Origin: a virus | Length of the DNA: 64,000 nt | Strand: one strand, 5' to 3' | Virus record (IMG/VR): IMGVR_UViG_3300015371_000011 | Coordinates: 17,480-81,479 of that record | In this document: positions 1-64,000 of the stretch, one piece after another | Position numbering within the stretch: position 1 is the first letter of the stretch | Layout: the number at the start of each line of letters is the position of its first letter | Position numbers and translations under genes: made by a program | The notes under the pieces: generated by a model | The model's input: the letters and a program-made list of their open reading frames with translations, nothing else | Told to the model about the DNA's origin: nothing | The model's database searches: none

Positions 1-1484
1 TATGGCTTGCTGCTACTGCCACCTTCGCCCCTTGGCTGACTCCCACCAACTTGCCCTGGCCTGCCTTCATGGTCAGGAAATGAATACCGCTTCATGCCCT
101 GCAACTTGACACGCAATTTTTCTGGCAACTCGGCTATGGCCGCGTCACGGTTACGCCGCCACACGTCCATCAAGTACGCCTCCACGGCATTCTGAAACTC
201 GTGGCCCGTATTGACGCGTACCGATTGCGCAAACTCGGCGCTGAGCGGCCCTTGCTGCGCCTGTCTTTCTACGAGTTGCGTGAGCGCATCGCGCGCCGCC
301 GTGATGTAGGTACGCAGCGCTATGCTCAGGCGCACGGCGTCCTTGTTGTAGATGTCCTTGATTTGCTGGAAGTCGGTGCGGGATTCGGCGGCGGAGAATT
401 GTTGTTTAGAATGCCGCGGCGGTGCTTTGATTCGTGGCTGCGGGTCATAGCCCCATTCATGGATTGAATCGCCGTTTGTAAATATGTCACGCGCACTAAC
501 GCGCTTCATCAAGATTCTATACTTGCCATCAAACTGCGAATCTCCATGCTCCTTGGCGTACTCCCTATTGATCGTCACCCAATCGCCAGGATTGATAGCT
601 ATTTTCTGTTTCTCCTGTATCGGCAATGCCTTGAGCCTGTCCATTTCTTTAGAGATAAAATCGTAGTGTGCGCTGCTATTCTTACCGACTTGCTGCACGC
701 CTGGCGGCACCTTGCCATGCTTCAGGATATACGCCTTTTGCTTTTCGTAGTCCGTTATCAATTCTTCATTGGTTAGATTTTTCGGCACGGCGCGATAAAT
801 GGCTACCGTGGCGTTAGGCTTGCCATGCATGCTCTGGATAATCGCAATGGATTGTCTATCCATCGGATTACCGCCGCCGTAGTGGCCGTAATATTCAGCG
901 GCCTTTGGCCCATAAATATCTTCAGGATATGTGTTGGCTAAATCGTGCAGCGGCGAGCCACTATCGCGCATTGGCGCGGTATGTAACCCGCGATAATCTT
1001 CGCCTTCTTTACCTTTGCCCGGCTCGCCCGTTGGTGAGCATGAATTGTCTATGCCACCACCCTCGCCCGTCGGGCAAAACGCATAGCCCTTAACTTCGCG
1101 GTACTTGTCATACAACCTCAGCCCCACGCTGCCCGGCGTCATGTCCAGCGCGCCTAGCCACGGGTCGAGGGCGTCCATGTACGCCTTGCCTTGATTGTGC
1201 GCCGCAAACTCCCAGCTGTGCTCAAGCCGCATGGCCTCGCTGTAAGCCGTCTGTGCATCCACGCCCTGTTGCTCCAGCCACCACTGAAACTTGCGCCGCT
1301 TCTCTTCTAGGTTCGTGAAGTCAAAGCCCATCAGCGCCATGCGGTAGCCGTAGCCCTTGGCCGCGGTGGCGTAGGCGAAGCGCTCAGGCTTCTTCGGCAC
1401 CGCACGCAGTGGACGCTCCCGCTCAAGGCGCAACTGGCTAAGCTGAATCAGGCGGCTTAGAAATTGATTGCTGTCAGTCTGCAC
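1..1484 (-). CDS. MuF/head-morphogenesis-like modular polyprotein (3'-truncated by window edge) with an ADP-ribosyltransferase-like insert
   Basis: Not in the ORF track; hand translation is open from GTG 1484 to the window edge (>490 aa). Lies downstream of the portal. Contains AFCPTGEGGGIDNSCSPTGE, a domain with IYRAVP...INPGDWVT...YAKEHG...GDSIHEWGY, and DHEGRPGQVGGS. Confidence 0.6.
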   Translation of the reverse strand, partial: MQTDSNQFLSRLIQLSQLRLERERPLRAVPKKPERFAYATAAKGYGYRMALMGFDFTNLEEKRRKFQWWLEQQGVDAQTAYSEAMRLEHSWEFAAHNQGKAYMDALDPWLGALDMTPGSVGLRLYDKYREVKGYAFCPTGEGGGIDNSCSPTGEPGKGKEGEDYRGLHTAPMRDSGSPLHDLANTYPEDIYGPKAAEYYGHYGGGNPMDRQSIAIIQSMHGKPNATVAIYRAVPKNLTNEELITDYEKQKAYILKHGKVPPGVQQVGKNSSAHYDFISKEMDRLKALPIQEKQKIAINPGDWVTINREYAKEHGDSQFDGKYRILMKRVSARDIFTNGDSIHEWGYDPQPRIKAPPRHSKQQFSAAESRTDFQQIKDIYNKDAVRLSIALRTYITAARDALTQLVERQAQQGPLSAEFAQSVRVNTGHEFQNAVEAYLMDVWRRNRDAAIAELPEKLRVKLQGMKRYSFPDHEGRPGQVGGSQPRGEGGSSSKP

Positions 1485-1686
1485 GTTTACTGAATTCTTC
1501 TTGCGGTATGATTTCCCGATAGCCTGCTATCGCCTGCTCATCATCATCTCTCAGCCATACCCTATCATGTCCTTCATCAAATCCGTGATAGGCGGGAAAT
1601 ACGCCAAACGTCACACCAGACCAATAATCGTCAGGGTCAAATGTCACACGCACAAAACACTTGCACGTGTGACAAATAACCAGCAT
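1474..1686 (-). CDS. small hypothetical protein with CxxC
   Basis: 70 aa, tightly packed with neighbours. Confidence 0.5.
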   Translation of the reverse strand: MLVICHTCKCFVRVTFDPDDYWSGVTFGVFPAYHGFDEGHDRVWLRDDDEQAIAGYREIIPQEEFSKRAD

Positions 1687-1687
1687 G

Positions 1688-1911
1688 TCACGCCGTGGGC
1701 GTCACGTTGTGCTTATCGCTTAGCCGCTGCAGATTGGCCGTCATGTCGGCGATTGTCTGCGTGGCGTCGGCCTTCTCCTCGTCCGTGCTGGCCGGGTCGT
1801 CCAGTACCGCCTGAGCCGAGACTATAACAGCCTGAAAATGATTAGCCTGTTTTTGCCACTGCGCCCCTGCCTTACCGTGTCCTGCTGGTCATCCATGTCA
1901 TACGGGTTCAC
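1688..1911 (-). pseudogene. small acidic protein interrupted by one frameshift (or a sequence error)
   Basis: GTG 1911 (GTGA overlap) gives MNPYDMDDQQDT; the natural-looking continuation QWQKQANHFQAVIVSAQAVLDDPASTDEEKADATQTIADMTANLQRLSDK..TGA 1688 is in a shifted frame with no start of its own. Confidence 0.4.
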
Positions 1912-2091
1912 GGTTTAATCGTCGTCGAAGTCCCAATCACCTTTGCCGCTTTTCTTGCCGCTGCTCTTCTTATCGCTCTTGGACGAAGGCTTCTCTCGCC
2001 TTTCTTCTTTCTCCTCATCTTCTTCTTCCTCTCGTCGGGGTGTTGTGCCATAAAATCCTCCGGGTTAATGGTTATTATTCTGCGCATCACG

Positions 2092-2391
2092 CTACCACCC
2101 ATGCTTTTCTATTTTCTCTTTTACTTCCAATGCCGTGCCTTCAATGATGATCGGTTTGCCCTTATCCACGGTAATCGTGAGTTTTACGCGGTCGGTATGC
2201 CAAATTGGCGGAACTAAATCATGCGGTGCCACTTGAAACACCGTACCCGAATACGGCGATGTATACGTCTTGCCCTTTATTTTGTAAGTGGACCACACTT
2301 CGCGTGACGGCCAATATTCCGCACGCATCTTTGTCTTGTGCTGCGGCGTGACTTGCACAATCTGCGACACAAGCCGTTTCGGTTTAGCCAC
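2092..2391 (-). CDS. hypothetical protein
   Basis: 99 aa, overlaps portal stop. Confidence 0.6.
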   Translation of the reverse strand: MAKPKRLVSQIVQVTPQHKTKMRAEYWPSREVWSTYKIKGKTYTSPYSGTVFQVAPHDLVPPIWHTDRVKLTITVDKGKPIIIEGTALEVKEKIEKHGW

Positions 2392-3946
2392 GCAAACTCT
2401 CCACGTACTCTATCAACTGCGCCTCTTGCTCCGCACTAAATGATTGCTTATCCGCCGTGGGCTTAGGCGGCTGATTGCCGTTGCCATTGCCGCTAGCCTT
2501 GGGCACCTGTGGCCCTGCACCATTACCATTAGCCGTGGGCTGTCCGAGTGCCATTGGCCCGCCAGCCTTGGCCATCTCTAACTCGTTGTCCATGTTGGCC
2601 TGGTCTATCTCTGCCTGCTGGTCGGTAATCTCTTGCGGTAGCGGCTCGAAATTAATCAAATCGCGCAGCTTGCCCTCGTCCTCTGGGCCCTTGGTGAGCG
2701 CGCCGGCCGATAGGCCCATCAAGAATAACTCGAATTGGCGCTGGCGTGCCTCTTCTGTGACTTCCTTGAATTTAAACAGCGGGTACATGCCGTGCTCAAT
2801 GTCATAATTGAAATCGAGTAGCGGCTTGACTAGCTGCTCGTTGATGACGGTCTCTATATCACGCCGCAGTTGATTCAAGATCCACAGAAACGCGTCAAAC
2901 TCCTTTACCGCACGCGCGAAACTACCCGTCTGTTGCTCGCCGCTTAAACCCATCAATCCAGGCATCATTATGGCCACGCGTATGAGCTGGTCATAATAGT
3001 CCAGCGCGGGCATGAAGGCTTCGCCCGCACGCTGTGGCGGTTGTAATAGCTGCAGCACTATGGCTTCGGGCAGGATGATGCCGCTACGCGTTTGCAAGTT
3101 TTTCAAGAATTGCTCCAGGTCGTAGCGCTGATCGTCGTCAATTATGCCTTTGTATGTGGCTGTGGCTATCGGCTCGGCGTAGCGCTCTAATGCAATCGGC
3201 AGCATGCGCATCACGTTATCCTTGCACCAGTAGGCGCGGTATGCGGCCCTTAAGTCTGATTCGCCGTAATAATTGCCAAATGTGCCGTTATGACTGTAGA
3301 TGATAAACTTCCAGGCCGGCATCTTAACCATGTTTTGCCAGACGCCGTTTTGGGTCAGGTCGCCTGCGCTATCCATCTCGAATTCAATGTCGTCAGGCGG
3401 ACGCGTCTTTAGATCCTTAACGCCCCACATACCCTCAAACGGGCCATAGTCTATCTTCCAATAGACTTGCTCCGTGACCGAGTAGCCGTAGACCATAGCC
3501 GTCATGATGTCTAATAGCTTCGATTCGAAACTACCCTTCATCTCATTAAGGTTGAATTCGGCAAAGTCGGTATATTCATCCACCGCCTTGTCAGTCTCCT
3601 GGTCAGGCAACTCAGGCTTGCGTATCTCATAGCCCGTGCTTAGCACCGCATATTTCTTGGCGTTGAGCGCGGCTTTGACCTGCTCATCTTCAAGGTACAT
3701 TTTGCGATATATGCGGATGCCCTTGCGGTTGGCCAGCTCATCGGGATTGTACGGCGTGGGCGTGAAACTGTTGCGCATGCCGCCGAGCACCGACACGCCG
3801 AAGTAACTCCCCGCGCTCGATACCACGCCCGCCTTGGGCACCGCAGGCTGTGTTGACTGGTACGTGGCTGGCACAGGCGGCGATTTTTGCCGTTTTTGGC
3901 CTGATTTTGCTATTACTTTAGGCTTTGGTTTAGCTCTTTTTGCCAT
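2384..3946 (-). CDS. portal protein (DUF935 / Mu gp29-like)
   Basis: 520 aa after terL; motifs YGYSVTE, KFIIYSH...YYGESDLRAAY, ERYAEP, INEQLVKPLLDFN. Confidence 0.9.
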   Translation of the reverse strand: MAKRAKPKPKVIAKSGQKRQKSPPVPATYQSTQPAVPKAGVVSSAGSYFGVSVLGGMRNSFTPTPYNPDELANRKGIRIYRKMYLEDEQVKAALNAKKYAVLSTGYEIRKPELPDQETDKAVDEYTDFAEFNLNEMKGSFESKLLDIMTAMVYGYSVTEQVYWKIDYGPFEGMWGVKDLKTRPPDDIEFEMDSAGDLTQNGVWQNMVKMPAWKFIIYSHNGTFGNYYGESDLRAAYRAYWCKDNVMRMLPIALERYAEPIATATYKGIIDDDQRYDLEQFLKNLQTRSGIILPEAIVLQLLQPPQRAGEAFMPALDYYDQLIRVAIMMPGLMGLSGEQQTGSFARAVKEFDAFLWILNQLRRDIETVINEQLVKPLLDFNYDIEHGMYPLFKFKEVTEEARQRQFELFLMGLSAGALTKGPEDEGKLRDLINFEPLPQEITDQQAEIDQANMDNELEMAKAGGPMALGQPTANGNGAGPQVPKASGNGNGNQPPKPTADKQSFSAEQEAQLIEYVESLRG

Positions 3947-4002
3947 TTGCGGCTATTTACCTATTGAAACGTGACTTTTGGGTTGTGTATAAGTATAAAT
4001 TA

Positions 4003-4112
4003 GGGTTGCGAACCCAAGGCGGAGCGGTCAGCGGGAGACAGGGGCCGGGCGAACGATAAGCGCCGATTAAATACAGGCCGTCTCATAGGACACTTTGGCC
4101 GCTCCGCCTTTC
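4003..4112 (+). ncRNA. candidate structured small RNA between terL and portal
   Basis: 15-bp stem 4016-4030/4096-4110 with one G-U valid only on +; nested GAGAC/GTCTC, GGCC/GGCC and GGCG/CGCC stems; upstream GTGACT-N17-TATAAA (3971-3999). Confidence 0.4.
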
Positions 4113-4314
4113 ACATCCACTTCTCCTGCCTTTGCATGAACGCATCCTCACTGCCGCATAGCATGATATACTCATCCGCCTCTTGTGAAAACATGAATTT
4201 TGCCACCTGCTTGTCCACGCCGTAGATATTGCCGTTCTCGTCGGGCATCGTGCGGTCAATATAGTCCAGCGCGGATTCAATAAAGCGAAATGAAAAACAG
4301 GATCGGGTCAGCAT
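4111..4314 (-). CDS. hypothetical protein
   Basis: 67 aa, coupled to upstream gene. Confidence 0.5.
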   Translation of the reverse strand: MLTRSCFSFRFIESALDYIDRTMPDENGNIYGVDKQVAKFMFSQEADEYIMLCGSEDAFMQRQEKWM

Positions 4315-4631
4315 GGCAATCCTCTACTCACAAGCCACTGCCGTGCTTCGGTGTGCCGTTTCAACTGCACATCTTTATAACGCTTAGGTGCACACGCATT
4401 TAGCATCTCATATGCTTGCCTAACGACCTCGCGCTCGATTATTTCAAACTCGCTGCCATTAAAGTATTTGGCCAATTCATTACGGTCACGAAACCGATAG
4501 AGCATCTTTTGTGCTAGTTGCCGTATGCGTTCGCTTGTTACGCCGAATTGCTGCCCCACTTCGTCCAGACCGTGACCTTCTAAATAAACCATGCGTAAAA
4601 TGACTAAGCTGCGAGCAAAGAATAAATCCAC
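4308..4631 (-). CDS. sigma-70 region 4-like HTH protein
   Basis: GLDEVGQQFGVTSERIRQL resembles the region 4.2 pattern TLEEVG..FGVTRERIRQI. Confidence 0.7.
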   Translation of the reverse strand: MDLFFARSLVILRMVYLEGHGLDEVGQQFGVTSERIRQLAQKMLYRFRDRNELAKYFNGSEFEIIEREVVRQAYEMLNACAPKRYKDVQLKRHTEARQWLVSRGLPC

Positions 4632-4635
4632 CTGA

Positions 4636-7107
4636 TTACCAATCCGGCCGTAGCCGCTCGCCTACCATGAATATGGCCTTAGTGTTTATTGGCGGCACGC
4701 CAGTCAGCTCGTTGAAGGCGCCCGTGCAGGCGTCTACGATGTCGTCATGGCCGCCGCCTGGAAATAACTGAAACTCATCCAGCGCGTCTTTATTCCAGTG
4801 CGCAGCGAGCATATGGACATTGCCCGCTTCCGCCTGTGACGCTAGTGCGTTGGCTCTGATCTCTTTCGGCCCTGTCACCTTATCACCCTTGAAATCGTAG
4901 CCGGCGAGAAATGACGTATAGTCCGCAATCACCTTAACGCCGCTGTTATGGACAGCAAAATCTTTAACGGTAAAACTATGGCCACCGTCCACCGTTAAAC
5001 ATCGACACGGAAGCGTTTCTCCCTGTTTAACGATTTCAATGATCGGATCGGCTATATGATTCTCAAAAAATCGCTCCCTAGTTTGTGCATGATCCAATAG
5101 CAATCCAGCCTTCTTGCCGTAAACAGGGATTTGTTCGCAGAATCGAGCCTGCCCATCATTGCTCTTTCGTATTTCTAAGCGGTACATCGTCTGACGACGT
5201 TCTCTAAATTGTTTGTCTCGATAAACCCGCTCTCGAATCACAGATGGAATCCCAAATCTCAACAACAAATGACGGACACCGTGAAGCAATGCATAGCTTG
5301 TCCCATAAAACTCAATGCTCAGCCCATTGCCATAATAAATTGAGCCATCGGTAGCGAAATATGCTCCTAAAAAATGCGCTACTAAATCATTCGGCGCATT
5401 GAACACCCATTGCGGGACGACCTTTGTTTCTGTGCGCTTGCCAGCTAAGTCTACATTGCGCAACCAATCACGCACTCCACCTGATAACTTGCAATGCCAA
5501 TGTTGTGAGCCAGCCCATCTTGTTTTAAACCCAAGCACTTCAGCACAATGATTTATGTCTTCTTTAAGAATCATATCTGAGCAGGTAATCATCGCGTGAA
5601 TAGATGAGCCGTCAGCTACATAAGTGCAGCATCCGTCGCCAACAAAATATCCAGCTAAGCGAAACTCCTCGGCGATACGAGATGATACACCCTGAATTTC
5701 TGGCCGTGACGTTAATCCAAGACTCTGTCCGACTTTTAACAATCCCGCTTTGATCCAGCCGGTTGGCGTAAGAAATGGATGCTCCAATGCTGCCGTCACC
5801 GAGCGACCACTTTCTGTCTTAATGGTGACAACAGTTAATTCGCCCTGTTCATGCACTTTGGAGACAATTCGCCTCTGACCGTACCCATCAATGATAGAAT
5901 CATTAACGCGAATTTCTTTTAACGGCTTGATTGAGCCGTCCGCCATTAAAACTTCCTCTTCTTCCCAAATAGGCGAACCCGGTTCTTGCTCCATGCGGAT
6001 AGCCACATTACCGTAATTCTGTCGGTCAGTCTGCGCCGTCTGCATAATGAGTTGATCGACTTTATGCGGGCTGATTCTTTGGCGCTGAATGTCGGCTATG
6101 AAATACTCCCTGCCATACTGGCCCACAAGCGCACCCACGGTATAGTCAGGGTCGTTACCTTCTTTCGGCTCCGTTGCGGCACAATCCCAATACCGTACGA
6201 ATCGCACGCCTTGGACGGGCAGCACCTGCGCAATCTTAAACCAATGGCGCATAAACTTACCCGCCGCCTGTGCCTCCCAGTCGCCATTCATCACTTGCGC
6301 ACGCAGTATCGGGTCAAGGTGGCTCAGGCTGGATTCATACTCTGCAACATTAGCGGTGGGATTGTCGCGGATGCTGGCGGGAATAAATACTGGCGCGTTA
6401 GGATCGCCACGACGGTACGGATCAACGAAATGCTCTTTGGTCCACAGCCGTCCTTCGCCTATTGGGTTTGATGCCGAGCGCACACGGAGCGGTAGCGGAT
6501 TGCCTTCGCTTTTACGTAGCCAACCAAACGGGAATTCATATTGCTGCTTTTTGAACTGAGTAACCTCATCAAACGCTACGTATGTCCAGTTGACGCCCGT
6601 ATACTGATATTTGTCTCTATCAGTATCCATAAAACCAAACGTCACCGTGGCACCACTGGGAAACTCATAGCGATTCTTTTCATCTTTCCACTTGGCGTCG
6701 GTATCGCTCAGCCACTTATGTGCAAGGTCCAGTATGGCTTCAGGCTTATTTAACTCCTTGAATGTGCGCCGAATGATAAGCGCGTTGTAATTCGGCTGGT
6801 CAGCAAACTGTAACGCAGCCGCGAGCAGCGCCCAGCTTTTGCCCCCGAATCCTGCCCCGCCATAGAAGGCTTCCTTACAATCGAGCTTTAGAAACTCTTC
6901 CTGCTTAGGAAACGGCGTCATCTTGATGTACTTATTCAACCGCGGCTTCAGTTGGCCATCTGCCGTCAATATGCACGTCGGCGGGATGAGCGGCAGCCAT
7001 GGCTCTAGCACCGCCTTCTTGGCATCCTCTGCGCTCTTGAAGCGTGCAGCAAAGTCGCGGCTTACTGCGGCCCAGTCTATTTGCTCAGCGGTCAAACCCA
7101 TGCGCAC
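4636..7107 (-). CDS. terL: terminase large subunit with intein
   Basis: Walker A YGGAGFGGKS, Walker B VAFDEVTQF, coupling motif SASNP, nuclease RYWDCAAT...DYTVG and HDDIVDA; likely ATG at 7101. Confidence 0.95.
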   Translation of the reverse strand: MRMGLTAEQIDWAAVSRDFAARFKSAEDAKKAVLEPWLPLIPPTCILTADGQLKPRLNKYIKMTPFPKQEEFLKLDCKEAFYGGAGFGGKSWALLAAALQFADQPNYNALIIRRTFKELNKPEAILDLAHKWLSDTDAKWKDEKNRYEFPSGATVTFGFMDTDRDKYQYTGVNWTYVAFDEVTQFKKQQYEFPFGWLRKSEGNPLPLRVRSASNPIGEGRLWTKEHFVDPYRRGDPNAPVFIPASIRDNPTANVAEYESSLSHLDPILRAQVMNGDWEAQAAGKFMRHWFKIAQVLPVQGVRFVRYWDCAATEPKEGNDPDYTVGALVGQYGREYFIADIQRQRISPHKVDQLIMQTAQTDRQNYGNVAIRMEQEPGSPIWEEEEVLMADGSIKPLKEIRVNDSIIDGYGQRRIVSKVHEQGELTVVTIKTESGRSVTAALEHPFLTPTGWIKAGLLKVGQSLGLTSRPEIQGVSSRIAEEFRLAGYFVGDGCCTYVADGSSIHAMITCSDMILKEDINHCAEVLGFKTRWAGSQHWHCKLSGGVRDWLRNVDLAGKRTETKVVPQWVFNAPNDLVAHFLGAYFATDGSIYYGNGLSIEFYGTSYALLHGVRHLLLRFGIPSVIRERVYRDKQFRERRQTMYRLEIRKSNDGQARFCEQIPVYGKKAGLLLDHAQTRERFFENHIADPIIEIVKQGETLPCRCLTVDGGHSFTVKDFAVHNSGVKVIADYTSFLAGYDFKGDKVTGPKEIRANALASQAEAGNVHMLAAHWNKDALDEFQLFPGGGHDDIVDACTGAFNELTGVPPINTKAIFMVGERLRPDW
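4945..5973 (-). mobile_element. 343-aa intein with LAGLIDADG endonuclease in TerL (Pro1, class-3-like)
   Basis: Removal restores EQEPGS|SGVKV; starts PIWEEEEVLMADG, ends PCRCLTVDGGHSFTVKDFAVHN; LAGYFVGDG and FLGAYFATDG motifs. Confidence 0.9.
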
Positions 7108-7482
7108 AACTCAAATACTGCAATAGATCAGCAATGTTATGCTTGCCTGACTCGCAAAAATGACAGGATACCTGCGCTTCCAAGTCATCTGATAACGTCA
7201 AAATCTTACCATCCTTAACCGAGCCCTCTTTATTGACCTCACCAAAAATCAACCCTACACCCTTGAAATCACCCGTACACCGACACGCCTCATATGCACG
7301 CATACCGTTATAAGCCACTCTCATGTGTCCTAACTCTTTGCCGAAACATTGCGTTACGGTCCAGAAAATACCATCGCGCCCGCCGTCCGGCTTCCAAAAC
7401 TGAAACAATGTATTTCGTGGAGCGATGTGCTGGTTTTTAATCGCAGCATCTAAAATCCCACCATTTATTTGCTCAGCGGTCA
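7078..7482. repeat. 17-bp direct repeat TATTTGCTCAGCGGTCA at 7078-7094 and 7466-7482
   Basis: exact match read from the sequence. Confidence 0.85.
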
Positions 7483-7501
7483 GAGTCATCAGTCGGCCCA
7501 T
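7085..7501 (-). CDS. hypothetical protein
   Basis: 138 aa; N-terminus MTLTAEQI duplicates the TerL N-terminus MGLTAEQI. Confidence 0.6.
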   Translation of the reverse strand: MGRLMTLTAEQINGGILDAAIKNQHIAPRNTLFQFWKPDGGRDGIFWTVTQCFGKELGHMRVAYNGMRAYEACRCTGDFKGVGLIFGEVNKEGSVKDGKILTLSDDLEAQVSCHFCESGKHNIADLLQYLSCAHGFDR

Positions 7502-8835
7502 GCTAATAGCGGCGCATCGTCATAGCAGCGTTTGTAAGCCATCTGGCAATACTCGATTTTAAGTTCTAGCCCAATACCAAACCGCCCCAGCTTATCCGCT
7601 ACTAGCGCCGTGGTGCCCGCGCCGGAGAATGGGTCGAGCACTATGCAGGGCGTTATTGGCGCGTCGTGCGTGCATGTGGGCTGCCAGCCGAGGGTCGTGG
7701 ATTGATATGCAATATTTCTTTGCATGTCTGAATAATTCCCATGTGCCGACCCGTTAGGATTAAACGGCGTAGTAGAACGCCGGCCGTCATATGTTGTCTG
7801 TTGACGCTCCGTCACCCTCTCCCACGGCGCACCGCACACGCTACACGCGCCCTTCTCGCTCGTGCCCGCCTTGATGCAGCGCTCGGCTATGGCCTCGGGA
7901 AATGTGGCAAAGTGCGCTTCGGGATAGGGCTGCGTGGCTATTTCCCAGACGGTTCTAATATTTCTGCCTGCTTCATTCGGTAACGGATAAGGACCACGAT
8001 GGTTATTACCTTGATGTATTCGGCGGGCTTCTGATTCTGCGTGATTTATATTTGCCATCGTGCCGCCATTATTTTCGTCCCACAACCTAGCATGCGGCTC
8101 CCGTACCGCATCCTGATCGAAGTAATATCTTTCATTTTTAGTGAGCAGGAAAATGTATTCGTGCGCCTTGGTGGGCCTGTCCGTCACGCTCTCCGGCATG
8201 GGATTGGGCTTTGACCAGATAATATCGCTGCGCAGATACCATCCATCGGCTTGCAGGGCGAAGGCAACGCGCCAGGGGATGCCAACGAGATCCTTGGGCT
8301 TGAGGCTCCAATTTTCAAATGATTGCTGTACCACCGTATTGCCAATGTGAGATTTGCGGCTTTCTAATTTAGTACCGACGAAGCCGTTATGTGGCTGCGT
8401 GACATTACGCGGTTTTCCTTGTCGGGTAAAATGATGTGTCGCCATTGAATCGCCTAGGTTGCACCACACCGTACCATCGTCGCGCAGCACACGCTTCACT
8501 TCCCGAAATACCGCCACCATGCGCTCGACGTATTCTTCAGGCGATTTTTCCAATCCCAACTGGCGGTCGATGCGCGTTGCGCCGCATGAACAAACAGCCG
8601 CTGGTAAATCCCTTGGGAAAGCGTTCTCAGTTTGCTTGCCGGGTGCACCTGATCCACCGCGCCCATTACGATGGGCAACGCGGTCGTGCGCGTGAGTTTC
8701 ATCGCCGCCCGACCATGACGCCGTACCGTAATCCCTCAGCCCCCAGTACGGCGGGCTCGTCACCACGCACTGAACGCTGTTGTCCTTGAGCGGTAGCGGA
8801 TTAGTGACATCAGCCTGTAATATTTGCCAACTCAT
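7489..8835 (-). CDS. N6/N4 DNA methyltransferase (beta class) with Cys-rich inserts
   Basis: TSPPYWGLRDY, WSKPNPMPESVTDR, HFATFP, DPFSGAGTT. Confidence 0.92.
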   Translation of the reverse strand: MSWQILQADVTNPLPLKDNSVQCVVTSPPYWGLRDYGTASWSGGDETHAHDRVAHRNGRGGSGAPGKQTENAFPRDLPAAVCSCGATRIDRQLGLEKSPEEYVERMVAVFREVKRVLRDDGTVWCNLGDSMATHHFTRQGKPRNVTQPHNGFVGTKLESRKSHIGNTVVQQSFENWSLKPKDLVGIPWRVAFALQADGWYLRSDIIWSKPNPMPESVTDRPTKAHEYIFLLTKNERYYFDQDAVREPHARLWDENNGGTMANINHAESEARRIHQGNNHRGPYPLPNEAGRNIRTVWEIATQPYPEAHFATFPEAIAERCIKAGTSEKGACSVCGAPWERVTERQQTTYDGRRSTTPFNPNGSAHGNYSDMQRNIAYQSTTLGWQPTCTHDAPITPCIVLDPFSGAGTTALVADKLGRFGIGLELKIEYCQMAYKRCYDDAPLLAWAD

Positions 8836-9332
8836 TCGTCATCGTCCTCAACCACATGCCCATTACCCTGCGTCACTGCGTATTGCTGAAACATCTCGGC
8901 AGGCACGATGCCCGCTGCTACCATCGCCTTGAATGCCGTCACAACCTGCTCGTAGTTTGTCGGCTCGTTTTGCTGCACCACGGTTTGCTGATTGACAATG
9001 ACTTGCGGCATGTCATTCATGGACACAGGACGGCCGCAGGTATACTCCAAGGCTAACTTCACATACTCAGGCTCGCCGCGTAGCGCCCGTGCCCATATCA
9101 TGCCCGCCAGCGTGCGCTCGTTAGTCCACCCTGCACTGTAGCCAACCATTTGTATCAGCCACTTGCGCTCTTTCGGCTCCAGCCCCTTAGTCTTATTCTC
9201 ACCTATATCCTTGAGCCATGTGCGTACCGAGAATTCTTTACGCGGACGTCCAGCAGGGTTAGGTGACTGTCCGCCCTTAATCCATGCTGGATTACCGCCC
9301 TTGTTGACAACTTGTTTTTCAAACCCGTCCAT
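8832..9332 (-). CDS. terS: terminase small subunit (DUF5681-like N-terminus)
   Basis: WIKGGQSPNPAGRP motif; position upstream of terL. Confidence 0.7.
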   Translation of the reverse strand: MDGFEKQVVNKGGNPAWIKGGQSPNPAGRPRKEFSVRTWLKDIGENKTKGLEPKERKWLIQMVGYSAGWTNERTLAGMIWARALRGEPEYVKLALEYTCGRPVSMNDMPQVIVNQQTVVQQNEPTNYEQVVTAFKAMVAAGIVPAEMFQQYAVTQGNGHVVEDDDE

Positions 9333-9337
9333 CGCCG

Positions 9338-9691
9338 CTATATTAATCCCTTAGCCTTGATTTCCCGCATACTTACCTGCTTGGGCTTTACCGCCTTGTA
9401 AACTTCAACCAACGGTTTATCTAAATCCTTGCTAGTTATCTTTTTGTCTACCAATCCAATAAATACTAAATCCTGGGTCCGTCGCACTAAAGCATTGAGC
9501 CAACTGACACCATCATCTCTGGTACAATCCACATCGGTAGCCCACCTGCGCTTTCTATCCATCACGATTTCAATCGTCTCGACTCCCAATTGATCGTTGT
9601 AGCTATACCGCTCGACGTATCCACGCTTGATACCCCAAGACTGCATAATGGCGGTAAGCGGTATGTCTTTTCTCATATGTTGGGATCCCAT
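9338..9691 (-). CDS. hypothetical protein
   Basis: 117 aa, in operon. Confidence 0.5.
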   Translation of the reverse strand: MGSQHMRKDIPLTAIMQSWGIKRGYVERYSYNDQLGVETIEIVMDRKRRWATDVDCTRDDGVSWLNALVRRTQDLVFIGLVDKKITSKDLDKPLVEVYKAVKPKQVSMREIKAKGLI

Positions 9692-9900
9692 ACTGGCGGC
9701 GGGGGAGCTGGAGGCGGCGGCTTACGCTGTACTACTTCGCCGTCTACGGTAAGAGCTAATGTGTGATTATCGCAGTATATCTGATCGCCAAGCATCACCC
9801 AGCCATCGGGCACGCTCGGCGTATGCCTATACCATTGGCGCTTGAAACCGCACTTGTCGCAGATATAAGTCGAGCCTGGCTGAAACCCCATTTGCGCCAC
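9673..9900 (-). CDS. small Zn-ribbon-like protein
   Basis: CDKC...CDNH. Confidence 0.5.
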   Translation of the reverse strand: MAQMGFQPGSTYICDKCGFKRQWYRHTPSVPDGWVMLGDQIYCDNHTLALTVDGEVVQRKPPPPAPPPPVWDPNI

Positions 9901-11409
9901 TCATATCACGTTTGCACTAGTAATAGTATTCTCCAACAACCGCCTCTTCAAATCGTGGCCGAGCATAAAGCCAATCTCCATGATTGCCCGCGGCCCAAAC
10001 TTGCCTAACACATAGGCGCGATACGACTCGTCACTAAAATACCGCTTGAATGCATAATCCCTAAACGCCAGTACTTCTTCTGGCAGCAGGTACTTGGTCC
10101 CTAACGGCTCGTGCTCGTAACTGTGAAACGACCAGGCCAGCCAGTCTTTCGGTGGTGTCCAGCCTTGCTTGATTTTGTCATTCCAGAGTTGGCTACCAGG
10201 GAAGGCCACGGTGCAATACATATTCACGTATTCTGTCTTTAATTCGAGCGCAAGCTGCAGCGTGTCATTCATGGATTCTAGTGTGTCGTTAGGCAGGCCA
10301 AACATATAATTGGCAATGATATTTATGCCGTGCTGCTTAATGCGATTCACGGTGTCGATAATATCGTCACGACCATAGTCGCCCTTGTCTACACCGTCGC
10401 GTACCTCATCGGACACGGATTCAATTCCCAGACACAGCCACTTGAATCCGGCTTGCCGCATTTTATCCAGGAATCTGTCTTTGGTCTGATCAACACGGCC
10501 GTAACACCACAGGTTGAGCCTGTCACCGTAACGCTCTCTAATCCCGTCGCAAATGGATTCCACATGGTGCGGTTGCAGCACGAACATCTCATCATTAATT
10601 CGTATATTGGTAACGCCATAAGTCTCCACCAGTATGTCTAGCTCACGCATGACGGACGGCGCCGACCACATGCGATACATATTCACGCCGTCACGCCTAG
10701 TCGCTAGCTTGTTGCCTTCGCTAAATGGCGAATTAATCATGCAAAATGAGCACGCAAACGGGCAGCCGAGTGACGTGTAGATCGATGCGTATGGCGTGCG
10801 CTCGAAGTTATTCGTCCAGGCGTGGTGCGCGTAGGAGCGATAGCGGGCCATCGGCAGCAAATCCCAGCAATCGCCGGGCATGTCGTGGTCGAGGTCTTGG
10901 ACGTTAGGAGCGTGTTGCGGTGATTCACTCGGCACCACGCCGCGCACCGTACCTGCCAAACCTTTCAGCTTGCACACCATATCAAACACGCTAATCGGCC
11001 CTTCGCCCGTACAAACATAATCCGCACCCGTTTCACGCAAACTTTGATAAGGCAATGCCGCTGGATGACCGCCTATCAGCATTATAGGCATATCTGGCAT
11101 GACAGCCTTAAGCGCTTTAACCGTGGCCGCAGCCGCTGGCATTTTCTGCGTGCTGGCCGATGGCTGTGTACCGTGCACTATCACGCATACGAGCTTCGGT
11201 TGGAGGTGGCTTGCTAGCCTAGCCACAGTCTCGGCGTCATAGCCCATCGCCTCGGCGTCCAATATCATCACACTGATGTTTTTACGGCGCAGATATGACG
11301 CGATCAGGCGGCAGTGGATAGGCGGCTCGATGGCCGTTAAGCCTGCGCCCGTCAAGCCTTGAAAGACTTTATGCGGCTCGCCTGGATTGATGAGGATAAC
11401 GTCAGCCAT
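9901..11409 (-). CDS. B12-binding radical SAM enzyme
   Basis: N-terminal cobalamin domain (IGGHPAALP, GEG), TSLGCPFACSFC, LGIES, NYMFGLP. Confidence 0.9.
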   Translation of the reverse strand: MADVILINPGEPHKVFQGLTGAGLTAIEPPIHCRLIASYLRRKNISVMILDAEAMGYDAETVARLASHLQPKLVCVIVHGTQPSASTQKMPAAAATVKALKAVMPDMPIMLIGGHPAALPYQSLRETGADYVCTGEGPISVFDMVCKLKGLAGTVRGVVPSESPQHAPNVQDLDHDMPGDCWDLLPMARYRSYAHHAWTNNFERTPYASIYTSLGCPFACSFCMINSPFSEGNKLATRRDGVNMYRMWSAPSVMRELDILVETYGVTNIRINDEMFVLQPHHVESICDGIRERYGDRLNLWCYGRVDQTKDRFLDKMRQAGFKWLCLGIESVSDEVRDGVDKGDYGRDDIIDTVNRIKQHGINIIANYMFGLPNDTLESMNDTLQLALELKTEYVNMYCTVAFPGSQLWNDKIKQGWTPPKDWLAWSFHSYEHEPLGTKYLLPEEVLAFRDYAFKRYFSDESYRAYVLGKFGPRAIMEIGFMLGHDLKRRLLENTITSANVI

Positions 11410-12307
11410 GCCGCTCTGCCCATTTCAGAAAATAGCCCGTCGGGTCACGAAAGAATTTCTGCACCACATTGACAAAATACTGCCGCGCATTGCGTGAATC
11501 ACTAGTCGGCTCAATGTGCAATATGCGCTCAAACTCGTTATGCATCTCCCAATCCGTCGCCCTAGTTGATACCTGATAGATAAAGTCCAACGGCTCGTCA
11601 TCTTCGGCCAATATCGGCGAGTCCGCAATCACAATCGGCACACGGCCAAACGCGCACGCCTCATACAGCCGTGCCGTATGGTGGCCCGCACCACCTGGAC
11701 ACAGGCAAAACGCGTTATCAAGCATGCCCTGAATGTAACTTGCCGCAATCTCGTGCTGCGGCGGCACCACCGCGCCCCAGAATTGATTCGTCTTGATCTC
11801 GGCAGGCAGCCCCTTACATGCGTCAATCATACGCTGGCGCAGGCCGTTCGGCTCAGGCTGGCCATTGAAATACAGGCGCCTGAGTGGCGGCGATGTCCAT
11901 TCGGGTGCGCCATCGTCTACGAGTTGCATGAGTAGTCGGCTACACGGCGGACGTGCCATAAAGCGCCAGCCTTGCTGCACTTTCCCTGCGCGGCTGTAGG
12001 CATTCATGACGATGAGCGTTGCAGGCTTCAGCCATTCGGGCCATTCAATGCACCACCAATCACCCTCTAAATCAAAAATGTGCTTGCGCTCACGACCTTT
12101 ATAGTGCTCAAAACGATTCGGGTGCAGCAAGAACGCCACGTTATTGTGGTAGCGGCCGCACCAAAACCAATCCGCGGCGCCAGGGTCGGTTGTCACGGCA
12201 AAGTGCGCGTCCACGTCGGCCTGATTAGCAAATGGCCAGCGCTCGAATCCCTGCGTGGGATACTTGTCAACGAGGGCGTCAGGGTAAATGAATAGCTTAG
12301 GCTTCAA
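11402..12307 (-). CDS. exostosin-like (GT47) glycosyltransferase
   Basis: LYFNG...LRQRM...FCLCPGGAG..TARLYEACAFGRVPIVIAD. Confidence 0.75.
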   Translation of the reverse strand: MKPKLFIYPDALVDKYPTQGFERWPFANQADVDAHFAVTTDPGAADWFWCGRYHNNVAFLLHPNRFEHYKGRERKHIFDLEGDWWCIEWPEWLKPATLIVMNAYSRAGKVQQGWRFMARPPCSRLLMQLVDDGAPEWTSPPLRRLYFNGQPEPNGLRQRMIDACKGLPAEIKTNQFWGAVVPPQHEIAASYIQGMLDNAFCLCPGGAGHHTARLYEACAFGRVPIVIADSPILAEDDEPLDFIYQVSTRATDWEMHNEFERILHIEPTSDSRNARQYFVNVVQKFFRDPTGYFLKWAERHG

Positions 12308-12694
12308 TTTTTACGTCGCCACGTTTCTCCACACACATTACAGCGCCAGTATTCAGCGTGGTTAGGATCGCCTATGTCCTTTAACAAAGCTACCAAACAA
12401 CTTGTAAATGCATCGCACTTTGGACAGAACTGCTCTTCAGGTAAACCAAATGGATTGTCACGCTCTGCCTTTAGGGCTTCACTTTTCTTTCTCATACGGC
12501 GCCAGCGCCCGCTCCGACATCACTTCTTCTATAAACTCGCCATCACGCAGCGCTTTGATTGCGCACAGATAACAGGCATACACCATATTACGCGCATCAC
12601 GGTAACGGATACGCCAGCACGCGGGTTTGGCCCCGCATATTTCACAGACAAGACGCGTGTCACCTCCACTATAAGAAAACGCTGCGGTATTCAT
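12304..12694 (-). CDS. two small Zn-finger proteins (12304-12495, 12479-12694)
   Basis: CPKC...CNVC and CEIC...CYLC. Confidence 0.5.
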
Positions 12695-12703
12695 TCATCC
12701 CTT

Positions 12704-13582
12704 TCATTCCCATGCCCCCCACGGCGACGGCGTGCGCACCGATTCACGCCCCTCTCGTATTGCCGCTATGCGCTCCACAAACATGCGGTGGTTATCCTCG
12801 GCGCTTCGCTGCCACGGCTTGACAATCGAGTGCGCCAACCGCGGCAGGCCATAAACGCCAATCTTGTAGTTGCACGTCGGCAACAAGCAAAATTTCCAAC
12901 CTACCATCTCCGCCCTGATACCAATATGAATATCCTGTGACGCATAGCCGCCGTCAAATCTCTCATCCCAGCCATTGATTTCCTTCAGCACGGCTAGCGG
13001 TATCGAATCATTAAGGCTCGCATACCATTTATCGCCCGGCATGCGAAACATTTCAGTCTCGCCTATGCGCTCGCCCTGCATGCCGCCTTTGCGCTCGCGA
13101 TAAACAGGCTCGACACAATCAAAGTAATGCCGCGCACGCTCGGCGGTAAACTCATCGGTAAACGACGTCCACCAGACATCTTCAATCTCTTTCGAGTCAT
13201 TCATCGCCGGCCACGGATAGCGGTCCAAATAACCGCTGGCCGAGTAACCAGACAGATTCTTGTAGATATTCCAATGATCACGCAGGTAATACGGGTAGGC
13301 CCAGATATAATCGTTGAGAAAACAAATCAGCTCGCCCTCGGCATGGCGCAGGCCAGTATTCCAGCCTGCACAGTGGTCTATGTAATCGTGTGGCGTTGGC
13401 GGGACGTGCCTAAATGCAGGAATGAAATAATCATCTACAAACCTTTTGCGCGCTTCATGCCATTCATCGACATAAATCACTTCGAACTGTGGCGCATCTA
13501 CCTGTGCTTTCATCGAATTGATAAGCATGTCCAAGCCGCCGAGCGAGATTGTGGTGGTGATGACAGAGATGCTCATTGCCAA
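12704..13582 (-). CDS. GT2-family (GT-A) glycosyltransferase
   Basis: ISVIT, EVIYVD, NTGLRHAEGELICFLND, INGWDERFDGGYASQD. Confidence 0.85.
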   Translation of the reverse strand: MAMSISVITTTISLGGLDMLINSMKAQVDAPQFEVIYVDEWHEARKRFVDDYFIPAFRHVPPTPHDYIDHCAGWNTGLRHAEGELICFLNDYIWAYPYYLRDHWNIYKNLSGYSASGYLDRYPWPAMNDSKEIEDVWWTSFTDEFTAERARHYFDCVEPVYRERKGGMQGERIGETEMFRMPGDKWYASLNDSIPLAVLKEINGWDERFDGGYASQDIHIGIRAEMVGWKFCLLPTCNYKIGVYGLPRLAHSIVKPWQRSAEDNHRMFVERIAAIREGRESVRTPSPWGAWE

Positions 13583-14544
13583 TCTTCGCCTAGATAATCC
13601 TTGATGCGCTTCACCACGCCATCAACGGTAAGTCCGTACTTTTTGTGCGCCTCGTCCCTACCCCACGGCTCAAAGTGATACACGTCAGGTATGCCGACGC
13701 GCAGTAACGAATTAAGGTTGTCGGCATCATGCAGGACTTCGCTCACAATCGAGCCAAGGCCACCGCTCAAGAAATGTTCTTCTAGTGTGATGATATTTTT
13801 CTGGCCTACGTGCGCTAGAAATTCATCTTTATCAAAAGGCCATACCCGCGCCACATCGACTACGCCAAATTCTAATTTCTCCTTTAGAAAAAATTCGCTC
13901 ACCTTCAATGCCGTGTGCGTCATGATGCCTGACGAGACGATCCATGCATCACACTCGGACTTGCGCCAATTAGGATACAAAAACGTCAACGGCTTAAAGT
14001 CGTATTCGTCGGCCTTGTAGATATTCGGTATGCCTGCCCGATCAAATCTAATATATTTCGGCGTTAGCCGCTCATAGCTGAGTTTCGCCAATGCAGCGCC
14101 ACAGACTGAATCGGCTGGCGAGTATATCTCCAAGCCACAGCATGTGCGCATGATCGAAATGTCGTCCGCCGTATGATGCGACGGACCCATCTCCGCATAA
14201 GCATAGCCTGCACCCACACCAAGAATCGTAATAGGCAATTTCGAAGCACACACATCTAGCTTCACAAACTCATGGACATGACTGGTCGCAAACGGGGCGA
14301 TGCAGTACGTCCATACGCGTTTGCCTTCCTGCGCTAATCCAGATGCCATACCAATCATGTTTTGCTCGGCTATGCCTACCTGAATAAACTGGCGTGGCGT
14401 CTGCTCGACAAACTGATCGAGACTCGGTGCGCCATTGTCGGCGGTTATCAGAATGCAATTCGAGTCAGCTTTGAAAATATCGAATAGCGCATTGAAAAAG
14501 GCGTCGCGCTGGCCAATGATTCGCGGCGTTGCTTCGTAGCTCAT
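13573..14544 (-). CDS. transketolase C-terminal (pyrimidine-binding) subunit
   Basis: GIAEQNMIGMASGLA, GPSHH...D, YIRF, TLEEHFLSGGLGS. Confidence 0.92.
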   Translation of the reverse strand: MSYEATPRIIGQRDAFFNALFDIFKADSNCILITADNGAPSLDQFVEQTPRQFIQVGIAEQNMIGMASGLAQEGKRVWTYCIAPFATSHVHEFVKLDVCASKLPITILGVGAGYAYAEMGPSHHTADDISIMRTCCGLEIYSPADSVCGAALAKLSYERLTPKYIRFDRAGIPNIYKADEYDFKPLTFLYPNWRKSECDAWIVSSGIMTHTALKVSEFFLKEKLEFGVVDVARVWPFDKDEFLAHVGQKNIITLEEHFLSGGLGSIVSEVLHDADNLNSLLRVGIPDVYHFEPWGRDEAHKKYGLTVDGVVKRIKDYLGEDWQ

Positions 14545-15407
14545 TCCATGCCCAACTCTTTCTTGCTTTGCTCTAAGTCCGCGCCTAGGGGCGCTCTATA
14601 ATGCCAGAGCCGCACATCTTGCATTACGCTTGCCCCGTGGCCCTTGTCCGTATGCGCGATAACGCATAGCGGTTTGGTAATCAACGGCCAGTCACGAAAG
14701 CCTTCTAGCGACTTGAATATATCGTTGAAGTCATGCCCGTCACATTCTCTAATCTCACACCCAAATGCCGCTAGCTTATTTGCCAACGGGTCAAGGCCAG
14801 GCCCATCGGACGCATAGAGCAATTCATCGTGCATACCGATTGTCGCTTGCTTGTTGTTATCTACAATCAGAATCAGGTGGCCATACGCCCCTACCGCCGA
14901 CGACTCGTTGTATCGTCCACCCGCCGTGAATAGCGCCTCCCAATTGCTGCCCTCGTAAAGCTCGCCGTCACCGAGCAAGCAAAATATGAAATGCTTTTTG
15001 TTGGCAAGCCGTGCGGCGTGCGCCATGCCCAGGGCTATCGGCAAGCCATGCCCTAGCGATCCTGTCAGGACTTCAATCCCAGGCACGTTGTATTCAGCAT
15101 GCACGCCGAGAATGCCACCAGGGGATGCGAAGCGGTCTATCTCTTCTTCGCTGAAAAAACCCAAATCGGCTAGGATTGGATATAAGCCGAGTCCACCCTG
15201 CCCCTTTGAGAGAATGAATCTGTCACGCCCATCCCATTTCGGATTCTTCGGGTCTACGTTTAGAAGCCCACCGTAATAGAGCGCCACGGTCAACTCCATT
15301 TGCGAGAAGGCCGTGCTCACATGGCCCGACTCTTTTCTAACCGCCATCTCCAAAACCTGGCGCCGCATCTGGAGCGCCTTGCCTGCCAGAAACTCAACAT
15401 CAATCAC
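14541..15407 (-). CDS. transketolase N-terminal (TPP-binding) subunit
   Basis: RDRFILSKG, TGSLGHGL, GDGELYEGSNWEA...DNN, DGHD, HTDKGHG. Confidence 0.92.
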   Translation of the reverse strand: MIDVEFLAGKALQMRRQVLEMAVRKESGHVSTAFSQMELTVALYYGGLLNVDPKNPKWDGRDRFILSKGQGGLGLYPILADLGFFSEEEIDRFASPGGILGVHAEYNVPGIEVLTGSLGHGLPIALGMAHAARLANKKHFIFCLLGDGELYEGSNWEALFTAGGRYNESSAVGAYGHLILIVDNNKQATIGMHDELLYASDGPGLDPLANKLAAFGCEIRECDGHDFNDIFKSLEGFRDWPLITKPLCVIAHTDKGHGASVMQDVRLWHYRAPLGADLEQSKKELGME

Positions 15408-16344
15408 GATTCACCGCCTTTAATTCATCCACCAGCCATTCAAGGCTTTCAGTCAAACCAATCTTTGCCGTCCAGCCCGTCTCGATGCAAAACTTATCGC
15501 AATCGGGCACTGCGTAGAAAACATCCGTCGGCCGGCGCAGCGTCTCTTTCTCGTGCCACTCGGCATACACGGGCACAATGCGCCTTAGCTCGTCGGCTAT
15601 GCGCTGGATGCTGCACGGCTCCTCGCTACCGATATTGTAAACGCCCGGCCCGCATTTCGTGGCCGCGAGATAGTACGCCTTCACAATATCCCTCACATCA
15701 CAAAACGTACGCACGGGCGACAAATCGCCATGCTCAATCACATCCGTGTCGCCGCGTGAGAACTGCACGAGCTGATAGGCTAGCGACGTAGCCACCAGGT
15801 CGGGACGGCGCGGATTGATATAACCAAAGGCGCGCGTAATCACCAGCGGGAATCCTGCCATCATCGAATAGCAATTGGCGTAGTGCTCCTGACACGATTT
15901 CGTCACCGCATACGGGCTGCACGGATTGTGCGGCTGCTCTTCACGAATCGGGTTTTCTATCTGCGGCACATTGCCGTAAATCTCGGATGATGACGCCAAC
16001 ACTACCTTCGGCTTTAACCCGCTTTCGGCTATGGCGTGAAAGAGGTTAAGAGTACCGCCGACATTATTGGCTAGAAACAATTCAGGCTCAGCGAAACACC
16101 GCTTCACGTTGGCAATACCCGCCAAATGAATAATCACTTCGGGATTAGCGTTTTTTAAAGCACGAGCAATCTTTTCATTATCCGTTGCTAGATTTATTGG
16201 ATGTGAATAAACGTCAAGATACTTCGCCACTTCACCAGCTACAGGCTTGCGGCCGATGCCATACACCGTCTCGCCTGCCTCTTTTAGAAACTTGGCCTGA
16301 TAGTAGCCAACCGCGCCCGTGGCGCCGACGATAAGAAACCTCAC
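15400..16344 (-). CDS. NDP-sugar SDR, GDP-mannose 4,6-dehydratase / 4-keto-6-deoxy reductase family
   Basis: GATGAVG, IHLAG, SSSEIYG, SPYAVTK, GDLSPVRTFCDVRD. Confidence 0.85.
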   Translation of the reverse strand: MRFLIVGATGAVGYYQAKFLKEAGETVYGIGRKPVAGEVAKYLDVYSHPINLATDNEKIARALKNANPEVIIHLAGIANVKRCFAEPELFLANNVGGTLNLFHAIAESGLKPKVVLASSSEIYGNVPQIENPIREEQPHNPCSPYAVTKSCQEHYANCYSMMAGFPLVITRAFGYINPRRPDLVATSLAYQLVQFSRGDTDVIEHGDLSPVRTFCDVRDIVKAYYLAATKCGPGVYNIGSEEPCSIQRIADELRRIVPVYAEWHEKETLRRPTDVFYAVPDCDKFCIETGWTAKIGLTESLEWLVDELKAVNRD

Positions 16345-17312
16345 TTGCGCGCCACTCCCTGATTCTTTCTATACCAATCCACCGTCAACTTGAGTCCGTG
16401 ATGCAGGCTGGTGCGCGCCTCGAATCCCATATCACGCTTTGCCTTGCTCACGTCGAAACACCGCCGCGCCTGCCCGTTAGGCATGGTGTGGTCCCATGTA
16501 ATGCGGCCCTTAAAGCCTGTGATTTTCGCCAGCATCTTCACCACTTCGGCTATACTGTGCTCCTTGCCGCTCGATAGATTCACAATCTGCGGCTCGTCAT
16601 AGACTTCGGCAGCTTTCAATATCCCTTCGCAGACATCAGGCGCATAAATAAAATCGCGCGTAGCCGTGCCGTGGCCCCATAGGCTTAATACATCGGCGTT
16701 ATTGTCCACAGCCTCAACGAATCGACGCACCAATGCGGGTATGACGTGGCCCTGCTCCAGGTTAAACCAGTCGTGCGGCCCTTACAGATTGCCAGGTATC
16801 ACCACCACGCTAGGCAGACCGTACTGCGTATAAACGGCCTTGGCCTGCACGATTTGCATCCTTTTGGCTAACGAATACGGCGCGCTCTCTGGCTGCGGCA
16901 AGCCATTCCAGTAATCCTCTTCTTTGGTCGGTATAGGCGCATGCTCAGGATAGCCGCAGCCCGCCGATACTAGCACGGCTTTCTTGATGCCGTAGTCGTG
17001 CGCGTAATAGAGCAGGTGGGCGCTCATGGTCAGATTATCGTAAAAGAAATCCGCTGGCCGCTGCATGTTAGCGTTGATGCCGCCTACCAGGCCCGCCATG
17101 TGCACGAGCACCGTCGGCACCCGCTTAGTGTGGTGGTTGATATACAATTCTTCAACCTGATTCGCGTCTCTCAAGTCGTAAGCCTCGTGGCTAGGCCCAA
17201 CGATATACGCTTTGCGGTGCAGGCAGCGCATGGTGCGCTGAAAGTTTCTTCCAAGAAACCCTGCGGACCCTGTTAATAAAGTTTGGTGCTCGTCCCAGTT
17301 AAACATGGCCAC
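16341..17312 (-). pseudogene. fcl: GDP-L-fucose synthase-like reductase with in-frame TAA at 16782-16784
   Basis: VGGINAN..PADF, YSLAKR, then IPGNL*GPHDWFNLEQGHVIPALVRR continues in frame to WGHGTATRDFIY; TAA stands where the Tyr of NLYGP is expected. Confidence 0.85.
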
Positions 17313-17347
17313 CTAACCGAAACGGCGCGCCTTCGACGCCGACGCGC

Positions 17348-17536
17348 CTAGCCTCGGTGAATTTTCTCGGCTTCCTCCTTTGTGTTTATTTTCTTCTCTG
17401 ACACACCCGACATCTGAGCGCGTAGCCAATTGTCGTAGACTTCAAGCAGCATCACCTCGACGCCATTCGGCCATATCCCCTTTTGCGCACAGTGCTCCAG
17501 AAAGGCTTGCAGGCGGTCGCTAAAGCGTTGGCTCAT
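17348..17536 (-). CDS. hypothetical protein
   Basis: 62 aa, in operon. Confidence 0.45.
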   Translation of the reverse strand: MSQRFSDRLQAFLEHCAQKGIWPNGVEVMLLEVYDNWLRAQMSGVSEKKINTKEEAEKIHRG

Positions 17537-17538
17537 GA

Positions 17539-17916
17539 TTAAAACCTCTTGCCGCCTGCAAAGTTTAAAGGGATTTTGTGCTTAACGCTTTTCCATGCAA
17601 CCAAGCGGTCGGGTGCCCATGAGTACCAGATATAAACTTCAAGAATGTTATTCTGCTCAAGCAAGTCGAAAGTCCGCGCCTGATTCGGAGAAACGCTATC
17701 GTTTGGTCCTTTGACTTCAACGCCAATCGTCTTGCCGTTAAACCGCACTAAAAAATCAGGCCAGCTAGGACGATGGACCACCGTCCAATTATGGATATGC
17801 GCACGCTTGACAAAATCTTGCTCAGCAGGCACTAGCCGTTCAGGTATAACTTTAAAATTCTTTGCCTTTTTGATTTCCTTAGCGATGAATTTTCGCAAGC
17901 TAGGACTCAGGCTCAT
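17539..17916 (-). CDS. VRR-NUC-like PD-(D/E)XK nuclease
   Basis: WPDF...VEVKGPNDSVSPNQ. Confidence 0.75.
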   Translation of the reverse strand: MSLSPSLRKFIAKEIKKAKNFKVIPERLVPAEQDFVKRAHIHNWTVVHRPSWPDFLVRFNGKTIGVEVKGPNDSVSPNQARTFDLLEQNNILEVYIWYSWAPDRLVAWKSVKHKIPLNFAGGKRF

Positions 17917-18149
17917 TGATTCTCTCCGTTCTTAACAAGCCGCCCCATTACGCGATGAAACTCAAGACTCCACTTGCCATATTCTTTTACCCGCGAATAA
18001 ACCTCGTCCGCTAGTTTCTCGGCACGCGGTATTAGGCTATTGCGCCAGTCGATATAGTCACAGTTATGGACGTGCAAATCATTGCGCAGAACGGGTTGAC
18101 CGTTGCGATATTCAATCTTGCCCTCGGCACAGCTACAAAACACAGTCAT
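17913..18149 (-). CDS. hypothetical protein
   Basis: 78 aa, coupled. Confidence 0.5.
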   Translation of the reverse strand: MTVFCSCAEGKIEYRNGQPVLRNDLHVHNCDYIDWRNSLIPRAEKLADEVYSRVKEYGKWSLEFHRVMGRLVKNGENQ

Positions 18150-19134
18150 TGGTAATAGCTTTCTCCGTCATCACAATCCTTGTCCCCTCTTTATGCACAT
18201 CCCAGCGGTTAAACCGCATGCCATAGTGAAAATGATCGACATACGGTATCTCGTATTGCGGCGGCGACTCCACGCGTATCGACAGGCCAGCCGTGTACTG
18301 ATCCTTGATCATAGCCCGTATCCCGCTGTTGTCGCCCACGTATGGCGGGCCGTAATCGCCGTCAGCCAGAATGAATGCCATATCGCGCCTATCGGCATCG
18401 TCAAACTTGACGCTGCGCTCATTGAGCACCTTATAGCCCGCCGCCTTTAATAGCGTGGACATCGACTCCCACGTAAAATTGCACTTATGCGCGAAATAGA
18501 AGGCGTCGCTCCAGTTTATAATTTGAAACGCGTGCGGCACCTCTAGGTAAACAATACCCTTCGGCTTCAGTATGGACTTCAAGCCGCGCATGACGGCGAG
18601 CGGGTCGCGGCAATGCTCTAGGACGTGCGACATGACGACTAGGTTGAAATCCAGCAGCCGCTCTTCACATAACTGCTCGATAGTTGTGCCATCGCCCATC
18701 GGCTCCACGCCGCACACGTCCAGATAGCCCGCCTCCTTAAACGCGTCCACGCCCTCATAGCTAGCCGCGCCAACGTCAAGAATATGGGCATTATGCTTCA
18801 CGTATGGTGCCACCATCTCGGCGCGTTTACGGTAGGCGGCAAACCTAGCCGCGCTATACGGCCGCTTATACGGCGGCTGCAATTCGGCCATGCGGGTAAA
18901 CCAATCGTCGGTAGGCGATAACGCGCGCCAGCTAAACGTGCATTGCTTGCAAATCACCGTCTGGTGCACGCATAAACGGCCGATATAGACACTTGCCGCC
19001 TCATCGAAGGCACTCACACCGCATATCGCGCACGAGCCGCGAAACACCAAATCGGCGTGCGCAATCGGATAGCGCGTTACTGGCTCGGCGGCGATGGCGG
19101 CTAAGCGGGCATCTTTGAAGTCGTGGGTTAACAT
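18133..19134 (-). CDS. class I SAM methyltransferase with N-terminal Zn ribbon (sugar-MTase-like)
   Basis: CAIC...CKQC, ILDVGA, MSHVLEH..DP, LKPKGIVYLEVP. Confidence 0.85.
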   Translation of the reverse strand: MLTHDFKDARLAAIAAEPVTRYPIAHADLVFRGSCAICGVSAFDEAASVYIGRLCVHQTVICKQCTFSWRALSPTDDWFTRMAELQPPYKRPYSAARFAAYRKRAEMVAPYVKHNAHILDVGAASYEGVDAFKEAGYLDVCGVEPMGDGTTIEQLCEERLLDFNLVVMSHVLEHCRDPLAVMRGLKSILKPKGIVYLEVPHAFQIINWSDAFYFAHKCNFTWESMSTLLKAAGYKVLNERSVKFDDADRRDMAFILADGDYGPPYVGDNSGIRAMIKDQYTAGLSIRVESPPQYEIPYVDHFHYGMRFNRWDVHKEGTRIVMTEKAITNDCVL

Positions 19135-19264
19135 TTTTTCATATACACGAATCGGCTGGCCTTGGAGCAGTAGCCTTTATAGCCGCGCTTGGTCATAAAA
19201 CTTCTATCCACACGGCGGCGCATATCACGCCTGATTATCTCGCCGCACTTTGGACACAATAACT

Positions 19265-20248
19265 TCACGCCAACCCCGCAATCCGAAACATGCCCTTCCA
19301 GAATTGCCGCCCGTCAAATATCTCTTTGGCCTTTTTCGCGCCTGCCTCGGCTATCCTTGCCGCCTCATTTTGCCCTGGCCCTAAATAGTATTTGAGTCTA
19401 TCCACCAGCGTTGATGCGCCCTCGAAGCCAATGGCACCATTAGCCAGCAAGTGAAACGGCTCGCTGAATTTTACGTAATGCTTGAATTCATCTAATAGGC
19501 GCGGCGTCTCGTCGTTCGCGCTCTCCATCAACATTGCGCCGCATAAAGTCGCCTCAGACGTCCTGCCATTTAGGTGCTGAAACGTGACGGCACTGGTGAA
19601 ATTTAGCGTAATCTTGGATCGGCGCAGCAACCACGCATAGGCGTCGATGCTATCCACTTTCTGCCCGACGATGCCGCCGCCGCGAGTCACGGCTATGCCC
19701 ATACCATCAAGCCAGCCGAGATTGAGCGCACGGTCGAGACGGCCCGACGTACTGCCGATAAAGCTCAGCGGTATGTCGCGCTCGCCAAACGGCGCAGAAT
19801 AGAATATGCGCGGGTCTTTCGGCTCAGGCAGCCAAAACGTCTTGTCGGCAAACGACGTGAATTGTTTCCAGTGCTCGGCGGTATCGACAAACACATTGGC
19901 CGTGACGTGTGGCGCATACATATCGGCGTGCAGCACCACATTCGGCGCGCTCTCTAGCCACAGGCCAATGACGGGTATCTTGTAGCGGTCGCGCAGAAAG
20001 CGAAACAACTCAGGCTCGATATTGCCCGCAAAATTCACTAGCGGCGTTGCCACAATCAAGTCTGGATTCCAACCGCTGGCATACGCGGCCAGCGCCTTGT
20101 GGCCGTCCTCACTCACGTCAAACCAGTAGCGCTTAATATCAAATCCCAGCGCCTCGGCTGCACCGATTGAGCAATACTCGTGCGGTGATTGGCGTAAGTC
20201 GCTCTCATAGCCGTGCATCGTTTTGTGCGTGGCGAATAGGATTTTCAT
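19265..20248 (-). CDS. GT-B glycosyltransferase (CgeB / Glyco_trans_1_2-like)
   Basis: LSFIGS...R, RSKITLNF...GRTSEATLCGAML...IAEAG; ATGA-coupled start MKILF at 20248. Confidence 0.8.
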   Translation of the reverse strand: MKILFATHKTMHGYESDLRQSPHEYCSIGAAEALGFDIKRYWFDVSEDGHKALAAYASGWNPDLIVATPLVNFAGNIEPELFRFLRDRYKIPVIGLWLESAPNVVLHADMYAPHVTANVFVDTAEHWKQFTSFADKTFWLPEPKDPRIFYSAPFGERDIPLSFIGSTSGRLDRALNLGWLDGMGIAVTRGGGIVGQKVDSIDAYAWLLRRSKITLNFTSAVTFQHLNGRTSEATLCGAMLMESANDETPRLLDEFKHYVKFSEPFHLLANGAIGFEGASTLVDRLKYYLGPGQNEAARIAEAGAKKAKEIFDGRQFWKGMFRIAGLA

Positions 20249-20895
20249 GCGAATTTTAGGACTTCTTGCGCCATGCGTTTGGCAGCTATCTCGCAATATT
20301 TCTCTTCTATCTCGATACCAATAGCCTTGCGGCCCAAGTCCTTAGCGGCTCGCAATGTGGTTCCGCTGCCCATGAAGGGGTCAAGAATGGTTTCATCCTG
20401 CTGACAATAATTCGTCAAACACCAATTCATCAATTTTAATGGCTTCTGCGTCGGATGGTCTCGTAGTGTCTCTTTGCCTAACAAACCATTCCATTCAATT
20501 GTTATTTTTTTTACAGACTTACGATTGAATGAAGTCCAAGCTAATTCACAATCGCCAAAAGTTGGCATGGTGTTTAATTTATCCCAACTAATCCAATGGG
20601 TAGAGCGTGGCAACAAATCAGCAAAAAAATTACCGCCCCAAATAATAGCGTTTGATGCCATGTCTAAAATCATCAAAAAAATCTCTTGGCTAGGCCGTTC
20701 TGCGTCCCACGCATCAATGTACTGGCGTCGCCTAATAGGCGTGCCAAAGCCGCCAAAGCCGTCAAAGCCGTGTGACATACTCACACCATACGGCGGATCA
20801 GTCAGCACTAAATCCACCGGCTCAAGCTGCAGCAGTATTTCTCTACAATCCCCATGAAATATCGTCACCGCATCGTCCTGGTAATAGGGTTTCAT
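20245..20895 (-). CDS. N6/N4 DNA methyltransferase
   Basis: TDPPYG, HPTQKP, DPFMGSGTT. Confidence 0.92.
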   Translation of the reverse strand: MKPYYQDDAVTIFHGDCREILLQLEPVDLVLTDPPYGVSMSHGFDGFGGFGTPIRRRQYIDAWDAERPSQEIFLMILDMASNAIIWGGNFFADLLPRSTHWISWDKLNTMPTFGDCELAWTSFNRKSVKKITIEWNGLLGKETLRDHPTQKPLKLMNWCLTNYCQQDETILDPFMGSGTTLRAAKDLGRKAIGIEIEEKYCEIAAKRMAQEVLKFA

Positions 20896-23876
20896 AGCAA
20901 TAATATCTGCCCCGACTTGCGCCCGTAGAGCACGACTTCACGCGCAAACTTCTTCTTATCGCCGCCGTAATGCCACGGCGTGGGTATGCGCCACATCTGG
21001 TTTTCAATCACAGTGTCGTCGTACAGAAGCCCGCCCGTCTCGTCGTAGAATCCCGCCAAGTCATCGGCTGCCCTGAAAAATGTGGCCTCCTCTGGCCCCC
21101 AGTAAACCTCGCCGTACTCAGGCATGAGCGCCGCTATCGGCTCGCCACGCTCAAGCACGCCGTCAAGAATCTTATTGTACTCGGCCATCTCGTTGCGCCA
21201 GAAAGCGCCGTTGCTGTACATAATCGCTTCGATGAATGTGCTCGGCATAATACCCTTGGTAAGCAAGTCCTGCAGGATAAAAATACCCAACTTTAGCCCG
21301 TGCAGCGCCATAAAAATCCATGAAAAAATATTCATGCGCCGCCACTTGACTATGTCCATACTGCTCGTCTCGACAACCAAATCCTCATACTCGGCCAGAT
21401 AACCATCGGCCCGTACCGTGCCGTGAATCTCGGCTAACTCTATACGCCGTGTGCGGATACCAAACTGCGCCTGATAGTCGGGCCGGCCCATCTCGGTATT
21501 AGGCAAGGCCATCAGCGGGTAGATAAACACCTGCCCACTCATGCCAGCCGCCACGATCTCGTCCAGCCCCTGCTTCCACGTCTCGTATGTCTCACCCGGC
21601 AGCCCGACAATAAATTCGCTATATGTCGGCACGCCTTCGGCGTTGAAACGCTCCTGCAGCTTCTCGTAGGTAGACATTTTGATATTGCTGCGCTTGATAT
21701 TCTGCAGCACCGTGGCGTTGTTGCTTTGGCGTGCGAGCGTGACGCTTTTAGACATGCCTGCGTCGGCTAGCATCTTGCCTACGGCGTAAACCTTGTCGTC
21801 GGTGTTCTTGCCGTAATTGACGCGAAACCGCTGCGGATAGCCGTATTTCTCTTTGGTGGCTATCAGGTACTCGGCTATTTCACGGTCGCGTGCGAGCATG
21901 CCAAAATTCGACGCGCTCCCAAGTGCATACGGGATTTTATTACGCCCCAACCATTCAATCTCCGCAAATACTCGGTCTAGTCCATAGTAGCTCATCTTGT
22001 GTTGCCCAAGTCCATATTCGCAGAATGAACAATTTTCACAGAGCAACCCGTTAGCAAAAAAATTATGATTCGGCGTAGCTTCAACAATATCATAAACTCG
22101 CCGATGCTCGCTTGGCGAAATCTCTTCTACTGCACACCAAGAAACCTTTGCAGTCGTTGCACCATCGCTTCGTTCAACTTGTCGTCGTTCCAAATCACAA
22201 AAATCTCCCAACCGAAATATTGATAATCTGCCGCTTCCATTTCCACGTCCTTTTCCTCTTGGTGCCAATAACGACCATGAGCGAGAATCGCTTTTCTTAC
22301 TCCCTTTTTGCAGTGGATAAAATCTGGATTGCGACAACCTCCCGATACTCCCGGCCCCAACCAAAATGTCCTGTCGCCAGTATATTTGAATGGCAGTTGA
22401 TACTGTTGAAAAAATTTTATCAGCTTGCTCTCGAAACCATTCGGCGGCTCGCCAGCCTTTAAAAAATGAGCGGCATGCCATTGCGGATCGTTCCAATATT
22501 GCCGCATCTTTTGCTTCCACGATTCGATCATTTGCTTGTGCTTGATTGGATCTAACCGTCGCATCGGATTGTTGTCGCCAGTTTGCCATGCGTAACCGAG
22601 CCTCTTGCTTGTTTCCACCCCTTTCCTCGCATGTGCTAGTCGTTGTTCTCGACTCATTCGCCGCATTGGACTGTTGTCGCCAGTGAATTTCAGGTAGTGC
22701 CCCATTGCTCGTTGCGTTGCTACCACCTTCGCTACGTGTTCTGGCGATTTCTTTATTCCCTTGTTCATACCCGGATGTCTGTAGAGACCCGCTGCTGCTG
22801 CCCTCTTTATCCCCTCTATTCGCCGCTCTTCGCCTCCGCTTTGCTTCCGACTTGCTGCAGCTTTGATTCCCCGGAGTCTTTGCACTTCCAACGGAGTCGT
22901 TAATACTCTCTGTCTCAAGTGCGGCAGATAGCACCCCATCGAACAATACATCCTCTCTTTTGGCCGATGATCTATCGACGTTCCACAACCCTTGCAAAAT
23001 CTTGTCGCCGACTTTAAGGTCGCCTGCTGTAACCCATCCCCTGTCGGTGTAAAAAGGATGATCTCTAGTTGCTCCAATTTCAGAACCTCCCGCTACTATC
23101 TTGATGGTTTCCTTAATGCCGCTACAAATCGAAAATGCGACTCTATTCCACGCAAGGCATTCGTCTTTCTCATTCCAACCTAAAATATAATCACCGGACT
23201 GCACTGCTTCTATATTTTTTTGCCCTGTTTGAGTAACTACCACCGTTCCTTCCGCGAGACACATAAATGGGCATCCGCGATCCTGCTCCAAGACGTAGCT
23301 ATACTCTATTGGCTCTGGATGCTGCTCCAATAACCCGTCAAATAAGCCGGTCAACGCGGGCGACGGCAATTCATTCAACTCTTTCTGAAACGGATAATCC
23401 TGAGCGCAGTAGTGCACATCATTGTCTCGATACGTTATCTGCGGGATACCTTCAAAGTCCGTGCTGTGAGTTTCCGCCCAACGCTTTAATACGGCAGTAA
23501 ACGCCTGCTCACCCGCGCGTCTGACAGCTACGTCGATAAATGGATGCTTGGATAAATACTCAATGGCGTTATCGGGCACCTGCAATCCACCAAACACAAT
23601 CAGGCACTCAGGCCAACGGCGTTTCACTTCGGCGGCTACTGCCAGGTTTAATTGCTCATTCCACACCGCCACAGAGAAAGCCGCCACGTCCACACGGTTG
23701 TCATAGTGCTTGAGAATATTGGCCGGCTTATCCACGCAGTAAAGAAAATCGCCAAACTCGTAATTGGCCTTGATGTCGTCATTCTGCTCGGCATAGGCGC
23801 GCAGCAATCCCGTAGCCAGCGGCAAGTAGCAGTTGCGGCCGAGCCTGATGTTATATTCGTTTAGGACTACGCGCAT
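20892..23876 (-). CDS. B12-binding radical SAM enzyme with intein
   Basis: YLPLATG, FSVAVWN, FGG..VP; RGCPFM|CSFC after splicing; NFGMLARD, GLPGET. Confidence 0.9.
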   Translation of the reverse strand: MRVVLNEYNIRLGRNCYLPLATGLLRAYAEQNDDIKANYEFGDFLYCVDKPANILKHYDNRVDVAAFSVAVWNEQLNLAVAAEVKRRWPECLIVFGGLQVPDNAIEYLSKHPFIDVAVRRAGEQAFTAVLKRWAETHSTDFEGIPQITYRDNDVHYCAQDYPFQKELNELPSPALTGLFDGLLEQHPEPIEYSYVLEQDRGCPFMCLAEGTVVVTQTGQKNIEAVQSGDYILGWNEKDECLAWNRVAFSICSGIKETIKIVAGGSEIGATRDHPFYTDRGWVTAGDLKVGDKILQGLWNVDRSSAKREDVLFDGVLSAALETESINDSVGSAKTPGNQSCSKSEAKRRRRAANRGDKEGSSSGSLQTSGYEQGNKEIARTRSEGGSNATSNGALPEIHWRQQSNAANESRTTTSTCEERGGNKQEARLRMANWRQQSDATVRSNQAQANDRIVEAKDAAILERSAMACRSFFKGWRAAEWFREQADKIFSTVSTAIQIYWRQDILVGAGSIGRLSQSRFYPLQKGSKKSDSRSWSLLAPRGKGRGNGSGRLSIFRLGDFCDLERRQVERSDGATTAKVSWCAVEEISPSEHRRVYDIVEATPNHNFFANGLLCENCSFCEYGLGQHKMSYYGLDRVFAEIEWLGRNKIPYALGSASNFGMLARDREIAEYLIATKEKYGYPQRFRVNYGKNTDDKVYAVGKMLADAGMSKSVTLARQSNNATVLQNIKRSNIKMSTYEKLQERFNAEGVPTYSEFIVGLPGETYETWKQGLDEIVAAGMSGQVFIYPLMALPNTEMGRPDYQAQFGIRTRRIELAEIHGTVRADGYLAEYEDLVVETSSMDIVKWRRMNIFSWIFMALHGLKLGIFILQDLLTKGIMPSTFIEAIMYSNGAFWRNEMAEYNKILDGVLERGEPIAALMPEYGEVYWGPEEATFFRAADDLAGFYDETGGLLYDDTVIENQMWRIPTPWHYGGDKKKFAREVVLYGRKSGQILLL
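22032..23261 (-). mobile_element. 410-aa intein inserted in the radical SAM CxxxCxxC motif
   Basis: starts CLAEGTVV, block B ATRDHPF, DLKVGD, ends VYDIVEATPNHNFFANGLLCEN followed by +1 Cys. Confidence 0.9.
22127..23077 (-). CDS. nested +1-frame endonuclease (Zn finger + NUMOD3-like repeats + Vsr/DUF559-like nuclease)
   Basis: CKGC...YCSMGC; NKGIKKSPEHVAK, GDNSPM, GDNNPM; PNGFE...PDF...HGRYWH...GWEIFVIW; GGAGGT (23085-23090) 7 nt before TTG start. Confidence 0.85.
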   Translation of the reverse strand: MEQLEIILFTPTGDGLQQATLKSATRFCKGCGTSIDHRPKERMYCSMGCYLPHLRQRVLTTPLEVQRLRGIKAAASRKQSGGEERRIEGIKRAAAAGLYRHPGMNKGIKKSPEHVAKVVATQRAMGHYLKFTGDNSPMRRMSREQRLAHARKGVETSKRLGYAWQTGDNNPMRRLDPIKHKQMIESWKQKMRQYWNDPQWHAAHFLKAGEPPNGFESKLIKFFQQYQLPFKYTGDRTFWLGPGVSGGCRNPDFIHCKKGVRKAILAHGRYWHQEEKDVEMEAADYQYFGWEIFVIWNDDKLNEAMVQRLQRFLGVQ

Positions 23877-25372
23877 GACGACACACCCGTTATCATTGCA
23901 TCCATCTGTACTCGCACAATCCGCGACACAGGCTTGACCGCCTTCTTCAGCACTTCGAAAATATACCGCATGTGCTCTTCGTTAAGCCCAGGATGCACGC
24001 CAACGAAAAAGCCGCCATGCATGATTCTGTCCGTATTTGCCAAGGTGCCGTGCACACGGTGCGTAATGCCGCTAAACGCGGGTTGGCGTAGCAGGTTGCC
24101 CGCGAATATCGGCCGCGTCTCAATCTTAGCGGCCTCTAACGCCGCTATGATTTCACGCGTAGGCACGCCGCTGTTATTGATTAGCGGGTAAGCATACGGC
24201 GACGGGTCGGCGCGTGAATCCCACTTTGACAATATGAAATAGTCAGCCAACTCGGCGCGGCACATGGCGTGCAGCGTGTTGAAGTTTTCTTGCCGCTTGC
24301 CGATGATCGTGCCTAGTTTATCAAACTGAGCACACAGCACCGCCGCCTGCATATCGGTTGCCTGCATATTGTAGCCGATATTTGAATACTGATATTTGTG
24401 ATCGGTCCCTGGCGGCAATCCTGGCGTGTCCCATTCAAACCGCTTGCCGCAGGTATTTTCTTTGCCTGGCGCGCAGTAGCACGACCGACCCCATTGCGAG
24501 ATTGAGCGTGCTGCTATTTTCAATTTAGGGTTATTGACGATGACGCTGCCCGCCTCGCCGCAAGTCGTATGGTGCGCAGGGTAGTGGCTCAGAGATGCCA
24601 TGTCGCCGAAGGTGCCAGTCAGCATGCCGTCAAACCTAGAGCCTAGCGCATCGCAATTGTCCTCTAAGAACAACAAGCCATTCTTGGCACAGAAATATTT
24701 CACCGCGGCGCAATCAAACGGCAGGCCCATCGGGTGCGGTAGCATGACGGCGCGCGTCCTTGGCCCAACTGCACTAACAATGTCCGTGAATGTCGGGTTA
24801 TAGGTGCCAAGACCCACGTCCACGAATACAGGCACAAGCCGATTTTGAATAATCGGCGCTAGCGTAGTCGGGAATCCCGCCGCCACGGTTATAACTTCAT
24901 CGCCATCCTGCAGCGGCCTAAGTCCGTATTGCGCAATGTCCTTGCTGCATACCGTGGCAAGCATGAGCAGGTTGGCCGATGAGCCGCTATTGACGAGCAA
25001 GACGTCGCGCGCGCCAAAATACTTGATCATGGACGTCTCGAATTGCTCCGTCCACTTGCCCGCCGTCATCCATTGCGACAATGCCACGTCTATCAGGTTG
25101 AGCGTTTCCTGTTCGTCAAAGAAATGCTTGCTGTAGTGGATCTTTGTCTGGCCTGGGATGAAGTCCTGCGGCGTGTGCAACGCCTGCACGAATTTCTTAG
25201 CCAAGTCCCAGATCAACTCAACGGTGGCGTCCATTATCGCCGCCCGCCCATGACCTTGCTCATTTACCAACCTCATTGAGCCATTCGGTCGCTTTTTCGA
25301 GCACGGTGAGGAATCCACCTTCATAAACTCGGTCGCCATATTTAACGGTGCAGGACGGTGATAGATCAGCAA
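23867..25372 (-). CDS. rfbH: CDP-4-keto-6-deoxyglucose 3-dehydrase (RfbH/DdhC); probable start 25234
   Basis: NSGSSANL, EDNCDALGS, SHYPAHHTTCGEAG (His at the usual Lys position), 2Fe-2S motif WGRSCYC...NTC, DHKY, GYN. Confidence 0.92.
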   Translation of the reverse strand: MLIYHRPAPLNMATEFMKVDSSPCSKKRPNGSMRLVNEQGHGRAAIMDATVELIWDLAKKFVQALHTPQDFIPGQTKIHYSKHFFDEQETLNLIDVALSQWMTAGKWTEQFETSMIKYFGARDVLLVNSGSSANLLMLATVCSKDIAQYGLRPLQDGDEVITVAAGFPTTLAPIIQNRLVPVFVDVGLGTYNPTFTDIVSAVGPRTRAVMLPHPMGLPFDCAAVKYFCAKNGLLFLEDNCDALGSRFDGMLTGTFGDMASLSHYPAHHTTCGEAGSVIVNNPKLKIAARSISQWGRSCYCAPGKENTCGKRFEWDTPGLPPGTDHKYQYSNIGYNMQATDMQAAVLCAQFDKLGTIIGKRQENFNTLHAMCRAELADYFILSKWDSRADPSPYAYPLINNSGVPTREIIAALEAAKIETRPIFAGNLLRQPAFSGITHRVHGTLANTDRIMHGGFFVGVHPGLNEEHMRYIFEVLKKAVKPVSRIVRVQMDAMITGVSSCA

Positions 25373-25502
25373 ATGTGCGCACCGTTATATTCACCGCTAA
25401 CGGCCATTTATAACCCTTACCCGAAAGTGCGCTGTCAGATTGCCGTGTCGTCACAACACATAGCGCCGCCAAGAATTCATCGACAACCTTACTCATTTTC
25501 AA
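25260..25502 (-). CDS. hypothetical protein
   Basis: 80 aa between epimerase and rfbH. Confidence 0.45.
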   Translation of the reverse strand: MKMSKVVDEFLAALCVVTTRQSDSALSGKGYKWPLAVNITVRTFADLSPSCTVKYGDRVYEGGFLTVLEKATEWLNEVGK

Positions 25503-26530
25503 TCCTTCTCATTACAATAATACTCGTACGTCCGTCGCAGCCCATCATCCAGCGACACGGCTGGCGGCGGCGCTAACTTCAATATCTTGCTGGTATCGGG
25601 CCGCCTGCGGCTCGGCGCATCGCTTAACCGCTCCTGATTGTCCACATGCTTCATTTCGAGTTTCGGGAATAGCGCCTGCGCCGTCCAGCCAAAGGCGTTG
25701 ATCGACACCTCGCTATTGCCGTCGCCCACGTTATAGGCTTCACCATTCTCACCGTCGAGCAGCACGGCCATGAATTGCAGCACGGCATCGCTGATATAAA
25801 CGAATGAGCGCGTAGCACGGCCGTCGCCGTAAATGGTTAGCGGCGTCTCCGTCATTAGCGCCTGCATGAGCTGAGGCACTAGGCGACCATCGTCTACGGC
25901 TTCGCCCGGCCCGTAGATATTAAACGGTCGCACCACCTTTACGGGCACGCCATGCATCTTGTGGTAAATCTGGCATAGTGTCTCGCTTAACCGCTTGCTT
26001 TCGTCATACGGGCTTGATGGCCCCGTAAACGAGCAATTGCCCCAATACGTTTCTGGCGTGGGTATAAACAGCGCAAACGGATCGCCGTAAACCTGCACGC
26101 TTGAAAAATGCAGCACCGCCTTGGAGCGTGACTCCAGCGCCAACCCCAGAATCACCTTAGTCAAGTCCACGTTAGCTTCAATCGTCTCTAACGGCTTTTC
26201 TAAGTACATTTTGGCCGACGCTATGGACGCTAGGTGAATGTAATAATCGGCCCCCGCCGCGCCCATATAGGCCAGCGGCGCCTCACACTGGAGCAGCTTG
26301 ACGTCCGTACCCCGCACGACGCGACTAGGGGCAATCATCGTGTCATAGCCCGTAACCTTGACGGACTTCTTGAAATATGTCTCGTTGGCGTAGGCAACCA
26401 GGCCCATCAGGTAGCTGCCGACAAACCCCGCGGCGCCAGTAATAAATACCTTGGCCCCCGCTAAATCCTTGAAAGTAGGCGTGATGGCATCGAGGATGCT
26501 GTCATAGTCGGATTGTAAGACGGGATTCAT
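25499..26530 (-). CDS. NAD-dependent epimerase/dehydratase, UDP-glucuronate decarboxylase-like
   Basis: TGAAGFVG, HLASIAS, PTPETYWGN..GP..YDESKR.SET, FNIYGP, YGDGRATRSF. Confidence 0.85.
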   Translation of the reverse strand: MNPVLQSDYDSILDAITPTFKDLAGAKVFITGAAGFVGSYLMGLVAYANETYFKKSVKVTGYDTMIAPSRVVRGTDVKLLQCEAPLAYMGAAGADYYIHLASIASAKMYLEKPLETIEANVDLTKVILGLALESRSKAVLHFSSVQVYGDPFALFIPTPETYWGNCSFTGPSSPYDESKRLSETLCQIYHKMHGVPVKVVRPFNIYGPGEAVDDGRLVPQLMQALMTETPLTIYGDGRATRSFVYISDAVLQFMAVLLDGENGEAYNVGDGNSEVSINAFGWTAQALFPKLEMKHVDNQERLSDAPSRRRPDTSKILKLAPPPAVSLDDGLRRTYEYYCNEKD

Positions 26531-26637
26531 TCACCATCCAAATATAACTGAAAACACCGCAGACCAGACCACAGCTATAATAAATGCCAAAATCAACCAT
26601 CTCATGTCTTTATCACGCTTCAGCTTGCTTGTGTGAC

Positions 26638-27018
26638 TTATTTTAGGGCTGTTTTGCCCTCTCTGGCTGGACGAGTCATAATCGCCCACAGCATGTCAAA
26701 GTTGGATGGCCTGATGGTAAACACGTAAACCTCAGCATCGGTGTAGTGAAACACCTTGCGCCACGCGTGCAGCCATTCATGCTGTTTTTCGCTCACTTTG
26801 CCCTTTTCGCTTTTAAGCTCGCACACTATCATCCTGTGCTTTTCTGGATGGATCATTACGCAATCGGGGAAACCTTCAGGCGAGCGGTAAGCGTTAAAGG
26901 TGTGGTAATACAAGTAACCGTTTAGCAACGCGGCTTGACGCACCTTCTCCTGCAATAGCTTCTCGGTAATAACGGGCATGCCGTCCTTGCCAACGGCTCT
27001 AGCCCTATAATTTCTCAT
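26638..27018 (-). CDS. VRR-NUC domain nuclease
   Basis: GFPDC...ELKSEKGKVSEKQHEW. Confidence 0.85.
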   Translation of the reverse strand: MRNYRARAVGKDGMPVITEKLLQEKVRQAALLNGYLYYHTFNAYRSPEGFPDCVMIHPEKHRMIVCELKSEKGKVSEKQHEWLHAWRKVFHYTDAEVYVFTIRPSNFDMLWAIMTRPAREGKTALK

Positions 27019-27214
27019 TGCGTGCGTCCTGGGGCATTTCTACGGGGTTTAAACGGCATTCTGGGCGGGATCGCCAATGCAGGTTGTGACACTGGCAGCA
27101 TATGTAGCAATCCGAGGTGCCCGTCCCGACCGACAACTCGCGACAGTCGGCGCACTCGGCGTGCCTAGCCTTGCACGTTTTCTTGACTGGCATAGGCTCC
27201 TGACGCTTGATCAT
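27005..27214 (-). CDS. small Cys-rich protein
   Basis: multiple CxxC. Confidence 0.4.
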   Translation of the reverse strand: MIKRQEPMPVKKTCKARHAECADCRELSVGTGTSDCYICCQCHNLHWRSRPECRLNPVEMPQDARNEKL

Positions 27215-27334
27215 GCCTTTTCTCTATACAAAGCGCACACCTGCGCCCAGTGTCGCTCGTACTCATCCATTGTCATCTTGCCTTCATACACGGCCAGCAC
27301 CAGCCGCATGCCTTCGCGCTGAAGCTCGCGGTTT

Positions 27335-27664
27335 CTAACGATTTTGCCGTGTGTCCTTTCGTATTTCTCGTCCGCCAAACGTAGATCTTGCAAACTCGGC
27401 TTCGGCTTCTTTTCTGGCGTTGTGCTCGGCTTCCGACGTGCGGGCATTGCTCCTTGCCTCCACTTTGTCCAGTATTCTGTCCAGGTAGGGCCACCAGTCA
27501 TTTGACACCTCGCGGGCCAATGGCTCAAACGCTTTTAGCGTGGCCACTATGATTTCAGGTTTGTAAGTGCGCTCGGCGGCAGTTATCCACCTAACAAGCC
27601 GTCGAAATTTCGCCTTATCTATGGCGTAGATACGATCACTGACAATTTTTATTGCGGGATTCAT
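27335..27664 (-). CDS. hypothetical protein (possible DnaD-like C-terminal domain)
   Basis: WPYLDRIL resembles the YI..IL motif; weak. Confidence 0.4.
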   Translation of the reverse strand: MNPAIKIVSDRIYAIDKAKFRRLVRWITAAERTYKPEIIVATLKAFEPLAREVSNDWWPYLDRILDKVEARSNARTSEAEHNARKEAEAEFARSTFGGREIRKDTRQNR

Positions 27665-27674
27665 AAGATTTAAC

Positions 27675-27877
27675 TTGACACGTCATTTTTGGATGACATA
27701 TATAAATGCTTCAATAACCCGCCACTGTTAAAGGGTGACTCTCCGAAATACCTTTCGTAAGAAAGGTGCAACCTTCTTAGGTTGCGGCGCTTCGCCGATC
27801 TTAATTTCAACGTAAGCATTATAAGTTTCTTCTCATGTCTGCCGCCTCATGTTTAGAAGCGGCAGAGTGAAAAGAAA
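27675..27877. other. hairpin-dense intergenic region (candidate ncRNA, origin or terminator)
   Basis: ACCTTTC-GTAA-GAAAGGT, GCAACC-TTCTTA-GGTTGC and GGCG-CTT-CGCC back to back, then TCTGCCGC/GCGGCAGA; TTGACA at 27675 with a GTCAT/ATGAC palindrome. Confidence 0.5.
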
Positions 27878-27884
27878 TTCCCAT

Positions 27885-28484
27885 TTACCCGACAGCTTCC
27901 TCTTTCAAACCCACTAGCACGCGTTTTGCTTTACGCGCTAGATATGCAAAATCGTCGGCAAGCTCCTCCATCCTAGCCCTGTGTTTTACTGAGCGCTCAT
28001 TATTCGCACAAGCAGTCCATGCCGCCGAGCTGTTTTGCGATTGCTGTAAAACACGCTGTACGGTTGATACACTACCGTTGCGAGCATTATCACGATTCTC
28101 GCTCGTGAGAACATAACTGCCATCTTTCTCTGTGGTCACAGCGAAAAACCGATGGCTGTCCTCGGCTCCGGGCCGCCCCGTTTTCACCAACGGGACGGTC
28201 CAGCCATACTCCGCGCAATGCTTCCGCAAGTGGTACAAAGCCTGAACGACACTGGCAACGCTCACGTTCTTGTTCTCATGGCGCACCTTGCGGAGCAATT
28301 TGGTTATGTCCACAGTAGTCCGACACCCGCCATTATCGACAAGCACGTCAAACAAGTCATCAAGAAGAATGTCCACTCTGGGGCGTTTCTTTGATGGCTT
28401 CTCGAATGAAATTACCTTACCCATGATTTTTTTCCCTCCTTCCTTATCGCACAACCGACAAGCGGTCGCGTTTCTTGGTTCCAC
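27885..28484 (-). CDS. hypothetical protein
   Basis: 199-aa ORF. Confidence 0.6.
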   Translation of the reverse strand: MEPRNATACRLCDKEGGKKIMGKVISFEKPSKKRPRVDILLDDLFDVLVDNGGCRTTVDITKLLRKVRHENKNVSVASVVQALYHLRKHCAEYGWTVPLVKTGRPGAEDSHRFFAVTTEKDGSYVLTSENRDNARNGSVSTVQRVLQQSQNSSAAWTACANNERSVKHRARMEELADDFAYLARKAKRVLVGLKEEAVG

Positions 28485-29307
28485 CGGCTATCTCGATTGC
28501 TTCGTGAACCGCGTTGGAAACCTCCAGTAAATCCTCTGTCACGGAATCTAACGTCTTTTCGGACATTAGATGGCGGTGCGTCTTTAACTCCTTAAGACAC
28601 TTCTGCATTTGAGAATTTGCATCAGCGGCATAGGCGGCTACTTGGAGACCGACAACCAACGAATCCGCCTCATCATCATTCGGGACTTCTCGCTTCTTTG
28701 GCGGCACTCGTTTTATGACTGCTTCAGCCTCTGTTCTTTGTTCGCGGGCTTCTTCGAGCGCCTTTTCCGCCGCCTTGCGCGAGCGTTCATCTTCGGCATC
28801 CTTGAGCCTCATCTTGGCTTCGCGTTCCTTTGCAGCGGCTTTCTCCATATCAACGCGAGCACGCGCTTGTGCTTTTTCACGCTCGATTTCCTGTTCGCGT
28901 CGGAATTGACTCATAAAGTCTTCGGCCCAAATCTGCGAGAACGATTTGCCTTTAGCTGCCTTCAGCATCGTGGCAAGCATTTCTGGAGTACGAGCTACTT
29001 TATGGACGCCCCACGCTACGGACTTGCCCCGCGTTCGCGGGGGAAAATTGTAAGCAATTTTACGCAGTTCCGCTAAGTGACCTGTTGAATACTCCTGCCC
29101 ATTCTCAAACAAATATTCAGCCGCCCGTTCAATTTCCGCGTAACTCCCGTCTTTAACTTCCGATGGGTCTCCGACTTCGGCAAGCAACGCATCGCCGATT
29201 TCCCACTGTGACCCGTCCCGCCTTTGCGCTGCCGCAAGTGTACGGGGAAACGTCTTTCTTGTAGTCATTGCAATCCTCCTATAATTGAATTTAAGGTCCG
29301 GCTTCAT
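28444..29307 (-). CDS. coiled-coil hypothetical protein
   Basis: 287 aa, SQWEIGDALL N-terminus and charged helix. Confidence 0.65.
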   Translation of the reverse strand: MKPDLKFNYRRIAMTTRKTFPRTLAAAQRRDGSQWEIGDALLAEVGDPSEVKDGSYAEIERAAEYLFENGQEYSTGHLAELRKIAYNFPPRTRGKSVAWGVHKVARTPEMLATMLKAAKGKSFSQIWAEDFMSQFRREQEIEREKAQARARVDMEKAAAKEREAKMRLKDAEDERSRKAAEKALEEAREQRTEAEAVIKRVPPKKREVPNDDEADSLVVGLQVAAYAADANSQMQKCLKELKTHRHLMSEKTLDSVTEDLLEVSNAVHEAIEIAGGTKKRDRLSVVR

Positions 29308-29525
29308 TCCGGGTTAGGCTTTGACGTCAAATGCCACCATCCACAATTCGGACACTGATAAACTTGTTGCTCACGCCGATAGAAATTCCCTAATTCCCGA
29401 CCTTTCATTGCCTCTCGAAGTCTGTCTCGTGCCGCACGCTGGGAAAACTTGACTTTGCGGCATGGCTCATTTCTAACCGTCAATCCGTCGGGAAATCTCA
29501 GTGGGTTGAAAATCATTGGTTCCAT
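29304..29525 (-). CDS. small Zn-ribbon protein
   Basis: YQCPNCGWWHLTS. Confidence 0.6.
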   Translation of the reverse strand: MEPMIFNPLRFPDGLTVRNEPCRKVKFSQRAARDRLREAMKGRELGNFYRREQQVYQCPNCGWWHLTSKPNPE

Positions 29526-29562
29526 ATCTGTAACCTAGTGCTGCCACGTAAAACAAATTTTT

Positions 29563-29733
29563 TTAGGCTCCGTCCGTTATGTGCTCCACCGCCAGCGCTA
29601 TAGCTTTCGGTATCTTCTTGGCCCCTGTCTCGTAGCGGGTCATCGTTACGCGGTGGACCCCTAGCCGTTTAGCCAATTCGCCCTGGGTCATTCCTGCCCG
29701 TTCCCGCCTGCGCTTCAATTCTTCCTTTGTCAT
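29563..29733 (-). CDS. Cro/XRE-family HTH regulator (56 aa, below ORF cutoff)
   Basis: hand translation MTKEELKRRRERAGMTQGELAKRLGVHRVTMTRYETGAKKIP. Confidence 0.85.
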   Translation of the reverse strand: MTKEELKRRRERAGMTQGELAKRLGVHRVTMTRYETGAKKIPKAIALAVEHITDGA

Positions 29734-29741
29734 ACGCGCCT

Positions 29742-29770
29742 AATGTAGTAATCGGCTACTACCGTGTCAA
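29742..29770 (-). promoter_or_regulatory. sigma70 promoter with operator palindrome
   Basis: TTGACA-N17-TACATT; inverted repeat GTAGTA-N6-TACTAC; ATG 8 nt after the -10. Confidence 0.7.
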
Positions 29771-30099
29771 GTCCTAACTATTAGCTGATACTCAAACAGC
29801 CCATTTTCACGCTCACCACGAGCGCGGCGCTGCACTTCGTAGCCGCCAAACTTCTCCTTGCGCAAATCGCGTAGCCGCGCCGATATGCTCGCCTGCGGGT
29901 CGCCCGTGGCGGCCTCAATCTCGGCCAGTGTGCGCCAGCGGCCATCGGACATGGCGGTAAACACGCGCAGGCATTGGCCGGTGAGCCGCGCCTTGTCGTG
30001 TGCGCGCTCGTAGGTGGCGCCGTCGAAGTCGGGCTTACGCTGCTCTAGGTGCGCGGCGAAATCGAAATAGAGGTCTTGCTCTGGTCTATTCATTGCCAT
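29767..30099 (-). CDS. winged-HTH DNA-binding protein
   Basis: WRTLAEI...ASISARLRDLRKEKFGG. Confidence 0.7.
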   Translation of the reverse strand: MAMNRPEQDLYFDFAAHLEQRKPDFDGATYERAHDKARLTGQCLRVFTAMSDGRWRTLAEIEAATGDPQASISARLRDLRKEKFGGYEVQRRARGERENGLFEYQLIVRT

Positions 30100-30782
30100 A
30101 TTCCAGCCCTTTCAAGCTGTTTTTTATACTTGGCCATTGGTTTTTCCATAATCCACAGAAACGAATGATTCTTGCGGGCATGAAACTGTGTTTTCCACCG
30201 CTTGTGGCTTGTCTGCGATGACGGCACGAGAATGAATAAATCCCGCGCAAATAAACCCTGAGACAATGCCGCATCGTAAATCTCGATATGTGACCACCGC
30301 TGCACACCGCTCTCCACTTCGTCTTTGCATTTGATCCACAACTGCCCGCCCTCTGGCTTTAGCACTCGGCCTGCCTCTTTCATTCCTAGTTTGTACAACT
30401 CAATAATGTCTCGGTGATACATGCCCTTAATGGTGCGCGATAGACGGTAACGATTGTCGGTGACATGCTCGCCAGGATTGTGCGTATATGGTGGATCAAA
30501 TACGACAATATCCATGCACTCGTCTTTGTAAGGCAATGCGCAAAAGTCGGCTTTAACCATCATACCGTGCTTGGGAGAAAAGAAATCGGCATTTTTATCA
30601 GGCGGTATCGTATGCAGGTCGGTCATAAATAAGTTGATATGACTACAGTTAATCTTTCGCCAGAAAACACCCAAGCCATAAGTCATATCCAGCACGTTGC
30701 TGTCTTTCGGTAGGTATAATCTTGCGACGGCTGCCAAAAGGTCGGCATTATTGCCAGCATGAGTTGTAACAACAGCCGTCAT
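30090..30782 (-). CDS. DNA amino-methyltransferase
   Basis: LDMTYGLGVFW, VVFDPPY, EAGRVLKP, HARKNHS. Confidence 0.8.
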   Translation of the reverse strand: MTAVVTTHAGNNADLLAAVARLYLPKDSNVLDMTYGLGVFWRKINCSHINLFMTDLHTIPPDKNADFFSPKHGMMVKADFCALPYKDECMDIVVFDPPYTHNPGEHVTDNRYRLSRTIKGMYHRDIIELYKLGMKEAGRVLKPEGGQLWIKCKDEVESGVQRWSHIEIYDAALSQGLFARDLFILVPSSQTSHKRWKTQFHARKNHSFLWIMEKPMAKYKKQLERAGIWQ

Positions 30783-31288
30783 TGCATCGCTGCTAGCGAG
30801 TACGGCATATGACGTGCCGTTCCTTTTAGGTATTTGACTAATCCATTTGCTAAAACATTCATGGTGTCAGGTACTGAGGGTGAGGCAAAAAAATCAAAGG
30901 CCGATTGCTTGTGGATCAATGCCAAAAATCTATTGATAGTTGCCGCACTGGCGTCATCTTTTTCTTGTCTCGTAAACTCAATCCATAGGCACGATGGAAA
31001 CCATTGTTTAAAAATTCTCGCATCACGATCATCTACTTTCCAGCGTTCCCGTAATGACCGTTTGCTGCCTCCACAAACAACCATCAATCCATCATTTCTG
31101 CGAATAACGTGGTCCGGCTTTATAGACACGGTGCCACTGCAAAACTTTTGCGCATTTTCAATATGAAACATATTGTCTAATGAATGGCGTTCTAAACAAG
31201 TCACTAACCATAAATGCATATCTTTTTGAAATCTGGTGCCACCTTTACTTTTATCACTTTGTCCCTCTCTGTTAGTTCTAGGCGGCAT
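30779..31288 (-). CDS. putative type II restriction endonuclease-like protein
   Basis: KPDH...SKRSLRERWK resembles the PD...KxxxRERW motif of EcoRII/CCGG-family enzymes; flanked by two MTases. Confidence 0.55.
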   Translation of the reverse strand: MPPRTNREGQSDKSKGGTRFQKDMHLWLVTCLERHSLDNMFHIENAQKFCSGTVSIKPDHVIRRNDGLMVVCGGSKRSLRERWKVDDRDARIFKQWFPSCLWIEFTRQEKDDASAATINRFLALIHKQSAFDFFASPSVPDTMNVLANGLVKYLKGTARHMPYSLAAMQ

Positions 31289-32036
31289 CTTGCTCTAATC
31301 CTTTTTCTAATCCCATACGCCAGTATTTTTTCTGAATCTCTGCTCCAACAAATTGTCGGTCTAGTTCTCGCGCTGCTATGCCCGCTGTTCCACTACCAGC
31401 ATAAGGGTCACATACTAATTCGCCCGGTTTGGACCATGCCAAAATAACTCCTTTAGCCAGCTCAATCGGGAATGGGCAAGCATGGCCATTGCCTCTATGC
31501 CGAGTAATGGCCCAAACATCTGAGCGATAAGGCAATGCCTTTGTATTCTGAAAGCGATATTTGCCATCGGTACGGCGAAACACATAAAGGCGCTCGGTAT
31601 GTGGCCAGATAACCCTGTCGCCGTGGTTATGAGTTGACTTGCGGTCCCAGATAATTTCTTCCATTAGGGTCAAGCGGCTTCGCACTTCGGGCCGTAAAAA
31701 CCATTCTGCCGGATGAATCATCGCTCCATTACGACGGCGTGGTTTATGGTTGTAAACAACCGTGCCGTTTACAGTCAAATGATCGGCGGCCCAAACCAGA
31801 AATTTTGCCTGCTGGTCCTGATATTCGGTTTCGGGCAAGCTGTCTGGATAGTCACGGATGGCACCATAGGATTTAGGGTCGTATGTACCTAGCCGACGAT
31901 TACGAAGGCCAGTCTTTGCGGGTGATTCGCTACCAATATTGTATGGCGGTGATGTGAAAATTAAATCCGCCTTTACCGAATTCAACACATCGGCATAATT
32001 ACCGTGATGTATAATTATTTTTCTGTTCTCGTTCAT
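31278..32036 (-). CDS. N4/N6 DNA methyltransferase (beta class)
   Basis: FTSPPYN, HACPFPIEL, DPYAGSGT. Confidence 0.9.
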   Translation of the reverse strand: MNENRKIIIHHGNYADVLNSVKADLIFTSPPYNIGSESPAKTGLRNRRLGTYDPKSYGAIRDYPDSLPETEYQDQQAKFLVWAADHLTVNGTVVYNHKPRRRNGAMIHPAEWFLRPEVRSRLTLMEEIIWDRKSTHNHGDRVIWPHTERLYVFRRTDGKYRFQNTKALPYRSDVWAITRHRGNGHACPFPIELAKGVILAWSKPGELVCDPYAGSGTAGIAARELDRQFVGAEIQKKYWRMGLEKGLEQDAA

Positions 32037-32184
32037 TTCGCCCCTCTAATCCCCCACACAGCCCGCTCCAGCTCCAGCTTGAGCGACGCGTTATCAAGCA
32101 TGCTCAAGTCCTTTGTCACGCCGTAAATGCGTAGCAGGCGCACAATCATCTCGCGCATTGCCTGCTGGTGCGCGTAATCAATCT

Positions 32185-32899
32185 TCATGGCTCCACGTCG
32201 TTACTAAGCCTGACAATCTCAGCCTTGAGCCTGTTTATTTCCAATGCCGCCTGTAGTGCCAGTTCGTCTCTCTCGGCCTGACAGAGTTCGCTGTGACGCG
32301 CCTGGGCCTCCCGCAGCGCGGCGGCAATACGCTCGGTTAAAGCATGATGGTAACTGCTACCGATCAGGCTCAATGGCAAACAAAGCGCCACAATCTCCTC
32401 GGCTTGATTCTCCGCATCGTCATCGCTCATTTCTTCCCCTCGGCTTGGGCGACTATGGCCTCTACACGCTTTTGAAAATGTTTAGCAACGCAATCATCCT
32501 CAGTGCAATCCCTATGGTCCGGTAAAAAAAACAACGCTTCTCGAAGCACCGTGGTGAGTTCCCGCAGCGCGGCGGCAATGGCGTTGACGCTCGCCTCATA
32601 GTCGGCCTTACACTCAGGCCTCCAATCGGGCATCGAGCAGTAACGGCAATGATCGGCCAACTCACGCGCCTTTTTTTCCGCATCATCGCTCATAATCCCG
32701 CCTTGGCCGGCGTATCGGCCAGCTCCGCGTCCACGGCGGCATCCACTTCGTCAATAATGCGCATGGCATGGGCAATAGCAGCTGCATCGCTCCAAACTGG
32801 GGTGCCACCTATAAGTGCTGCCGCCAGCTGCGCTACTTTGGTCTTGTACGCCGCGATGTCAGGTGAGTCGGTTTTGAGTTTTTTCATGTCATTAACCAC
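32185..32899 (-). CDS. three small hypothetical proteins (32185-32430, 32427-32693, 32690-32899); first two look paralogous
   Basis: MSDD..AE starts and a shared IAAALRE (TCCCGCAGCGCGGCGGCAAT repeated). Confidence 0.55.
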
Positions 32900-32951
32900 A
32901 ATACCGTCATAAAAAAACCCACGCCGAGCGCAAAACTGAGCACTATATTTC

Positions 32952-33647
32952 TCACGGCACCCTCCCGTCGTGCATCAGCTCGCCGCTAGGTAGCCAATGG
33001 CCCGTGTCGTCGCTGAAATACCAACCATCCACAAATTTTCTCTCCGTCAATTCTGGGTCGTTATAATAACCCTCGGCCATATAAGGCGACTTGACAACGA
33101 TCTGTTTAGCTACGAGCGATACCTCAACACCCGCAACCGGCTGACCCACCGGCAAGCGACCCTCTCCTATCGGCTGATCGCCTGTCACGATCTTGCGGCA
33201 AATTATATTCGCTTCACTGCACGCATAGCGATTAACGAACACCGCATTGGGGCACACACGCCGGCCTAGCTCCACGTCGCCCCAGTCAACCATCTCACCG
33301 CCCACTTCCAAGACCTCGACGCTAGGGTATTGGTAAATGCCCTGCGCCACCCACCTAAACGTCGTAGCCAATAGACTCAAATGCGTGATCTGCTCCTGAT
33401 TGATCCATGTGCGGAGACTTATTGTCTCGTGCCCCGGATAGATCGCCAGACGCGCACCCGACGCACGTGCCCAATACAGTTTTCTAAACCCGCCCATGCT
33501 CCAGCGATCGATGTTGATGATTGATTTGTGGTTGATATTGAGGTCGGCGGCGTCCACCTTGCCCATTTCGATGAACGCCGCCTCACTGCATAGGACACGC
33601 TTCGGTTTCCCGGTCGTGCCCGAAGTCTCGAAGATAAAGTCAATCAT
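32952..33647 (-). CDS. minimal AMP-binding (ANL adenylate-forming) enzyme
   Basis: TSGTTGKPK, VGGE, NRYACSE, GYY..PELT, DTG...HDGR. Confidence 0.75.
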   Translation of the reverse strand: MIDFIFETSGTTGKPKRVLCSEAAFIEMGKVDAADLNINHKSIINIDRWSMGGFRKLYWARASGARLAIYPGHETISLRTWINQEQITHLSLLATTFRWVAQGIYQYPSVEVLEVGGEMVDWGDVELGRRVCPNAVFVNRYACSEANIICRKIVTGDQPIGEGRLPVGQPVAGVEVSLVAKQIVVKSPYMAEGYYNDPELTERKFVDGWYFSDDTGHWLPSGELMHDGRVP

Positions 33648-33979
33648 CTCATTAACGGATCGTCGGTGCCGGCCACGCCCACCTTGAATTTATCGTAAGC
33701 GGGATTCTGCAATATCCGCTTATCCACAGCATCATTGACGGCCACCTTTGCCTTAGCCGCGTCCTCCGACGTACCGCTGGCAAGCGCCCTAGCCGCAATG
33801 CCACGGATCTCGCTCCATGTTAGCGCGAACGCCTCCTGCTCCTGCGCCGTGCCCTCAAGCCGCAGATTGTGGCTAATCATAGTTGCCTGTGCGAGCTTGA
33901 CGGCCTGCAAGATCGCAAACAGATAATCGTTGGCCGCAGCAATCTCCTGACTCGGCGGTGGACTCGCTATATAACCCAT
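33644..33979 (-). CDS. hypothetical protein
   Basis: 111 aa, GGAGGT SD upstream. Confidence 0.6.
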   Translation of the reverse strand: MGYIASPPPSQEIAAANDYLFAILQAVKLAQATMISHNLRLEGTAQEQEAFALTWSEIRGIAARALASGTSEDAAKAKVAVNDAVDKRILQNPAYDKFKVGVAGTDDPLMR

Positions 33980-34045
33980 CGGATACCTCCTTGTTAATGG
34001 TTGATAATTTGGCGGGTCGGGTGTTGACGCACTCGGCCCGTCGGC

Positions 34046-34795
34046 TTATTTAGCTAGCTTCAATTCCTTTAACCGCTTGTATGCCTCAAACGCACCGAGA
34101 AACCCACTAAAATCCTTATCCAAGTCGCCAAACTCTTGCGGCTCAAATACTCCGTCATCCTTACCAAGCCGCACAATCCAACGCGTATATTGCAAACCGC
34201 TTTCTTCGCGCCTAGCCGCTTCGTATGCGGCCGTCTGAAACCGCATCTCAGGATATATAGCGTTACCTGTCTTGAAGTCGATAATAGCCAGTTTGCCGTC
34301 AACCAAACCCTCGGCGTCCAGCGTGCCTGCGTACCGATACCGCCTTGAATAAATCTTGCGCTCCGATTCGGTAAACTTGACGTCATGCTCTTTAACCCAA
34401 TTCAGAAAGGCGTCGGTGCCATTACGCATCTTTTTATTCACAGGCGGCGGCGGATTCTTGCCCTTGATATGATCTTCACACCAAGCATGGATAAGTGTAC
34501 CAATGTCAGCTGCTGCGTCTCGTTTAATGTTGTGTGCGCGTTTAGCCTGTGCGAGCAAATCTTTAAGCTGGATTTCATCAAGAGCTACACCAGGCTTTAA
34601 CTGCTCAGTCATAAACGCCACGCACATATTAACGCCCCATTGCAGAAGCGCGGGCTTATTGAGTACGCCGAGTATGCCCGTGCAGCCGTCCACCTGCCCT
34701 AGCGATTCACGCCGACTGTCATAGACGAAATACTGGTGCTTTGTCGGGTTAAACTGTAATTCAATCTCGCCGTTATAAAGCAGATAGGTTTCCAT
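34046..34795 (-). CDS. PD-(D/E)XK exonuclease (Cas4/RecB-like phage recombination nuclease)
   Basis: GTLIH, YAGTLD...IIDFKT...QTAAY. Confidence 0.85.
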   Translation of the reverse strand: METYLLYNGEIELQFNPTKHQYFVYDSRRESLGQVDGCTGILGVLNKPALLQWGVNMCVAFMTEQLKPGVALDEIQLKDLLAQAKRAHNIKRDAAADIGTLIHAWCEDHIKGKNPPPPVNKKMRNGTDAFLNWVKEHDVKFTESERKIYSRRYRYAGTLDAEGLVDGKLAIIDFKTGNAIYPEMRFQTAAYEAARREESGLQYTRWIVRLGKDDGVFEPQEFGDLDKDFSGFLGAFEAYKRLKELKLAK

Positions 34796-35232
34796 CAGAA
34801 TGGGATTTTTAAATCTTCAATTAGAATCTTGGAGTCCTTACCAAATACCGCAATCATCGCGGTATTAACCAAGGCCGCCCGTGCACGGCTACGGTCAATG
34901 GCAACAATATTATGCTCCACGTCTGCAACCGTATCAGGCTCCAACTCCTCAGCCACCTTGTGAGCCATCTTCATATAACTCTCATAAATCGACCAGTTGA
35001 TAATCAGCTTTGGATCTTCGTCTAATCCATTGCCTTTATTGTCTGGCTGAGTCTCTAGCAATCGTGCATCGTACCAGCCTTGATACTTGGATGGCTTAAT
35101 CTCCACTTTTTTATTTGCATACTCAGGATGGTGCTCAAAAATGTTATGCCAGACGCCATTGGCGTATAAGCCAGTTTTAGGTTTCCCGTTTTTGGTTTCC
35201 CCGACATTGACTCTCTCGACAAAGATTTCCAT
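34795..35232 (-). CDS. hypothetical protein (possible ssDNA-binding/recombination protein)
   Basis: next to exonuclease, ends KIPF like SSB tails. Confidence 0.45.
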   Translation of the reverse strand: MEIFVERVNVGETKNGKPKTGLYANGVWHNIFEHHPEYANKKVEIKPSKYQGWYDARLLETQPDNKGNGLDEDPKLIINWSIYESYMKMAHKVAEELEPDTVADVEHNIVAIDRSRARAALVNTAMIAVFGKDSKILIEDLKIPF

Positions 35233-35241
35233 TTTTCCCCC

Positions 35242-35589
35242 TTAGTCCAATAATCGCTTAACACGGTCAATCGCACGCTCAAGCCATTTGCGATAAAAAG
35301 ATTCGAAGTCCTCTGGCTCGCCCTGTTGCTTCCACCAGACATAGAGCGTTGCGCGCAGTCGCTGCGATGGTGTTTTCTGCTCGTCGGTAGGCGCATCTTC
35401 TTCTGGTACGTCGCTTTGCTTGAATTGGTTTTCAGAAAATAAAATCCATCCAAATTTCTGATGAAAACCCATTGCGGTGACTTTCTCCTCGGTCGTTAAT
35501 TCATTGGTGTGAAAGTTGAGCCGCAATCCACCGTCGGCGGTACTGCCCACGCTAGTCAATGTAGCTGGCGCTTGAAAAACTTTTGTCAT
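35242..35589 (-). CDS. hypothetical phage protein
   Basis: KTPSQRLRATLY motif. Confidence 0.6.
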   Translation of the reverse strand: MTKVFQAPATLTSVGSTADGGLRLNFHTNELTTEEKVTAMGFHQKFGWILFSENQFKQSDVPEEDAPTDEQKTPSQRLRATLYVWWKQQGEPEDFESFYRKWLERAIDRVKRLLD

Positions 35590-36976
35590 TACCTACCGCA
35601 ATCGCTACAACGCTCTAAATCACCGATACGCTCAAACCTGTCGCTCCCGCATTCAGGACACAATTGCCCCGCACAATACACGCAGTCATCCCCACAATCG
35701 CCGTCCTTGTGCCGCTGTATCTCGGCGTCAAGGCGCTTCTCGTTTTCATCGGCAAACTGAGACCAATAATCGTCTCTACTCATAATTGTCCCCTTCAAAA
35801 CAACTGTGTGTGACAAAACGGGCATTTTTTATGACGTATGCTGACACTCTCATTGAACGCCGTGTGACACTTGACGCATGACAATTTCAGCCATCCTTCA
35901 ACTTTGTCATATTGTCCTAAATTTGGTGGTTCTATGCGCTCACGTTTTTCTGCGTCTTTAATTCTTCTGTAGTCATCTTTTATATAAAGGTATCTGGGCA
36001 TGACTTTTTTATTGCAGCACCAAGGTTGTCGGCCCCAAAAACACATCGGCCACAACACTACCAAAGTTAGGCGAGCGGCGATCAATCTCCTCGATAAAAT
36101 GCGCCGCGCCTTTGGGATACTTTTCGCGGCACTCGTAGCAGTAGCAGGCTATCTTCCAGCATGTGAGCAAGTCGCGCTCCTCGTGGCCGTTACCGATGCC
36201 ATGCTCGTCACTGTAGCGGGCATTGGTTAACTTGACGTAGAATTCTAAAAGGCTGATTGATTTCATTTGCCTTCACCTCTTAGCCAATCTTCGATGGCGT
36301 CCTGAATCACCTGCGCCAACTCGTCAATCGCGGTTTCGGGTATCGGGTCGTAATGGTCGTCCAGAAACTCTATCGCTAAGTCGCGGCATTTGCGGTCGTA
36401 GCTCATTTCGCCCTCCGTATCTCCAATAGGATTTTGGATTTGCGTGGCCACTCGGCCCACAGTTTTTTCATCGGGAATAGCCAGGAGAGTATGCGCTGGA
36501 TGATTTTCATCACTTCACTTCCATCCTGACGTAACCCTTGCTCTCCATGCATTGGTGCTCAATCATGTCCGACGCTATCGACGCACTGATGCTGCCGACG
36601 TTGCGGCTAGCCTGCTGAAAGTGATTATCGGCGTCACGCTTACACTCGTAAATATCTTTGGCATAAGTGCCTTGAGCGCCCTGTGTCTTGACGTATTGGT
36701 ACGTAGAGCATCCTGAAAGCAGGATGGCGAGAATTATGGCGTGTGTGGTTTTCATTGGACCCTCTGAATAAAATCCCATGCCCAATGCGTCGGGATAGGA
36801 TTGATTTGATATTGAATCACGTCACCGTTAAACCAGATTCGCGCATGCACTGAACGGCCTTCTCTCCATACTTCGCGATGCATATAGCCTTCACCGATAA
36901 TCCAAGTTCCATACTCACCCTTGGCGGCAAGCAGGGTATAAGGCCGCTTTTGATGAAATGCTGTTTGTGGTTTCAT
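35589..36976 (-). CDS. run of small early hypothetical genes including a predicted lipoprotein (36510-36785)
   Basis: tightly coupled 65-96 aa ORFs; lipobox LLSGC. Confidence 0.5.
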
Positions 36977-37299
36977 AACCGTGCCTCCTTTGGCTTGCGC
37001 TTGGCCTCGGCCAAGGCGTCTAGAGTTTTATAGGCCGGTCCTCGCAATGTGTTGCACCGTATACAAACCGGCTCGACTTTTAATGGCTCAAAATAATCTC
37101 GATGGTCGTAGCTTTCCGCTTCTTCTCCGCAGTCAACACATTTCGGAATCTCGTGTTTTTCCAGACATGCGTTAGCATTCCGACCAAGGCGAAATAATAT
37201 GCCCTGTGAAAAGGCACGCATTAATTGTCTCGCCGCTAACCTCTGCATGGTTCTATATTCGTCTACTACAGCGCTGTCGTATTGAATCAATAACTTCAT
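36973..37299 (-). CDS. HNH-like protein
   Basis: CVDC...YDHRDY..PL.V..VC..CN. Confidence 0.7.
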   Translation of the reverse strand: MKLLIQYDSAVVDEYRTMQRLAARQLMRAFSQGILFRLGRNANACLEKHEIPKCVDCGEEAESYDHRDYFEPLKVEPVCIRCNTLRGPAYKTLDALAEAKRKPKEARL

Positions 37300-37475
37300 G
37301 ACCGCGCCTCGTGTTGCGGCGGTTTCTTTGGCATCTGCGCTAGTGCGCGCCTAATAAGAAAAAGCGCTTGTTTGCCAATGGAACGATTTTCATCGGCTGC
37401 CTGTCTTTCCACTTCCTGTTTGATGGACAACGGTAGCCGAATAAGGATGGTGGACGTTTTTGATTTCGATTGCAT
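37296..37475 (-). CDS. Arc-like ribbon-helix-helix regulator
   Basis: ILIRLP..IKQEVERQAADENRS. Confidence 0.75.
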   Translation of the reverse strand: MQSKSKTSTILIRLPLSIKQEVERQAADENRSIGKQALFLIRRALAQMPKKPPQHEARS

Positions 37476-37481
37476 GACATA

Positions 37482-37510
37482 CTTATACACACGGTATCAA
37501 AGTGTGTCAA
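37482..37510 (-). promoter_or_regulatory. sigma70 early promoter with palindrome
   Basis: TTGACA-N17-TATAAG, ACACAC/GTGTGT inverted repeat, ATG 6 nt after the -10. Confidence 0.75.
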
Positions 37511-37558
37511 CGCTATTTATCGGGCAAACGTGATTTATTATATGGCGAAAATGCCCGA

Positions 37559-40500
37559 CTAGCGGGAATAGATGGTGGCGTTGTAGTGAAGGTTGACGAG
37601 GTTGACGCTGGTAACGGTATTGCCGAATTCGGTAAAATATATGGTCATCGGCGCATAGGTCGTCACTAGGGTCTTGGCAAGCGTATAGCTCTTTTTCTGT
37701 GCGTTTCCTACGGATATGGAATCCATAAAAAGGCGGTTGGTGTAGTCCGTTAGATAATCTCCCCACAGTAGGCCAAATCCCGCTGGAGAGTTTATGACGC
37801 TCAGGCTATTGGCAATAAATACAGGTTCCAGTGCGAGCTGTGGGCCACCGTTACGGGCAAAATCCATAGTGGCTTGCAGAAATACGGTTGCGCCTGATTT
37901 GTTAATTGTGATTGCCGCATAACTGTGCGGGTATAATCCAGGCGATACAAACGATGGCTCTAATAGCTGCATTGAATCCGCATGCTCGTAAAACAGATAA
38001 TCAACGGTCTGCCCTGTTGATACGAATGTACCGCTGAAACTGATCGTGACTTCCCAATCGCCCAAATAATTACGCACGCCGCGCGTGTTAAAGGGCACGA
38101 CTTTGTACTGCATGTCGGCCTGTAGCGAGTCGATCATTACCGTTTCTTCGTAGTGCGTGCCTAAGATAGGCGCGACAAAGCTATAATCCGCCGACGCCTC
38201 AATAGTGCGTCGATACAGATCAAACCCATCAAAGAAGCCGCCGCGGTGTAGCAGCGTATAACGGTCGCCTGAGTTTGGTGGATACGGTGGAAAGCCCACA
38301 ATGGCAGACTGAAATCCAGGCGCGTAAAAGGCTTGGTGATCCGAGCCTGTCCAATAATTAATGGTACGGACTGCGCCTTCATTGCCCTTTGCACCTGGCC
38401 CAGGGCCGGCCGAGCCGGTATTCATGCGAAACATATCGCCGTTGAGCGAATAACGCACAGGGCAATGCGAACCGCTGAGCACTACGTAGGATGACGCCAC
38501 GGTGCCGAGCTGCCCGCCTTCTTCTAGCGGTGCCGGCACGACGTCTACATTGAGCAGCGCCGCCACGGTGCCATCCGCCGCTATATTATAAGTAATGCCG
38601 CCCTTGACACTTAACGGCTGCGCTGGCGGTGCGTTCATATCCCAGAATGTAATCGTGCTCACCAGCGTCGGCGTGATCGGCACAGTGGGCACGTACTCCT
38701 GCACGACTAATGAATGCTTAGCCGTTTGCGGGTCGAAATTGATTCGCTTGACGAAACACGTTCTGAGGTCTTCTGACGTGATACCGATGGCCCAGCGGTC
38801 GCCGTTTTGCGGTTGAATATTGAATGGATTGCTAGGGCTAACGGTAATCGTGATAATGCTCGGCGCGCCCGCTGGAGGTGTCGTCGCCACGGTGCGTACT
38901 TCGGGCGAGTCGCTTTGGGTGTGCCATAAATAAAACTCATAAGTGTAGCCGCTATTAACCGTTACCTCGCGGTCGAGCACGACATTGAATAGATCGCCCT
39001 CAAGCACGCGCCCACCATAACCCATCTCAAAGCCAGTAGTGACGATACCCACTTTGCACATATCGCCAGGCTCAACGGCTAGCGCCTCGATGCCCGTGGC
39101 GAATTGCATCTCGCGTACACTTTGACGGCGCCGTTGCAATTGATAATAGCCCTCGCGTACGGCCTCGGACTCGCGCGTGACGCCGATCAAACTTAAGTCC
39201 ACATCCTTGATCGGCTCGTTGCGGCCATAGATGCTGGCCGAGTCCTGCACGAAAATCGTGTCCATGTTGAAATCGGCCATGCGGTTGGGGAATGACAGAT
39301 TGACTTGATTCGGCGGTGTGGGATCGGTGGCGCCTATCGTCAATTGAAACGTGCCGGGTAGAATATTGCCCGCATGAAAAATCTGTCGCACGGGCAAGTC
39401 GCCGCGGTCGGTTATGATCTTAAATTTACCTTGACTATAAATAAGCGCTGATCGGTAAAGCCCCAGCATGTCGTTTACCCACTGGATATGCGGCTTCTTC
39501 TTGTCCATCACAATGTCTAAACAGTGCTGCGGCTCCAAACCGCCTGCGCCGTTGGAGACTTGCGAATCGCATAGCGTGGCAAAATCAATAAAGGACTGAA
39601 TATTTATGGCCGACGTCGGGATAAACGGCCCCATGCCGTAGACCGAATTCGTCATGTAATCCAGAATGCCCCAGGCTGGATTTCTCGTCCATGTGGTCAC
39701 ATAGGTTGTCGTATTGTAGTACGCGCGCACGTTACGCCCGCGCAGGACGGCGCTAATCGTAGGTGGTCCGCCCTGAAGTTGATTGGTTGCGATAGCCTTG
39801 ACGGACAGAAGCGCCGTGCCTGAATACGTCTCCACCTGCGCATCTGACATTTCGGTAACATTGCGCAGCCAGATATGAGCAAAATCGGCATCGCCTTTGG
39901 CTAGGTCGCTGCGCTCATGCTGAGCTTCGCCTATCCACGTAAGACGAAAATCCCATGCGGCACGACTGGGAAGATTGTAAACTGGCGCATCCCATATCTC
40001 GCCCTTGTCCGCACCTGAAAATGCACGGTCTTCAGCCGTCGTATAGGTGCCAGCCCCCTGCGGACTATACTCAACGCGATAATAGACAGTCTGCGTCTGC
40101 ATGCGCGGATTAGTGCCACCACGAAAAATCCCCAATCCTTGCAGCGCTGCCACCTGCAACTGCACTCGACTAACCTGATTGCCCTGTGTCGGATAGGTAA
40201 TGGCCAGACTTGAAATCTCACGGCCATCGGCAAATGTGTTGCGCGATAATTCAAAGCCAGGTATGGCCGATTGACTCGAAGCGCCTGTGCGCCAGTCCCA
40301 TGAGATGTTGAGCGGGTCGTTCGTGCATAACTCGGAATGCCATATCGCTCCCTCATATTGCCCATATGAAAGATAATGGTCGTAGGCACCCGCAGGCGAA
40401 GAGCCGTACCACGGGTCAGCCGCTACGTCGGGACGGTCGATCCAATATCTATCGGCCGCTGCCTGGCAGATAGCGGACTGCGGTAGTGGATTATTGAAAT

Positions 40501-41059
40501 TAGAAAAGGAGATCCCATTGACCTTGATGCAGTCCACATTGGTAATGGTGCCGCAGCCCTCGCCTAATAGCATGCTTAAAACCTGCTGATTGGGATTGGC
40601 CGGGTTGACGTCAATGGCAAGGCTTAGCAGTTGTCCGCCTGAGGCATGCTCGCCGTACACTACAGGTATCGGCCCGCCCGGTGCATAACTCGTTTTTAAT
40701 CCGTCCCAACTGTATGTCGTTGTCTCTTTCGGTGTTTCGAGTTTCGTCGGCTTGGGCCGCATGACCATGCTGACGATGGTGCTGATAAGAGAAATGACGA
40801 GCATAATGACTTGGATAACTGCCAACACAGGGCCGCGTGGCGCAATGTCTATCTCCACCGAGTCGGTCTGCCGTAAAGTCGTGGCTTGCCATTGATCAAT
40901 TTTAATGCTGTTGACCTTTACCTGTGCGACGCACGGCTTGATGCGCTTTAATTCTTCGCGCTGATCGAATAGATAGCCTAGCGTAATGTCGGCAGGCGGT
41001 GCTTGCGTGTGCGCAATGTGTACCTTGCCGTCGATAATATCGCGCACTTCAATAATCAC
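37559..41059 (-). CDS. tail tip/hub protein (lambda gpI+gpJ-like)
   Basis: GGPIPVVYGE, YSGTAL, WTRNPAW..DYMTN..YG, EPGD; follows gpK/gpL-like genes. Confidence 0.85.
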   Translation of the reverse strand: MIIEVRDIIDGKVHIAHTQAPPADITLGYLFDQREELKRIKPCVAQVKVNSIKIDQWQATTLRQTDSVEIDIAPRGPVLAVIQVIMLVISLISTIVSMVMRPKPTKLETPKETTTYSWDGLKTSYAPGGPIPVVYGEHASGGQLLSLAIDVNPANPNQQVLSMLLGEGCGTITNVDCIKVNGISFSNFNNPLPQSAICQAAADRYWIDRPDVAADPWYGSSPAGAYDHYLSYGQYEGAIWHSELCTNDPLNISWDWRTGASSQSAIPGFELSRNTFADGREISSLAITYPTQGNQVSRVQLQVAALQGLGIFRGGTNPRMQTQTVYYRVEYSPQGAGTYTTAEDRAFSGADKGEIWDAPVYNLPSRAAWDFRLTWIGEAQHERSDLAKGDADFAHIWLRNVTEMSDAQVETYSGTALLSVKAIATNQLQGGPPTISAVLRGRNVRAYYNTTTYVTTWTRNPAWGILDYMTNSVYGMGPFIPTSAINIQSFIDFATLCDSQVSNGAGGLEPQHCLDIVMDKKKPHIQWVNDMLGLYRSALIYSQGKFKIITDRGDLPVRQIFHAGNILPGTFQLTIGATDPTPPNQVNLSFPNRMADFNMDTIFVQDSASIYGRNEPIKDVDLSLIGVTRESEAVREGYYQLQRRRQSVREMQFATGIEALAVEPGDMCKVGIVTTGFEMGYGGRVLEGDLFNVVLDREVTVNSGYTYEFYLWHTQSDSPEVRTVATTPPAGAPSIITITVSPSNPFNIQPQNGDRWAIGITSEDLRTCFVKRINFDPQTAKHSLVVQEYVPTVPITPTLVSTITFWDMNAPPAQPLSVKGGITYNIAADGTVAALLNVDVVPAPLEEGGQLGTVASSYVVLSGSHCPVRYSLNGDMFRMNTGSAGPGPGAKGNEGAVRTINYWTGSDHQAFYAPGFQSAIVGFPPYPPNSGDRYTLLHRGGFFDGFDLYRRTIEASADYSFVAPILGTHYEETVMIDSLQADMQYKVVPFNTRGVRNYLGDWEVTISFSGTFVSTGQTVDYLFYEHADSMQLLEPSFVSPGLYPHSYAAITINKSGATVFLQATMDFARNGGPQLALEPVFIANSLSVINSPAGFGLLWGDYLTDYTNRLFMDSISVGNAQKKSYTLAKTLVTTYAPMTIYFTEFGNTVTSVNLVNLHYNATIYSR

Positions 41060-41415
41060 AGTGGACGCCCCACGCCGACAATCCTGTGCTCGTATTTGAT
41101 TAACGGCTCACAAACCACGCCGCCAAACATCGCACCGCAGTGAAGAAAGTCAGAACCGTTGTTACAAACGATGCCAATATGATTGATGATACCCGGCAGG
41201 ATTTCGGCAAACATAACAACATCGTAAGGCTCAAGTTTGGCTGGCGGCGGTTTGTAGATTTTCACATAGCGCGGCCACGCGATGGCCGATGGCGGCGACT
41301 CTGGCAGATCCATACCGCGTTCTTTGTTGAGCACATAGCGTACAAGTGAATAGCAGTCGAAAGATTGCGGCCCGATGGCTTTCTCTGCGTATGGCGTGCC
41401 GACGAGTTCAAGCAT
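41056..41415 (-). CDS. NlpC/P60 tail tip protein (gpK-like)
   Basis: GTPY...FDCYSLV...HIGI...FLH. Confidence 0.85.
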   Translation of the reverse strand: MLELVGTPYAEKAIGPQSFDCYSLVRYVLNKERGMDLPESPPSAIAWPRYVKIYKPPPAKLEPYDVVMFAEILPGIINHIGIVCNNGSDFLHCGAMFGGVVCEPLIKYEHRIVGVGRPL

Positions 41416-41912
41416 TAGAAGACAAAGAATTTTGAAGCATTGTACGGAATGGAAGGAAAGTCTTTTCTATTATAATTTCTGCGGGGTCCCTCGCTGTCAT
41501 AATCAAAATTAAATCCTAGATTGAACCTCGCCACTTCGTCAGTGAACACCACGTTTTTTACCTGCATCCTTATTAAGTCTTCCTGCCCCGATGTTGTGAG
41601 CGACGGATTCACGAGCCGTATCGTCACGTCGTTAAGCGCTAAGTCATTGTCCTTGGCGAAGCGCAGCGCCATGCCTTGAAAGTTAGACACGTCCACCGTC
41701 ATCTGCGGCAGCGAGCCGTCGCCGCTTTGCTCTGAGACGCCGACGAGAAAAGGCACTGCAGCGTAAATCTGGCCATTAAAAGTGAGTGTGTCGGGTAGGT
41801 TAGTAAACCGCGCAGTGGTGTTTGGGTTAATTGTTAAGTCTACACAATGGCACCAAGTTGTCTCTTCCATGGCGTTCTTCAATGCGATCAGGGAACTCGA
41901 AAATGACTTCAA
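41415..41912 (-). CDS. minor tail protein (gpL/DUF1833-like)
   Basis: LTFNGQIYAAVPF...LPQMTVDVSN...PRR.Y...FP. Confidence 0.7.
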   Translation of the reverse strand: MKSFSSSLIALKNAMEETTWCHCVDLTINPNTTARFTNLPDTLTFNGQIYAAVPFLVGVSEQSGDGSLPQMTVDVSNFQGMALRFAKDNDLALNDVTIRLVNPSLTTSGQEDLIRMQVKNVVFTDEVARFNLGFNFDYDSEGPRRNYNRKDFPSIPYNASKFFVF

Positions 41913-41961
41913 TTGAATAATCCTTTGACTAAATAATCGTTGTTATATAAATTCACCCCAT

Positions 41962-42648
41962 ATGCCATTTGCTAAAGGTCTTTACCGCACACCCATAGAA
42001 GAACGATTCAAACGTTTCTGGGATAAGATGGAAAAACCTGATGATGGCTGTTGGATTTGGCCTGGAAGCAAAGCTGCTGGCTACGGTACTATTTTTGTTG
42101 AATATAGAACTAAACATGCCACGATGATGAAGGCACACAGATTGTCTTACATGATTCATGTCGGAGCGATTCCACCCGATAAAGAAATTTGCCACAGTTG
42201 CGATACCCCACCATGCATACGTCCTTCCCATCTTTTTCTTGGTACTCATCAAGACAATATTGCGGATGCCAAGCGGAAAGGTCGCATGGCTCATATCGGT
42301 CAAAATTCTCCACGTGGCGAGAATCATCCAACGAGCAAATTGACACAAAATGCCATCAAAGAAATTCGTGCTACTTATGCCGCTGGTGATACTAGCATGA
42401 GTACTCTCGGTCAACGATTTGGTGTTTCCGCTTCTCTTATTTATCACATTGTACGAAACCATCGTTGGAAAGATGTTATCGCTACCGATGCGAGAATGGT
42501 TAATCGCGCTAGAAGAACCTCCGTAGATATAATGAAAGAAATTCAAGAAAGATATTTGGCTGGCGAAACACCTACCCAATTGGGTAAGATTTATAACCTT
42601 ACTCGTGGCCGTGTTTGGGGTATTGGGCATGGCAGATTTAAAAGTTAG
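41962..42648 (+). CDS. free-standing HNH homing endonuclease
   Basis: CWIW..GYG..AHRLSY..ICHSCDTPPCIRPSHLFLGTHQDN; opposite strand, AT-richer. Confidence 0.9.
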   Translation: MPFAKGLYRTPIEERFKRFWDKMEKPDDGCWIWPGSKAAGYGTIFVEYRTKHATMMKAHRLSYMIHVGAIPPDKEICHSCDTPPCIRPSHLFLGTHQDNIADAKRKGRMAHIGQNSPRGENHPTSKLTQNAIKEIRATYAAGDTSMSTLGQRFGVSASLIYHIVRNHRWKDVIATDARMVNRARRTSVDIMKEIQERYLAGETPTQLGKIYNLTRGRVWGIGHGRFKS

Positions 42649-42650
42649 CT

Positions 42651-43214
42651 TCATGGCACCAGCGCATTCTCCGTCAACGTGAATTGCGTCTTGTAAACAT
42701 TACGCGCAATTTGCTCCATCTTCAGTCCATTCGGATCAAAATTGACAAGATAATTGCACGCCCACTTGGCATATATCTCCTGCCCCGATGACGGTGCCGT
42801 ACCGAAATCCACCTGCCCCCAGGTGCGCAGCGTATAGTCGGTGGTAATGGATGTGACGCCCGTATCGGTTGTGAGCATGCGTGCCGAGAAAGAGCTGGCA
42901 TTCAGGTTTCTATTCGGTAGGTAGTATGCCGTTGAGCGGCCATCGGCCACGCCAATCAGGCAGTAATTCTCTACCGCGCCAAACTCGCCGCCGTTCCAGT
43001 AAAATGGCGTTGCGCCTTGATGATAGGCATGCAGCCCTTGCAACTCCTGCATGTGGCTGCGGCTAATGGCGTCGTAGGTAAGCGTGAATCTATACATCGG
43101 CCTGCGTGCGCGATTACTGAGTTGAAACGCCGTCACGTAGTCGGTAAGCACCGAGAATGTCATGGCTTCGCGCGTAAGCGCGTTTGGCGTGAATGAAAGC
43201 GTGAGCGGTATCAT
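42651..43214 (-). CDS. distal tail (Dit/DUF2460-like) paralog C
   Basis: RP.YRFTL, AYHQG..FYW, ADG...YYLPNR shared with paralogs A and B. Confidence 0.7.
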   Translation of the reverse strand: MIPLTLSFTPNALTREAMTFSVLTDYVTAFQLSNRARRPMYRFTLTYDAISRSHMQELQGLHAYHQGATPFYWNGGEFGAVENYCLIGVADGRSTAYYLPNRNLNASSFSARMLTTDTGVTSITTDYTLRTWGQVDFGTAPSSGQEIYAKWACNYLVNFDPNGLKMEQIARNVYKTQFTLTENALVP

Positions 43215-43435
43215 GGAGCGTCCACCCGCCAATCATAGCGGCCGCCGCCGCTGTCAATCTGTGTGCTGAATCGTATCGTCACGGCATTTGTTGACTTGCT
43301 GTACACCCATACCGTCGTATTCCAGCTAGGCGAAATGCCCGTCACGGCCACGCTGTTAGACGCCAGCGCGTGCGAGAATGAGCTGATGCTGGTGCCACTG
43401 CCGCAGCTTACCGTGCCGAATACCGTGGTTGTCAT
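43211..43435 (-). CDS. small beta-rich tail protein homologous to the C-terminus of paralog B
   Basis: WNTTVWV..S....F.T...SGG..DW vs WNTTWWI..S....FATPANSGGSYFDW. Confidence 0.65.
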   Translation of the reverse strand: MTTTVFGTVSCGSGTSISSFSHALASNSVAVTGISPSWNTTVWVYSKSTNAVTIRFSTQIDSGGGRYDWRVDAP

Positions 43436-44589
43436 GACCCCACGATGCTCCAGTCAAAGTAACTGCCGCCGCTATTGGCAGGCGTGGCGAATGTCACCAC
43501 GTTGAGCGATGCGCTGCGGCTACTGATCCACCATGTCGTATTCCAATACGGGACGCCGGTTATAAATTGGCTTGTTGTCGTCATGTTAACCGTGGTCGTG
43601 CTGGCCGAGCCTGCCACCACGTTTGTACCAAAGGACGTTACGCCCGTGACTGCGGACGATGTAATAACGCGGCTTATCCCTGGCACTGCGCGTGTCCGTG
43701 CGGCTAGTGTCTTGTGCCATAGCGGTACGTGCTCGGTGATGCTCGGCGTCTCTTTGGCTTGCGCACGCAAGGCCATGCGCTGTATTGGCGCATGCGCGGT
43801 CAGTTGCAGTGCGGTGCGCAATCCTACCGCCATGCTTACCCGCACTGTGGTAGCTGGCAAGGTTATAAATGGACTGACATTGGAGACTTCCGCAACATGC
43901 GCCCTTAGTGCCATGCGCTGAATCGGTGCGTGCTCCGTCATGCGTGCCGAGATTTGCGCCCCTGCGTTCAAGGTAATTTGATACCAAGTCGGCCGGCCCA
44001 CCGGGTCCACAATCGCGCCAGGATTCTCGATTAACTGTATTTGTGCGTTGTAAAGGCCAGGGCGAAATTGATCGAGCTTTAGCCCTTCTGGCGGAAAGAA
44101 TACGCGATAGCGACAGCAGTACGCCGCGCGTATGTGGTCGCCGCTGTAAGGCACGGTATCGAATGTCAGCACGCCGCTGGCCGAGGTGAGCGATGCAATG
44201 GCGTGCGTCCATGTAGAGTCGGTATATGAGCCGCCTGAGTAGCGGCGCGTCTTGACGGTATAGCTGGCCGCGTCGATCCAGCGGTTGGGCAAAAAATAGG
44301 TTTTGCGCACACCGTCTGCCTGCGCGATAAAGCATTCGTCTATGAGTCCATATTGCCCGCCATCCCAGTAAAAGGATCGTCCGCCTTGGACATACGCGAA
44401 TAGCGCAGACAACGATTCGGCCTCGTGGCGGAGCAGAGGCCCAATGTCCATACTGAAGCGGTAGCTTGGCCGCGGTGAATAATTGAATGCGTGGAAAAAC
44501 CCCGGCAGGCCCGCTACCGTCGTGCGCGTTACAGCTTCGCGTGTGACCGTGGGAGAAGGCGAAAAAGTTAAGGTGCGGGGTAGAGCCAT
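43432..44589 (-). CDS. Dit-like paralog B with repeat extension
   Basis: same core plus repeated TEHAPIQRMALRA and a terminal beta domain. Confidence 0.7.
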   Translation of the reverse strand: MALPRTLTFSPSPTVTREAVTRTTVAGLPGFFHAFNYSPRPSYRFSMDIGPLLRHEAESLSALFAYVQGGRSFYWDGGQYGLIDECFIAQADGVRKTYFLPNRWIDAASYTVKTRRYSGGSYTDSTWTHAIASLTSASGVLTFDTVPYSGDHIRAAYCCRYRVFFPPEGLKLDQFRPGLYNAQIQLIENPGAIVDPVGRPTWYQITLNAGAQISARMTEHAPIQRMALRAHVAEVSNVSPFITLPATTVRVSMAVGLRTALQLTAHAPIQRMALRAQAKETPSITEHVPLWHKTLAARTRAVPGISRVITSSAVTGVTSFGTNVVAGSASTTTVNMTTTSQFITGVPYWNTTWWISSRSASLNVVTFATPANSGGSYFDWSIVGS

Positions 44590-44745
44590 TCATTCGGGAC
44601 TTTTTTGTGTCTGTATGCGCGTGACAATATTTTCCAATGCCGCTTTTTCTTCCTTTAGCTGCTCCACCTGTGCGGCCAGTGCCATGTTTTCCATCATCAA
44701 TGCGCCGAGCATCTCGCGCACGCGTTCGTCAATACTCTTAGCCAT
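44590..44745 (-). CDS. small coiled-coil protein (fibre chaperone-like)
   Basis: hand translation MAKSIDERVREMLGALMMENMALAAQVEQLKEEK; follows the spike gene. Confidence 0.55.
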   Translation of the reverse strand: MAKSIDERVREMLGALMMENMALAAQVEQLKEEKAALENIVTRIQTQKSPE

Positions 44746-44748
44746 TTT

Positions 44749-45708
44749 TCAATTTGGCACGCGCAACGAACGAAACCCCGTTCCACCCGTATCGGCGCCA
44801 CCGACAAAAACCTGCTGCGCCACAACACCACCACCACCATTGTAAGCTACACGCATGGCTGTATAACCCGACGTCGGGTCAGCCGCATCGACTACGAACA
44901 CATTGTTAGTCGCCGTCGCATTGAAGCACTCAATAAGAGTACCGCTTGGATTGGTGTCCGTCTGACGGTAAATAAAAAGTGTTCGCCCCGTATCAGCCGG
45001 TTGTTTCAATTGCAGCACTCCGTCGCCGTCCAGCTTAAAAGCAGACTGCCCGCCGCTTGTAACAATATTGATATAGTTTCCCCACGGCCCTGTCAGTCTC
45101 AATCCATCGGCATTACCGCCCACGCCGGCCAGGCGTATTGCATAATAGCCCATTGTAATATTATTAGGCGCGACAACACCTACCTGAACATCTATCTGAT
45201 CCACTGCGGCGCTTAGTGAATTGAATTGCGTGGTAACGCCTTCAAGGATACAGTAAAAATAACTGCTCGGTTGATACCCAGCCACGTTTATATCAAACGC
45301 GCTGGCGTCGCCCTTTAATCCTTGGCGCACGTAGATGTTTCCTGCCGTAACCTGCCCTTCGATGTTGGACGTCTCGTAATTGATTTTCTGCGCTGACAGA
45401 AAAAGTGTTGCATCCATTGCATTGGGACCATTACTGCCTGAGCCTGTAGCGCGGTGCGTAATGCCTAGTGCCGCACGCGACTGCCAGCCGTGGCTGCCTG
45501 GGTCATCAACGCCGCTAAAATACACCCGTGTGACGGTATTGGATGTAGGCGAACCGACGGCATCCATGCTCAAAAGTGAGTCTGTGCGAGTATAGATACT
45601 GAGCGGCGATTTAACCGTGCCGCAGGCTGTAAGAGTTACGCCCAAATAATCATTAAGCACCTCGCCCCAGGTATTACCATCGCCAAAGACGGTCGGTAGT
45701 CTACTCAT
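44749..45708 (-). CDS. tail spike/fibre protein
   Basis: N-term RLPTVFGDGNTWGEVLNDYL; C-term GADTGGTGFRSLRVPN. Confidence 0.7.
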   Translation of the reverse strand: MSRLPTVFGDGNTWGEVLNDYLGVTLTACGTVKSPLSIYTRTDSLLSMDAVGSPTSNTVTRVYFSGVDDPGSHGWQSRAALGITHRATGSGSNGPNAMDATLFLSAQKINYETSNIEGQVTAGNIYVRQGLKGDASAFDINVAGYQPSSYFYCILEGVTTQFNSLSAAVDQIDVQVGVVAPNNITMGYYAIRLAGVGGNADGLRLTGPWGNYINIVTSGGQSAFKLDGDGVLQLKQPADTGRTLFIYRQTDTNPSGTLIECFNATATNNVFVVDAADPTSGYTAMRVAYNGGGGVVAQQVFVGGADTGGTGFRSLRVPN

Positions 45709-46487
45709 TTCGAATACAACCCATCACCAAAGAGTCCGCTGCTATAAGTATCACCGCCGCTAGCTGTAATCGTTGTTATCGTAGGCACCTCGCGCACCGT
45801 AGCCCTGAGTGCTATAGGCCATAGCGGTCTGCGCTCCACGATACGCGGCCACGCCGCCACCTGGGCCGCCAACACCACCTGATAGAAAGTCGTGCGTGCC
45901 GCTTCGCTGGCAACTAGTGTCGGGTGCTCGGTTAAAACCAGCTGCGCGTTGTATAGCCCTGGCCCGAATTGCTCCAGCTGTATGCCGTTGGTCGGGAATT
46001 TGACGCGATACATGCAGCCGTACTTGGCGCGCACGAAATCCCCACTGTAAGGCGCACTGCCGAACGTGACCACACCCGACGCGCCGCGCAGCGTGTAGGC
46101 GCCTGCCTGCCACGTCGATGCCGTCTGTGTGGTTGGTCTGTACGTCTGTACCGAGAATGAGCTTTGCCCGATATTGCGGTTGGGTAAAAAGTAATCGCGC
46201 CTCACGCCATCGGCCAGCGCCACAAAGTCGTAGTCCGTCATGCTGCCGAACTGCGCGCCGTCCCATAGAAATGTCTTGCCGCCCTGATGATAGGCGTGCT
46301 GCGCCGATAGGTTCTCCGCTTCGCCGCGCGTGAGCGGCCCCATATCCAAGGTGAATTGATAGAGCGGCCGATTGGTCGGATTGAATAAGTGCTGAAAGCC
46401 CTGCTGCCCCGCGCCCTCGGTAGCGCTGATATTCTCGCGCACCACCGTAGGCGCTGGGCTGAAACTGATTGTGCGGGAAACGGACAT
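45705..46487 (-). CDS. Dit-like paralog A
   Basis: immediately after tape measure; shared core. Confidence 0.72.
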   Translation of the reverse strand: MSVSRTISFSPAPTVVRENISATEGAGQQGFQHLFNPTNRPLYQFTLDMGPLTRGEAENLSAQHAYHQGGKTFLWDGAQFGSMTDYDFVALADGVRRDYFLPNRNIGQSSFSVQTYRPTTQTASTWQAGAYTLRGASGVVTFGSAPYSGDFVRAKYGCMYRVKFPTNGIQLEQFGPGLYNAQLVLTEHPTLVASEAARTTFYQVVLAAQVAAWPRIVERRPLWPIALRATVREVPTITTITASGGDTYSSGLFGDGLYSK

Positions 46488-46493
46488 TCATGT

Positions 46494-49400
46494 TTACCTG
46501 TTGCGCTTAAGCACGTTGACCGTCGCCTTGCTTGTCATGCCGCCTCTGTCCATGTCGTTGTAGACTACCTTTATTACCTGATCTGGAGTCATGCCTGGCT
46601 GTCTGGGCGTTATATCGCCATTCACAACTACGGAAACTGGCTGCTGTTGTTGCATAGTTGCCGTTTGTGTAGCGCCAGCCGTAGCTGTTGCCGCACGTGC
46701 AGGCGCTGCAGTTTGCTGAAATGGCTGCAAGAATGATTGTGGCACGGCATAATTGCTGGTTGAGAATGACGGCGGCGTGTAAGGCGTGACGGTCGGGAAA
46801 CTGGGCGAGCCTGTCGTTGGCATAGAATAAGTAAAATTAGAGCCTGCACTAGCCGCGCCCGCCACCGAGCTAAATATGCCAAGGATGCTGCGAAATATAC
46901 CGAAACCACCACCGCCACCTTCACTGCTAAACATTTTGGTAATCCCCTCAAGCATACTTGATACGAGTTTCGCAAGGCTACCGAAGAAATCACCAAACCC
47001 GCCAGCAGCTTTATCCAGCAAGCCACCTAAGCCTTCGGTTAAGGATTTGTCTATGCTAGTGATGCCCTTTTCGACTGCTTGTGATGTATCGCTAAAAAAC
47101 TGGCCACTCTCCATCAATGGGCCTTCAACCCCCGCGGGCCGTTTGTTTTTGCCGACGCCGAGCAAGTCAAGAATGGCTCCAAATCCACCACCACCGAAAC
47201 CGAATTTGGTAAACATCTCTCCCGTATTCGGCGCATTGGTGGCCCAGTCTTTTAGGATGGCTTCGAACGGTTTGGCGAGCAGCGTGGCGATGGCCGCGCG
47301 CATAAACTCAGCCATCACGGTTTTGCCAAGACTCTCAAACACGTCTCTAAGTTTGGCGTCACTGTTGGATATAAATTGCACGAACGTATCGACAAACGAG
47401 CCAGCCACATCGGTGGCCATCTGCTGGGCTTGCTGATGCAAGTCAGCTGCGAGTTTGCGCCCGCCTATACCAGTGACAGTAAGTGACTTTCTTAACCTTT
47501 CTAACTCCGCTTCGCCTGCCTCTAATTCACCTTGTGTTGCGGCCTCTGTCCCGGTCTTGGCCCGTAATATTTCAAGCTCCAGTTCTTTTTTCTTGATAGC
47601 GTTAAGGACTTGGCTGCGCTCAATGGCATCAATTTGAGTAGTAACGGATAAGATTTCGCCGTAAGGTCTTTGCTGCTCTTTGAGAATATCGAGTTGGTCT
47701 TTGAGCGCATCTAATCGAGCCTGATCTGCTTGGCTGGCGGCCTCAATAAAACCCGTGCGTGACGTGACGCTCCTGGCTATGGCCGCATTTAATCTGTCAC
47801 GGTCTCCTTTGGTGATGGCATCATTGATTGCATCGCGTGTGTCTTTTTCCTTGATGAGTTGGTTCTCGATGTTTTGTAAGTCTATCAGCCGCTGCTTTTC
47901 TAAGTTGCCCGACACCTTTAAGGTTTCAAGACGCGTTTTTTCCGCTTCTAAAGTGGCTACAACTTTGTCCTGCTTGTCGCGCTGAAACTCGAAAATGATA
48001 CTTTCCTGAGCGGCTTGCTCCGCAATGGTTGCGCCTTGGTCTTTCAGTACGCCCAAGCGCCGCTCTTCGGCACTAGCCTGAGCGCCGATTTGCTCAGATA
48101 TGGATTGCTGTAAACTAAGGTTGAGTTTAATGGCCTGCTGCTCGGCGTCGTATGCGGCCTTGCGCTGCTGCAATTGGCTGGCTTGGATTTGCAATGTAGC
48201 CTGAGCCATCAAGGCACCGCGTATGCGCGCTTGTTGGCCGGCATCAAAAGTATTCTGCTCCAGCAACGCTTTCATTTGCTGGTCAACGCTGGCCTTGGCC
48301 GCCGCCGCTATTCCCGCCTGCGTGGCGGCAAACGCGCGCGCCTGCGCGTTAAAGTCGCCTGTGGTCTCAAACAAGAATTGCTCGAAACTCGCCTGAGCGT
48401 CGGCGCGGCCCTTGATAATGTCGGCCTGCACCTTTTCAATAATCCGCCGTGTCTCTTCTTCTTCTTTGCTGAGTGCTGCGGCTGGCGGTGCCGCTTCGTG
48501 CGACGTCGGGCCAGTGTCCACTTCGCCACGTATGGTGAGCGAGCGTCGCTTAGCTAGCAGCTCATCTATTGCGGCCTGAGTCTCTTCGATGTCGCCTTTG
48601 ATACGTGGGTCAATTAGATTTTTAAGCGATTCCTGTTGTTTGGCTTTCAGCGCCGTCAATCGTTCAGTCAATACTTTAATGCGGGCACCAGCGTCATCGA
48701 AATTCTTTCCTGCGTCGATGTTGGCTGATTTCTCGAATTCTTTGTTGAGAATGGCAAAGGCACCTGCGGCTATGAGCGCTACTGTGCCTAAAGCGGCAAG
48801 TGCTGCGGGATTGGCGATCAGTCTGCCGAGAAAGCCTAGCACGCCCGTCATTTGCAGCGCCGCTAATGCAACCAAAACGCCCTTTAATTCATCCAGCGCC
48901 TTGGCTACGTCATAGATGCCTCTAACTAATATGGGATTGGCTTTGACAATCTCGGTGGCGTAATCAACATACTTTGTTAATTGCGGATTGATTGCCTGCA
49001 GCTGCTCAATGATTCCCGCACCAAGTGCCTTGTGAAAATCCTCTATGGCATTATTCAAAACGCGTTGCGTGCGCTGGTAGGTGTCAGTACTCTTGGTGTT
49101 GGCTTCTATGAATGTGGATAAATACTGTTGCAGAGCGGCCTCGCGCTCAACCAGCGGTATATGCTGATTGATGGCGTCAATGCCGCGCATGATTTGCGTA
49201 GTGTTGCCTTGTAGTAGTGCAATCGAGCGGCGTATTGCCGTCCCGAAATCAATATCCGTGACTTTGCTTAATGCGAGCGAGCCTTCGATAACTTTCTTTA
49301 TGCCCTGCTCGTTTAGCTTGGTAAGACTGACTAGTTGTTTCTCGGCGGCCAGGACAGATTCAGATGAGACACCGTTGGCCTTGGCCATCTCCTCGGAGAA

Positions 49401-49736
49401 ATCAATAAGCCTCTGTACGGGTATATTTTTGCCGAGTACCTGAAGCGTGCTGCCAAGAGTCGCGCTTTCCTGTTGAAACTGCCCAGCAAGCGCAATGCCT
49501 TTTTCAAAGTGGGCAAGCGTCGGCTCGAATATCCTGTTGAGTAATTCAAGGCCCTGATTGAGCACCACGACGGCGGCGCCAGCCTTGCTCCATGTGCTGG
49601 TAAGTGCGTCGGTGGCCTCGCTGGTTTTCTTGGTTTGCGACTCAATGCCAGCAAGGCGCTTCTCTATGTCGGCAAGCTGCGATGAAGCCTGATCGACGCT
49701 CTTTATGAGTACTTCTATAAGATTGGATTCGGCCAT
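46494..49736 (-). CDS. tape measure protein
   Basis: 1080 aa, helical and Ala/Gln-rich, IEVLIKSVDQAS N-terminus, follows the chaperones. Confidence 0.88.
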   Translation of the reverse strand: MAESNLIEVLIKSVDQASSQLADIEKRLAGIESQTKKTSEATDALTSTWSKAGAAVVVLNQGLELLNRIFEPTLAHFEKGIALAGQFQQESATLGSTLQVLGKNIPVQRLIDFSEEMAKANGVSSESVLAAEKQLVSLTKLNEQGIKKVIEGSLALSKVTDIDFGTAIRRSIALLQGNTTQIMRGIDAINQHIPLVEREAALQQYLSTFIEANTKSTDTYQRTQRVLNNAIEDFHKALGAGIIEQLQAINPQLTKYVDYATEIVKANPILVRGIYDVAKALDELKGVLVALAALQMTGVLGFLGRLIANPAALAALGTVALIAAGAFAILNKEFEKSANIDAGKNFDDAGARIKVLTERLTALKAKQQESLKNLIDPRIKGDIEETQAAIDELLAKRRSLTIRGEVDTGPTSHEAAPPAAALSKEEEETRRIIEKVQADIIKGRADAQASFEQFLFETTGDFNAQARAFAATQAGIAAAAKASVDQQMKALLEQNTFDAGQQARIRGALMAQATLQIQASQLQQRKAAYDAEQQAIKLNLSLQQSISEQIGAQASAEERRLGVLKDQGATIAEQAAQESIIFEFQRDKQDKVVATLEAEKTRLETLKVSGNLEKQRLIDLQNIENQLIKEKDTRDAINDAITKGDRDRLNAAIARSVTSRTGFIEAASQADQARLDALKDQLDILKEQQRPYGEILSVTTQIDAIERSQVLNAIKKKELELEILRAKTGTEAATQGELEAGEAELERLRKSLTVTGIGGRKLAADLHQQAQQMATDVAGSFVDTFVQFISNSDAKLRDVFESLGKTVMAEFMRAAIATLLAKPFEAILKDWATNAPNTGEMFTKFGFGGGGFGAILDLLGVGKNKRPAGVEGPLMESGQFFSDTSQAVEKGITSIDKSLTEGLGGLLDKAAGGFGDFFGSLAKLVSSMLEGITKMFSSEGGGGGFGIFRSILGIFSSVAGAASAGSNFTYSMPTTGSPSFPTVTPYTPPSFSTSNYAVPQSFLQPFQQTAAPARAATATAGATQTATMQQQQPVSVVVNGDITPRQPGMTPDQVIKVVYNDMDRGGMTSKATVNVLKRNR

Positions 49737-50402
49737 CAGTGCATGGATTCCCGCTCTATAATCAGCGCATCTTCAGCCGCACGGGCGCGCCGCGCCAAGG
49801 CCAGTGCTTCGCGCCGATTAGAGGTAAACCCTGTTTGTGGATTGTATTTCTGCTCGGCCTCATCGCGTGCCTTTATCTCGGCCGCCATGCCGAGCAGCAT
49901 TACGTTATAGTCGAAGGCGAGCGCATCGTAGCCGTTGTCAAACGGCTCAGGCAGTAGGCTCGATGGCCTCTGGCCGTACCGGCGTGCCATCAAGTCCATT
50001 ATCTCCGGTCCCTGCCTGCTGGAAAAAAAAATTCTCAAGTTGCGACATTGCCATGCCGTATGAATACTTCATTATTTCGGTCGCCAGTACGTCAAGGTCG
50101 CTACCTAAATCAAGGTGGTAAATCTGGTCAGCTGGGCACTCGGACTCTTCGCCAAACCAGACTTTAGGGCTAATCGTGCCCTTGCTGATATAAAACCTAA
50201 GTGCCTTATTCTCGGCCTCAGGATCACTCTTGGCCTTCTCCATATACTGCGAGATGACGTCCTGCGTAGCCTCGGCCATCGGCAAGGCCAGTCCGCCTAG
50301 CTCAGACAGGAAGTCTTTGAAACGCACGCGGCGTATTGTGAATGTCTGCCCTGAGAAGGGCACCATGATTTCTTTGCTAAACTTGGTTTTGTCTATGTCC
50401 AT
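49736..50402 (-). CDS. tail assembly chaperone pair (G 49947-50402; T 49736-50038) linked by a T9 slippery tract
   Basis: GAG AAT TTT TTT TTC (50023-50031); overlapping downstream ORF directly before the tape measure. Confidence 0.75.
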
Positions 50403-51210
50403 TTACATCTCCCGCAGTAATGCCCAGCGCGTAGCAATAGGGCACGGTTACAATCGGCGGCATGGCACGCTTAAATACGCAATTCTCGCCGTCCAGCACC
50501 ACGCACGAGTCATAGCCGCGCTGATACAGCCACTGAACCACCATCGCGCGTGAATAACCGCGCAACTGCAAGCCAATATTCAACTCAACAATCAGCCACG
50601 GATCGAATCGTGCCAGTGTCTTTTCGGCGCCCTGCAGCACGTCGAAATCAAACGAGTCCACGTCGATTTTAAGCAGATCAAGTTTGTCTATCCCTTTGGC
50701 GTCCACGAATTCGTCCAGCGTGGTGAAATCATACTCCATCTCGTCAGGCACCAGCGGGTCGGCCCATAGCCGATACACTTTCTCCACCCTGCGGCCCGAC
50801 GTAGCGCCTAGCGCGATTCTCTCTATCTGGACATTGCGGCAGTTATTGTACGCCAGGTTTGTCTCCAGCATGTCGGCCGTAGACGTTGGCTCAATCGCCC
50901 ACACCTTGCCTTGCGGCGATAGCTGGCTGAATAAAATCGAGTAGTAGCCGATGTGCGCGCCACAGTCGATATATACCCAGTCATCAGCTTTCCATGTGAA
51001 TAGCGGACCACCCGCTATCTGCGTAAACCAGTAACGCGTCATCAACTCGCAGTTGGGATAATACGACTCAAACTCCTTGTAATACTCAGGCAGCACAATG
51101 TCCGCGCGGCCTGGTATATGGATGGAGAGATAGTCCGCTGATTGTGATAATTTAGCTGAAGCGGATCTCGACATCATCGTCCCCGGTCGTTTCGTAACAA
51201 CTGTACCCAA
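50377..51210 (-). CDS. FkbM-family methyltransferase
   Basis: IDCGAHIGYYS, AIEP, TTLDEF, LLKIDVDSFDFDVLQGA. Confidence 0.85.
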   Translation of the reverse strand: MGTVVTKRPGTMMSRSASAKLSQSADYLSIHIPGRADIVLPEYYKEFESYYPNCELMTRYWFTQIAGGPLFTWKADDWVYIDCGAHIGYYSILFSQLSPQGKVWAIEPTSTADMLETNLAYNNCRNVQIERIALGATSGRRVEKVYRLWADPLVPDEMEYDFTTLDEFVDAKGIDKLDLLKIDVDSFDFDVLQGAEKTLARFDPWLIVELNIGLQLRGYSRAMVVQWLYQRGYDSCVVLDGENCVFKRAMPPIVTVPYCYALGITAGDVNGHRQNQV

Positions 51211-52144
51211 CCCCGAACGTCGCCAATCCGCTCTTGTCTTGGCGCGCCAAAGTCTTGAATACGGCTTGCGACGCCACGATGCTAAAGCACTCGCCCTGTG
51301 CTACGCCCGCCTGCGCATACAGCAAAGCCCCTGAGCTTGAGCGCCATACATTAACCCAGTCAAAACTACCCGCGTTAGTCGCTTCAGGATCGACACTACC
51401 ACCCGGTTGCCGCTCCGTAATGAGACACTTGATGATACCGCTACCCGACAACGCGTTAGATGCGCGCTGCTCGAAGATACGGTTGCCCGTATTCAAATTG
51501 AGATTTTCAATGACGGCGGTTAGAGATTGCACAAACACGCTACCACTACCTACCCAGCGTGCAGGCGTAGCCGTGGGCAAGCCGACTGGCGTACCGCGTA
51601 CCGTGCTGGCCTCGGTTGAGAGTTGGCCTCTAAAATTGAATTCGGCAATAAACGGCGTTGCCGCCACACCCACGAAATTCACATTGCCCATTGCGCCGAC
51701 GATTCGGTGCTCGTAACCGTCAATGTGCGCCACGAATGTCTGACTGCATTGGCTTTGCACGCGGGATAACGGCTTATATGAATACCCTGGCCGTCCATTA
51801 CCAGGCATGGATGTTACAAAGGTCTCTGACATGCCGCAGGCGCGTAGTAAGCCGCCTAAAGGCGGTTTTACCGTGGCGCTATATGAGCCGTTGACGCCCT
51901 GCACGAATGTCTTGAATGAAATGCCGACGGGCCGCACAGTGCCGAATGGCCGGCTAAAGCCCAGCGTACTTAAGCCACCCGTTTGTTCTAGTACTTCTTG
52001 ACCTAAGTCTAATGCGAATGGCTCAATCATTCTTATAGCCTGATACGAATTGGCTTCTTGCGGCGCGGCATCAATACCATAAGAAGATTCTACAGCGGAT
52101 AATAAACACTGACGGCGGTTTAATGCGACATCTAAGCCGGGCAT
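51152..52144 (-). CDS. major tail tube protein
   Basis: VESSYGIDAAP, LLRACGMSET; position between terminator and chaperones. Confidence 0.75.
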   Translation of the reverse strand: MPGLDVALNRRQCLLSAVESSYGIDAAPQEANSYQAIRMIEPFALDLGQEVLEQTGGLSTLGFSRPFGTVRPVGISFKTFVQGVNGSYSATVKPPLGGLLRACGMSETFVTSMPGNGRPGYSYKPLSRVQSQCSQTFVAHIDGYEHRIVGAMGNVNFVGVAATPFIAEFNFRGQLSTEASTVRGTPVGLPTATPARWVGSGSVFVQSLTAVIENLNLNTGNRIFEQRASNALSGSGIIKCLITERQPGGSVDPEATNAGSFDWVNVWRSSSGALLYAQAGVAQGECFSIVASQAVFKTLARQDKSGLATFGVGYSCYETTGDDDVEIRFS

Positions 52145-52148
52145 AGGC

Positions 52149-53000
52149 GTGGACCTACCTTTCTTTTTGTGCTACAGATGCTTCATGCCAAAAGGAACAG
52201 ATTTGACGAGTGATCAAAGACTTGAAATCGTCAAACTTTACCAAAGTGGCACGCCCGTTAAGGACATCATTCATCAACTGAATTTGCACGTTAATACCAT
52301 TTACAGACAGCTTCGTCGGGCAAACATTCATGGAGCACAGCAACATCCAAAACCATTTGATGCAGCTATTTTTGACCCTGCACAAGAATCAGGTGCATAC
52401 TGGATTGGATTTTTCACGGCCGATGGGCACATTGATAAAAGCGGACAATTCCGATTAAAGCTAAGCCTCAACGACATTGAACATCTCCAAGCCTTTGTAA
52501 AATTTATCGGTATAGATCGAAAAATAGATACTGGAGTGTCGCCCGCACGACCTGGATTCTGTGCTGAAACTTCGTATTGTCGAATTTGGTTTAGCAACCA
52601 CGCGTTGAAAGACGCGTTTTTCTCTCTTGGAATCGCGCGACTCAAGACCGATAGAAACCCTGTTAGAATGCTCGCTGAAAACCGCCACTTCTGGCGTGGC
52701 GTTATTGATGCCGACGGTTGGCTTGGAGATACTGGACCGACTGCGCCTCGAATAACTTTGACGAGCACCGAGACAATTTGTAATGGGTTGCTTACCTTTG
52801 CCGAAAGTCATTTTACCGAATTGAAATCGCTCACACGGTTTAAAGGCACTGGCGCCTATCAGGTTGGACAGAAACAAAACCACCGAGTCGAGTTTGTGTT
52901 GCAGAAAGCCCATAAGCTAATTGACGTCCTTTATGCCGATTCCCACGTTTACCTACCCCGTAAGAAACTCATTGCCGACCGAATACTTGCTGCAAAATAG
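52149..53000 (+). CDS. free-standing LAGLIDADG homing endonuclease with N-terminal HTH
   Basis: YWIGFFTADG and FWRGVIDADG, LPRK. Confidence 0.9.
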   Translation: MDLPFFLCYRCFMPKGTDLTSDQRLEIVKLYQSGTPVKDIIHQLNLHVNTIYRQLRRANIHGAQQHPKPFDAAIFDPAQESGAYWIGFFTADGHIDKSGQFRLKLSLNDIEHLQAFVKFIGIDRKIDTGVSPARPGFCAETSYCRIWFSNHALKDAFFSLGIARLKTDRNPVRMLAENRHFWRGVIDADGWLGDTGPTAPRITLTSTETICNGLLTFAESHFTELKSLTRFKGTGAYQVGQKQNHRVEFVLQKAHKLIDVLYADSHVYLPRKKLIADRILAAK

Positions 53001-53018
53001 CACAAAGCTGAAAAATAG

Positions 53019-53486
53019 TCATTTACCAATACCGCTATAAATCACATATTCCGCCGTGATTGAGTGATAGCCCACATAGCCGTTATCCGACTCAGGACGG
53101 CGCACAGTCCAGATGACGCCCGCCTGCCCTAGCCCTACGCCCGTACCCAAGTCCGTCCAGTCGCGCACGAAATCGAGCAGGTGGCCGCCTAAGAAAAATA
53201 GCGCCTCATCCATGCGCTGCTTCGACTCGGCGTCATAGATCCACAATGTGAAAACCACCCGCGCCGTCAATGCCCGTGTCTGCAGGCTGTACGCGCCAGA
53301 GCCGCGCGCCAAGTCCTCCCACGGCGACTCGACGTAATATTCAATGGCGGGCATGGCGCTCATCGGTATTGGGTCGTCGGTGTCGTAAATAATGTTTTTC
53401 ACATCGGCAAAGCGCTCATCGTTGCGCAGCTTCTCGCCGATGGGGACTAAGAGCAGTTCATACACATTTATAGTGGGTTGATTCAC
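53019..53486 (-). CDS. tail terminator/completion protein
   Basis: size and synteny. Confidence 0.6.
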   Translation of the reverse strand: MNQPTINVYELLLVPIGEKLRNDERFADVKNIIYDTDDPIPMSAMPAIEYYVESPWEDLARGSGAYSLQTRALTARVVFTLWIYDAESKQRMDEALFFLGGHLLDFVRDWTDLGTGVGLGQAGVIWTVRRPESDNGYVGYHSITAEYVIYSGIGK

Positions 53487-54100
53487 GCCGCCTCACGTCC
53501 TTGCAGGTAAATCAGCCCAGCCCTCAGTAAATCACGCATCAGTATCGGATCATTCTGTGTCGGCAACATGCGACGCCGCGGCACTCCAGGATGGTGGACA
53601 ACCTGCGCATGCACGTAATCGCCCTTCACCTTGATCATTTCGAGCACACGGCCTGACTTTAGCAGCTTTGTTTTCACGCCCTGCGATACGGCCACCTTGA
53701 ATGCCAATGTGCCGCCCGGCTTGGCGTGAATCTCATACGGCCCGGTGCCTAGCTCGTGATAGACGGCATATTGCAGGCCGCTGCCCACGCTCGCCTGCAC
53801 AGAATTCCAGCGCGGTATGAAGGAGCCGCGTAAGCGCCCTGTGTCCATTAGCGGCTTGCCTGTGCCGCTACGGCGATTGGCCAGCGTATTAGGACTAAGT
53901 GGTTTCCAGCCGCCGACCATGCCGCCTTCGGTAGTGAAATTCTTGTTGATCCAATTCAATGCGAGTATGGCCCAGCGTGCGTGCAGGTCGGTACGCGTTT
54001 GAATCTTGCGCGTGAGCCGCTCCATGATGCGCTGCATATCGCGCATGCCGCGTAATTCGACTTTAAGGCTAATGTCGTTTGCCAAGGACATACTCCCCAA
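53483..54100 (-). CDS. virion morphogenesis protein (Mu gpG-like tail completion)
   Basis: WKPLSPNT..R..LMDTGRLRGS..VGS..YAVYHELG..P.R. Confidence 0.85.
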   Translation of the reverse strand: MGSMSLANDISLKVELRGMRDMQRIMERLTRKIQTRTDLHARWAILALNWINKNFTTEGGMVGGWKPLSPNTLANRRSGTGKPLMDTGRLRGSFIPRWNSVQASVGSGLQYAVYHELGTGPYEIHAKPGGTLAFKVAVSQGVKTKLLKSGRVLEMIKVKGDYVHAQVVHHPGVPRRRMLPTQNDPILMRDLLRAGLIYLQGREAA

Positions 54101-54275
54101 TACGAAAAGCCATTACAGAAAGCGGCACATCAAATTTATCAGCTAATTGTCGCAGTCCTTTATCGTCAGCTAAATCTGGTAAGAATTTTTCCCGCGCAAG
54201 AAATTCATCAGGCACAAGCAAATGCATGGCAAAATAATTTGCTTCGACGTTTTTAGGGTCTATCTTGTTAGGCAT
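54069..54275 (-). CDS. ImmA/IrrE-like C-terminal fragment
   Basis: EANYFAMHLLVP..LADKFDV; no HExxH. Confidence 0.6.
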   Translation of the reverse strand: MPNKIDPKNVEANYFAMHLLVPDEFLAREKFLPDLADDKGLRQLADKFDVPLSVMAFRIGEYVLGKRH

Positions 54276-54815
54276 TTAGTGTTTACCTGCCAACCATTCC
54301 GCATAATCAAGACCAGTTTTAGTCAACGTATCGCCTGTTAAATATGAGCCATCGGGACTCGTTAAACGCCGCTCGCCGCCTTGTGATGTGACAACTTTGG
54401 CACCTTTGCCCACTAACTCTTCAATAATTGCGCTTCGTTTTGCCACGCCGCCATGCCAACCAAGATTTTTATCTAGTGCTGCTCTCATTTTACCTGCATT
54501 CATTGGCGACATGGTTTTCAAAAAATCATCGGCTTGTGTCTTGGTCGGCACTGGCTGATTTTCTCTGTTTCTTTTGTCACGTAGGCGCTGCTGGACATTG
54601 CGCCTATCGCCTTCTATCCAGTAAGGGTTATTCATGCGTTGTCCTTGCGGGACTTGTTTCATTGCGTTGTATAAATCTTCATCCGACATATCGCGCGGGC
54701 TATGCTCGCCCGTTGGACTACACGAATTATCTATTCCGCCGCCTTCGCCAGTAGGACAGAAAGCATGATCCTTCAGGCTGGCATATTCGTTGGCAAAGAA
54801 TCTAAGTAAACTCAT
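54276..54815 (-). CDS. hypothetical protein with N-terminal AFCPTGEGGGIDNSCSPTGE tag
   Basis: ATGA-coupled start at 54815; motif at 54705-54764. Confidence 0.7.
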   Translation of the reverse strand: MSLLRFFANEYASLKDHAFCPTGEGGGIDNSCSPTGEHSPRDMSDEDLYNAMKQVPQGQRMNNPYWIEGDRRNVQQRLRDKRNRENQPVPTKTQADDFLKTMSPMNAGKMRAALDKNLGWHGGVAKRSAIIEELVGKGAKVVTSQGGERRLTSPDGSYLTGDTLTKTGLDYAEWLAGKH

Positions 54816-55639
54816 CGTGGCCAATCCCACCATCCGCTGCCGTCCAAATCCGCCTCGATAATATTCCAATCCGTGTGCTGCAGCGGGAAAGGCAGTTTGT
54901 TAAACGTCGCCCTGCCACCCGAATCATCCAGCCCACCTGTAAATGCTGAAATCTTGCCCATGTTGATAGCCGTACCGTCCACGGTAATCTCGCCCGCACC
55001 CACGGCCGTCATGTACGCCATGAAATTGTCGTAGAGTTTCTGAAAGCTAGGCGGTATCTCGCCTTTCTCGGTCGCGCCGAAAGTGCCGAATAGCGTGTAA
55101 ATCGCCATTATCTCTTCGCCCTGCGCGATGTAATTCGTCGGCGGCGAGAATGGTACCGTGGTTATATGGCCAAGGCGTGCATTGATCTGATCGTAGGCGG
55201 CGAGCATGTGCGGCGCCACGTCGTGCTCGGTTAGATCGCCGCGGCCAATGAGCTGGCGTGCCACGCGCATGACGATGCCCTTATTGCCATAGCTGTAGAA
55301 ACTCACTGGCTCGGTCTGCACGATTTCAAACATTTCGCGCTCGCGCACGAATAATGATGACTGCGCGGTGCCTGAGCCGTAGGCCAGCCACTCCGACATA
55401 TAGAAACCACGGCTAGACGGCAGTTGGCGAAATATGAAGAAATTGCCGCCTTGAATGCTGCCGCCGCTGATGGTCACCGACACGCCACTTTCAACGCCCG
55501 TCGGCACAAGCAGCGAGCCGTCGGTATTGTAGAGATTGAAGCAAACGCAGCTCGGTACGCTTACCGTGTCGCGGTACGTGAATTGGCGCAGGTCGCCCGC
55601 CTCGAACCGCTGGATGTTTTGGGATAGGTCTATTGGCAT
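54812..55639 (-). CDS. head-tail adaptor-like protein
   Basis: AYDQINARL..TVPF pattern; synteny. Confidence 0.55.
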   Translation of the reverse strand: MPIDLSQNIQRFEAGDLRQFTYRDTVSVPSCVCFNLYNTDGSLLVPTGVESGVSVTISGGSIQGGNFFIFRQLPSSRGFYMSEWLAYGSGTAQSSLFVREREMFEIVQTEPVSFYSYGNKGIVMRVARQLIGRGDLTEHDVAPHMLAAYDQINARLGHITTVPFSPPTNYIAQGEEIMAIYTLFGTFGATEKGEIPPSFQKLYDNFMAYMTAVGAGEITVDGTAINMGKISAFTGGLDDSGGRATFNKLPFPLQHTDWNIIEADLDGSGWWDWPR

Positions 55640-55667
55640 ACCAAAATCCCTTTATATTTCAAGCTAC

Positions 55668-55696
55668 TTGACATTGAAATTCGAGTATGATATGAT
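55668..55696 (+). promoter_or_regulatory. sigma70 promoter of moron
   Basis: TTGACA-N17-TATGAT; AAGGAGGTG SD downstream. Confidence 0.8.
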
Positions 55697-55722
55697 ATAT
55701 AGGCAGAAAGGAGGTGATATAT

Positions 55723-55959
55723 ATGAGTATTCCTAAGACGGTTAAGCGCGGAGATATGGTACGCGTTAATAGCCGCCAAGACATACCGTACAACGCGACG
55801 GTGTTGCCTCCGTGTGAAAGCAAGAACAACGGCCATTGGGCTTGCGTAACTCACACGGAGGACTTCGCCAACAACATGATGAAAGACGGTCATCTTGAAA
55901 CTCGTGGCAAGCATCTGCTTGTTTGGATGTGCCATGAGCACGGCCCAGAGGAGCCGTAA
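55723..55959 (+). CDS. moron: 78-aa Cys/His-rich protein
   Basis: own promoter, SD and terminator; opposite strand. Confidence 0.75.
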   Translation: MSIPKTVKRGDMVRVNSRQDIPYNATVLPPCESKNNGHWACVTHTEDFANNMMKDGHLETRGKHLLVWMCHEHGPEEP

Positions 55960-55968
55960 GCCCGCGCG

Positions 55969-55998
55969 GGCGGGGTCAGAAATGGCCCCGCCTTTTTT
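55969..55998 (+). terminator. rho-independent terminator
   Basis: GGCGGGGTCA-GAAA-TGGCCCCGCC-TTTTTT. Confidence 0.85.
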
Positions 55999-58144
55999 AC
56001 TCCACGTCACTATCACTATCGCCCCGCTTATTCATATTCGTCCTGCTGCTGTGCGCCTCTATATGGCTAGAGCGCGGCTTGGTTGAATGCGATGTGCGCC
56101 TCAGTCCCGCACCGCCTCTGAAAAAGCCCGTCACGCGCTGCCATGCCAGATGCATGGACGTGCCTTTAGTGCTTTCACTCCTGAAGATACTCGGTATCAG
56201 CGTTACCGCAACGGCTAGCGTGCGATAAAGGCTCATTAGCTTACTCAGTGACGGCGTTAATAGCACAGCGCCAGCCAGGAGCACGCTTAGCGCCTTGCCC
56301 AACGTGAGCGCAACCGTGGCCATTGTGGCGGCGGCGAGTAACTTGAATCGCCCTTTGACGATTGCCGCAGCCAGGATAGCCTGAGCCGCCACGGTACGAC
56401 TAAAGGCAAGCATGCGCGAAATGGCAGGTATCAATAATGCCTCTGCCGCCATGCGCTGCGTGAATGTATTGATTGTGGTAATGGATGCCGCAGCACTCAT
56501 GGCGGCGGCCACAAGCTGGCGAAAAATGTACTGCCGTAGCCGAATTGCCGCTGTGAGGCTTGCCACAGCCGCCATAGCCTGCGAGTAAATCTGCGACGTG
56601 CCACTGGTAATCGTACGGCTGATAGCGCCTGCGGCTATGGTAATGGCACTTAGGATCTTGCCGATAAACCTGGATTGGCTTGCCGTAGCGATTGTGCCTG
56701 CGCTGAGCGTGCGTGCGTACGTAGCTATGCGGACAAGGCCTGCAGCTTCGATGGTGCTTGCCGCCAGCGTCAGCATCCTGAATAGCCCTATGCCGAAAGC
56801 CGCCGTCTCTACGATTTGCGCCGCTAGGTTCTTGCCTATGCCGCGTGCAATGGCCGGTGTGGCAATCAGGCTTGCCGCTATCGCCTGCAGGTAGAGTTGC
56901 GCCACGCTGCTGACGCGCGTCATGTTGGCCTTGGCTACGGTGATAGCGGCTAAGGCTTGCGAGTACATCTGAGCGCCAGCCGTAAGCGCCCGCGAGATTG
57001 CCGCTGTGGCAATGGTGGCAGCACTCACAATCTTGCCGATAAACCTCGACATGCCAGTCGTGGCAATCGTCGCCGCATTTAGTGTGCGTGCGTATGTGCC
57101 TATGCGGGTTAAGGCAGCCGTTTCGATAATGGCAGCGGCTAATTGATTGCTCATCCCCTTGATAATTGCTGCCGTCTCAATATACGTCGCGGCCATTGAT
57201 TTGCTCGTGACTCTGACAAACCGCACCTCGGCAATCATAACGGCTGCAATTGCCTGCAAGTAAAGCTGCGTAGCGCTCGTAATGCGCGTCATGGCGACTT
57301 TGGCAATCGTCGCTGCGCTTAGAATCTTGCCGATAAAGAATGAAAAGCGTGGCGTGCCGATAATGTTGGCCGCAAGCGTACGGGCGTAGGTGCCAATTCT
57401 CGATAATCCTGCTGTCTCGATTGCCGTTGCCGCTAGGGTGCACGACAAGCTACGGACAAACGATATAGCTGGCGTTTCTATAATAACTACTGCAAGGTTC
57501 TTACCCGTGAGCCGAGCAACGTTGGCAAACTCTACCGCCTTTGCCGAAAGCGTCATGAAGAAACTATTTTGCCGTGATATTGCCGCAAACATGATCGTAC
57601 TAGCCGCTAAGGATTGTTGAAAGAGTTGCGCAACGCTCGACACACGCGTCATAGCGGCCTTTGCTATCGTCCCGGCCGCTAGCAACCGATTTAGAGCACC
57701 CTGCCGAACCAGTGCGGTTGTGGCGATAGCACTGCCCGCCAGCGTTCTCAAGAATGTGTTTTGCCGCGAAAATGCCGCCTGCATGACGCCTGTGGCCGCC
57801 AGCGGCTGCTGGATAAGTTGCGGCCCGGCTGGTGCTCCGCTCACCGCGCCCCAACGCCCCAAAGCAATCGGCGGCCAATGCCTGCCGCCTATAATAATCG
57901 TTATGACGCTTGATACTTTGCCAATAAAAGATGCTTGTATGGTTGTCGCGGCTAACCGTAGGTATAGCCCCTTTGCTATTGCCGGCGCAGCGATCAGTTT
58001 GGCCCCTACATCGTTGAAGTAGCCAGTTCGTGACATCCTGGCCTTTATCACAGACGTAGCCGCTAGCGGCTGCTGAATAAATTGCGGCCCTGGCGCTGCT
58101 CCGGCTGATGGTACGGCGTTCGGGAATAGTAATAACAGGCTCAA
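55997..58144 (-). CDS. Ala/Ile/Thr-rich ~20-aa repeat protein (fibre/scaffold-like)
   Basis: recurrent L.A..I.TA...R units across 715 aa. Confidence 0.7.
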   Translation of the reverse strand: MSLLLLFPNAVPSAGAAPGPQFIQQPLAATSVIKARMSRTGYFNDVGAKLIAAPAIAKGLYLRLAATTIQASFIGKVSSVITIIIGGRHWPPIALGRWGAVSGAPAGPQLIQQPLAATGVMQAAFSRQNTFLRTLAGSAIATTALVRQGALNRLLAAGTIAKAAMTRVSSVAQLFQQSLAASTIMFAAISRQNSFFMTLSAKAVEFANVARLTGKNLAVVIIETPAISFVRSLSCTLAATAIETAGLSRIGTYARTLAANIIGTPRFSFFIGKILSAATIAKVAMTRITSATQLYLQAIAAVMIAEVRFVRVTSKSMAATYIETAAIIKGMSNQLAAAIIETAALTRIGTYARTLNAATIATTGMSRFIGKIVSAATIATAAISRALTAGAQMYSQALAAITVAKANMTRVSSVAQLYLQAIAASLIATPAIARGIGKNLAAQIVETAAFGIGLFRMLTLAASTIEAAGLVRIATYARTLSAGTIATASQSRFIGKILSAITIAAGAISRTITSGTSQIYSQAMAAVASLTAAIRLRQYIFRQLVAAAMSAAASITTINTFTQRMAAEALLIPAISRMLAFSRTVAAQAILAAAIVKGRFKLLAAATMATVALTLGKALSVLLAGAVLLTPSLSKLMSLYRTLAVAVTLIPSIFRSESTKGTSMHLAWQRVTGFFRGGAGLRRTSHSTKPRSSHIEAHSSRTNMNKRGDSDSDVE

Positions 58145-58149
58145 TCAAC

Positions 58150-61100
58150 TCATGCCCCAAAGAATCCTGACATGCCCATTGCGTCACGCATGCCGCCGCC
58201 CGGTGGTGGCAATGGCGCGCCGCCAAGGTAATAATACTCGGCCGCCACATAGCCTAAATCCGCCTGTGCGCCTGTGCTGAATGTAAACGTGGTAGCGGCC
58301 ACCGCGCTTGTCGTGTAGCACACGCATAAGCCTGTAGTCGGCGTGGCGTAGGTGGCGCACATGGTGGTCCACCTGGCGGTCGGTGGCGTTATAGCCGCGA
58401 GCGCACCCGGCTCCGGTATCGCCACCACCACAGCGTTGCCCGGCATTATGGACTGCGGAAAGGTAATGACTGGGTTTGGCCCCACGCTATCTACATTGAC
58501 TATCTGCCGTGGTGCCGCACCGACTTCCTGCCCTGTGATTTTCAGCATGATGGCGCATAACCCACCTGCAGCGTCGCCCGTGTAGTCAAAGACTGGATAC
58601 AATGAGGATGGTGAAGCGGGGACGTCCATATCCCACATGCACACCGAGCCGCCAAGCGCCTGCGTATTCTGTGATGCTATCTGCGTGAATGTCGCGCCTG
58701 TGCCAGTAAGGGAACCTGTTACCGTGCCTGACGCGTGCGCTATGGCTACCAGCAATGCATTGGCCGTCGGCGCAAAAGACGTCATAGAATAAACGGACGC
58801 GTTCGTTGTGATCCCAATATTGCTGGTAGCTATGGTTATTGCGACTGCCACTTAAGGTGTCTCGTAGCCGCCCACACGGACGTAAATCTGTGCTGCTGCA
58901 GATATATAAACGCGTAGTGCATTATTAGGATCGCTGACCTCAGGGAATGTAAACGCCATTAGTGCGCCGGGCTTTGAGCCACTAGATGGCGACAATTCGC
59001 CATGAAAAATTGCCGTGCCCGATCCAACAGCAGGTGCCTGCGTCGGGCCTGAATTTGAAAAGTACACAGTGACTAATGCCGCACCTGCACTCCCTGCCTG
59101 AACCGTCCAATCAGTGATGACAATTCTATTGTTGACCCCAGGACTCCAAACTATTGTTCCGCTAGAGGGTCCCACATACGCGCCCCACCGCATCTGGCGC
59201 ATCGTGCCTGGCGCGTATGGCTGATTGAGTTGCTTGCCGACACGATCAAATAGCGCATTTACGCGCTCGGCACAGTCTACGGCGGTAGGAAACGACGACG
59301 TGACGGCGTATCCACCAATTTTTACAGGATAGCCAGTATCCAGTGAGCCGTGAGATACATCGCCCTGATTGACTACCGCTGGCGAGCTGGCATTAGTCGC
59401 CCACACGCTACCGATGATTGACCATTGCCCCGCTTGCGTTGCCGCTACCGAGCCGACCCAACTGCCACCCGAAATTGCCACCGAGCCGATAATGGTCTGC
59501 GTGCCTAGTGTCTGGATAGGAAACGGATTGGCGCTGCTAATCGGCGTGAGCGAACCGACATTGCCGTCAATCAGTTTGAAATACTGAAAGTGGCCCGCTA
59601 CGCCGTGCGATTCGGTAGCAACTAGTGGCGCAATTGCGCCAGGCCCCGTTGCAGGAATTGTGATTCCACTTGCCATTATTTACCTCACGTCGCTCCCCAG
59701 TACACTACACGCCGCGCGCCTGTTGTTGTCGGTGCATCTGCTTCTATCACTGCCAATGTCGCCTTGTAGCCTGCATCGAACCAGACAAACGACCTGCCCG
59801 TACCGAAATCACAAGTCAGATCATCCACGGTATCGAAGCTCGTCTTGCCCCACCAGATATGAGCCGCACCGTCCACGGTCGCAAGCTGCGTGAAGTCTGC
59901 GGCCTCAGATAGCATATCGGCCTCGCTCAGCACCTTATCGAAAATCTTGATCGGGCCGAGAATTCCCGCGAACGTTTCATGCTGCAATCCCCCCTCTGCC
60001 CACCACGGAGAATCCCCGATGGTCAAGGCGGTGTTGGTCGGGTAGCTTTCGCCAAAACCGGCAGCGTTGACGTATTGGATTACATGGTCGTTATCCACAC
60101 TTGGCAATTCCGGGTAGAAGCGCAGCGTCTTAGTTGCATCGCCATTGCGCGTGACGCGCATGCCCTGGACGTACCAGGCGTTTGGGACAAACGTATATGG
60201 AGCACCATTGATGTTATCGTCAAAATCGCCGCCAGTCGCTGTTGCAATCTCCCAATTCCAAGCAGCTACCGTATTGGTAGGCGGATACGGGTGCATTCCC
60301 CAGTATGTGTCAGGGTTCCCCCCGTTCCACCAGAACGATACTCCCGCAGTTGACCACCAGAACTGTGCACAATAATAAGTCCCGTTGGCGGCTGCGGTTT
60401 GGGATTGGGCGTAAATCTTTCGCACTACCGTCACGCCCGCATTGCTCGGCCCCCATATCGGCAGGCCATTGTCCTCTGGATTTAAAAACGAGATGGCCGT
60501 CATCGGCGTTGCCTGGGCTGTGCCGTTATTTTTAGGGAACTGTAGTCCGTTTACAGCCATGCTTTAGCCCGCCGGGTCAATTTCGACTATCGGGTCGCCG
60601 CTAGAGTTTGTCGTTAAAGTTGCCGACCAAACTACCGTGCTGTCGTTCTCTGCGTAAACGCCCATGACCCCACCGCTCGTCGTCACCCGGTTGCGCAGTG
60701 TTCGAAGTGCATTCACAGGCGCACGTGTACCTACAGGCGAAATGCTGGACATATCCACGCCGAACATCGACGCATTGCGCATGTCCATCAGTGCCGAGCT
60801 GCCGGGCGATATATAAAAATCGAACTGCGGTTGTGGGAGTACAGTGAAGTGCATCCAGACAGGCAACGCGGCCGCCGCAGACGACACAATGAGCAACCGC
60901 CCTGCGCCGTTGGTGTCCGTGTCGTTTAGTTCAGCCGAATAGTAGCCCAGGATTCTATGCGAGCCAGCGGTTGTTTCATTCTTGGCTATGAATGCCGCGC
61001 CATTTTTGGAGAGCATGAAGGTTGATTGTGTCAGCGACAGCCCCGTAACCGCTATGCCGTCACTGCTCACATACGGCCCAACCATTACGGTGGCGGATGT

Positions 61101-63454
61101 CGATTGCCTTAGAAAATTCACCTGAGTCCTCTCCGTAGTTCCATTAGGATCGGCACAGCGTTGCCACCAGTCACGGGTGCCCCTGCAACTGGCCTAAACG
61201 CCATGACCCCGGTATTGGCCCTCGTGCCGGTATTGCCCGCCGTGAATGTCGCCGTAGTCGAAGCGTGACTGGCCAGCGTCTTGTCTTCCACCCGCGCTGG
61301 GACATAGGTTGTCCACGAGGCTCGGCTATTGTACCCGGTTCCAGCCACCGCTTGCGCCACGCCGTTGTCGTCACACGTTGCGCCGTAAATGAGCGCGTTG
61401 TCGGTGACGGGCACGATGGCATTGCTCGCCACTAGGTCTGTCGTGGTTGCCGGTGAGTCTTGCGTTCGCCAAGCTGGCGCAGCCACGTCGGGTTGCGTTG
61501 TATCAGCAGGACCTATCTCCGAGATATGAATGCCTCGATATGTTTTGTCAGTTCCCCCCGTCAGGGTCACTGTAACCGTAGGCTTGGCGGTGGACGTGTT
61601 GTTCGCTTTATAAAAAAGTGCAAAGCCCTGTGAATTGGTTGAGTCCCATAATTTCGGTCCAGCACTCCACGCGCCGTTGGTCGGGTCGGCGCAGGTCGGC
61701 GTACAGTCCACCGCGCCCCACGTTGCGATGGCAGCCAGCACGCTACCCGCCGTGAGGTTGAATGTCGTGTAGGCGACCGCAATCGTGCCCCCTGTAGTAG
61801 GTCCAGGTATAGGCTCGGCGGGAGCTTGCTGTATAAATACCGGATTAGCCATTAGTTGTAATTGACAAACTCCGTAGTCACCCCAATTGTCATGGCGTGG
61901 CTGAGAGTAAAATTGCCTCTGATACGGCGCAGGTTGTTTCCCGGCTGCTTCAGTTCTATCCCGATATTACTGATGTATGGCGGCGGTCCAGCTCGCGGCC
62001 CCGGTGGTCCACCCGTAAACCAATCACCTGCGGCAATTAGTGCTTCCCACGTATTGCCTCCGTCAAAAGAAATATCCACGTTACCGCTGATGACCCTATC
62101 CCCCATTCCATCCGCAACGATTGACGTGATGTCGAAATAGACAGTGATGTAGCCTACAGGGTTTGGCGTGACGTGGGTGACGGGGATCTCCATCGTCCCG
62201 GCCGGGTATAATGCAAGTGGTAAGATGGTTGGCACTTTTTACCTCATATCCGCTGAATGACGCCGTTCCATTGCGTGTTGATGGCCGGCGTCGTCGGCGC
62301 GCCCACCCAATCGGCATAATCCCCTACAGTAAAATTGTCTAATTTCACATCCTCAAGATTGCCCCCGGTGCTGTTCTTTATCCGAATCGAGCCGCCTCCG
62401 GCTGTGAGCGTGCTATCGGTAACCGTCAGCGGCGAAATGATCGAACCGTTGCGATACACACTGATTGTGGTGCTGTTCGCCGTAATGGCGAGCACGTCTG
62501 AAACCGACCATGGGTTATTGATGTCGGTGGATAACGTCACCGTACCGCCCGACGAGCGCACTATCAGCTCACTAGTCTGCGTGCCGTTATTCAGTTCGGC
62601 CAACGCCTGATAGAAAAAGCGTCCATTGGCCGGAATATCGGAGCGCATACCGACCCCGATATCCTCGTAAACCGCGCTTGCGAAGGCGGTGATTGTGACC
62701 TGCGCAAACTGATCGTTGCCGGGAACGAAGGCGTTGTAATATTCCTCCGACGTCGCGTTGACGCCAGAGGCTGCAACCTCGATGTTGTTGACAATCTGAC
62801 AGCCAGTCAGCCCCGCATAAATATCCCAGGCCGCTCCGAGATCGGTGTTGCTGGGACGGTTAAAGTTGTCGCTCGATGTCGTCATTAGAAAATGTACGGC
62901 CCCAGCTGAAACGGTTTGTTTCCCCACTGACCTGCAAGACTTTCTAAAATAACTCGCAGCTGATCGTTCGGCGCGGGGTTAATCGTATAGTTGAGCGAAG
63001 CGGCGGCGGCAAGAATTGCCGTCTGATACGGATCAACGGGGATTGACGACCACTGAGTATTTAATTTGGCGCTGCTATCGACTAAAAGCGTCGGCAGATA
63101 GTACCAAAGGCGCTGCATATACTGGAACATGCCGCCGACCATGCGCGCGACGTGAAGCCATGTGTCGGTAGCGTTAACCCACTGTGCGGGTATTAGTGCC
63201 GCTTCTAGCGCGTTACGCGCGTTTTGCAGATTGGCGCCGCCTATCGTTGTCGAGAGATCGAACGGAAAAACGATCACATCGGCGTTGGCGATGATGGCGG
63301 CGTCTTGAGCCGGGGTGAGATCGGCGGCAACCAGAAAAAGCATTTGCCCGCCGTAGTACATCGCCGCCTTAGCAACACCGTCGAAATACGCCGGGCGCCA
63401 GCGGTCTTCATCGCTGCCGGTGCCGAGCGATGGAGTAATATAGAGCCGGTACAT
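58150..63454 (-). CDS. array of eight beta-rich virion accessory/decoration-like proteins (58150-58851, 58852-59676, 59685-60560, 60564-61121, 61118-61852, 61852-62235, 62244-62885, 62885-63454)
   Basis: tightly coupled, Ser/Thr/Gly/Ala-rich, lysine-poor; 59685-60560 and 62244-62885 look ConA/LamG-like. Confidence 0.65.
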
Positions 63455-63459
63455 AAATG

Positions 63460-63825
63460 TTAGCTCCCCGCCTTTGCCGCCTGCGCCAATAATGGGATAA
63501 GCGTATTGAGCACGTCTACCATTTTCGCTAGTGCCGCGGATGCCGCCGCTATCGCCGACTCGGCTGTTGCACTTTTATCAACGTGAAGCTCAACCTCGGT
63601 CGGCTGGCCGTCTTTTTCTTTAACGAATACATCCATGCCCTGTTGGTTCTTCGATGAATCATACGTAACTTCTTTCGTGACAACGCTACCGTCCTTTGTC
63701 GTAGTGGTGACACGATAAACCGCAGTTGTATTTGCGCTAAACCACGACGCGCCGCAGCCAGTGGATGACAACACGATGGCGAGCAACATGGCAGCCAGCC
63801 ATAGCACGGCTTCATTTTGGCTCAA
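63460..63825 (-). CDS. predicted lipoprotein (spanin-like?)
   Basis: hydrophobic N-terminus with STGC lipobox. Confidence 0.5.
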   Translation of the reverse strand: MSQNEAVLWLAAMLLAIVLSSTGCGASWFSANTTAVYRVTTTTKDGSVVTKEVTYDSSKNQQGMDVFVKEKDGQPTEVELHVDKSATAESAIAAASAALAKMVDVLNTLIPLLAQAAKAGS

Positions 63826-64000
63826 TTTTATTCTCCTTTTTTAAGCCCGCCGCTTCGTCTTTCTGCTCTGCACGCCCAACTAAATTACCTTCAAGCAGTG
63901 CCAGCTTGCGTGTCGCCAATATCAGCTCTTCGCGCATTCCATCCGTGTTTCTAACCAATTCCTTAAAATGAAACGCCATAAAAAGCATGACTGCGCCGAT
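63812..64000 (-). CDS. 5'-truncated membrane protein (holin-like?)
   Basis: hand translation IGAVMLFMAFHFKELVRNTDGMREEL.. Confidence 0.35.
   Translation of the reverse strand: MGAVMLFMAFHFKELVRNTDGMREELILATRKLALLEGNLVGRAEQKDEAAGLKKENKIEPK

What the first reader, a model, noticed from the sequence alone, without database searches (positions are those of the whole stretch)
1023..54764. Identical 20-aa peptide in two unrelated proteins 54 kb apart: candidate capsid-loading tag
Seen: AFCPTGEGGGIDNSCSPTGE occurs at 1023-1082 in the post-portal polyprotein and at 54705-54764 near the N-terminus of a stand-alone neck-region protein. The amino acids are 20/20 identical, yet 13 of 20 codons differ synonymously (including Ser TCA vs AGT), which points to selection on the peptide and not recent DNA duplication. 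Flanking sequences are unrelated, and each copy is followed by a different compact domain. A second Gly-rich motif (FPDHEGRPGQVGGS) appears further along the polyprotein at the window edge. Inference: a portable address label, possibly a Cys-Cys loop, that routes cargo proteins into the head for co-ejection, giving a modular effector-delivery system.
Basis: partly seen in the sequence, partly recalled or inferred. Interest (0 to 1): 0.85.

Follow-up and report, generated by a model that had tools for sequence, protein, structure and literature searches.

The report
Cysteine-loop junction tag on phage cargo
The identical 20-residue peptide is real and is one copy of a widespread, apparently unpublished two-cysteine "junction" that uncultured phages place in front of swappable enzyme modules on head proteins. 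It probably marks proteins that are loaded into the capsid, cut loose and injected, but that role has not been shown.

Summary
Observation confirmed, on the minus strand. AFCPTGEGGGIDNSCSPTGE occurs at 1023-1082 in an 838-aa MuF polyvalent protein and at 54705-54764 in a 179-aa protein. 13 of 20 codons differ.

The shared unit is longer, 34 aa: an amphipathic helix plus the loop. Its core is [R/N/Y]-[A/G/V]-F-C-P-T-G-x-G-G-G-[I/V]-D-[N/P]-[S/T]-C, followed by a Gly/Ser linker.

- **Spread:** at least 119 IMG/VR stretches and 1,533 protein clusters, with up to 10 copies per protein.
- **Position:** it sits between domains, joining portal, prohead-protease and MuF carriers to effector modules, or it heads stand-alone genes after a 10-50-aa leader.
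- **Swapping:** a close relative carries other cargo in the same neck slot. "FPDHEGRPGQVGGS" is a decayed, cysteine-free junction at an orthologous position.
- **Structure:** AlphaFold2 predicts the loop as disordered in both contexts tried.

Best reading: a load-and-release junction for capsid cargo. The lineage-specific helix and flank would serve docking or protease cutting. The role of the invariant loop is unknown.

"Portable tag" is supported. "Address label" and virion presence are untested.

I found no paper, Pfam family or PDB chain for it. Earlier agents of this scan noted the same tag in at least 8 other genomes.

The parts
1023..1082 (-). Copy A of the 20-aa core (AF-C-PTGEGGGIDNS-C-SPTGE), residues 135-154 of the MuF polyvalent protein
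1023..1121 (-). Full shared junction unit in the polyprotein (residues 122-154): upstream helix-like flank LRLYDKYREVKGY plus the loop
   Evidence: BLASTP 24/34 identical to residues 4-37 of the small protein, E 8e-14
1..1484 (-). 5' part (494 of 838 codons) of the post-portal MuF polyvalent protein. It runs off the window; the whole gene is L001:16447-18963(-). Order of parts: N-terminal region, junction, ParB-like module, decayed junction, a module beginning GWHGT, MuF domain (residues 729-806).
   Evidence: (Phage_Mu_F, 39.3 bits)
393..998 (-). Cargo module behind copy A: ParB-C-like domain (phrog_2579, E 2e-37), about residues 163-364
39..80 (-). Decayed, cysteine-free junction FPDHEGRPGQVGGS (residues 469-482). 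Relatives have a canonical Cys loop at this aligned position, and the downstream modules differ in all three phages.
   Evidence: not recognised by the family profile
54276..54815 (-). Stand-alone tagged protein (179 aa): leader helix, loop, then an orphan mainly helical cargo domain. Its ATG overlaps the stop of the upstream gene (ATGA).
   Evidence: no Pfam, PHROG, PDB or Atlas match for the cargo
54765..54815 (-). Conserved N-terminal leader MSLLRFFANEYASLKDH, a predicted helix (residues 3-17). It is shared by 8 database proteins and 2 proteins of relative L241 that carry unrelated cargo.
54705..54764 (-). Copy B of the 20-aa core, residues 18-37 of the small protein
54069..54275 (-). 68-aa ORF starting right after, and in frame with, the TAA stop of the tagged protein. 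It matches the C-terminal third of Peptidase_M78 (IrrE/ImmA). It may belong to the same cargo slot.
54812..55639 (-). Upstream neighbour, weakly Mu gp36-like (below Pfam's cut-off). It is 96% identical in relative L241 and forms the left edge of the variable cargo slot.
53483..54100 (-). Tail-completion/Neck1 gene, 92% identical in L241; right edge of the cargo slot. L241 has a second leader-loop-cargo gene inserted after it; the window has none there.
2384..3946 (-). Mu-type portal, directly upstream of the polyprotein. In relatives L099 and L245 the portal itself carries a loop plus an extra module of about 85 aa.

Best explanation
The peptide is the core of a modular junction unit of phage head-cargo proteins: a short amphipathic helix, then F-C-P-T-G-x-G-G-G-(I/V)-D-(N/P)-(S/T)-C, then a Gly/Ser/Pro-rich flexible linker, then a variable effector domain.

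In this 81-kb circular phage the unit heads two cargo modules. One is the ParB-like module inside the MuF polyvalent protein next to the portal. The other is a stand-alone gene in a variable 'cargo slot' of the neck module.

Most likely mechanism (inferred, not shown): the unit lets a protein be taken into the procapsid and then cut free for co-injection with the DNA. The lineage-specific helix and the residues at -3 to -1 would be the docking and/or head-protease cutting part. The near-invariant two-cysteine, glycine-rich loop would stay at the new N-terminus of each released module and does a job that is still unknown.

Shown: the anatomy, spread, position at junctions, link to head carriers, module swapping and peptide-level selection. 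Inferred: packaging, cleavage and injection.
For: A profile finds 1,533 clusters at E<=1e-3, with up to 10 copies per protein. Among 559 profile-found instances both Cys are at least 98.7% conserved.
2. **Junction position.** Copies lie 108-450 aa apart and Pfam domains lie between them.
3. **Head carriers.** Of 87 non-redundant carriers, 15 are portals, 10 S78 proteases and 10 MuF, plus effector domains. Examples: portal-loop-ART, MuF-loop-sigma70-loop, S78-helix-loop-module.
4. **The loop heads modules.** It lies within 60 aa of the upstream stop in 20 of 97 ORFs, but within 60 aa of the downstream stop in only 1.
5. **Swapping at the junction.** Relative L241 (neck genes 77-99% identical) has a ParB_N-like cargo in the window's slot. 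It also has an extra leader-loop gene whose cargo is 41% identical to a module of the window's polyprotein. The aligned junction in the polyproteins of the window, L244 and L247 is followed by three different modules.
6. **Peptide-level selection.** 13 of 20 codons differ in the window. Copies within one locus are more alike at 16 free positions (0.51 vs 0.32; 0 of 500 permutations reach this), yet 49% of their identical-residue codons differ synonymously.
7. **Flank tracks head lineage.** R at -3 goes with S78 proteases (34 of 54 loci, against 0 of 41 N-type loci). N-type loci have portal_3, MuF and DUF2213. The window clade has Y/H/F at -3, a Mu portal and another protease.
8. **Natural C-termini.** S78 polyproteins end in ...LRFLKDRR*, which is the upstream helix stopping exactly at -3.
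9. **Disorder.** The helix is predicted, while the loop and linker are predicted disordered in both contexts, as expected for a linear motif read by a partner.
Against: - There is no experimental datum: no virion proteome, no mapped N-terminus and no cultured phage with the tag. tblastn against 50,697 phage records found none, although its low-complexity filter may hide the loop.
- Head-protease cutting sites are normally short and poorly conserved, so a 13-residue near-invariant loop with two cysteines is not explained by cutting.
- The major capsid protein of an S78 phage with a delta domain carries no loop, and no capsid family appears among loop carriers. The head protease therefore does not need the loop.
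- The link between flank and protease type is lineage-confounded and could be common descent.
- No single protease or receptor family was found in all loop-bearing loci. The papain-like peptidase near the window's polyprotein is absent from almost all of them.
- The decayed junction shows the loop can be lost without loss of the gene.
Confidence: 0.5

Rival explanations
1. Pure address label. The loop itself binds a conserved pocket inside the procapsid (capsid protein, scaffold, portal or MuF) and no cutting is involved. Several copies in one polyprotein would simply add avidity.
For: - A short conserved peptide, a flexible linker and diverse cargo is the layout of T4 and P1 capsid-targeting sequences (PMC9024508) and of encapsulin cargo peptides (my own knowledge).
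- Stand-alone leader-loop-cargo genes are common: 20 of 97 ORFs.
- Copies within one locus are kept alike.
Against: - Portals and proteases, which are built into the procapsid anyway, also carry the loop, always at the joint to an extra module.
- The loop is almost identical across phages whose portals, capsid proteins and proteases belong to different families. That is hard to square with a protein-protein interface.
- An effector fused to a portal ring would need release.
Confidence: 0.2
2. Like-binds-like hook. Two loops share a metal ion or a disulfide through their four cysteines, so a stand-alone tagged protein rides into the head on the loop of the MuF polyprotein, portal or protease.
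For: - There are two near-invariant cysteines and no other obvious ligands.
- This genome has exactly one carrier copy and one stand-alone copy, and they are 20/20 identical.
- Copies within one locus are kept alike.
Against: - Copy numbers per protein show no preference for even numbers: 1 copy in 101 ORFs, 2 in 37, 3 in 10, 4 in 1, 5 in 2, 6 in 1.
- It gives no reason for the loop to sit at every junction and never at a C-terminus.
- No solved structure contains such a motif.
- The cytoplasm is reducing.
Confidence: 0.1
3. The loop acts chemically on its own, or only after injection. It could be a self-cleaving element, a redox- or metal-triggered switch, or a site read by a conserved host factor, that frees or activates each module in the infected cell.
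For: - Near-invariance across very different phages points to chemistry or a universally conserved partner.
- No phage-encoded partner common to all loci was found.
Against: - It has none of the residues of known self-processing motifs: no His or Asn as in inteins/HINT, and no N-P-T-H, G-S or H-F-S type site. This is from direct reading of the logo plus my own knowledge of those motifs.
- 13 residues predicted as disordered are unlikely to fold into a catalytic unit.
Confidence: 0.1
4. A functionless linker or recombination scar. The sequence is merely where module-shuffling recombination happens and is carried along by descent.
For: Module swaps occur exactly at the junction.
Against: - Recombination would need DNA identity, but the copies differ at 49-60% of synonymous codons while the peptide stays fixed.
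- Eight positions are 92-100% conserved over 559 instances.
- The strict orientation, with the loop always heading a module, argues for a protein function.
Confidence: 0.05

Closest known systems
Phage-type polyvalent proteins and MuF-fused effectors (Iyer, Burroughs, Anand, de Souza, Aravind 2017, PMC5512222)
   Same: Multidomain proteins encoded next to the portal. They carry a MuF domain, ParB-like, ADP-ribosyltransferase, 2H phosphoesterase and similar domains, and are proposed to be packed in the head and injected. The window's 838-aa protein fits this description.
   Different: A term search of that paper's full text found 'linker', 'glycine' and 'cysteines' zero times, so it appears not to describe a conserved inter-domain peptide. 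Its proposed processing enzyme, a zincin-like peptidase domain in the same polypeptide, was not found here or in the five giant loop-bearing proteins scanned. The tag also occurs on single-cargo stand-alone proteins.
Capsid targeting sequences of T4 internal proteins (Mullaney and Black 1996, as cited in PMC9024508) and of P1 DarB (PMC9024508)
   Same: A short N-terminal peptide on otherwise unrelated proteins that is sufficient for loading into the capsid. In T4 it is removed by the prohead protease, and the cargo is anti-restriction or host-directed. The leader-loop-cargo genes have this layout.
   Different: No sequence likeness was noted; I made no direct comparison with the T4 or P1 signals. 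Those signals are specific to one phage. This element is near-invariant over more than 1,500 protein clusters, also occurs internally at every junction of polyproteins and on portals and proteases, and has two conserved cysteines. Loading and cutting are untested here.
C-terminal capsid-targeting tail of the HK97 maturation protease (Duda, Oh, Hendrix 2013, J Mol Biol; from memory, not read here) and encapsulin cargo-loading peptides
   Same: A short peptide plus flexible linker that carries a protein into an HK97-fold shell. S78 proteases of loop-bearing phages have the helix and loop right after the protease domain, and some end in the helix alone.
   Different: Those peptides are C-terminal. 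Here the loop always precedes a module. Binding to a capsid protein has not been tested.

Membership tests
Phage-type polyvalent protein (Iyer et al. 2017) | Two or more unrelated effector or enzyme domains in one polypeptide of a phage or conjugative element | tested here: met
   The 838-aa protein has a ParB-C-like module (phrog_2579, E 1e-36), a further module and Phage_Mu_F at 729-806. The 179-aa protein has one cargo module only and so is not itself polyvalent.
Phage-type polyvalent protein (Iyer et al. 2017) | Virion-associated domain (MuF) and position in the head-gene block | tested here: met
   Gene order is terminase, portal, this protein, then the prohead protease, scaffold and capsid protein.
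Phage-type polyvalent protein (Iyer et al. 2017) | Processing peptidase domain (zincin-like MPTase) in the same polypeptide; frequent, not obligatory | tested here: not met
   No peptidase family hit in the polyprotein or in five giant loop-bearing proteins.
Capsid targeting sequence (T4 IPIII / P1 DarB type) | Short N-terminal peptide shared by otherwise unrelated proteins of one phage group | tested here: met
   The leader plus loop is shared by the small protein, 8 database proteins and 2 proteins of L241, with no likeness after residue 41 or so.
Capsid targeting sequence (T4 IPIII / P1 DarB type) | The peptide is sufficient to load a foreign protein into capsids | not testable with these tools
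   Needs a reporter packaging assay.
Capsid targeting sequence (T4 IPIII / P1 DarB type) | Removal by the prohead protease at a defined site | tested here: inconclusive
   The residue at -3 tracks the protease lineage and some S78 polyproteins end exactly at -3. However, this is confounded by descent and no cut has been mapped.
Intein / HINT-type self-processing element | Nucleophilic Cys at the junction, plus T-x-x-H and terminal H-N blocks, within a fold of 130 aa or more | tested here: not met
   There are only 13 residues between the cysteines, no conserved His or Asn, and the stretch is predicted disordered.
Structural metal-binding knuckle or hook | Conserved Cys pair that binds a metal, alone or paired with a second copy | not testable with these tools
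   Both Cys are at least 98.7% conserved. No similar motif occurs in any PDB chain. Metal content is unknown.

The most novel reading that the evidence does not exclude
The near-invariant two-cysteine, glycine-rich loop is a self-contained chemical device, for instance a metal- or redox-dependent latch or cutting point. Together with a short helix it would suffice to load any protein into an HK97-fold capsid and release it on infection. That would make it a universal 35-aa tag used by thousands of uncultured phages, and one that could be reused for phage-borne protein delivery.
Probability: 0.15. Interest if true: 0.9.

Novelty: new variant of a known kind. Interest (0 to 1): 0.68.

Why it matters
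How phages select, pack and release the proteins they inject with their DNA is known in detail for only a few model phages, and there the signals are phage-specific. How the large polyvalent effector proteins predicted in 2017 are handled is still open.

A single short element shared by more than 1,500 protein clusters, sitting at each joint between head carriers and anti-host enzymes, would make that question testable with one reporter assay. It would also give a simple sequence flag for finding capsid cargo, and thus new counter-defence enzymes, in metagenomes. It might further provide a portable tag for delivering proteins with phage particles.

In this genome it also shows how cargo is exchanged. 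The same helix-loop-linker-domain cassette moves between the MuF polyprotein and insertion slots between well-conserved neck genes.

Tried and rejected
- **Recent duplication or gene conversion:** rejected by synonymous divergence.
- **One larger shared domain:** rejected; only 34 aa align.
- **Chance:** rejected by the control scan of bacterial genomes.
- **Papain-like C1 peptidase as the junction protease.** It lies two genes after the polyprotein (L001:15000-15770). It is common in metagenomes but absent from the other loop-bearing loci except L244, so it is not a general partner.
- **Zincin-like peptidase of polyvalent proteins:** not found.
- **Loop docked on the S78 protease:** AlphaFold2 leaves it disordered. 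Only pLDDT and secondary structure are returned, so contacts could not be read.
- **Identity of the small protein's cargo:** no hit in Pfam, PHROGs, PDB sequences, Foldseek or the ESM Atlas.
- **The module beginning GWHGT as an ADP-ribosyltransferase:** not detected by Pfam or BLASTP, so not claimed.
- **Cultured phages with the tag:** tblastn found none. The phage has no close cultured relative.
- **Solved structures with the motif:** none at E<=10.
- **Literature:** no hit for 12 motif strings in full text. The polyvalent-protein paper's text holds no occurrence of 'linker', 'glycine' or 'cysteines'.
- **The look-up of encoding contigs:** Context of relatives came from the search for related loci instead.
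- **'FPDHEGRPGQVGGS':** the family profile does not recognise it. Its status as a decayed junction rests on the alignment with relatives.

Full report
**1. The observation**

Read on the minus strand, window 1023-1082 and 54705-54764 both give AFCPTGEGGGIDNSCSPTGE. The plus strand gives stops. 13 of 20 codons and 15 of 60 bases differ, all synonymously, including Ser TCA vs AGT.

Copy A is residues 135-154 of an ORF that runs off the window. Taken from the whole genome, that ORF is an 838-aa protein with a Phage_Mu_F domain at 729-806.

Copy B lies in a small ORF. Its likely start is ATG 54815, which overlaps the stop of the upstream gene as ATGA. This gives a 179-aa protein with the peptide at residues 18-37.

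BLASTP of the two proteins aligns 34 residues at 71% identity and nothing else of note. The shared unit thus includes about 14 residues upstream of the identical stretch.

A family profile finds exactly these two copies in the genome.

**2. The setting**

- The genome is one 81,479-bp contig whose last 123 bases repeat its first 123, so it is a circular phage genome.
- The genes examined all lie on the minus strand. Their order is: terminase (with an intein), Mu-type portal, the MuF protein, a papain-like peptidase, a head protease, scaffold, capsid protein. After about 18 kb come a weakly Mu gp36-like gene, the small tagged protein, a 68-aa ORF and a tail-completion/Neck1 gene.
- The phage has no close cultured relative.

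**3. What the peptide belongs to**

The eight database relatives of the small protein share only its first 37-41 residues (MSLLRFFANEY..AFCPTGEGGGIDNSCSPTGE). After that they have unrelated sequences.

These hold 225 in-frame instances, with up to 6 instances in one reading frame and up to 7 per stretch.

*Conservation at free positions.* Positions the pattern left free are conserved: F at -1, R or N at -3, a small residue at -2, P at +1, V/I at +8, N/P at +10, S/T at +11 and G/S at +13. A Gly/Ser/Lys-rich stretch follows.

*Control.* The same pattern in 596 billion bases of bacterial and archaeal genomes gave almost only out-of-frame noise. Just 5 instances of about 120 looked real, and the three whose record titles were shown came from metagenome bins.

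*Profile search.* A 38-position profile found 1,533 clusters at E<=1e-3 among 1.84 billion representatives, with up to 10 copies per protein. In 559 profile-found instances:

| Position | Conserved in |
|---|---|
| first Cys | 559 |
| Thr | 537 |
| the four Gly | 529-557 |
| Asp | 514 |
| second Cys | 552 |
| Phe at -1 | 520 |

**4. Where it sits**

- Copies in one protein lie 108-450 aa apart, and Pfam domains lie between them.
- Of 87 non-redundant carriers, 15 are portal proteins, 10 are S78 prohead proteases and 10 carry MuF. Others carry ADP-ribosyltransferases, sigma-70, topoisomerase IB, zeta toxin, pentapeptide repeats, Acb1 and more.
- Worked examples:
  - portal, then loop, then ART-PolyVal;
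  - MuF, loop, sigma factor, loop;
  - S78 domain, a helix of about 35 aa, loop, Gly-rich linker, extra module.
- The loop lies within 60 aa of the upstream stop in 20 of 97 ORFs, but within 60 aa of the downstream stop in only one. It therefore heads modules, needs only a short leader before it, and does not end proteins.

**5. Module swapping**

Locus L241 is a close relative; its neck and tail genes are 77-99% identical.

- Between the same two neighbours (96% and 92% identical) it has a leader-loop gene with a ParB_N-like cargo instead of the window's cargo.
- After the tail-completion gene it has a second leader-loop gene that the window lacks. Its cargo is 41% identical to a module of the window's MuF polyprotein.

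Within the polyprotein, the domain before 'FPDHEGRPGQVGGS' lies in a protein that is 61% identical overall to relative L244. At the aligned position L244 and L247 have a canonical loop, the window has a same-length cysteine-free remnant, and the three downstream modules are all different.

**6. Selection**

- Copies within one locus are more alike at the 16 positions not fixed by the pattern: 0.51 against 0.32 between loci, with 0 of 500 label shuffles reaching this.
- Yet 49% of their identical-residue codons differ synonymously, against 60% between loci.
- The copies are thus old and are kept alike at the peptide level. This suggests a partner that co-evolves within each lineage.

**7. Clues to mechanism**

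*Flank and head lineage.* The flank changes with the head lineage while the loop does not.
- Loci with R at -3 carry this S78 protease type in 34 of 54 cases; loci with N at -3 do so in 0 of 41.
- N-type loci instead show portal_3, MuF, DUF2213 and DUF6260.
- The window's clade has Y, H or F at -3, a Mu-type portal and a protease that Pfam does not place.
- This agrees with the idea, taken as a lead from earlier notes of this scan, that the flank is the cutting site of the phage's own head protease. It could also be shared descent.

*Natural C-termini.* Some S78 polyproteins end in ...LRFLKDRR*. That is the junction's upstream helix stopping exactly at -3. Seven C-termini score above the 99.9th percentile against 0.9 expected, but most of them are homologous S78 polyproteins rather than independent cases.

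*Structure prediction.* AlphaFold2 predicts the leader as a helix and the loop as disordered, both in the small protein (pLDDT below 50 for residues 18-40) and behind an S78 protease (pLDDT 26-46).

*Against a plain protease site.* The capsid protein of an S78 phage with a delta domain has no loop, no capsid family appears among carriers, and a 13-residue near-invariant loop with two cysteines is far more than a cutting site needs.

No protease or receptor common to all loci was found.

**8. Reading**

The best-supported account is a load-and-release junction for proteins carried in the capsid. The helix and flank would be the lineage-specific part, for docking and/or cutting. The loop would be a universal part of unknown chemistry.

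'Address label', 'Cys-Cys loop' and 'present in virions' remain untested.

**9. What is known**

- The overall idea of multidomain, MuF-linked effectors packed in the head and injected is published (PMC5512222). A term search of that paper found 'linker', 'glycine' and 'cysteines' zero times.
- N-terminal capsid-targeting sequences are known for T4 and for P1 DarB (PMC9024508).
- I found the motif in no paper, in no Pfam family and in no PDB chain.
- Earlier agents of this scan noted the same 'cysteine-loop junction tag' in at least eight other genomes and reached a similar reading. Those notes are leads, not independent evidence.

**10. New in this window**

- A minimal two-copy case with one carrier and one stand-alone gene.
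- A conserved stand-alone leader.
- Variable cargo slots between highly conserved neck genes.
- A decayed junction.
- The head/tail asymmetry of the loop.
- The helix-only C-termini.

Noticed in passing
window 4636-7107 (-): The large terminase carries an intein: LAGLIDADG_3 at residues 575-660, plus Intein_splicing and Hom_end Hint hits between the ATPase and nuclease domains.
   Followed up: no
window 54069-54275 (-): A 68-aa ORF begins with ATG directly after, and in frame with, the TAA stop of the tagged protein. It matches only the last third of Peptidase_M78 (IrrE/ImmA; 25.8 bits, profile positions 74-122 of 123). No HExxH lies upstream. It could be a split or remnant cargo.
   Followed up: partly
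L001:15000-15770 (-), outside the window, two genes after the MuF protein: A papain-like (C1) cysteine peptidase sits inside the head-gene block. More than 300 metagenomic clusters are 56-72% identical to it, and some are named papain-like protease. Its role is unknown, and it is not linked to the tag in other loci.
   Followed up: partly
window about 2384-2425 (-): The portal's C-terminus ...EAQLIEYVESLRG* resembles the leader helix ...FANEYASLKDH. In relative L245 the portal continues with a Cys-rich stretch, a loop and an extra module of about 85 aa.
   Followed up: partly
L011, L019, L024, L035, L060, L102 (S78 protease ORFs): These protease polyproteins end in ...LRFLK(D/E)RR*, the same helix that precedes their internal loops, cut off exactly at position -3.
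   Followed up: partly
L001:5402-8551 (-), next to the capsid gene: A 1,049-aa fusion of glycosyltransferase 4, methyltransferase and glycosyltransferase 2 domains lies in the structural block. It might modify virion proteins.
   Followed up: no
L001:13628-14272 (-): A 214-aa ORF between the peptidase and the head protease starts with a signal-peptide-like MKRLLFVLAFIMWASVASAQ, which is unusual inside a head module.
   Followed up: no
window 54432-54494 and polyprotein residues 498-518: There is a weak likeness (11 of 21 identical, E 0.06) between GWHGGVAKRSAIIEELVGKG in the small protein's cargo and GWHGTLASRLPDIIKEGVVTG at the start of the polyprotein's third module. It may be chance.
   Followed up: no
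L016:12-2489 (-), residues 571-579: A portal-loop-ART protein has a second, partial IHCPTGKVG about 70 aa before its ART-PolyVal domain. This may be another decayed junction.
   Followed up: no

Follow-up and report, generated by a model that had tools for sequence, protein, structure and literature searches.

Among the closest described systems is the yersiniose A pathway of Yersinia pseudotuberculosis (DdhA-C, E1/E3, YerE and YerF), in which the acceptor of YerE is exactly the product of E1 (PMC9306805). For split-gene transketolases, hydroxyacetylation of keto sugars has been proposed but never demonstrated (PMC12247030); such enzymes occur in actinomycete antibiotic clusters, those for miharamycin and amipurimycin and 13 others in Streptomyces, none of them characterised in vitro (PMC12247030, section 2.3). 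Virion glycosylation has been described for mycobacteriophages Che8, Corndog and Myrna (Freeman et al. 2023, as cited in PMC11600133 and PMC12619734). Here we describe a late phage operon whose enzymes would modify a nucleotide sugar taken from the host, working in the cytoplasm, and then attach it, most probably to proteins of the phage's own virion, a reading that we put forward tentatively and give close to an even chance.

The window analysed, a stretch of 64,000 nucleotides, belongs to an 81.5-kb rhizosphere phage genome that is circularly closed (123-bp terminal repeat, CheckV completeness 100%). Its positions 9901-26530 form a single, tightly coupled 16.6-kb operon on the minus strand, and the sugar and transfer cluster, whose enzymes are all soluble, takes up about one fifth of the phage genome. 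All gene types listed in the initial annotation were recovered on that strand with Pfam and NCBIfam (Table 1), including the interleaved VRR-NUC, DNA N6/N4 methylase and two mini-proteins with two CxxC pairs each, which are translationally coupled to the rest through 4-17 nt overlaps; the DNA methylase overlaps a sugar gene by 4 nt on either side. The nuclease is probably unrelated to sugar chemistry, and the presence of both nuclease and DNA methylase within the operon is an observation that runs against a virion target. The complete genome, the terminal repeat and the overlapping genes on one strand confirm that the phage itself carries the pathway. A chimeric join, considered earlier as an artefact, left no sign: several rhizosphere runs yield identical contigs and a foreign joint was not seen inside the cluster. 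In one population variant, seen as a contig of run X2, position 12299 is followed directly by 12475, and one small ORF is deleted. The operon is placed as a late gene block adjoining the packaging genes. TerL is confirmed at 4636-7107, with a further DNA methylase between it and the cluster, and a related phage fragment (L088) has a homolog of the first radical SAM enzyme (62-76%) in the equivalent position directly upstream of TerL; the terS said to follow the cluster is putative. The phage is apparently of siphovirus type and non-integrating.

Table 1. Features of the operon, with positions in the window and the evidence for each assignment
Feature	Coordinates	Strand	Evidence
B12 radical SAM enzyme no. 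1, 502 aa	9901..11409	-	B12-binding 49.8, Radical_SAM 59.8 bits
GT47/exostosin-like GT-B glycosyltransferase, soluble	11402..12307	-	PF03016 41.5 bits (cut-off 33.4)
Two small ORFs, 71 and 63 aa, two CxxC pairs each (zinc-ribbon-like)	12304..12694	-	translations
GT-A (GT2) glycosyltransferase, soluble	12704..13582	-	Pfam sub-threshold; AF2 model
Variant split transketolase, C-terminal (pyrimidine-binding) subunit (TK-C)	13573..14544	-	Transket_pyr 82.4, Transketolase_C 59.5 bits
Variant split transketolase, N-terminal (ThDP-binding) subunit (TK-N)	14541..15407	-	Transketolase_N 95.9 bits
Rmd/Gmd-like SDR	15400..16344	-	GDP_Man_Dehyd 167 bits
GDP-L-fucose synthase-like (Fcl-like) SDR, 3,5-epimerase/4-reductase type	16341..17312	-	sequence read
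VRR-NUC nuclease	17539..17916	-	PF08774 29 bits (cut-off 23.8)
SAM-dependent methyltransferase	18133..19134	-	Methyltransf_23 62.6 bits
CgeB-like GT-B glycosyltransferase	19265..20296	-	PF13524 41.1 bits (cut-off 25)
DNA N6/N4 methyltransferase	20245..20895	-	PF01555 97.9 bits
B12 radical SAM enzyme no. 2, 994 aa, intein-interrupted	20892..23876	-	Pfam HINT/Intein_splicing, B12-binding, Radical_SAM
Intein, aa 206-615 of radical SAM no. 2	22032..23261	-	translation, boundary mapping
E1/RfbH/DdhC-type PMP- and [2Fe-2S]-dependent NDP-4-keto-6-deoxyhexose 3-dehydrase	23867..25372	-	NCBIfam NF011936
Extended SDR, 343 aa, UXS/4-epimerase-like	25499..26530	-	Pfam Epimerase 146.8 bits

The dehydrase scores 523 bits on the RfbH family NF011936 (NCBIfam cut-off 423) and aligns full-length to Yersinia E1 3BCX (380 bits, about 50% identity), an alignment in which the catalytic His220 and the four Fe-S cysteines Cys193/251/253/261 are all kept. 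Homology in the ORF starts only at residue 54, and the true start probably lies downstream of the annotated one, near 25234. Judged by these residues, E1 has every catalytic feature for making an NDP-3,6-dideoxy-4-keto-hexose; with E1 genuine, the 3,6-dideoxy-4-keto chemistry expected of a DdhC-type enzyme is well founded.

The transketolase halves are separate overlapping ORFs with intact ThDP motifs, including the GDG motif of TK-N, despite changes at three other positions. In TK-N, E. coli His66 is replaced by Gln (LSKGQG), a substitution found in 28 of 30 close loci versus one of 91 distant loci; in TK-C, GVGAGYAYAEMGPSHH stands in place of the canonical THAGxxVGEDGxSHQ, replacing His461 with Gly and Asp469 with Met. 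His461, Asp469 and His66 (E. coli numbering) are sugar-phosphate substrate contacts in transketolase, and their loss makes a housekeeping role unlikely. A homolog of the first radical SAM enzyme accompanies the transketolase in 27 of 39 variant loci, compared with none of 57 canonical loci, and across many uncultured bacteria the variant clade and this 502-aa enzyme occur together, in glycan loci of GDP-sugar/heptose type. Further genes in these bacterial operons encode SDRs, a DegT/ColD-like enzyme, HddA/HddC-like activation functions and a glycan exporter of the ABC type, and the gene order SDR, TK-N, TK-C recurs among them. In bacteria the cassette supplies glycans that are exported to the surface, not protein glycosylation, which speaks against a virion target. 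Closer to the phage, a TK-N homolog at 79% and a GT47-like homolog at 78% are each recorded with a 25,545-bp longest contig. Neither a YerE-like enzyme nor a normal transketolase fits the ThDP enzyme, which belongs instead to the variant split clade coupled to B12 radical SAM; no characterisation of this enzyme pair was found in the literature. The earlier proposal of a two-carbon branch at C4 stands as a reasonable analogy, although the enzyme is neither YerE-like nor canonical.

All three NDP-sugar SDRs reported previously are present, each of the extended type, but one of them is broken. The Fcl-like gene has a single in-frame TAA at 16782-16784, in place of the conserved Tyr of NLYGP; with the TAA read as Tyr, it matches GDP-fucose synthases over its full length (173 bits). 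Since homologs occur in the bacterial cassette loci, making this gene a member of a conserved cassette, the stop suggests that the pathway may be altered or decaying. The Rmd/Gmd-like SDR, with an SSEIYG motif, has GDP-6-deoxy-D-lyxo-4-hexulose reductase (124 bits) and GDP-heptose 4,6-dehydratase as its best solved relatives, and looks like a GDP-4-keto-6-deoxy-sugar reductase or a GDP-hexose/heptose 4,6-dehydratase type. The UXS-like 343-aa SDR is nearest to UDP-glucuronate decarboxylase among solved structures (145 bits) and is probably an NDP-sugar epimerase or ketoreductase: it retains YxxxK, while SSVQ replaces STSE or TDE, and with the dehydratase dyad missing it was rejected as a canonical 4,6-dehydratase. 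None of the phage genes is a certain 4,6-dehydratase, and the SDR partners resemble GDP-sugar enzymes more than CDP-sugar ones.

For the first radical SAM enzyme the nearest named families are HpnJ and BchE (distant HpnJ match, 115 bits), and its homologs at 38-53% adjoin the variant transketolase in bacterial and metagenome loci. The second is distantly KedN5-family-like, suggesting a cobalamin-dependent C-methyltransferase type, and its exteins are contiguous on NF033712 (profile 16-206, 90.7 bits; 208-401, 144 bits). The intein interrupts the CxxxCxxC iron-sulfur motif between CPFM and CSFC, and predicted splicing gives back CPFMCSFC. An intein surviving in such a motif points to an active, conserved site.

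HMM assignment places the GT47-like and CgeB-like transferases above their Pfam cut-offs, while the GT2 (19.9 bits, cut-off 23.3) is assigned by its AF2 model, a clean GT-A fold (pLDDT 95) that matches K4CP, TarP and SpsA. The GT47-like model (pLDDT 84) best matches the GT47 domains of EXT1/EXT2 and EXTL3 (TM 0.62-0.64). The nearest Atlas clusters of the GT2 are mostly tailed phages, and those of the CgeB-like enzyme, whose gene probably starts at 20248, consist of 92-100% tailed-phage proteins. No homologs of the three transferases were found in the bacterial cassette loci, except for a 31% CgeB-like match between E1 and TK-N in one of them (L106). The SAM-dependent methyltransferase is a candidate sugar O-methylase. 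A further 1049-aa fusion of GT4, methyltransferase and GT2 domains is encoded three genes behind the major capsid gene. The only solved sequence relatives of its GT2 domain are GmaR (E 1e-9 over 54 residues), SunS and the unnamed GT2-like chain 7MSK (6e-7 to 3e-5 for the latter two), all partial similarities; GmaR transfers O-GlcNAc to flagellin in Listeria, and SunS glycosylates a glycocin peptide. The fusion lies 12-29 kb from the cluster and is syntenic in a distant phage (capsid identity only 37%) that has neither transketolase nor radical SAM, so the two may be unrelated.

The complete phage genome yielded no NTP_transferase (nucleotidyltransferase), E3-type reductase, priming transferase, multi-TM protein, exporter, integrase of either type or thymidylate-synthase-type hydroxymethylase, the last of which was matched in control genomes; nucleotide-metabolism genes and DNA polymerase were absent among the ORFs scanned. 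At least four DNA methyltransferases are encoded. These genome-wide absences agree with the initial annotation, which saw no nucleotidyltransferase, DdhD or flippase and deduced a cytoplasmic pathway with host-derived precursors and no encoded export.

The end product is probably an unusual 3,6-dideoxy sugar that carries a carbon branch and methylation. Its starting material would be a 4-keto-6-deoxy sugar, probably bound to GDP, which the host or the Gmd/Rmd-like SDR supplies and E1 deoxygenates at C3 with electrons from a host reductase. The variant split transketolase could then put a two-carbon ketol (hydroxyacetyl) onto the C4 ketone, following yersiniose logic with a different ThDP enzyme, and an SDR could reduce the new side-chain ketone. 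The first radical SAM enzyme and, after splicing, the KedN5-like enzyme may catalyse C-methylation or a radical rearrangement, with O-methylation by the SAM methyltransferase to follow. The fusion would initiate the glycan on capsid or tail proteins, and the GT2, GT47-like and CgeB-like transferases would extend it. The branch, the donor and the sequence of the reactions are guesswork, and the acceptor and the sugar structure are what we infer.

Virion protein glycosylation is the best reading because nucleotidyltransferase, priming, export, integrase and hydroxymethylase genes are absent, the fusion sits behind the capsid gene and the only solved relatives of its GT2 domain are enzymes that put sugars on proteins. 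The capsid-side fusion, resembling only protein glycosyltransferases in this domain, has thus strengthened the earlier proposal, its acceptor still being inferential, while the DNA and host-surface targets named as alternatives have lost support through the absence of integrase, hydroxymethylase, priming transferase and multi-TM genes. Remodelling of host surface glycans (O-antigen, capsule or S-layer) in the course of infection, by supplying the host's lipid-linked assembly line with an exotic nucleotide sugar and additional transferases, is suggested by the closest transketolase, radical SAM and SDR homologs, which lie in surface glycan loci with Wzm/Wzt ABC exporters and HddA/HddC-like genes, and by E1 enzymes being classically O-antigen enzymes. 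Its purpose would be superinfection exclusion or keeping progeny from sticking to debris. We nevertheless regard it as unlikely: lacking an integrase of either type, the phage is an improbable agent of lysogenic conversion, priming transferase, flippase, polymerase, transporter and membrane-anchored transferase are all absent, the cluster transferases have no counterparts in the bacterial cassettes save the CgeB-like match in L106, two of them falling in phage-dominated families, and the operon is a late block beside packaging genes. That the sugar is placed on the bases of phage DNA as a shield from restriction, in the manner of T-even phages, appears very improbable. A methylase and the VRR-NUC nuclease are translationally coupled within the operon, and T4 uses GT-B transferases on DNA, T4 BGT appearing far down the fold matches of the GT47-like model; but the hydroxymethylase, nucleotide-metabolism and polymerase results count against it, the methyltransferases suggest ordinary bases with methylation protection, and we know of no DNA glycosylation with 3,6-dideoxy or branched sugars.

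Unlikely, too, is a recently captured bacterial cassette losing function, or a transketolase that boosts pentose-phosphate/sedoheptulose supply as an auxiliary metabolic gene. The in-frame TAA in a conserved cassette gene and the small ORF deleted in population variants would fit such cargo, as would the heptose-activation genes beside the bacterial cassette, whose precursor is a transketolase product. All remaining genes are, however, intact and coupled over 16.6 kb, TK-N and GT47 persist at 78-79% identity in a relative recorded on a 25.5-kb contig and the first radical SAM at 62-76% in L088, the intein is kept in an Fe-S motif, and the transketolase lacks His461, Asp469 and His66. Modification of a small glycocin-like peptide or metabolite, or of a host cytoplasmic protein, we rank last, as most improbable: SunS modifies a peptide and the cluster has small cysteine-rich ORFs, yet precursor peptide, protease and exporter are not evident and the SunS/GmaR-like domain is encoded in the head module, outside the cluster.

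Compared with the yersiniose A pathway, the phage E1 is about 50% identical with complete catalytic residues, and a ThDP enzyme and reductase-type SDRs stand beside it, fitting C-C branching of a 3,6-dideoxy-4-keto sugar (PMC9306805). In contrast to that pathway, the ThDP enzyme is of split-transketolase type and not a YerE/acetolactate-synthase-type decarboxylase, E3, cytidylyltransferase and CDP-glucose dehydratase are lacking, the SDRs resemble enzymes for GDP-sugars, there are two additional B12 radical SAM enzymes, and the carrier is a phage. As in the miharamycin/amipurimycin clusters, a two-subunit transketolase lies next to keto-sugar-making enzymes and is predicted to add a C2 ketol to a ketone; unlike the Streptomyces enzymes, in a comparison made by description, it falls in a clade of diverse uncultured bacteria with B12 radical SAM. 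The GDP-colitose and Campylobacter GDP-(3,6-di)deoxyheptose pathways (Gmd/DdahA, ColD, ColC/Fcl-like) likewise combine a PMP-dependent 3-dehydrase with an SDR of Gmd/Rmd type and an Fcl-like epimerase/reductase, and bacterial relatives of the phage cassette carry HddA/HddC-like genes; the phage dehydrase is nonetheless of Fe-S E1 type and not ColD, the Fcl-like gene is interrupted, and nothing there corresponds to the transketolase and radical SAM steps. The fusion differs from GmaR and SunS in being a 1049-aa GT4-methyltransferase-GT2 protein with partial similarity to them. By tblastn among isolated phages, no homology to the mycobacteriophage virion glycosyltransferases was seen, which counts against a virion target. 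Virion glycosylation of the Che8, Corndog and Myrna type draws on host nucleotide sugars and few genes. Like these phages, which according to the papers citing that work decorate capsid and tail-tube proteins, ours encodes soluble glycosyltransferases and a methyltransferase with no export machinery; unlike them, the present phage, whose virion glycosylation is predicted from its genes, adds a 16.6-kb sugar-tailoring pathway.

The virus record (81,479 bp) carries a 123-bp terminal direct repeat that closes the genome on itself, is rated 100% complete by IMG/VR/CheckV, and holds about 119 genes on its minus strand. The head and packaging block comprises, in reading order, TerL with an intein-sized insert, portal, MuF, head protease and major head protein (phrog_1005, 234 bits), followed by a GT4-methyltransferase-GT2 fusion and fibre-like proteins; beyond the genome junction lie neck and tail genes, the tape measure and a lambda-J-like tip, a short early region (exonuclease, nucleases, DNA methylases) and the 16.6-kb sugar operon, after which the packaging genes begin again. 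No isolated phage is a near relative of this genome: the cluster had no megablast match in 50,697 phage records, and TerL found relatives by tblastn only at 39-45% (psiM2, Gordonia phages), so no host is assigned. Overlaps of 4-17 nt tie the cluster genes to interleaved neighbours, namely a DNA methylase, a VRR-NUC nuclease and small zinc-ribbon ORFs; promoter and terminator scans returned chance level only. Identical short contigs occur at about 3x depth in several 2012 rhizosphere metagenome runs, every one of the 30 bins from 8000 to 27500 has coverage in three of the four runs, and none of the run contigs across that interval shows a foreign joint inside the cluster. Together with the overlap-chained genes, these data do not support a chimeric join with a host LPS locus.

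Coordinates of the features discussed (window positions unless another stretch is named)
Feature	Position	Strand	Length
Sugar operon	9901-26530	-	16.6 kb
B12 radical SAM no. 1	9901-11409		502 aa
GT47-like transferase	11402-12307
GT2 transferase	12704-13582
Transketolase C subunit (TK-C)	13573-14544
Transketolase N subunit (TK-N)	14541-15407
Rmd/Gmd-like SDR	15400-16344
Fcl-like SDR	16341-17312
CgeB-like transferase	19265-20296
B12 radical SAM no. 2	20892-23876		994 aa
Intein in radical SAM no. 2	22032-23261
E1	23867-25372
ORF without family match	25260-25502		80 aa
UXS-like SDR	25499-26530
MuF-like head protein (running on into L001)	3-1484		838 aa
TerL	4636-7107		823 aa
DNA methyltransferase	7489-8835		448 aa
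AMP-binding-like ORF, early region	32952-33647		231 aa
Proteins downstream of GT fusion	L001:1527-4895
Interruption in the radical SAM homolog	L088:1077-2229

Several genes around the cluster have unusual architectures. Terminase profiles match TerL over two separate segments (aa 56-378 and aa 742-810) that lie about 360 aa apart, and its tblastn alignments to other phages likewise fall into two pieces; the gap is probably an intein or other insertion. The DNA methyltransferase between the putative terS and TerL spans only ~220 profile positions and thus carries inserted segments; it has no counterpart in the related phage fragment L088, and in runs X3 and X7 contigs have 40 other bases for nt 8533-8725, a population variant within this gene. 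In run X2, one contig runs from 12299 straight to 12475 and so lacks most of a 63-aa zinc-ribbon ORF, which seems dispensable or else subject to a population indel. The early-region ORF matches the AMP-binding (adenylation) domain over its C-terminal half only (profile 170-384) and is a truncated or stand-alone fragment. The MuF-like protein matches a ParB C-terminal-domain PHROG; by context it is not a partition gene.

Every family named in the initial annotation (RfbH, split transketolase, SDRs, glycosyltransferases, methyltransferase and radical SAM enzymes) was recovered with Pfam and NCBIfam profiles. The RfbH-type protein is a true E1: it scores 523 bits with NF011936, whose cut-off is 423, over profile positions 11-437 of 440, aligns end to end with Yersinia E1 (3BCX, 380 bits), and places its YPAHH on the YPAHH of that enzyme, in which His220 replaces the PLP lysine (the H220K mutant 3BB8 reads AKH at this site). 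The [2Fe-2S] ligands Cys193, 251, 253 and 261 (C-X57-C-X1-C-X7-C) are kept within EDNCDALG and SCYCAPGKENTC. No Fer2 or NAD_binding_1 domain, as sought for the E3 (DdhD) partner, was found in the complete genome, with positive controls matched, so E1 would need a host reductase. An 80-aa ORF lies between the UXS-like SDR and the probable E1 start near 25234. The nearest outside parallel to the phage's gene combination is a 3-kb metagenome contig (L106) with three adjoining genes, for a homolog of E1 (57% identity), a transferase of the CgeB-like type (31%) and a variant TK-N (54%); the IMG/VR loci with RfbH (L002-L004) were rejected as the same system, sharing just E1 and one SDR.

TK-N keeps the ThDP-binding GDG-X-N motif (GDGELYEGSNWEA) and TK-C the cofactor-activating Glu (GIAEQN), yet His66, His461 and Asp469 (E. 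coli numbering), which we take to be substrate contacts in canonical transketolases, are replaced by Gln, Gly and Met, respectively. The N subunit retrieved 160 loci from genomes and metagenomes, and their comparison revealed a variant clade of 40-65% identical enzymes, defined by these shared substitutions and including the cassette members, whereas the ordinary split transketolases of anaerobes retain the canonical motifs. Of the 39 variant loci, 27 have a homolog (38-53%) of the 502-aa B12 radical SAM enzyme next to the transketolase, versus 0 of 57 canonical loci (Fisher p about 1e-13, for loci that are phylogenetically non-independent and in a few cases duplicated between collections). 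The bacterial cassette operons also carry a DegT/ColD-like enzyme along with SDRs of the Fcl-like and Rmd-like kinds, and some have a second B12 radical SAM enzyme; in a complete Lentisphaerota genome the operon further encodes a kinase resembling HddA, a guanylyltransferase resembling HddC and a Wzm/Wzt exporter. The variant transketolase, its radical SAM partner and the SDRs of the phage match these operons, so the complete core of an uncharacterised bacterial cassette for sugar tailoring is present in the phage, with an Fe-S E1 instead of the ColD-type enzyme and without activation or export genes. An IMG/VR scan with TK-N returned nothing; a TK-N homolog (79%) and a GT47-like homolog (78%) are each recorded on a 25.5-kb contig. 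No sugar pathway combining a transketolase with a B12 radical SAM enzyme was found in the literature searched, and this core pair appears undescribed within it.

Both radical SAM proteins have features of class B (cobalamin-dependent) enzymes. The first contains CPFACSFC (CxxxCxxC) and a B12-binding domain (49.8 bits, cut-off 32.1). In the second, the intein separates the first and second cysteine of CxxxCxxC; after splicing the motif reads CPFM/CSFC, and the two exteins together align without a break over the splice site to the KedN5 family of cobalamin-dependent C-methyltransferases (N-extein at family positions 16-206), with a sub-threshold B12-binding match of 25.7 bits. In L088 the homolog of the 502-aa gene is broken at residue 399 by about 1.15 kb, which may be an intein or homing endonuclease at a site unlike that of the intein in the phage's other radical SAM gene.

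Among the SDRs, the Rmd/Gmd-like protein resembles GDP-6-deoxy-4-hexulose reductase (Rmd) and GDP-mannose/heptose 4,6-dehydratases. The Fcl-like protein is GDP-fucose-synthase-like and has a single TAA in place of Tyr in the conserved NLYGP; no variant was seen at 16782-16784 in the run contigs (about 3x depth, from runs that may be the assembly's own source), which leaves the TAA unrefuted rather than independently confirmed, and a suppressor tRNA does not explain the stop since a tRNA scan found none. The third is closest to UDP-xylose synthase, with SSVQ where the STSE catalytic motif stands, and the acid/base pair typical of 4,6-dehydratases is missing from it. Judged by the SDR relatives and by the HddC-like genes of the bacterial operons, the substrates would be GDP-linked rather than CDP-linked.

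The positive argument for protein glycosylation rests on genes beyond the cluster. A GT4-methyltransferase-GT2 fusion of 1049 aa is encoded three small genes after the major head protein, and its counterparts keep this place in L086, a distant phage with a capsid just 37% identical, in the order capsid gene, two methyltransferases, nucleotidyltransferase-like gene, GT4 and MT-GT2; L086 has no transketolase and no cassette radical SAM enzyme. The GT2 domain of the fusion has four solved-structure relatives only: GmaR, the Listeria flagellin O-GlcNAc transferase, SunS (two constructs), a glycocin peptide glycosyltransferase, and an unnamed GT2-like chain, 7MSK; the GmaR match spans just 54 residues. 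Within the cluster, the modelled fold of the GT47-like protein is GT-B, with EXT1/EXT2 as its nearest matches, and that of the weak GT2 is a confident GT-A, for which a fold search returned generic GT-A matches and no clue to the acceptor. PDB sequence searches with the GT47-like, GT2 and CgeB-like proteins gave no matches, and the cluster GT2 and CgeB-like transferases belong to protein families that are 89-100% tailed-phage. Downstream of the fusion, three successive proteins each have a hydrophobic N-terminal segment, and one of them (644 aa) combines a beta-helix with a LamG/ConA-like lectin domain; all three are thus probable fibre or receptor-binding proteins, which makes them candidates for carrying or binding glycans.

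We give the interpretation that the sugar decorates the virion about an even chance. Many uncultured bacteria have the cassette in their surface-glycan loci, with no published biochemistry found, and remodelling of the host envelope by the phage is the alternative we weigh next, as an unlikely one. Wzx/Wzy- or ABC-type surface loci have a nucleotidyltransferase, a priming transferase and a membrane exporter or polymerase, all of which the cluster lacks: HMM searches of the complete genome, with positive controls matched, found neither a nucleotidyltransferase (PF00483) nor a polyprenyl-phosphate priming transferase (PF02397), and a hydropathy scan found no multi-pass membrane protein in the cluster. 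Lysogenic conversion was rejected, as the same kind of search, with control genomes matched, found no tyrosine or serine integrase. These absences weaken lysogenic conversion and a lipid-linked surface glycan alike, and T-even-type DNA glycosylation with them, which needs a dCMP/dUMP hydroxymethylase to make the acceptor base; the thymidylate-synthase-type hydroxymethylase (PF00303) is absent from the complete genome, with controls matched. The phage encodes at least four DNA methylases, which suggest that its DNA is protected by methylation, and we consider sugar modification of the DNA very unlikely.

That the pathway is decaying or serves an auxiliary role is quite improbable in our estimate, and a pentose-phosphate auxiliary gene was rejected for the transketolase because its substrate-contact residues are changed. 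Some other, non-virion target is the least probable of the alternatives.

For the virion glycan we propose a pathway in which E1 would yield an NDP-3,6-dideoxy-4-keto sugar from a 4-keto-6-deoxy substrate supplied by a host Gmd-type enzyme or by the Rmd/Gmd-like SDR. Such a keto sugar is the acceptor of YerE-type ThDP enzymes for yersiniose, erwiniose and caryophyllose (PMC9306805). The variant transketolase would move a C2 ketol onto C4 of the E1 product, an SDR would reduce the side chain, and C-methylation or rearrangement by a radical SAM enzyme would precede O-methylation. The 4-nt overlap of TK-N and TK-C, in one operon with E1 and SDRs, fits a two-subunit transketolase beside a deoxy-keto-sugar enzyme. 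The lineage would glycosylate virion proteins through the capsid-side fusion, and this particular phage would elaborate the glycan, using an exotic sugar of its own making and three additional transferases; we infer this two-part model, in which the fusion starts and the cluster elaborates, as the simplest, the link between both gene sets being predicted.

The initial observation of the sugar-gene cluster is confirmed, with four corrections to gene readings; its interpretation as a sugar pathway serving virion glycosylation is partly supported and sharpened. A broader proposal, which we hold to be possible but doubtful, is that variant split transketolase and B12 radical SAM enzyme form an unrecognised two-enzyme route to carbon-extended or branched deoxysugars, widespread in uncultured bacteria, which the phage couples to E1, a second cobalamin C-methyltransferase and five glycosyltransferase domains, giving a virion coat of a sugar type unreported from any virus. 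If true, a phage building its own branched, methylated dideoxysugar widens the range of known phage products, and its compact, complete context (16.6 kb, all enzymes soluble) would serve for assigning function to the enzyme pair. Virion glycans influence immune recognition and possibly receptor or soil-matrix interactions, and there is demand for ThDP enzymes that attach functionalised C2 units to ketones, as a biocatalytic way to chiral tertiary alcohols (PMC12247030).

The system varies two known themes, phage virion glycosylation and ThDP-dependent sugar branching. For the latter, YerE-type enzymes have a decarboxylase (acetolactate-synthase-like) ThDP fold, unlike the phage transketolase, whose best domains are Transketolase_N, Transket_pyr and Transketolase_C, with TPP_enzyme_C at just 20 bits. 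A 2025 review places split-gene transketolases, known from Streptomyces antibiotic clusters only, in a third, untested class proposed for hydroxyacetyl transfer to keto sugars, ketol transfer onto a keto sugar having been demonstrated for none of them (PMC12247030). By analogy, the phage enzyme would fit this idea. Virion glycosylation as known to us involves a few transferases and ordinary host sugars. A tblastn search of the fusion against the 50,697 phage records gave no mycobacteriophage match; the mycobacteriophage type of virion glycosylation combines soluble glycosyltransferases with a methyltransferase, no export genes and linkage to structural genes, a gene arrangement that this phage shares through the fusion placed three genes after its major head protein.

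Follow-up and report, generated by a model that had tools for sequence, protein, structure and literature searches.

A putative homing endonuclease encoded in the +1 frame of an intein that interrupts the Fe-S motif of a phage radical SAM enzyme

Introduction

Can one and the same stretch of phage DNA serve as the middle of an intein and, read one base later, as a gene for a complete homing endonuclease? The question is raised by a gene of soil phage origin, located within the window—i.e. the whole stretch of 64,000 nucleotides analysed, from the IMG/VR record IMGVR_UViG_3300015371_000011—in which a B12-binding enzyme of the radical SAM type is interrupted by an intein. The present study considers the host protein and its intein, the protein encoded in the +1 frame, the selection acting on both frames, the recurrence of the layout and the way in which the nuclease may be translated. 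The features are collected in Table 1.

Results

Table 1 Features of the intein-containing locus (positions within the window)
Feature	Position	Strand	Evidence
Host gene, B12-binding radical SAM methyltransferase (KedN5-like) precursor, intein included; 994 aa	20892..23876	minus	ORF list
N-extein, residues 1-205, ending RGCPFM	23262..23876	minus	ORF and intein boundary comparison
Intein, 410 aa, Cys1 (CLAEGT) to LLCEN, precursor residues 206-615	22032..23261	minus	Pfam Intein_splicing, intein-less homologues, alignment
N-terminal splicing domain, intein residues 1-98, block B T65/H68	22968..23261	minus	Alignment A3
Intein-frame linker, open, Ser/Arg/Ala/Gly-rich, domainless	22146..22967	minus	Stop counts, pLDDT, conservation
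C-terminal splicing domain, intein residues 373-410, blocks F and G, terminal Asn, penultimate Glu	22032..22145	minus	Alignment A3
C-extein, starting CSFCEYGLGQ (Cys+1 = second cluster cysteine)	20892..22031	minus	ORF, intein-less homologues
Shine-Dalgarno GGAGGT, within intein Gly-Gly codons	23085..23090	minus	Sequence; spacer of 7 nt to nuclease TTG
Putative homing endonuclease gene, +1 frame, 316 aa, TTG start, TAG stop	22127..23077	minus	ORF list, family relatives, profile, predicted fold
Putative zinc finger CxxC...CxxxC, nuclease residues 29-49	22931..22993	minus	Cys columns conserved (alignment A2); weak zinc-ribbon profile matches
Two NUMOD3-like repeats, GDNSPMRR and GDNNPMRR, nuclease residues 133-175	22553..22681	minus	Alignment with NNPM motif of relatives
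Predicted Vsr-like/EDxHD-type catalytic domain, nuclease residues 209-316 (E216, D252, H272, E281, D284)	22130..22453	minus	Profile and predicted fold

The host protein is encoded by a single 994-aa ORF that spans the nuclease gene, the host gene not being broken in two in the manner of fractured genes. Its closest family is the NCBIfam KedN5 (NF033712; E 2.8e-69), and since the score of 234 bits does not reach the curated cut-off of 700, the gene should be named KedN5-like at most. The Pfam B12-binding and Radical_SAM matches to the complete ORF are weak, because the intein interrupts the domain. The complete phage genome holds the gene within a sugar-modification operon. The majority of the 327 homologues of the host protein are intein-less; at the site of insertion these have the sequence CxxxCSFCEYGLGQHK (e.g. 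P0003), so that the +1 Cys corresponds to the second cluster cysteine. A close intein-less allele of the phage gene was not found, the nearest one being 54% identical.

The limits of the intein were placed by comparison with these intein-less homologues, and its blocks A, B, F and G were aligned with four relatives. The first-pass annotation, made from the sequence alone, had located a 410-aa intein at CPFM/CSFC with the second 4Fe-4S cysteine as the +1 nucleophile, and both the coordinates and the intein-less homologues agree with that reading. The Pfam Intein_splicing model (PF14890) matches precursor residues 222–614, covering both halves, and its score of 37.0 bits exceeds the cut-off of 35.8. 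The features of a class 1 intein are present, namely Cys1, T65 and H68 in block B—the latter invariant in the five aligned inteins—as well as the C-terminal Asn followed by Cys+1 (LLCEN and CSFC); W375 is also invariant among the aligned inteins (alignment A3). The model of the N-terminal splicing domain has pLDDT values of 62–81 across most of residues 1–90. The intein does end in CEN instead of HN, as first noticed, i.e. the penultimate His of block G is replaced by Glu409, against an HN ending in the four relatives, and the Asn cyclisation could be slower for it. The penultimate His is not universal among inteins, the corresponding position being occupied by Lys or Ser in P0010, P0059, P0015 and P0114.

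It should be pointed out that this replacement favours seeing the locus as a decaying relic, in which the intein or the nuclease would be inactive and the open frames would reflect recent history only. The same reading draws on one relative, P0101, a degenerate 184-aa mini-intein that has lost the nuclease, and on the fact that a close empty allele was not seen. What speaks against it comes from the nuclease itself and from the selection on both frames.

Concerning the +1 frame, the 316-aa protein has 1609 database relatives at E ≤ 1e-3, the closest of them exhibiting 42–49% identity within the matched parts. HMM searches were made for both frames. For the nuclease, single-sequence searches (phmmer against PDB, Pfam and NCBIfam) gave no usable match and PHROGs just a weak HNH match; the Vsr-like assignment needed the profile of the family, together with the predicted fold. 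The family profile matched, among the PDB structures, 3r3p (I-Bth0305I; E 5.9e-5), 1cw0 (4.3e-4) and 1vsr (6.9e-4). The AF2 model of the catalytic domain (pLDDT 85–98) had 1vsr, 1cw0 and 3r3p as its top three Foldseek matches with probabilities of 0.98–1.00, but with E-values from 6e-3 to 4e-2, i.e. above the 1e-3 line of the tool. The 24 family members show no variation at E216, D252 and H272 and hardly any at E281 and D284, and the PDF and HG-YWH motifs align with PDFvv and HGcFWH of Vsr; every invariant residue of the family is retained in the 316-aa protein (alignment A2). Of the zinc finger, NUMOD3-like repeats and Vsr/DUF559-type nuclease originally proposed, the cysteine columns are conserved and the Vsr-like domain is upheld by profile and predicted fold, whereas a Pfam search of the protein itself yielded no NUMOD3 (PF07460), Vsr (PF03852) or DUF559 match; the NUMOD3 label is drawn solely from the relatives, 6 of 24 of which match this family (best E 1.7e-19), and weak Vsr matches were found in 5 of 24. 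Judging from sequence and modelled fold, the +1 frame represents a genuine and widely represented nuclease family.

The intein frame has 0 stops over the nuclease, whereas 20,000 synonymous-codon permutations averaged 14.4 and never had fewer than 5, and a T-ending codon never precedes an at-risk codon in the overlap (0/84 vs 61/231 elsewhere); the third frame contains 22 stops. The linker has a pLDDT of about 25–35, which is weak evidence of disorder since the model was built on 5 sequences. In all 10 pairs of loci, the pairwise conservation is 87–231 bits in the nuclease frame versus 19–76 bits in the intein frame. The middle of the intein, described from the beginning as an open and domainless Ser/Arg-rich text, thus appears from sequence and model to be kept open yet poorly conserved, with a predicted lack of structure. 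The stop codon of the nuclease (22129–22127) falls at intein residues 376–378, i.e. at the onset of the C-terminal splicing domain, in accordance with the first description. At the level of sequence, dual coding is established: the host frame is under selection against stops, the nuclease frame is under selection for its amino acids, and the layout is conserved among relatives.

That stops are avoided at 84 of 84 risk sites, and that amino acids are conserved between sequences of just 30–35% identity, implies long-term selection on both products. Together with the retention of all invariant residues of the nuclease family and of the gene itself in the sugar-modification operon of a complete phage genome, this makes a decaying relic an unlikely reading.

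The same arrangement is seen in L014–L017, four further radical SAM genes of viruses, which carry the intein at Cys1 or Cys3 of the motif and the nuclease in the same +1 frame, their host frames being likewise stop-free over the nuclease and free of T-ending codons at the risk sites. Free-standing relatives of the nuclease (L003–L013 and L018–L021) have other frames full of stops. Two proteins, P0138 and P0181, contain the B12 domain, the N-intein and the nuclease in one frame, the frame layout of these—as well as of P0001, P0002, P0015 and P0114—having been deduced from the protein sequence alone. The metagenome scans and the viral scans with P0015 and P0138 as queries revealed no close relative, the genome scan gave none apart from one weak Pacearchaeota match, and tblastn against GenBank phages gave no match. 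The support in the tree of splicing domains is too weak to order events, so that only its pairwise identities were used.

The recurrence also bears on the supposition that two compensating indels, introduced by assembly or sequencing, displaced an endonuclease domain originally in frame with the intein. The coverage of the runs is low (3–5x) and the best-matching run is possibly the source of the assembly, but contigs from four runs, one of them of a different year and study, show 0 differences and 0 gaps over both junctions, the same frame relation is seen in four diverged viral contigs, and an artefact would not strip all stops from the shifted frame. Because the contigs of four sequencing runs match without indels, the layout is not an assembly artefact; this supposition, to which next to no probability can be given, is effectively refuted.

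With regard to translation, the GGAGGT had been noticed 7 nt before the TTG within intein codons, and it does lie there. Its anti-SD duplex energy is −11.0 kcal/mol, values of ≤ −9 occurring at 0.2% of random window positions and the median for the ORFs of this phage with at least 200 aa being −3.8; part of it could be incidental, since the same letters are the Gly-Gly codons of the intein. Plausible SD and start sites precede the nuclease also in L014–L017. The RNA around the ribosome-binding site folds no better than shuffles (z = 0.02), and a sigma-70 promoter scan found sites no commoner than in shuffled sequence, with none 5′ of the nuclease start; no RNA run is among the sequencing runs listed for the stretch.

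Alternatively, ribosomes translating the host frame could enter the nuclease by a programmed +1 frameshift, resulting in a fusion of N-extein, N-intein and nuclease. An SD-like element, as in prfB, can stimulate +1 shifts, and one is present here; moreover, the +1 relation is identical in all five loci, and the single-frame arrangement of P0138 and P0181 resembles such a fusion. The spacing of 7 nt is, however, ideal for initiation, and stops of the nuclease frame are found just 5′ of the SD-preceded start, about 0–5 codons before it, in the window and L015–L017 (in the window two TAG codons, 5–6 codons 5′ of the TTG). The host frame contains neither a stop nor a rare codon for ribosome stalling, and no shared slippery motif was seen, the frameshift being thus very improbable. 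As far as the sequence permits this to be judged, the nuclease most likely arises by separate initiation at GGAGGT-N7-TTG.

Discussion

Based on these observations, the locus is very probably a mobile intein whose homing endonuclease has a gene of its own, overprinted in frame +1. Frame openness, the nuclease family, recurrence in four loci and indel-free contigs are all consistent with the dual-coding selfish element of the first-pass annotation. The phage methyltransferase would be synthesised as the 994-aa precursor, from which the class 1 intein (Cys1, T65/H68 in block B, C-terminal Asn and Cys+1) must leave for CPFM-CSFC to be restored, the binding of the 4Fe-4S cluster presumably being possible only afterwards. 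Between the splicing halves, the host frame would be a stop-free unstructured linker, and the same DNA one base later would yield the 316-aa enzyme with its putative zinc finger, NUMOD3-like DNA-binding repeats and Vsr-like (EDxHD-type) nuclease. This enzyme would cleave intein-less alleles near the DNA coding for CxxxCxxC, after which the intein would be copied in by repair. The steps that we infer are the separate initiation, the splicing and the cleavage or homing.

It may further be suggested, rather tentatively, that one intein-plus-nuclease unit moved, across several radical SAM families, among all three cysteine codons of CxxxCxxC and one further site, and that it is the contiguous missing link in the model of Dassa et al. 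(2009) of a free-standing Vsr-like gene settling in an intein, the host frame having been purged of stops instead of splitting. Recognition of the conserved DNA of the Fe-S motif by the nuclease, if true, would explain hopping between paralogous genes.

The locus adds a well-supported case to the few inteins with the endonuclease as a separate overlapping gene, and both its nuclease family (Vsr-like/EDxHD, same strand, +1) and the class of its host enzyme differ from earlier cases. Such elements form a clade aimed at catalytic Fe-S cysteines in radical SAM enzymes, and the 84/84 stop avoidance is a clean signature of selection solely for an open frame. Elements of this kind are probably under-annotated, because gene callers report either the precursor or the nuclease, never both. 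The compact intein and the possible rare-cutting nuclease are offered for testing.

Out-of-frame intein nucleases as such have already been published (Gorbalenya 1998, as cited by later authors; Gosselin 2025; Phillips 2026), so that the novelty first suggested for the host gene and site holds relative to the literature searched and does not extend to the out-of-frame principle. Vsr-like nucleases are known from split and antisense intein layouts; the radical SAM inteins add a new form, with the Vsr-like nuclease in the +1 frame of the same strand. The actinobacteriophage reports mentioned at first pass are those of Gosselin, Arsenault & Gogarten (bioRxiv 10.1101/2025.01.02.630785), describing inteins with the endonuclease outside the intein frame, a structureless intein-frame middle and a nuclease whose presumed origin is a free-standing endonuclease gene that entered an intein. 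The present intein is likewise phage-borne, with the nuclease out of frame and a structureless middle predicted. Their Vsr-like nucleases are, however, antisense, and their sole same-strand out-of-frame case is endonuclease VII-like in frame 3, whereas the present Vsr-like nuclease shares the strand of the intein and occupies its +1 frame; their hosts, none of them a radical SAM gene, encode DNA polymerase, minor capsid protein, terminase and thymidylate synthase.

The cyanobacterial dnaX intein has an out-of-frame endonuclease too (Phillips, DeSimone & Gogarten, bioRxiv 10.64898/2026.09.14.751524), first proposed, according to that preprint, by Gorbalenya (1998). It shares with the present one the contiguous intein, the same-strand overlapping ORF with its own Shine-Dalgarno motif, the disordered overlap in the intein frame, here a predicted one, and a nuclease frame under the stronger selection. 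In dnaX, a +2 ORF within a bacterial chromosomal replication gene encodes a LAGLIDADG nuclease, in contrast to the Vsr-like nuclease with NUMOD3-like repeats in a phage Fe-S enzyme.

I-Bth0305I (PDB 3r3p) is the prototype EDxHD homing endonuclease, encoded by a group I intron within phage recA (Taylor et al. 2011, PMC3239194). Of the solved structures it gives the best profile match, and by fold it is one of the top matches; in both proteins, in the present one by prediction, a C-terminal Vsr-like domain follows N-terminal DNA-binding modules. The two are 13% identical in the structural alignment, and I-Bth0305I is intron-encoded, whereas the present nuclease, whose cleavage is putative from sequence and model, overlaps an intein.

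Finally, in fractured genes, found mainly in phages, the two halves of a split intein are separated by a free-standing gene for a Vsr-like endonuclease, its 3′ end overlapping the downstream intein part by 6–69 bp (Dassa et al. 2009, PMC2677866). The nuclease type—NUMOD3 repeats before a Vsr-like catalytic domain—and its place between the intein halves are common to both arrangements. There, the host is divided into two ORFs and splicing occurs in trans, whereas here the host frame continues uninterrupted across the 951-nt nuclease gene and the intein is therefore contiguous, a layout that connects contiguous inteins with the fractured-gene/split-intein arrangement.

The host enzyme and its intein

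The host ORF finds its best family among the KedN5-type B12 radical SAM C-methyltransferases (E 2.8e-69), with a score of 234 bits, under the family cut-off of 700. The Pfam intein splicing domain covers its residues 222-614 (37.0 bits; cut-off 35.8), the bounds of the intein being set by intein-less homologues, e.g. P0003 with CMYRCSFCEYGLGQHK. These homologues bear out the first-pass annotation in that the intein interrupts the CxxxCxxC cluster motif, and since it sits between CPFM and CSFC, the second cysteine is the +1 nucleophile. Four related inteins align with it at blocks A, B (T65, H68), F and G; all four end with HN, whereas the present one ends, as had been claimed, with CEN.

The intein/nuclease arrangement is not an artefact. 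The IMG/VR virus record (81,479 bp, direct terminal repeats), of which the window comprises bases 17480-81479, is estimated complete, and several rhizosphere metagenome runs contain near-identical sequence. Contigs from four runs map to 21900-23400 with 0 differences, 0 gaps and no compensating indels, one single contig covering 22043-23400.

Features of the intein-bearing locus and of the surrounding phage genome
Feature	Position	Strand	Details
Host ORF	20892..23876	-	994 aa
Intein	23261..22032	-	host ORF residues 206-615, between CPFM and CSFC
Nuclease ORF	23077..22127	-	316 aa, +1 frame
GGAGGT	23090-23085		7 nt 5' of TTG at 23077
Large terminase	4636-7107	-	823 aa, second intein of the phage
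Terminase intein	about 4945-5865	-	ordinary in-frame LAGLIDADG endonuclease (LAGYFVGDG, LGAYFATDG)
Sugar-nucleotide modification cluster	13573-26530	-	includes the radical SAM gene

The cluster also encodes split transketolase halves, two NDP-sugar epimerase/dehydratases, a SAM methyltransferase, a glycosyltransferase-like protein, a DegT-type aminotransferase and an N6/N4 DNA methylase; its product may be a C-methylated amino sugar. The terminase intein ends with VHN/S, no obvious Cys or Ser being seen at its N-terminal junction.

The nuclease in the +1 frame

The +1 frame is a real protein-coding one. The nuclease has two close relatives in a set of 5.8 billion proteins, and a representative set of 1.84 billion yields 1609 at E<=1e-3, of which 97 reach E<=1e-10. 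The alignment of 24 family members exhibits a conserved C-terminal domain (PNxFE...LPFxFxGD...NPDFIH...AILAHGxYWH...ExxDY...GW), its profile matching the homing endonuclease I-Bth0305I (3r3p, 5.9e-5) and Vsr (1cw0 and 1vsr, 4-7e-4). The AlphaFold2 model (mean pLDDT 76.8; 85-98 in the conserved domain) has 1vsr, 1cw0 and 3r3p as its best Foldseek matches (probability 0.98-1.00, E 6e-3 to 4e-2). The coherent Vsr-type protein proposed earlier thus stands, its NUMOD3 part less so: NUMOD3 was found in 6/24 relatives only and not detected in the window nuclease itself, the repeats of which (GDNSPMRR and GDNNPMRR, preceded N-terminally by a putative CxxC...CxxxC zinc finger) align with the NNPM motif of relatives.

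The host frame is, as claimed, free of stops over the nuclease ORF, whereas 20,000 synonymous-codon permutations of the nuclease put 14.4 stops into it on average and at least 5 in every trial; 22 stops occur in the third frame. Of the 84 codons of the nuclease that begin with AA, AG or GA, not one has a codon ending in T before it (other codons, 61/231). Ser, Arg, Ala and Gly abound in the text of the intein frame, the model of which has a pLDDT of about 25-35 (shallow alignment). Both frames are maintained, for differing reasons.

The anti-Shine-Dalgarno duplex at the GGAGGT, found at the spacing reported before, amounts to -11.0 kcal/mol; -9 is attained at just 0.2% of random positions, the median for the phage's own long ORFs being -3.8. 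Two TAG codons lie in the nuclease frame 5-6 codons upstream of the TTG, and two related viral loci (L015 and L017) have a TTG with a Shine-Dalgarno sequence and a stop codon immediately before. Over its first ~37 codons, the nuclease ORF shares its DNA with the N-terminal splicing domain, block B included, and its stop codon lies, as described earlier, where the C-terminal domain has its first strand. From these signals we infer that the nuclease would be translated separately.

Conservation and variation of the layout

The overprinted layout is conserved. In the nearest four IMG/VR relatives (L014-L017), a long ORF always has the nuclease in its +1 frame, all of these ORFs encoding intein-containing radical SAM proteins with 0 host-frame stops each versus 9.7-15.2 expected; the intein precedes Cys3 of the cluster motif in L014 and L017, and Cys1 in L015 and L016. 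In the shared DNA of five loci, the nuclease frame scores 87-231 bits versus 19-76 bits for the intein frame (10/10 pairs). In the more distant loci (L003-L013, L018-L021), the nuclease is free-standing, and stops interrupt the other frames all along.

Concerning database proteins, the inteins of P0015 and P0114 lie at a different site (FxAD/S) of the host enzyme family; their linkers are similar to the window linker (E 5e-15 and 6e-18), a likeness that is probably a shadow cast by the same nuclease. P0101 (837 aa), a host-enzyme relative, has a mini-intein at Cys3, whose short Arg/Gly-rich linker remnant suggests loss of an overprinted nuclease. The splicing domains of P0101, L014 and P0015 are 41-45% identical to the present ones, versus just 20-25% for P0010 and P0059, which share the insertion site of the window intein: P0010 (800 aa), another host-enzyme relative, has an unrelated 145-aa mini-intein, P0059 an intein with an in-frame LAGLIDADG.

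The closest nuclease homologues (P0001, P0123, P0124, P0125, P0127 and P0130) possess an N-terminal (T/I)Px..DG stretch; because this is the +1-frame reading of block B (DHxxxT..GW), they are probably overprinted on inteins, too. In the B12 radical SAM proteins P0138 and P0181, the N-half of an intein at Cys2 continues in frame into a nuclease of this family, the ORFs stopping just past it; these may be split (fractured) forms or have the frame shifted at the C-terminal junction only.

Comparison with known intein endonucleases

The literature search found neither a same-strand out-of-frame Vsr-like intein endonuclease nor an out-of-frame endonuclease in a radical SAM intein. Split inteins with Vsr-like/NUMOD3 endonuclease genes between their halves have been described (Dassa et al. 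2009, PMC2677866), as has a +2-frame LAGLIDADG enzyme in a dnaX intein (Phillips et al. 2026, bioRxiv 10.64898/2026.09.14.751524, crediting Gorbalenya 1998). The reports from actinobacteriophages to which the first-pass annotation refers do exist, covering antisense Vsr-like and LAGLIDADG intein endonucleases and a frame-3 endonuclease VII-like enzyme (Gosselin et al. 2025, bioRxiv 10.1101/2025.01.02.630785); as a class, out-of-frame and antisense intein endonucleases are already known.
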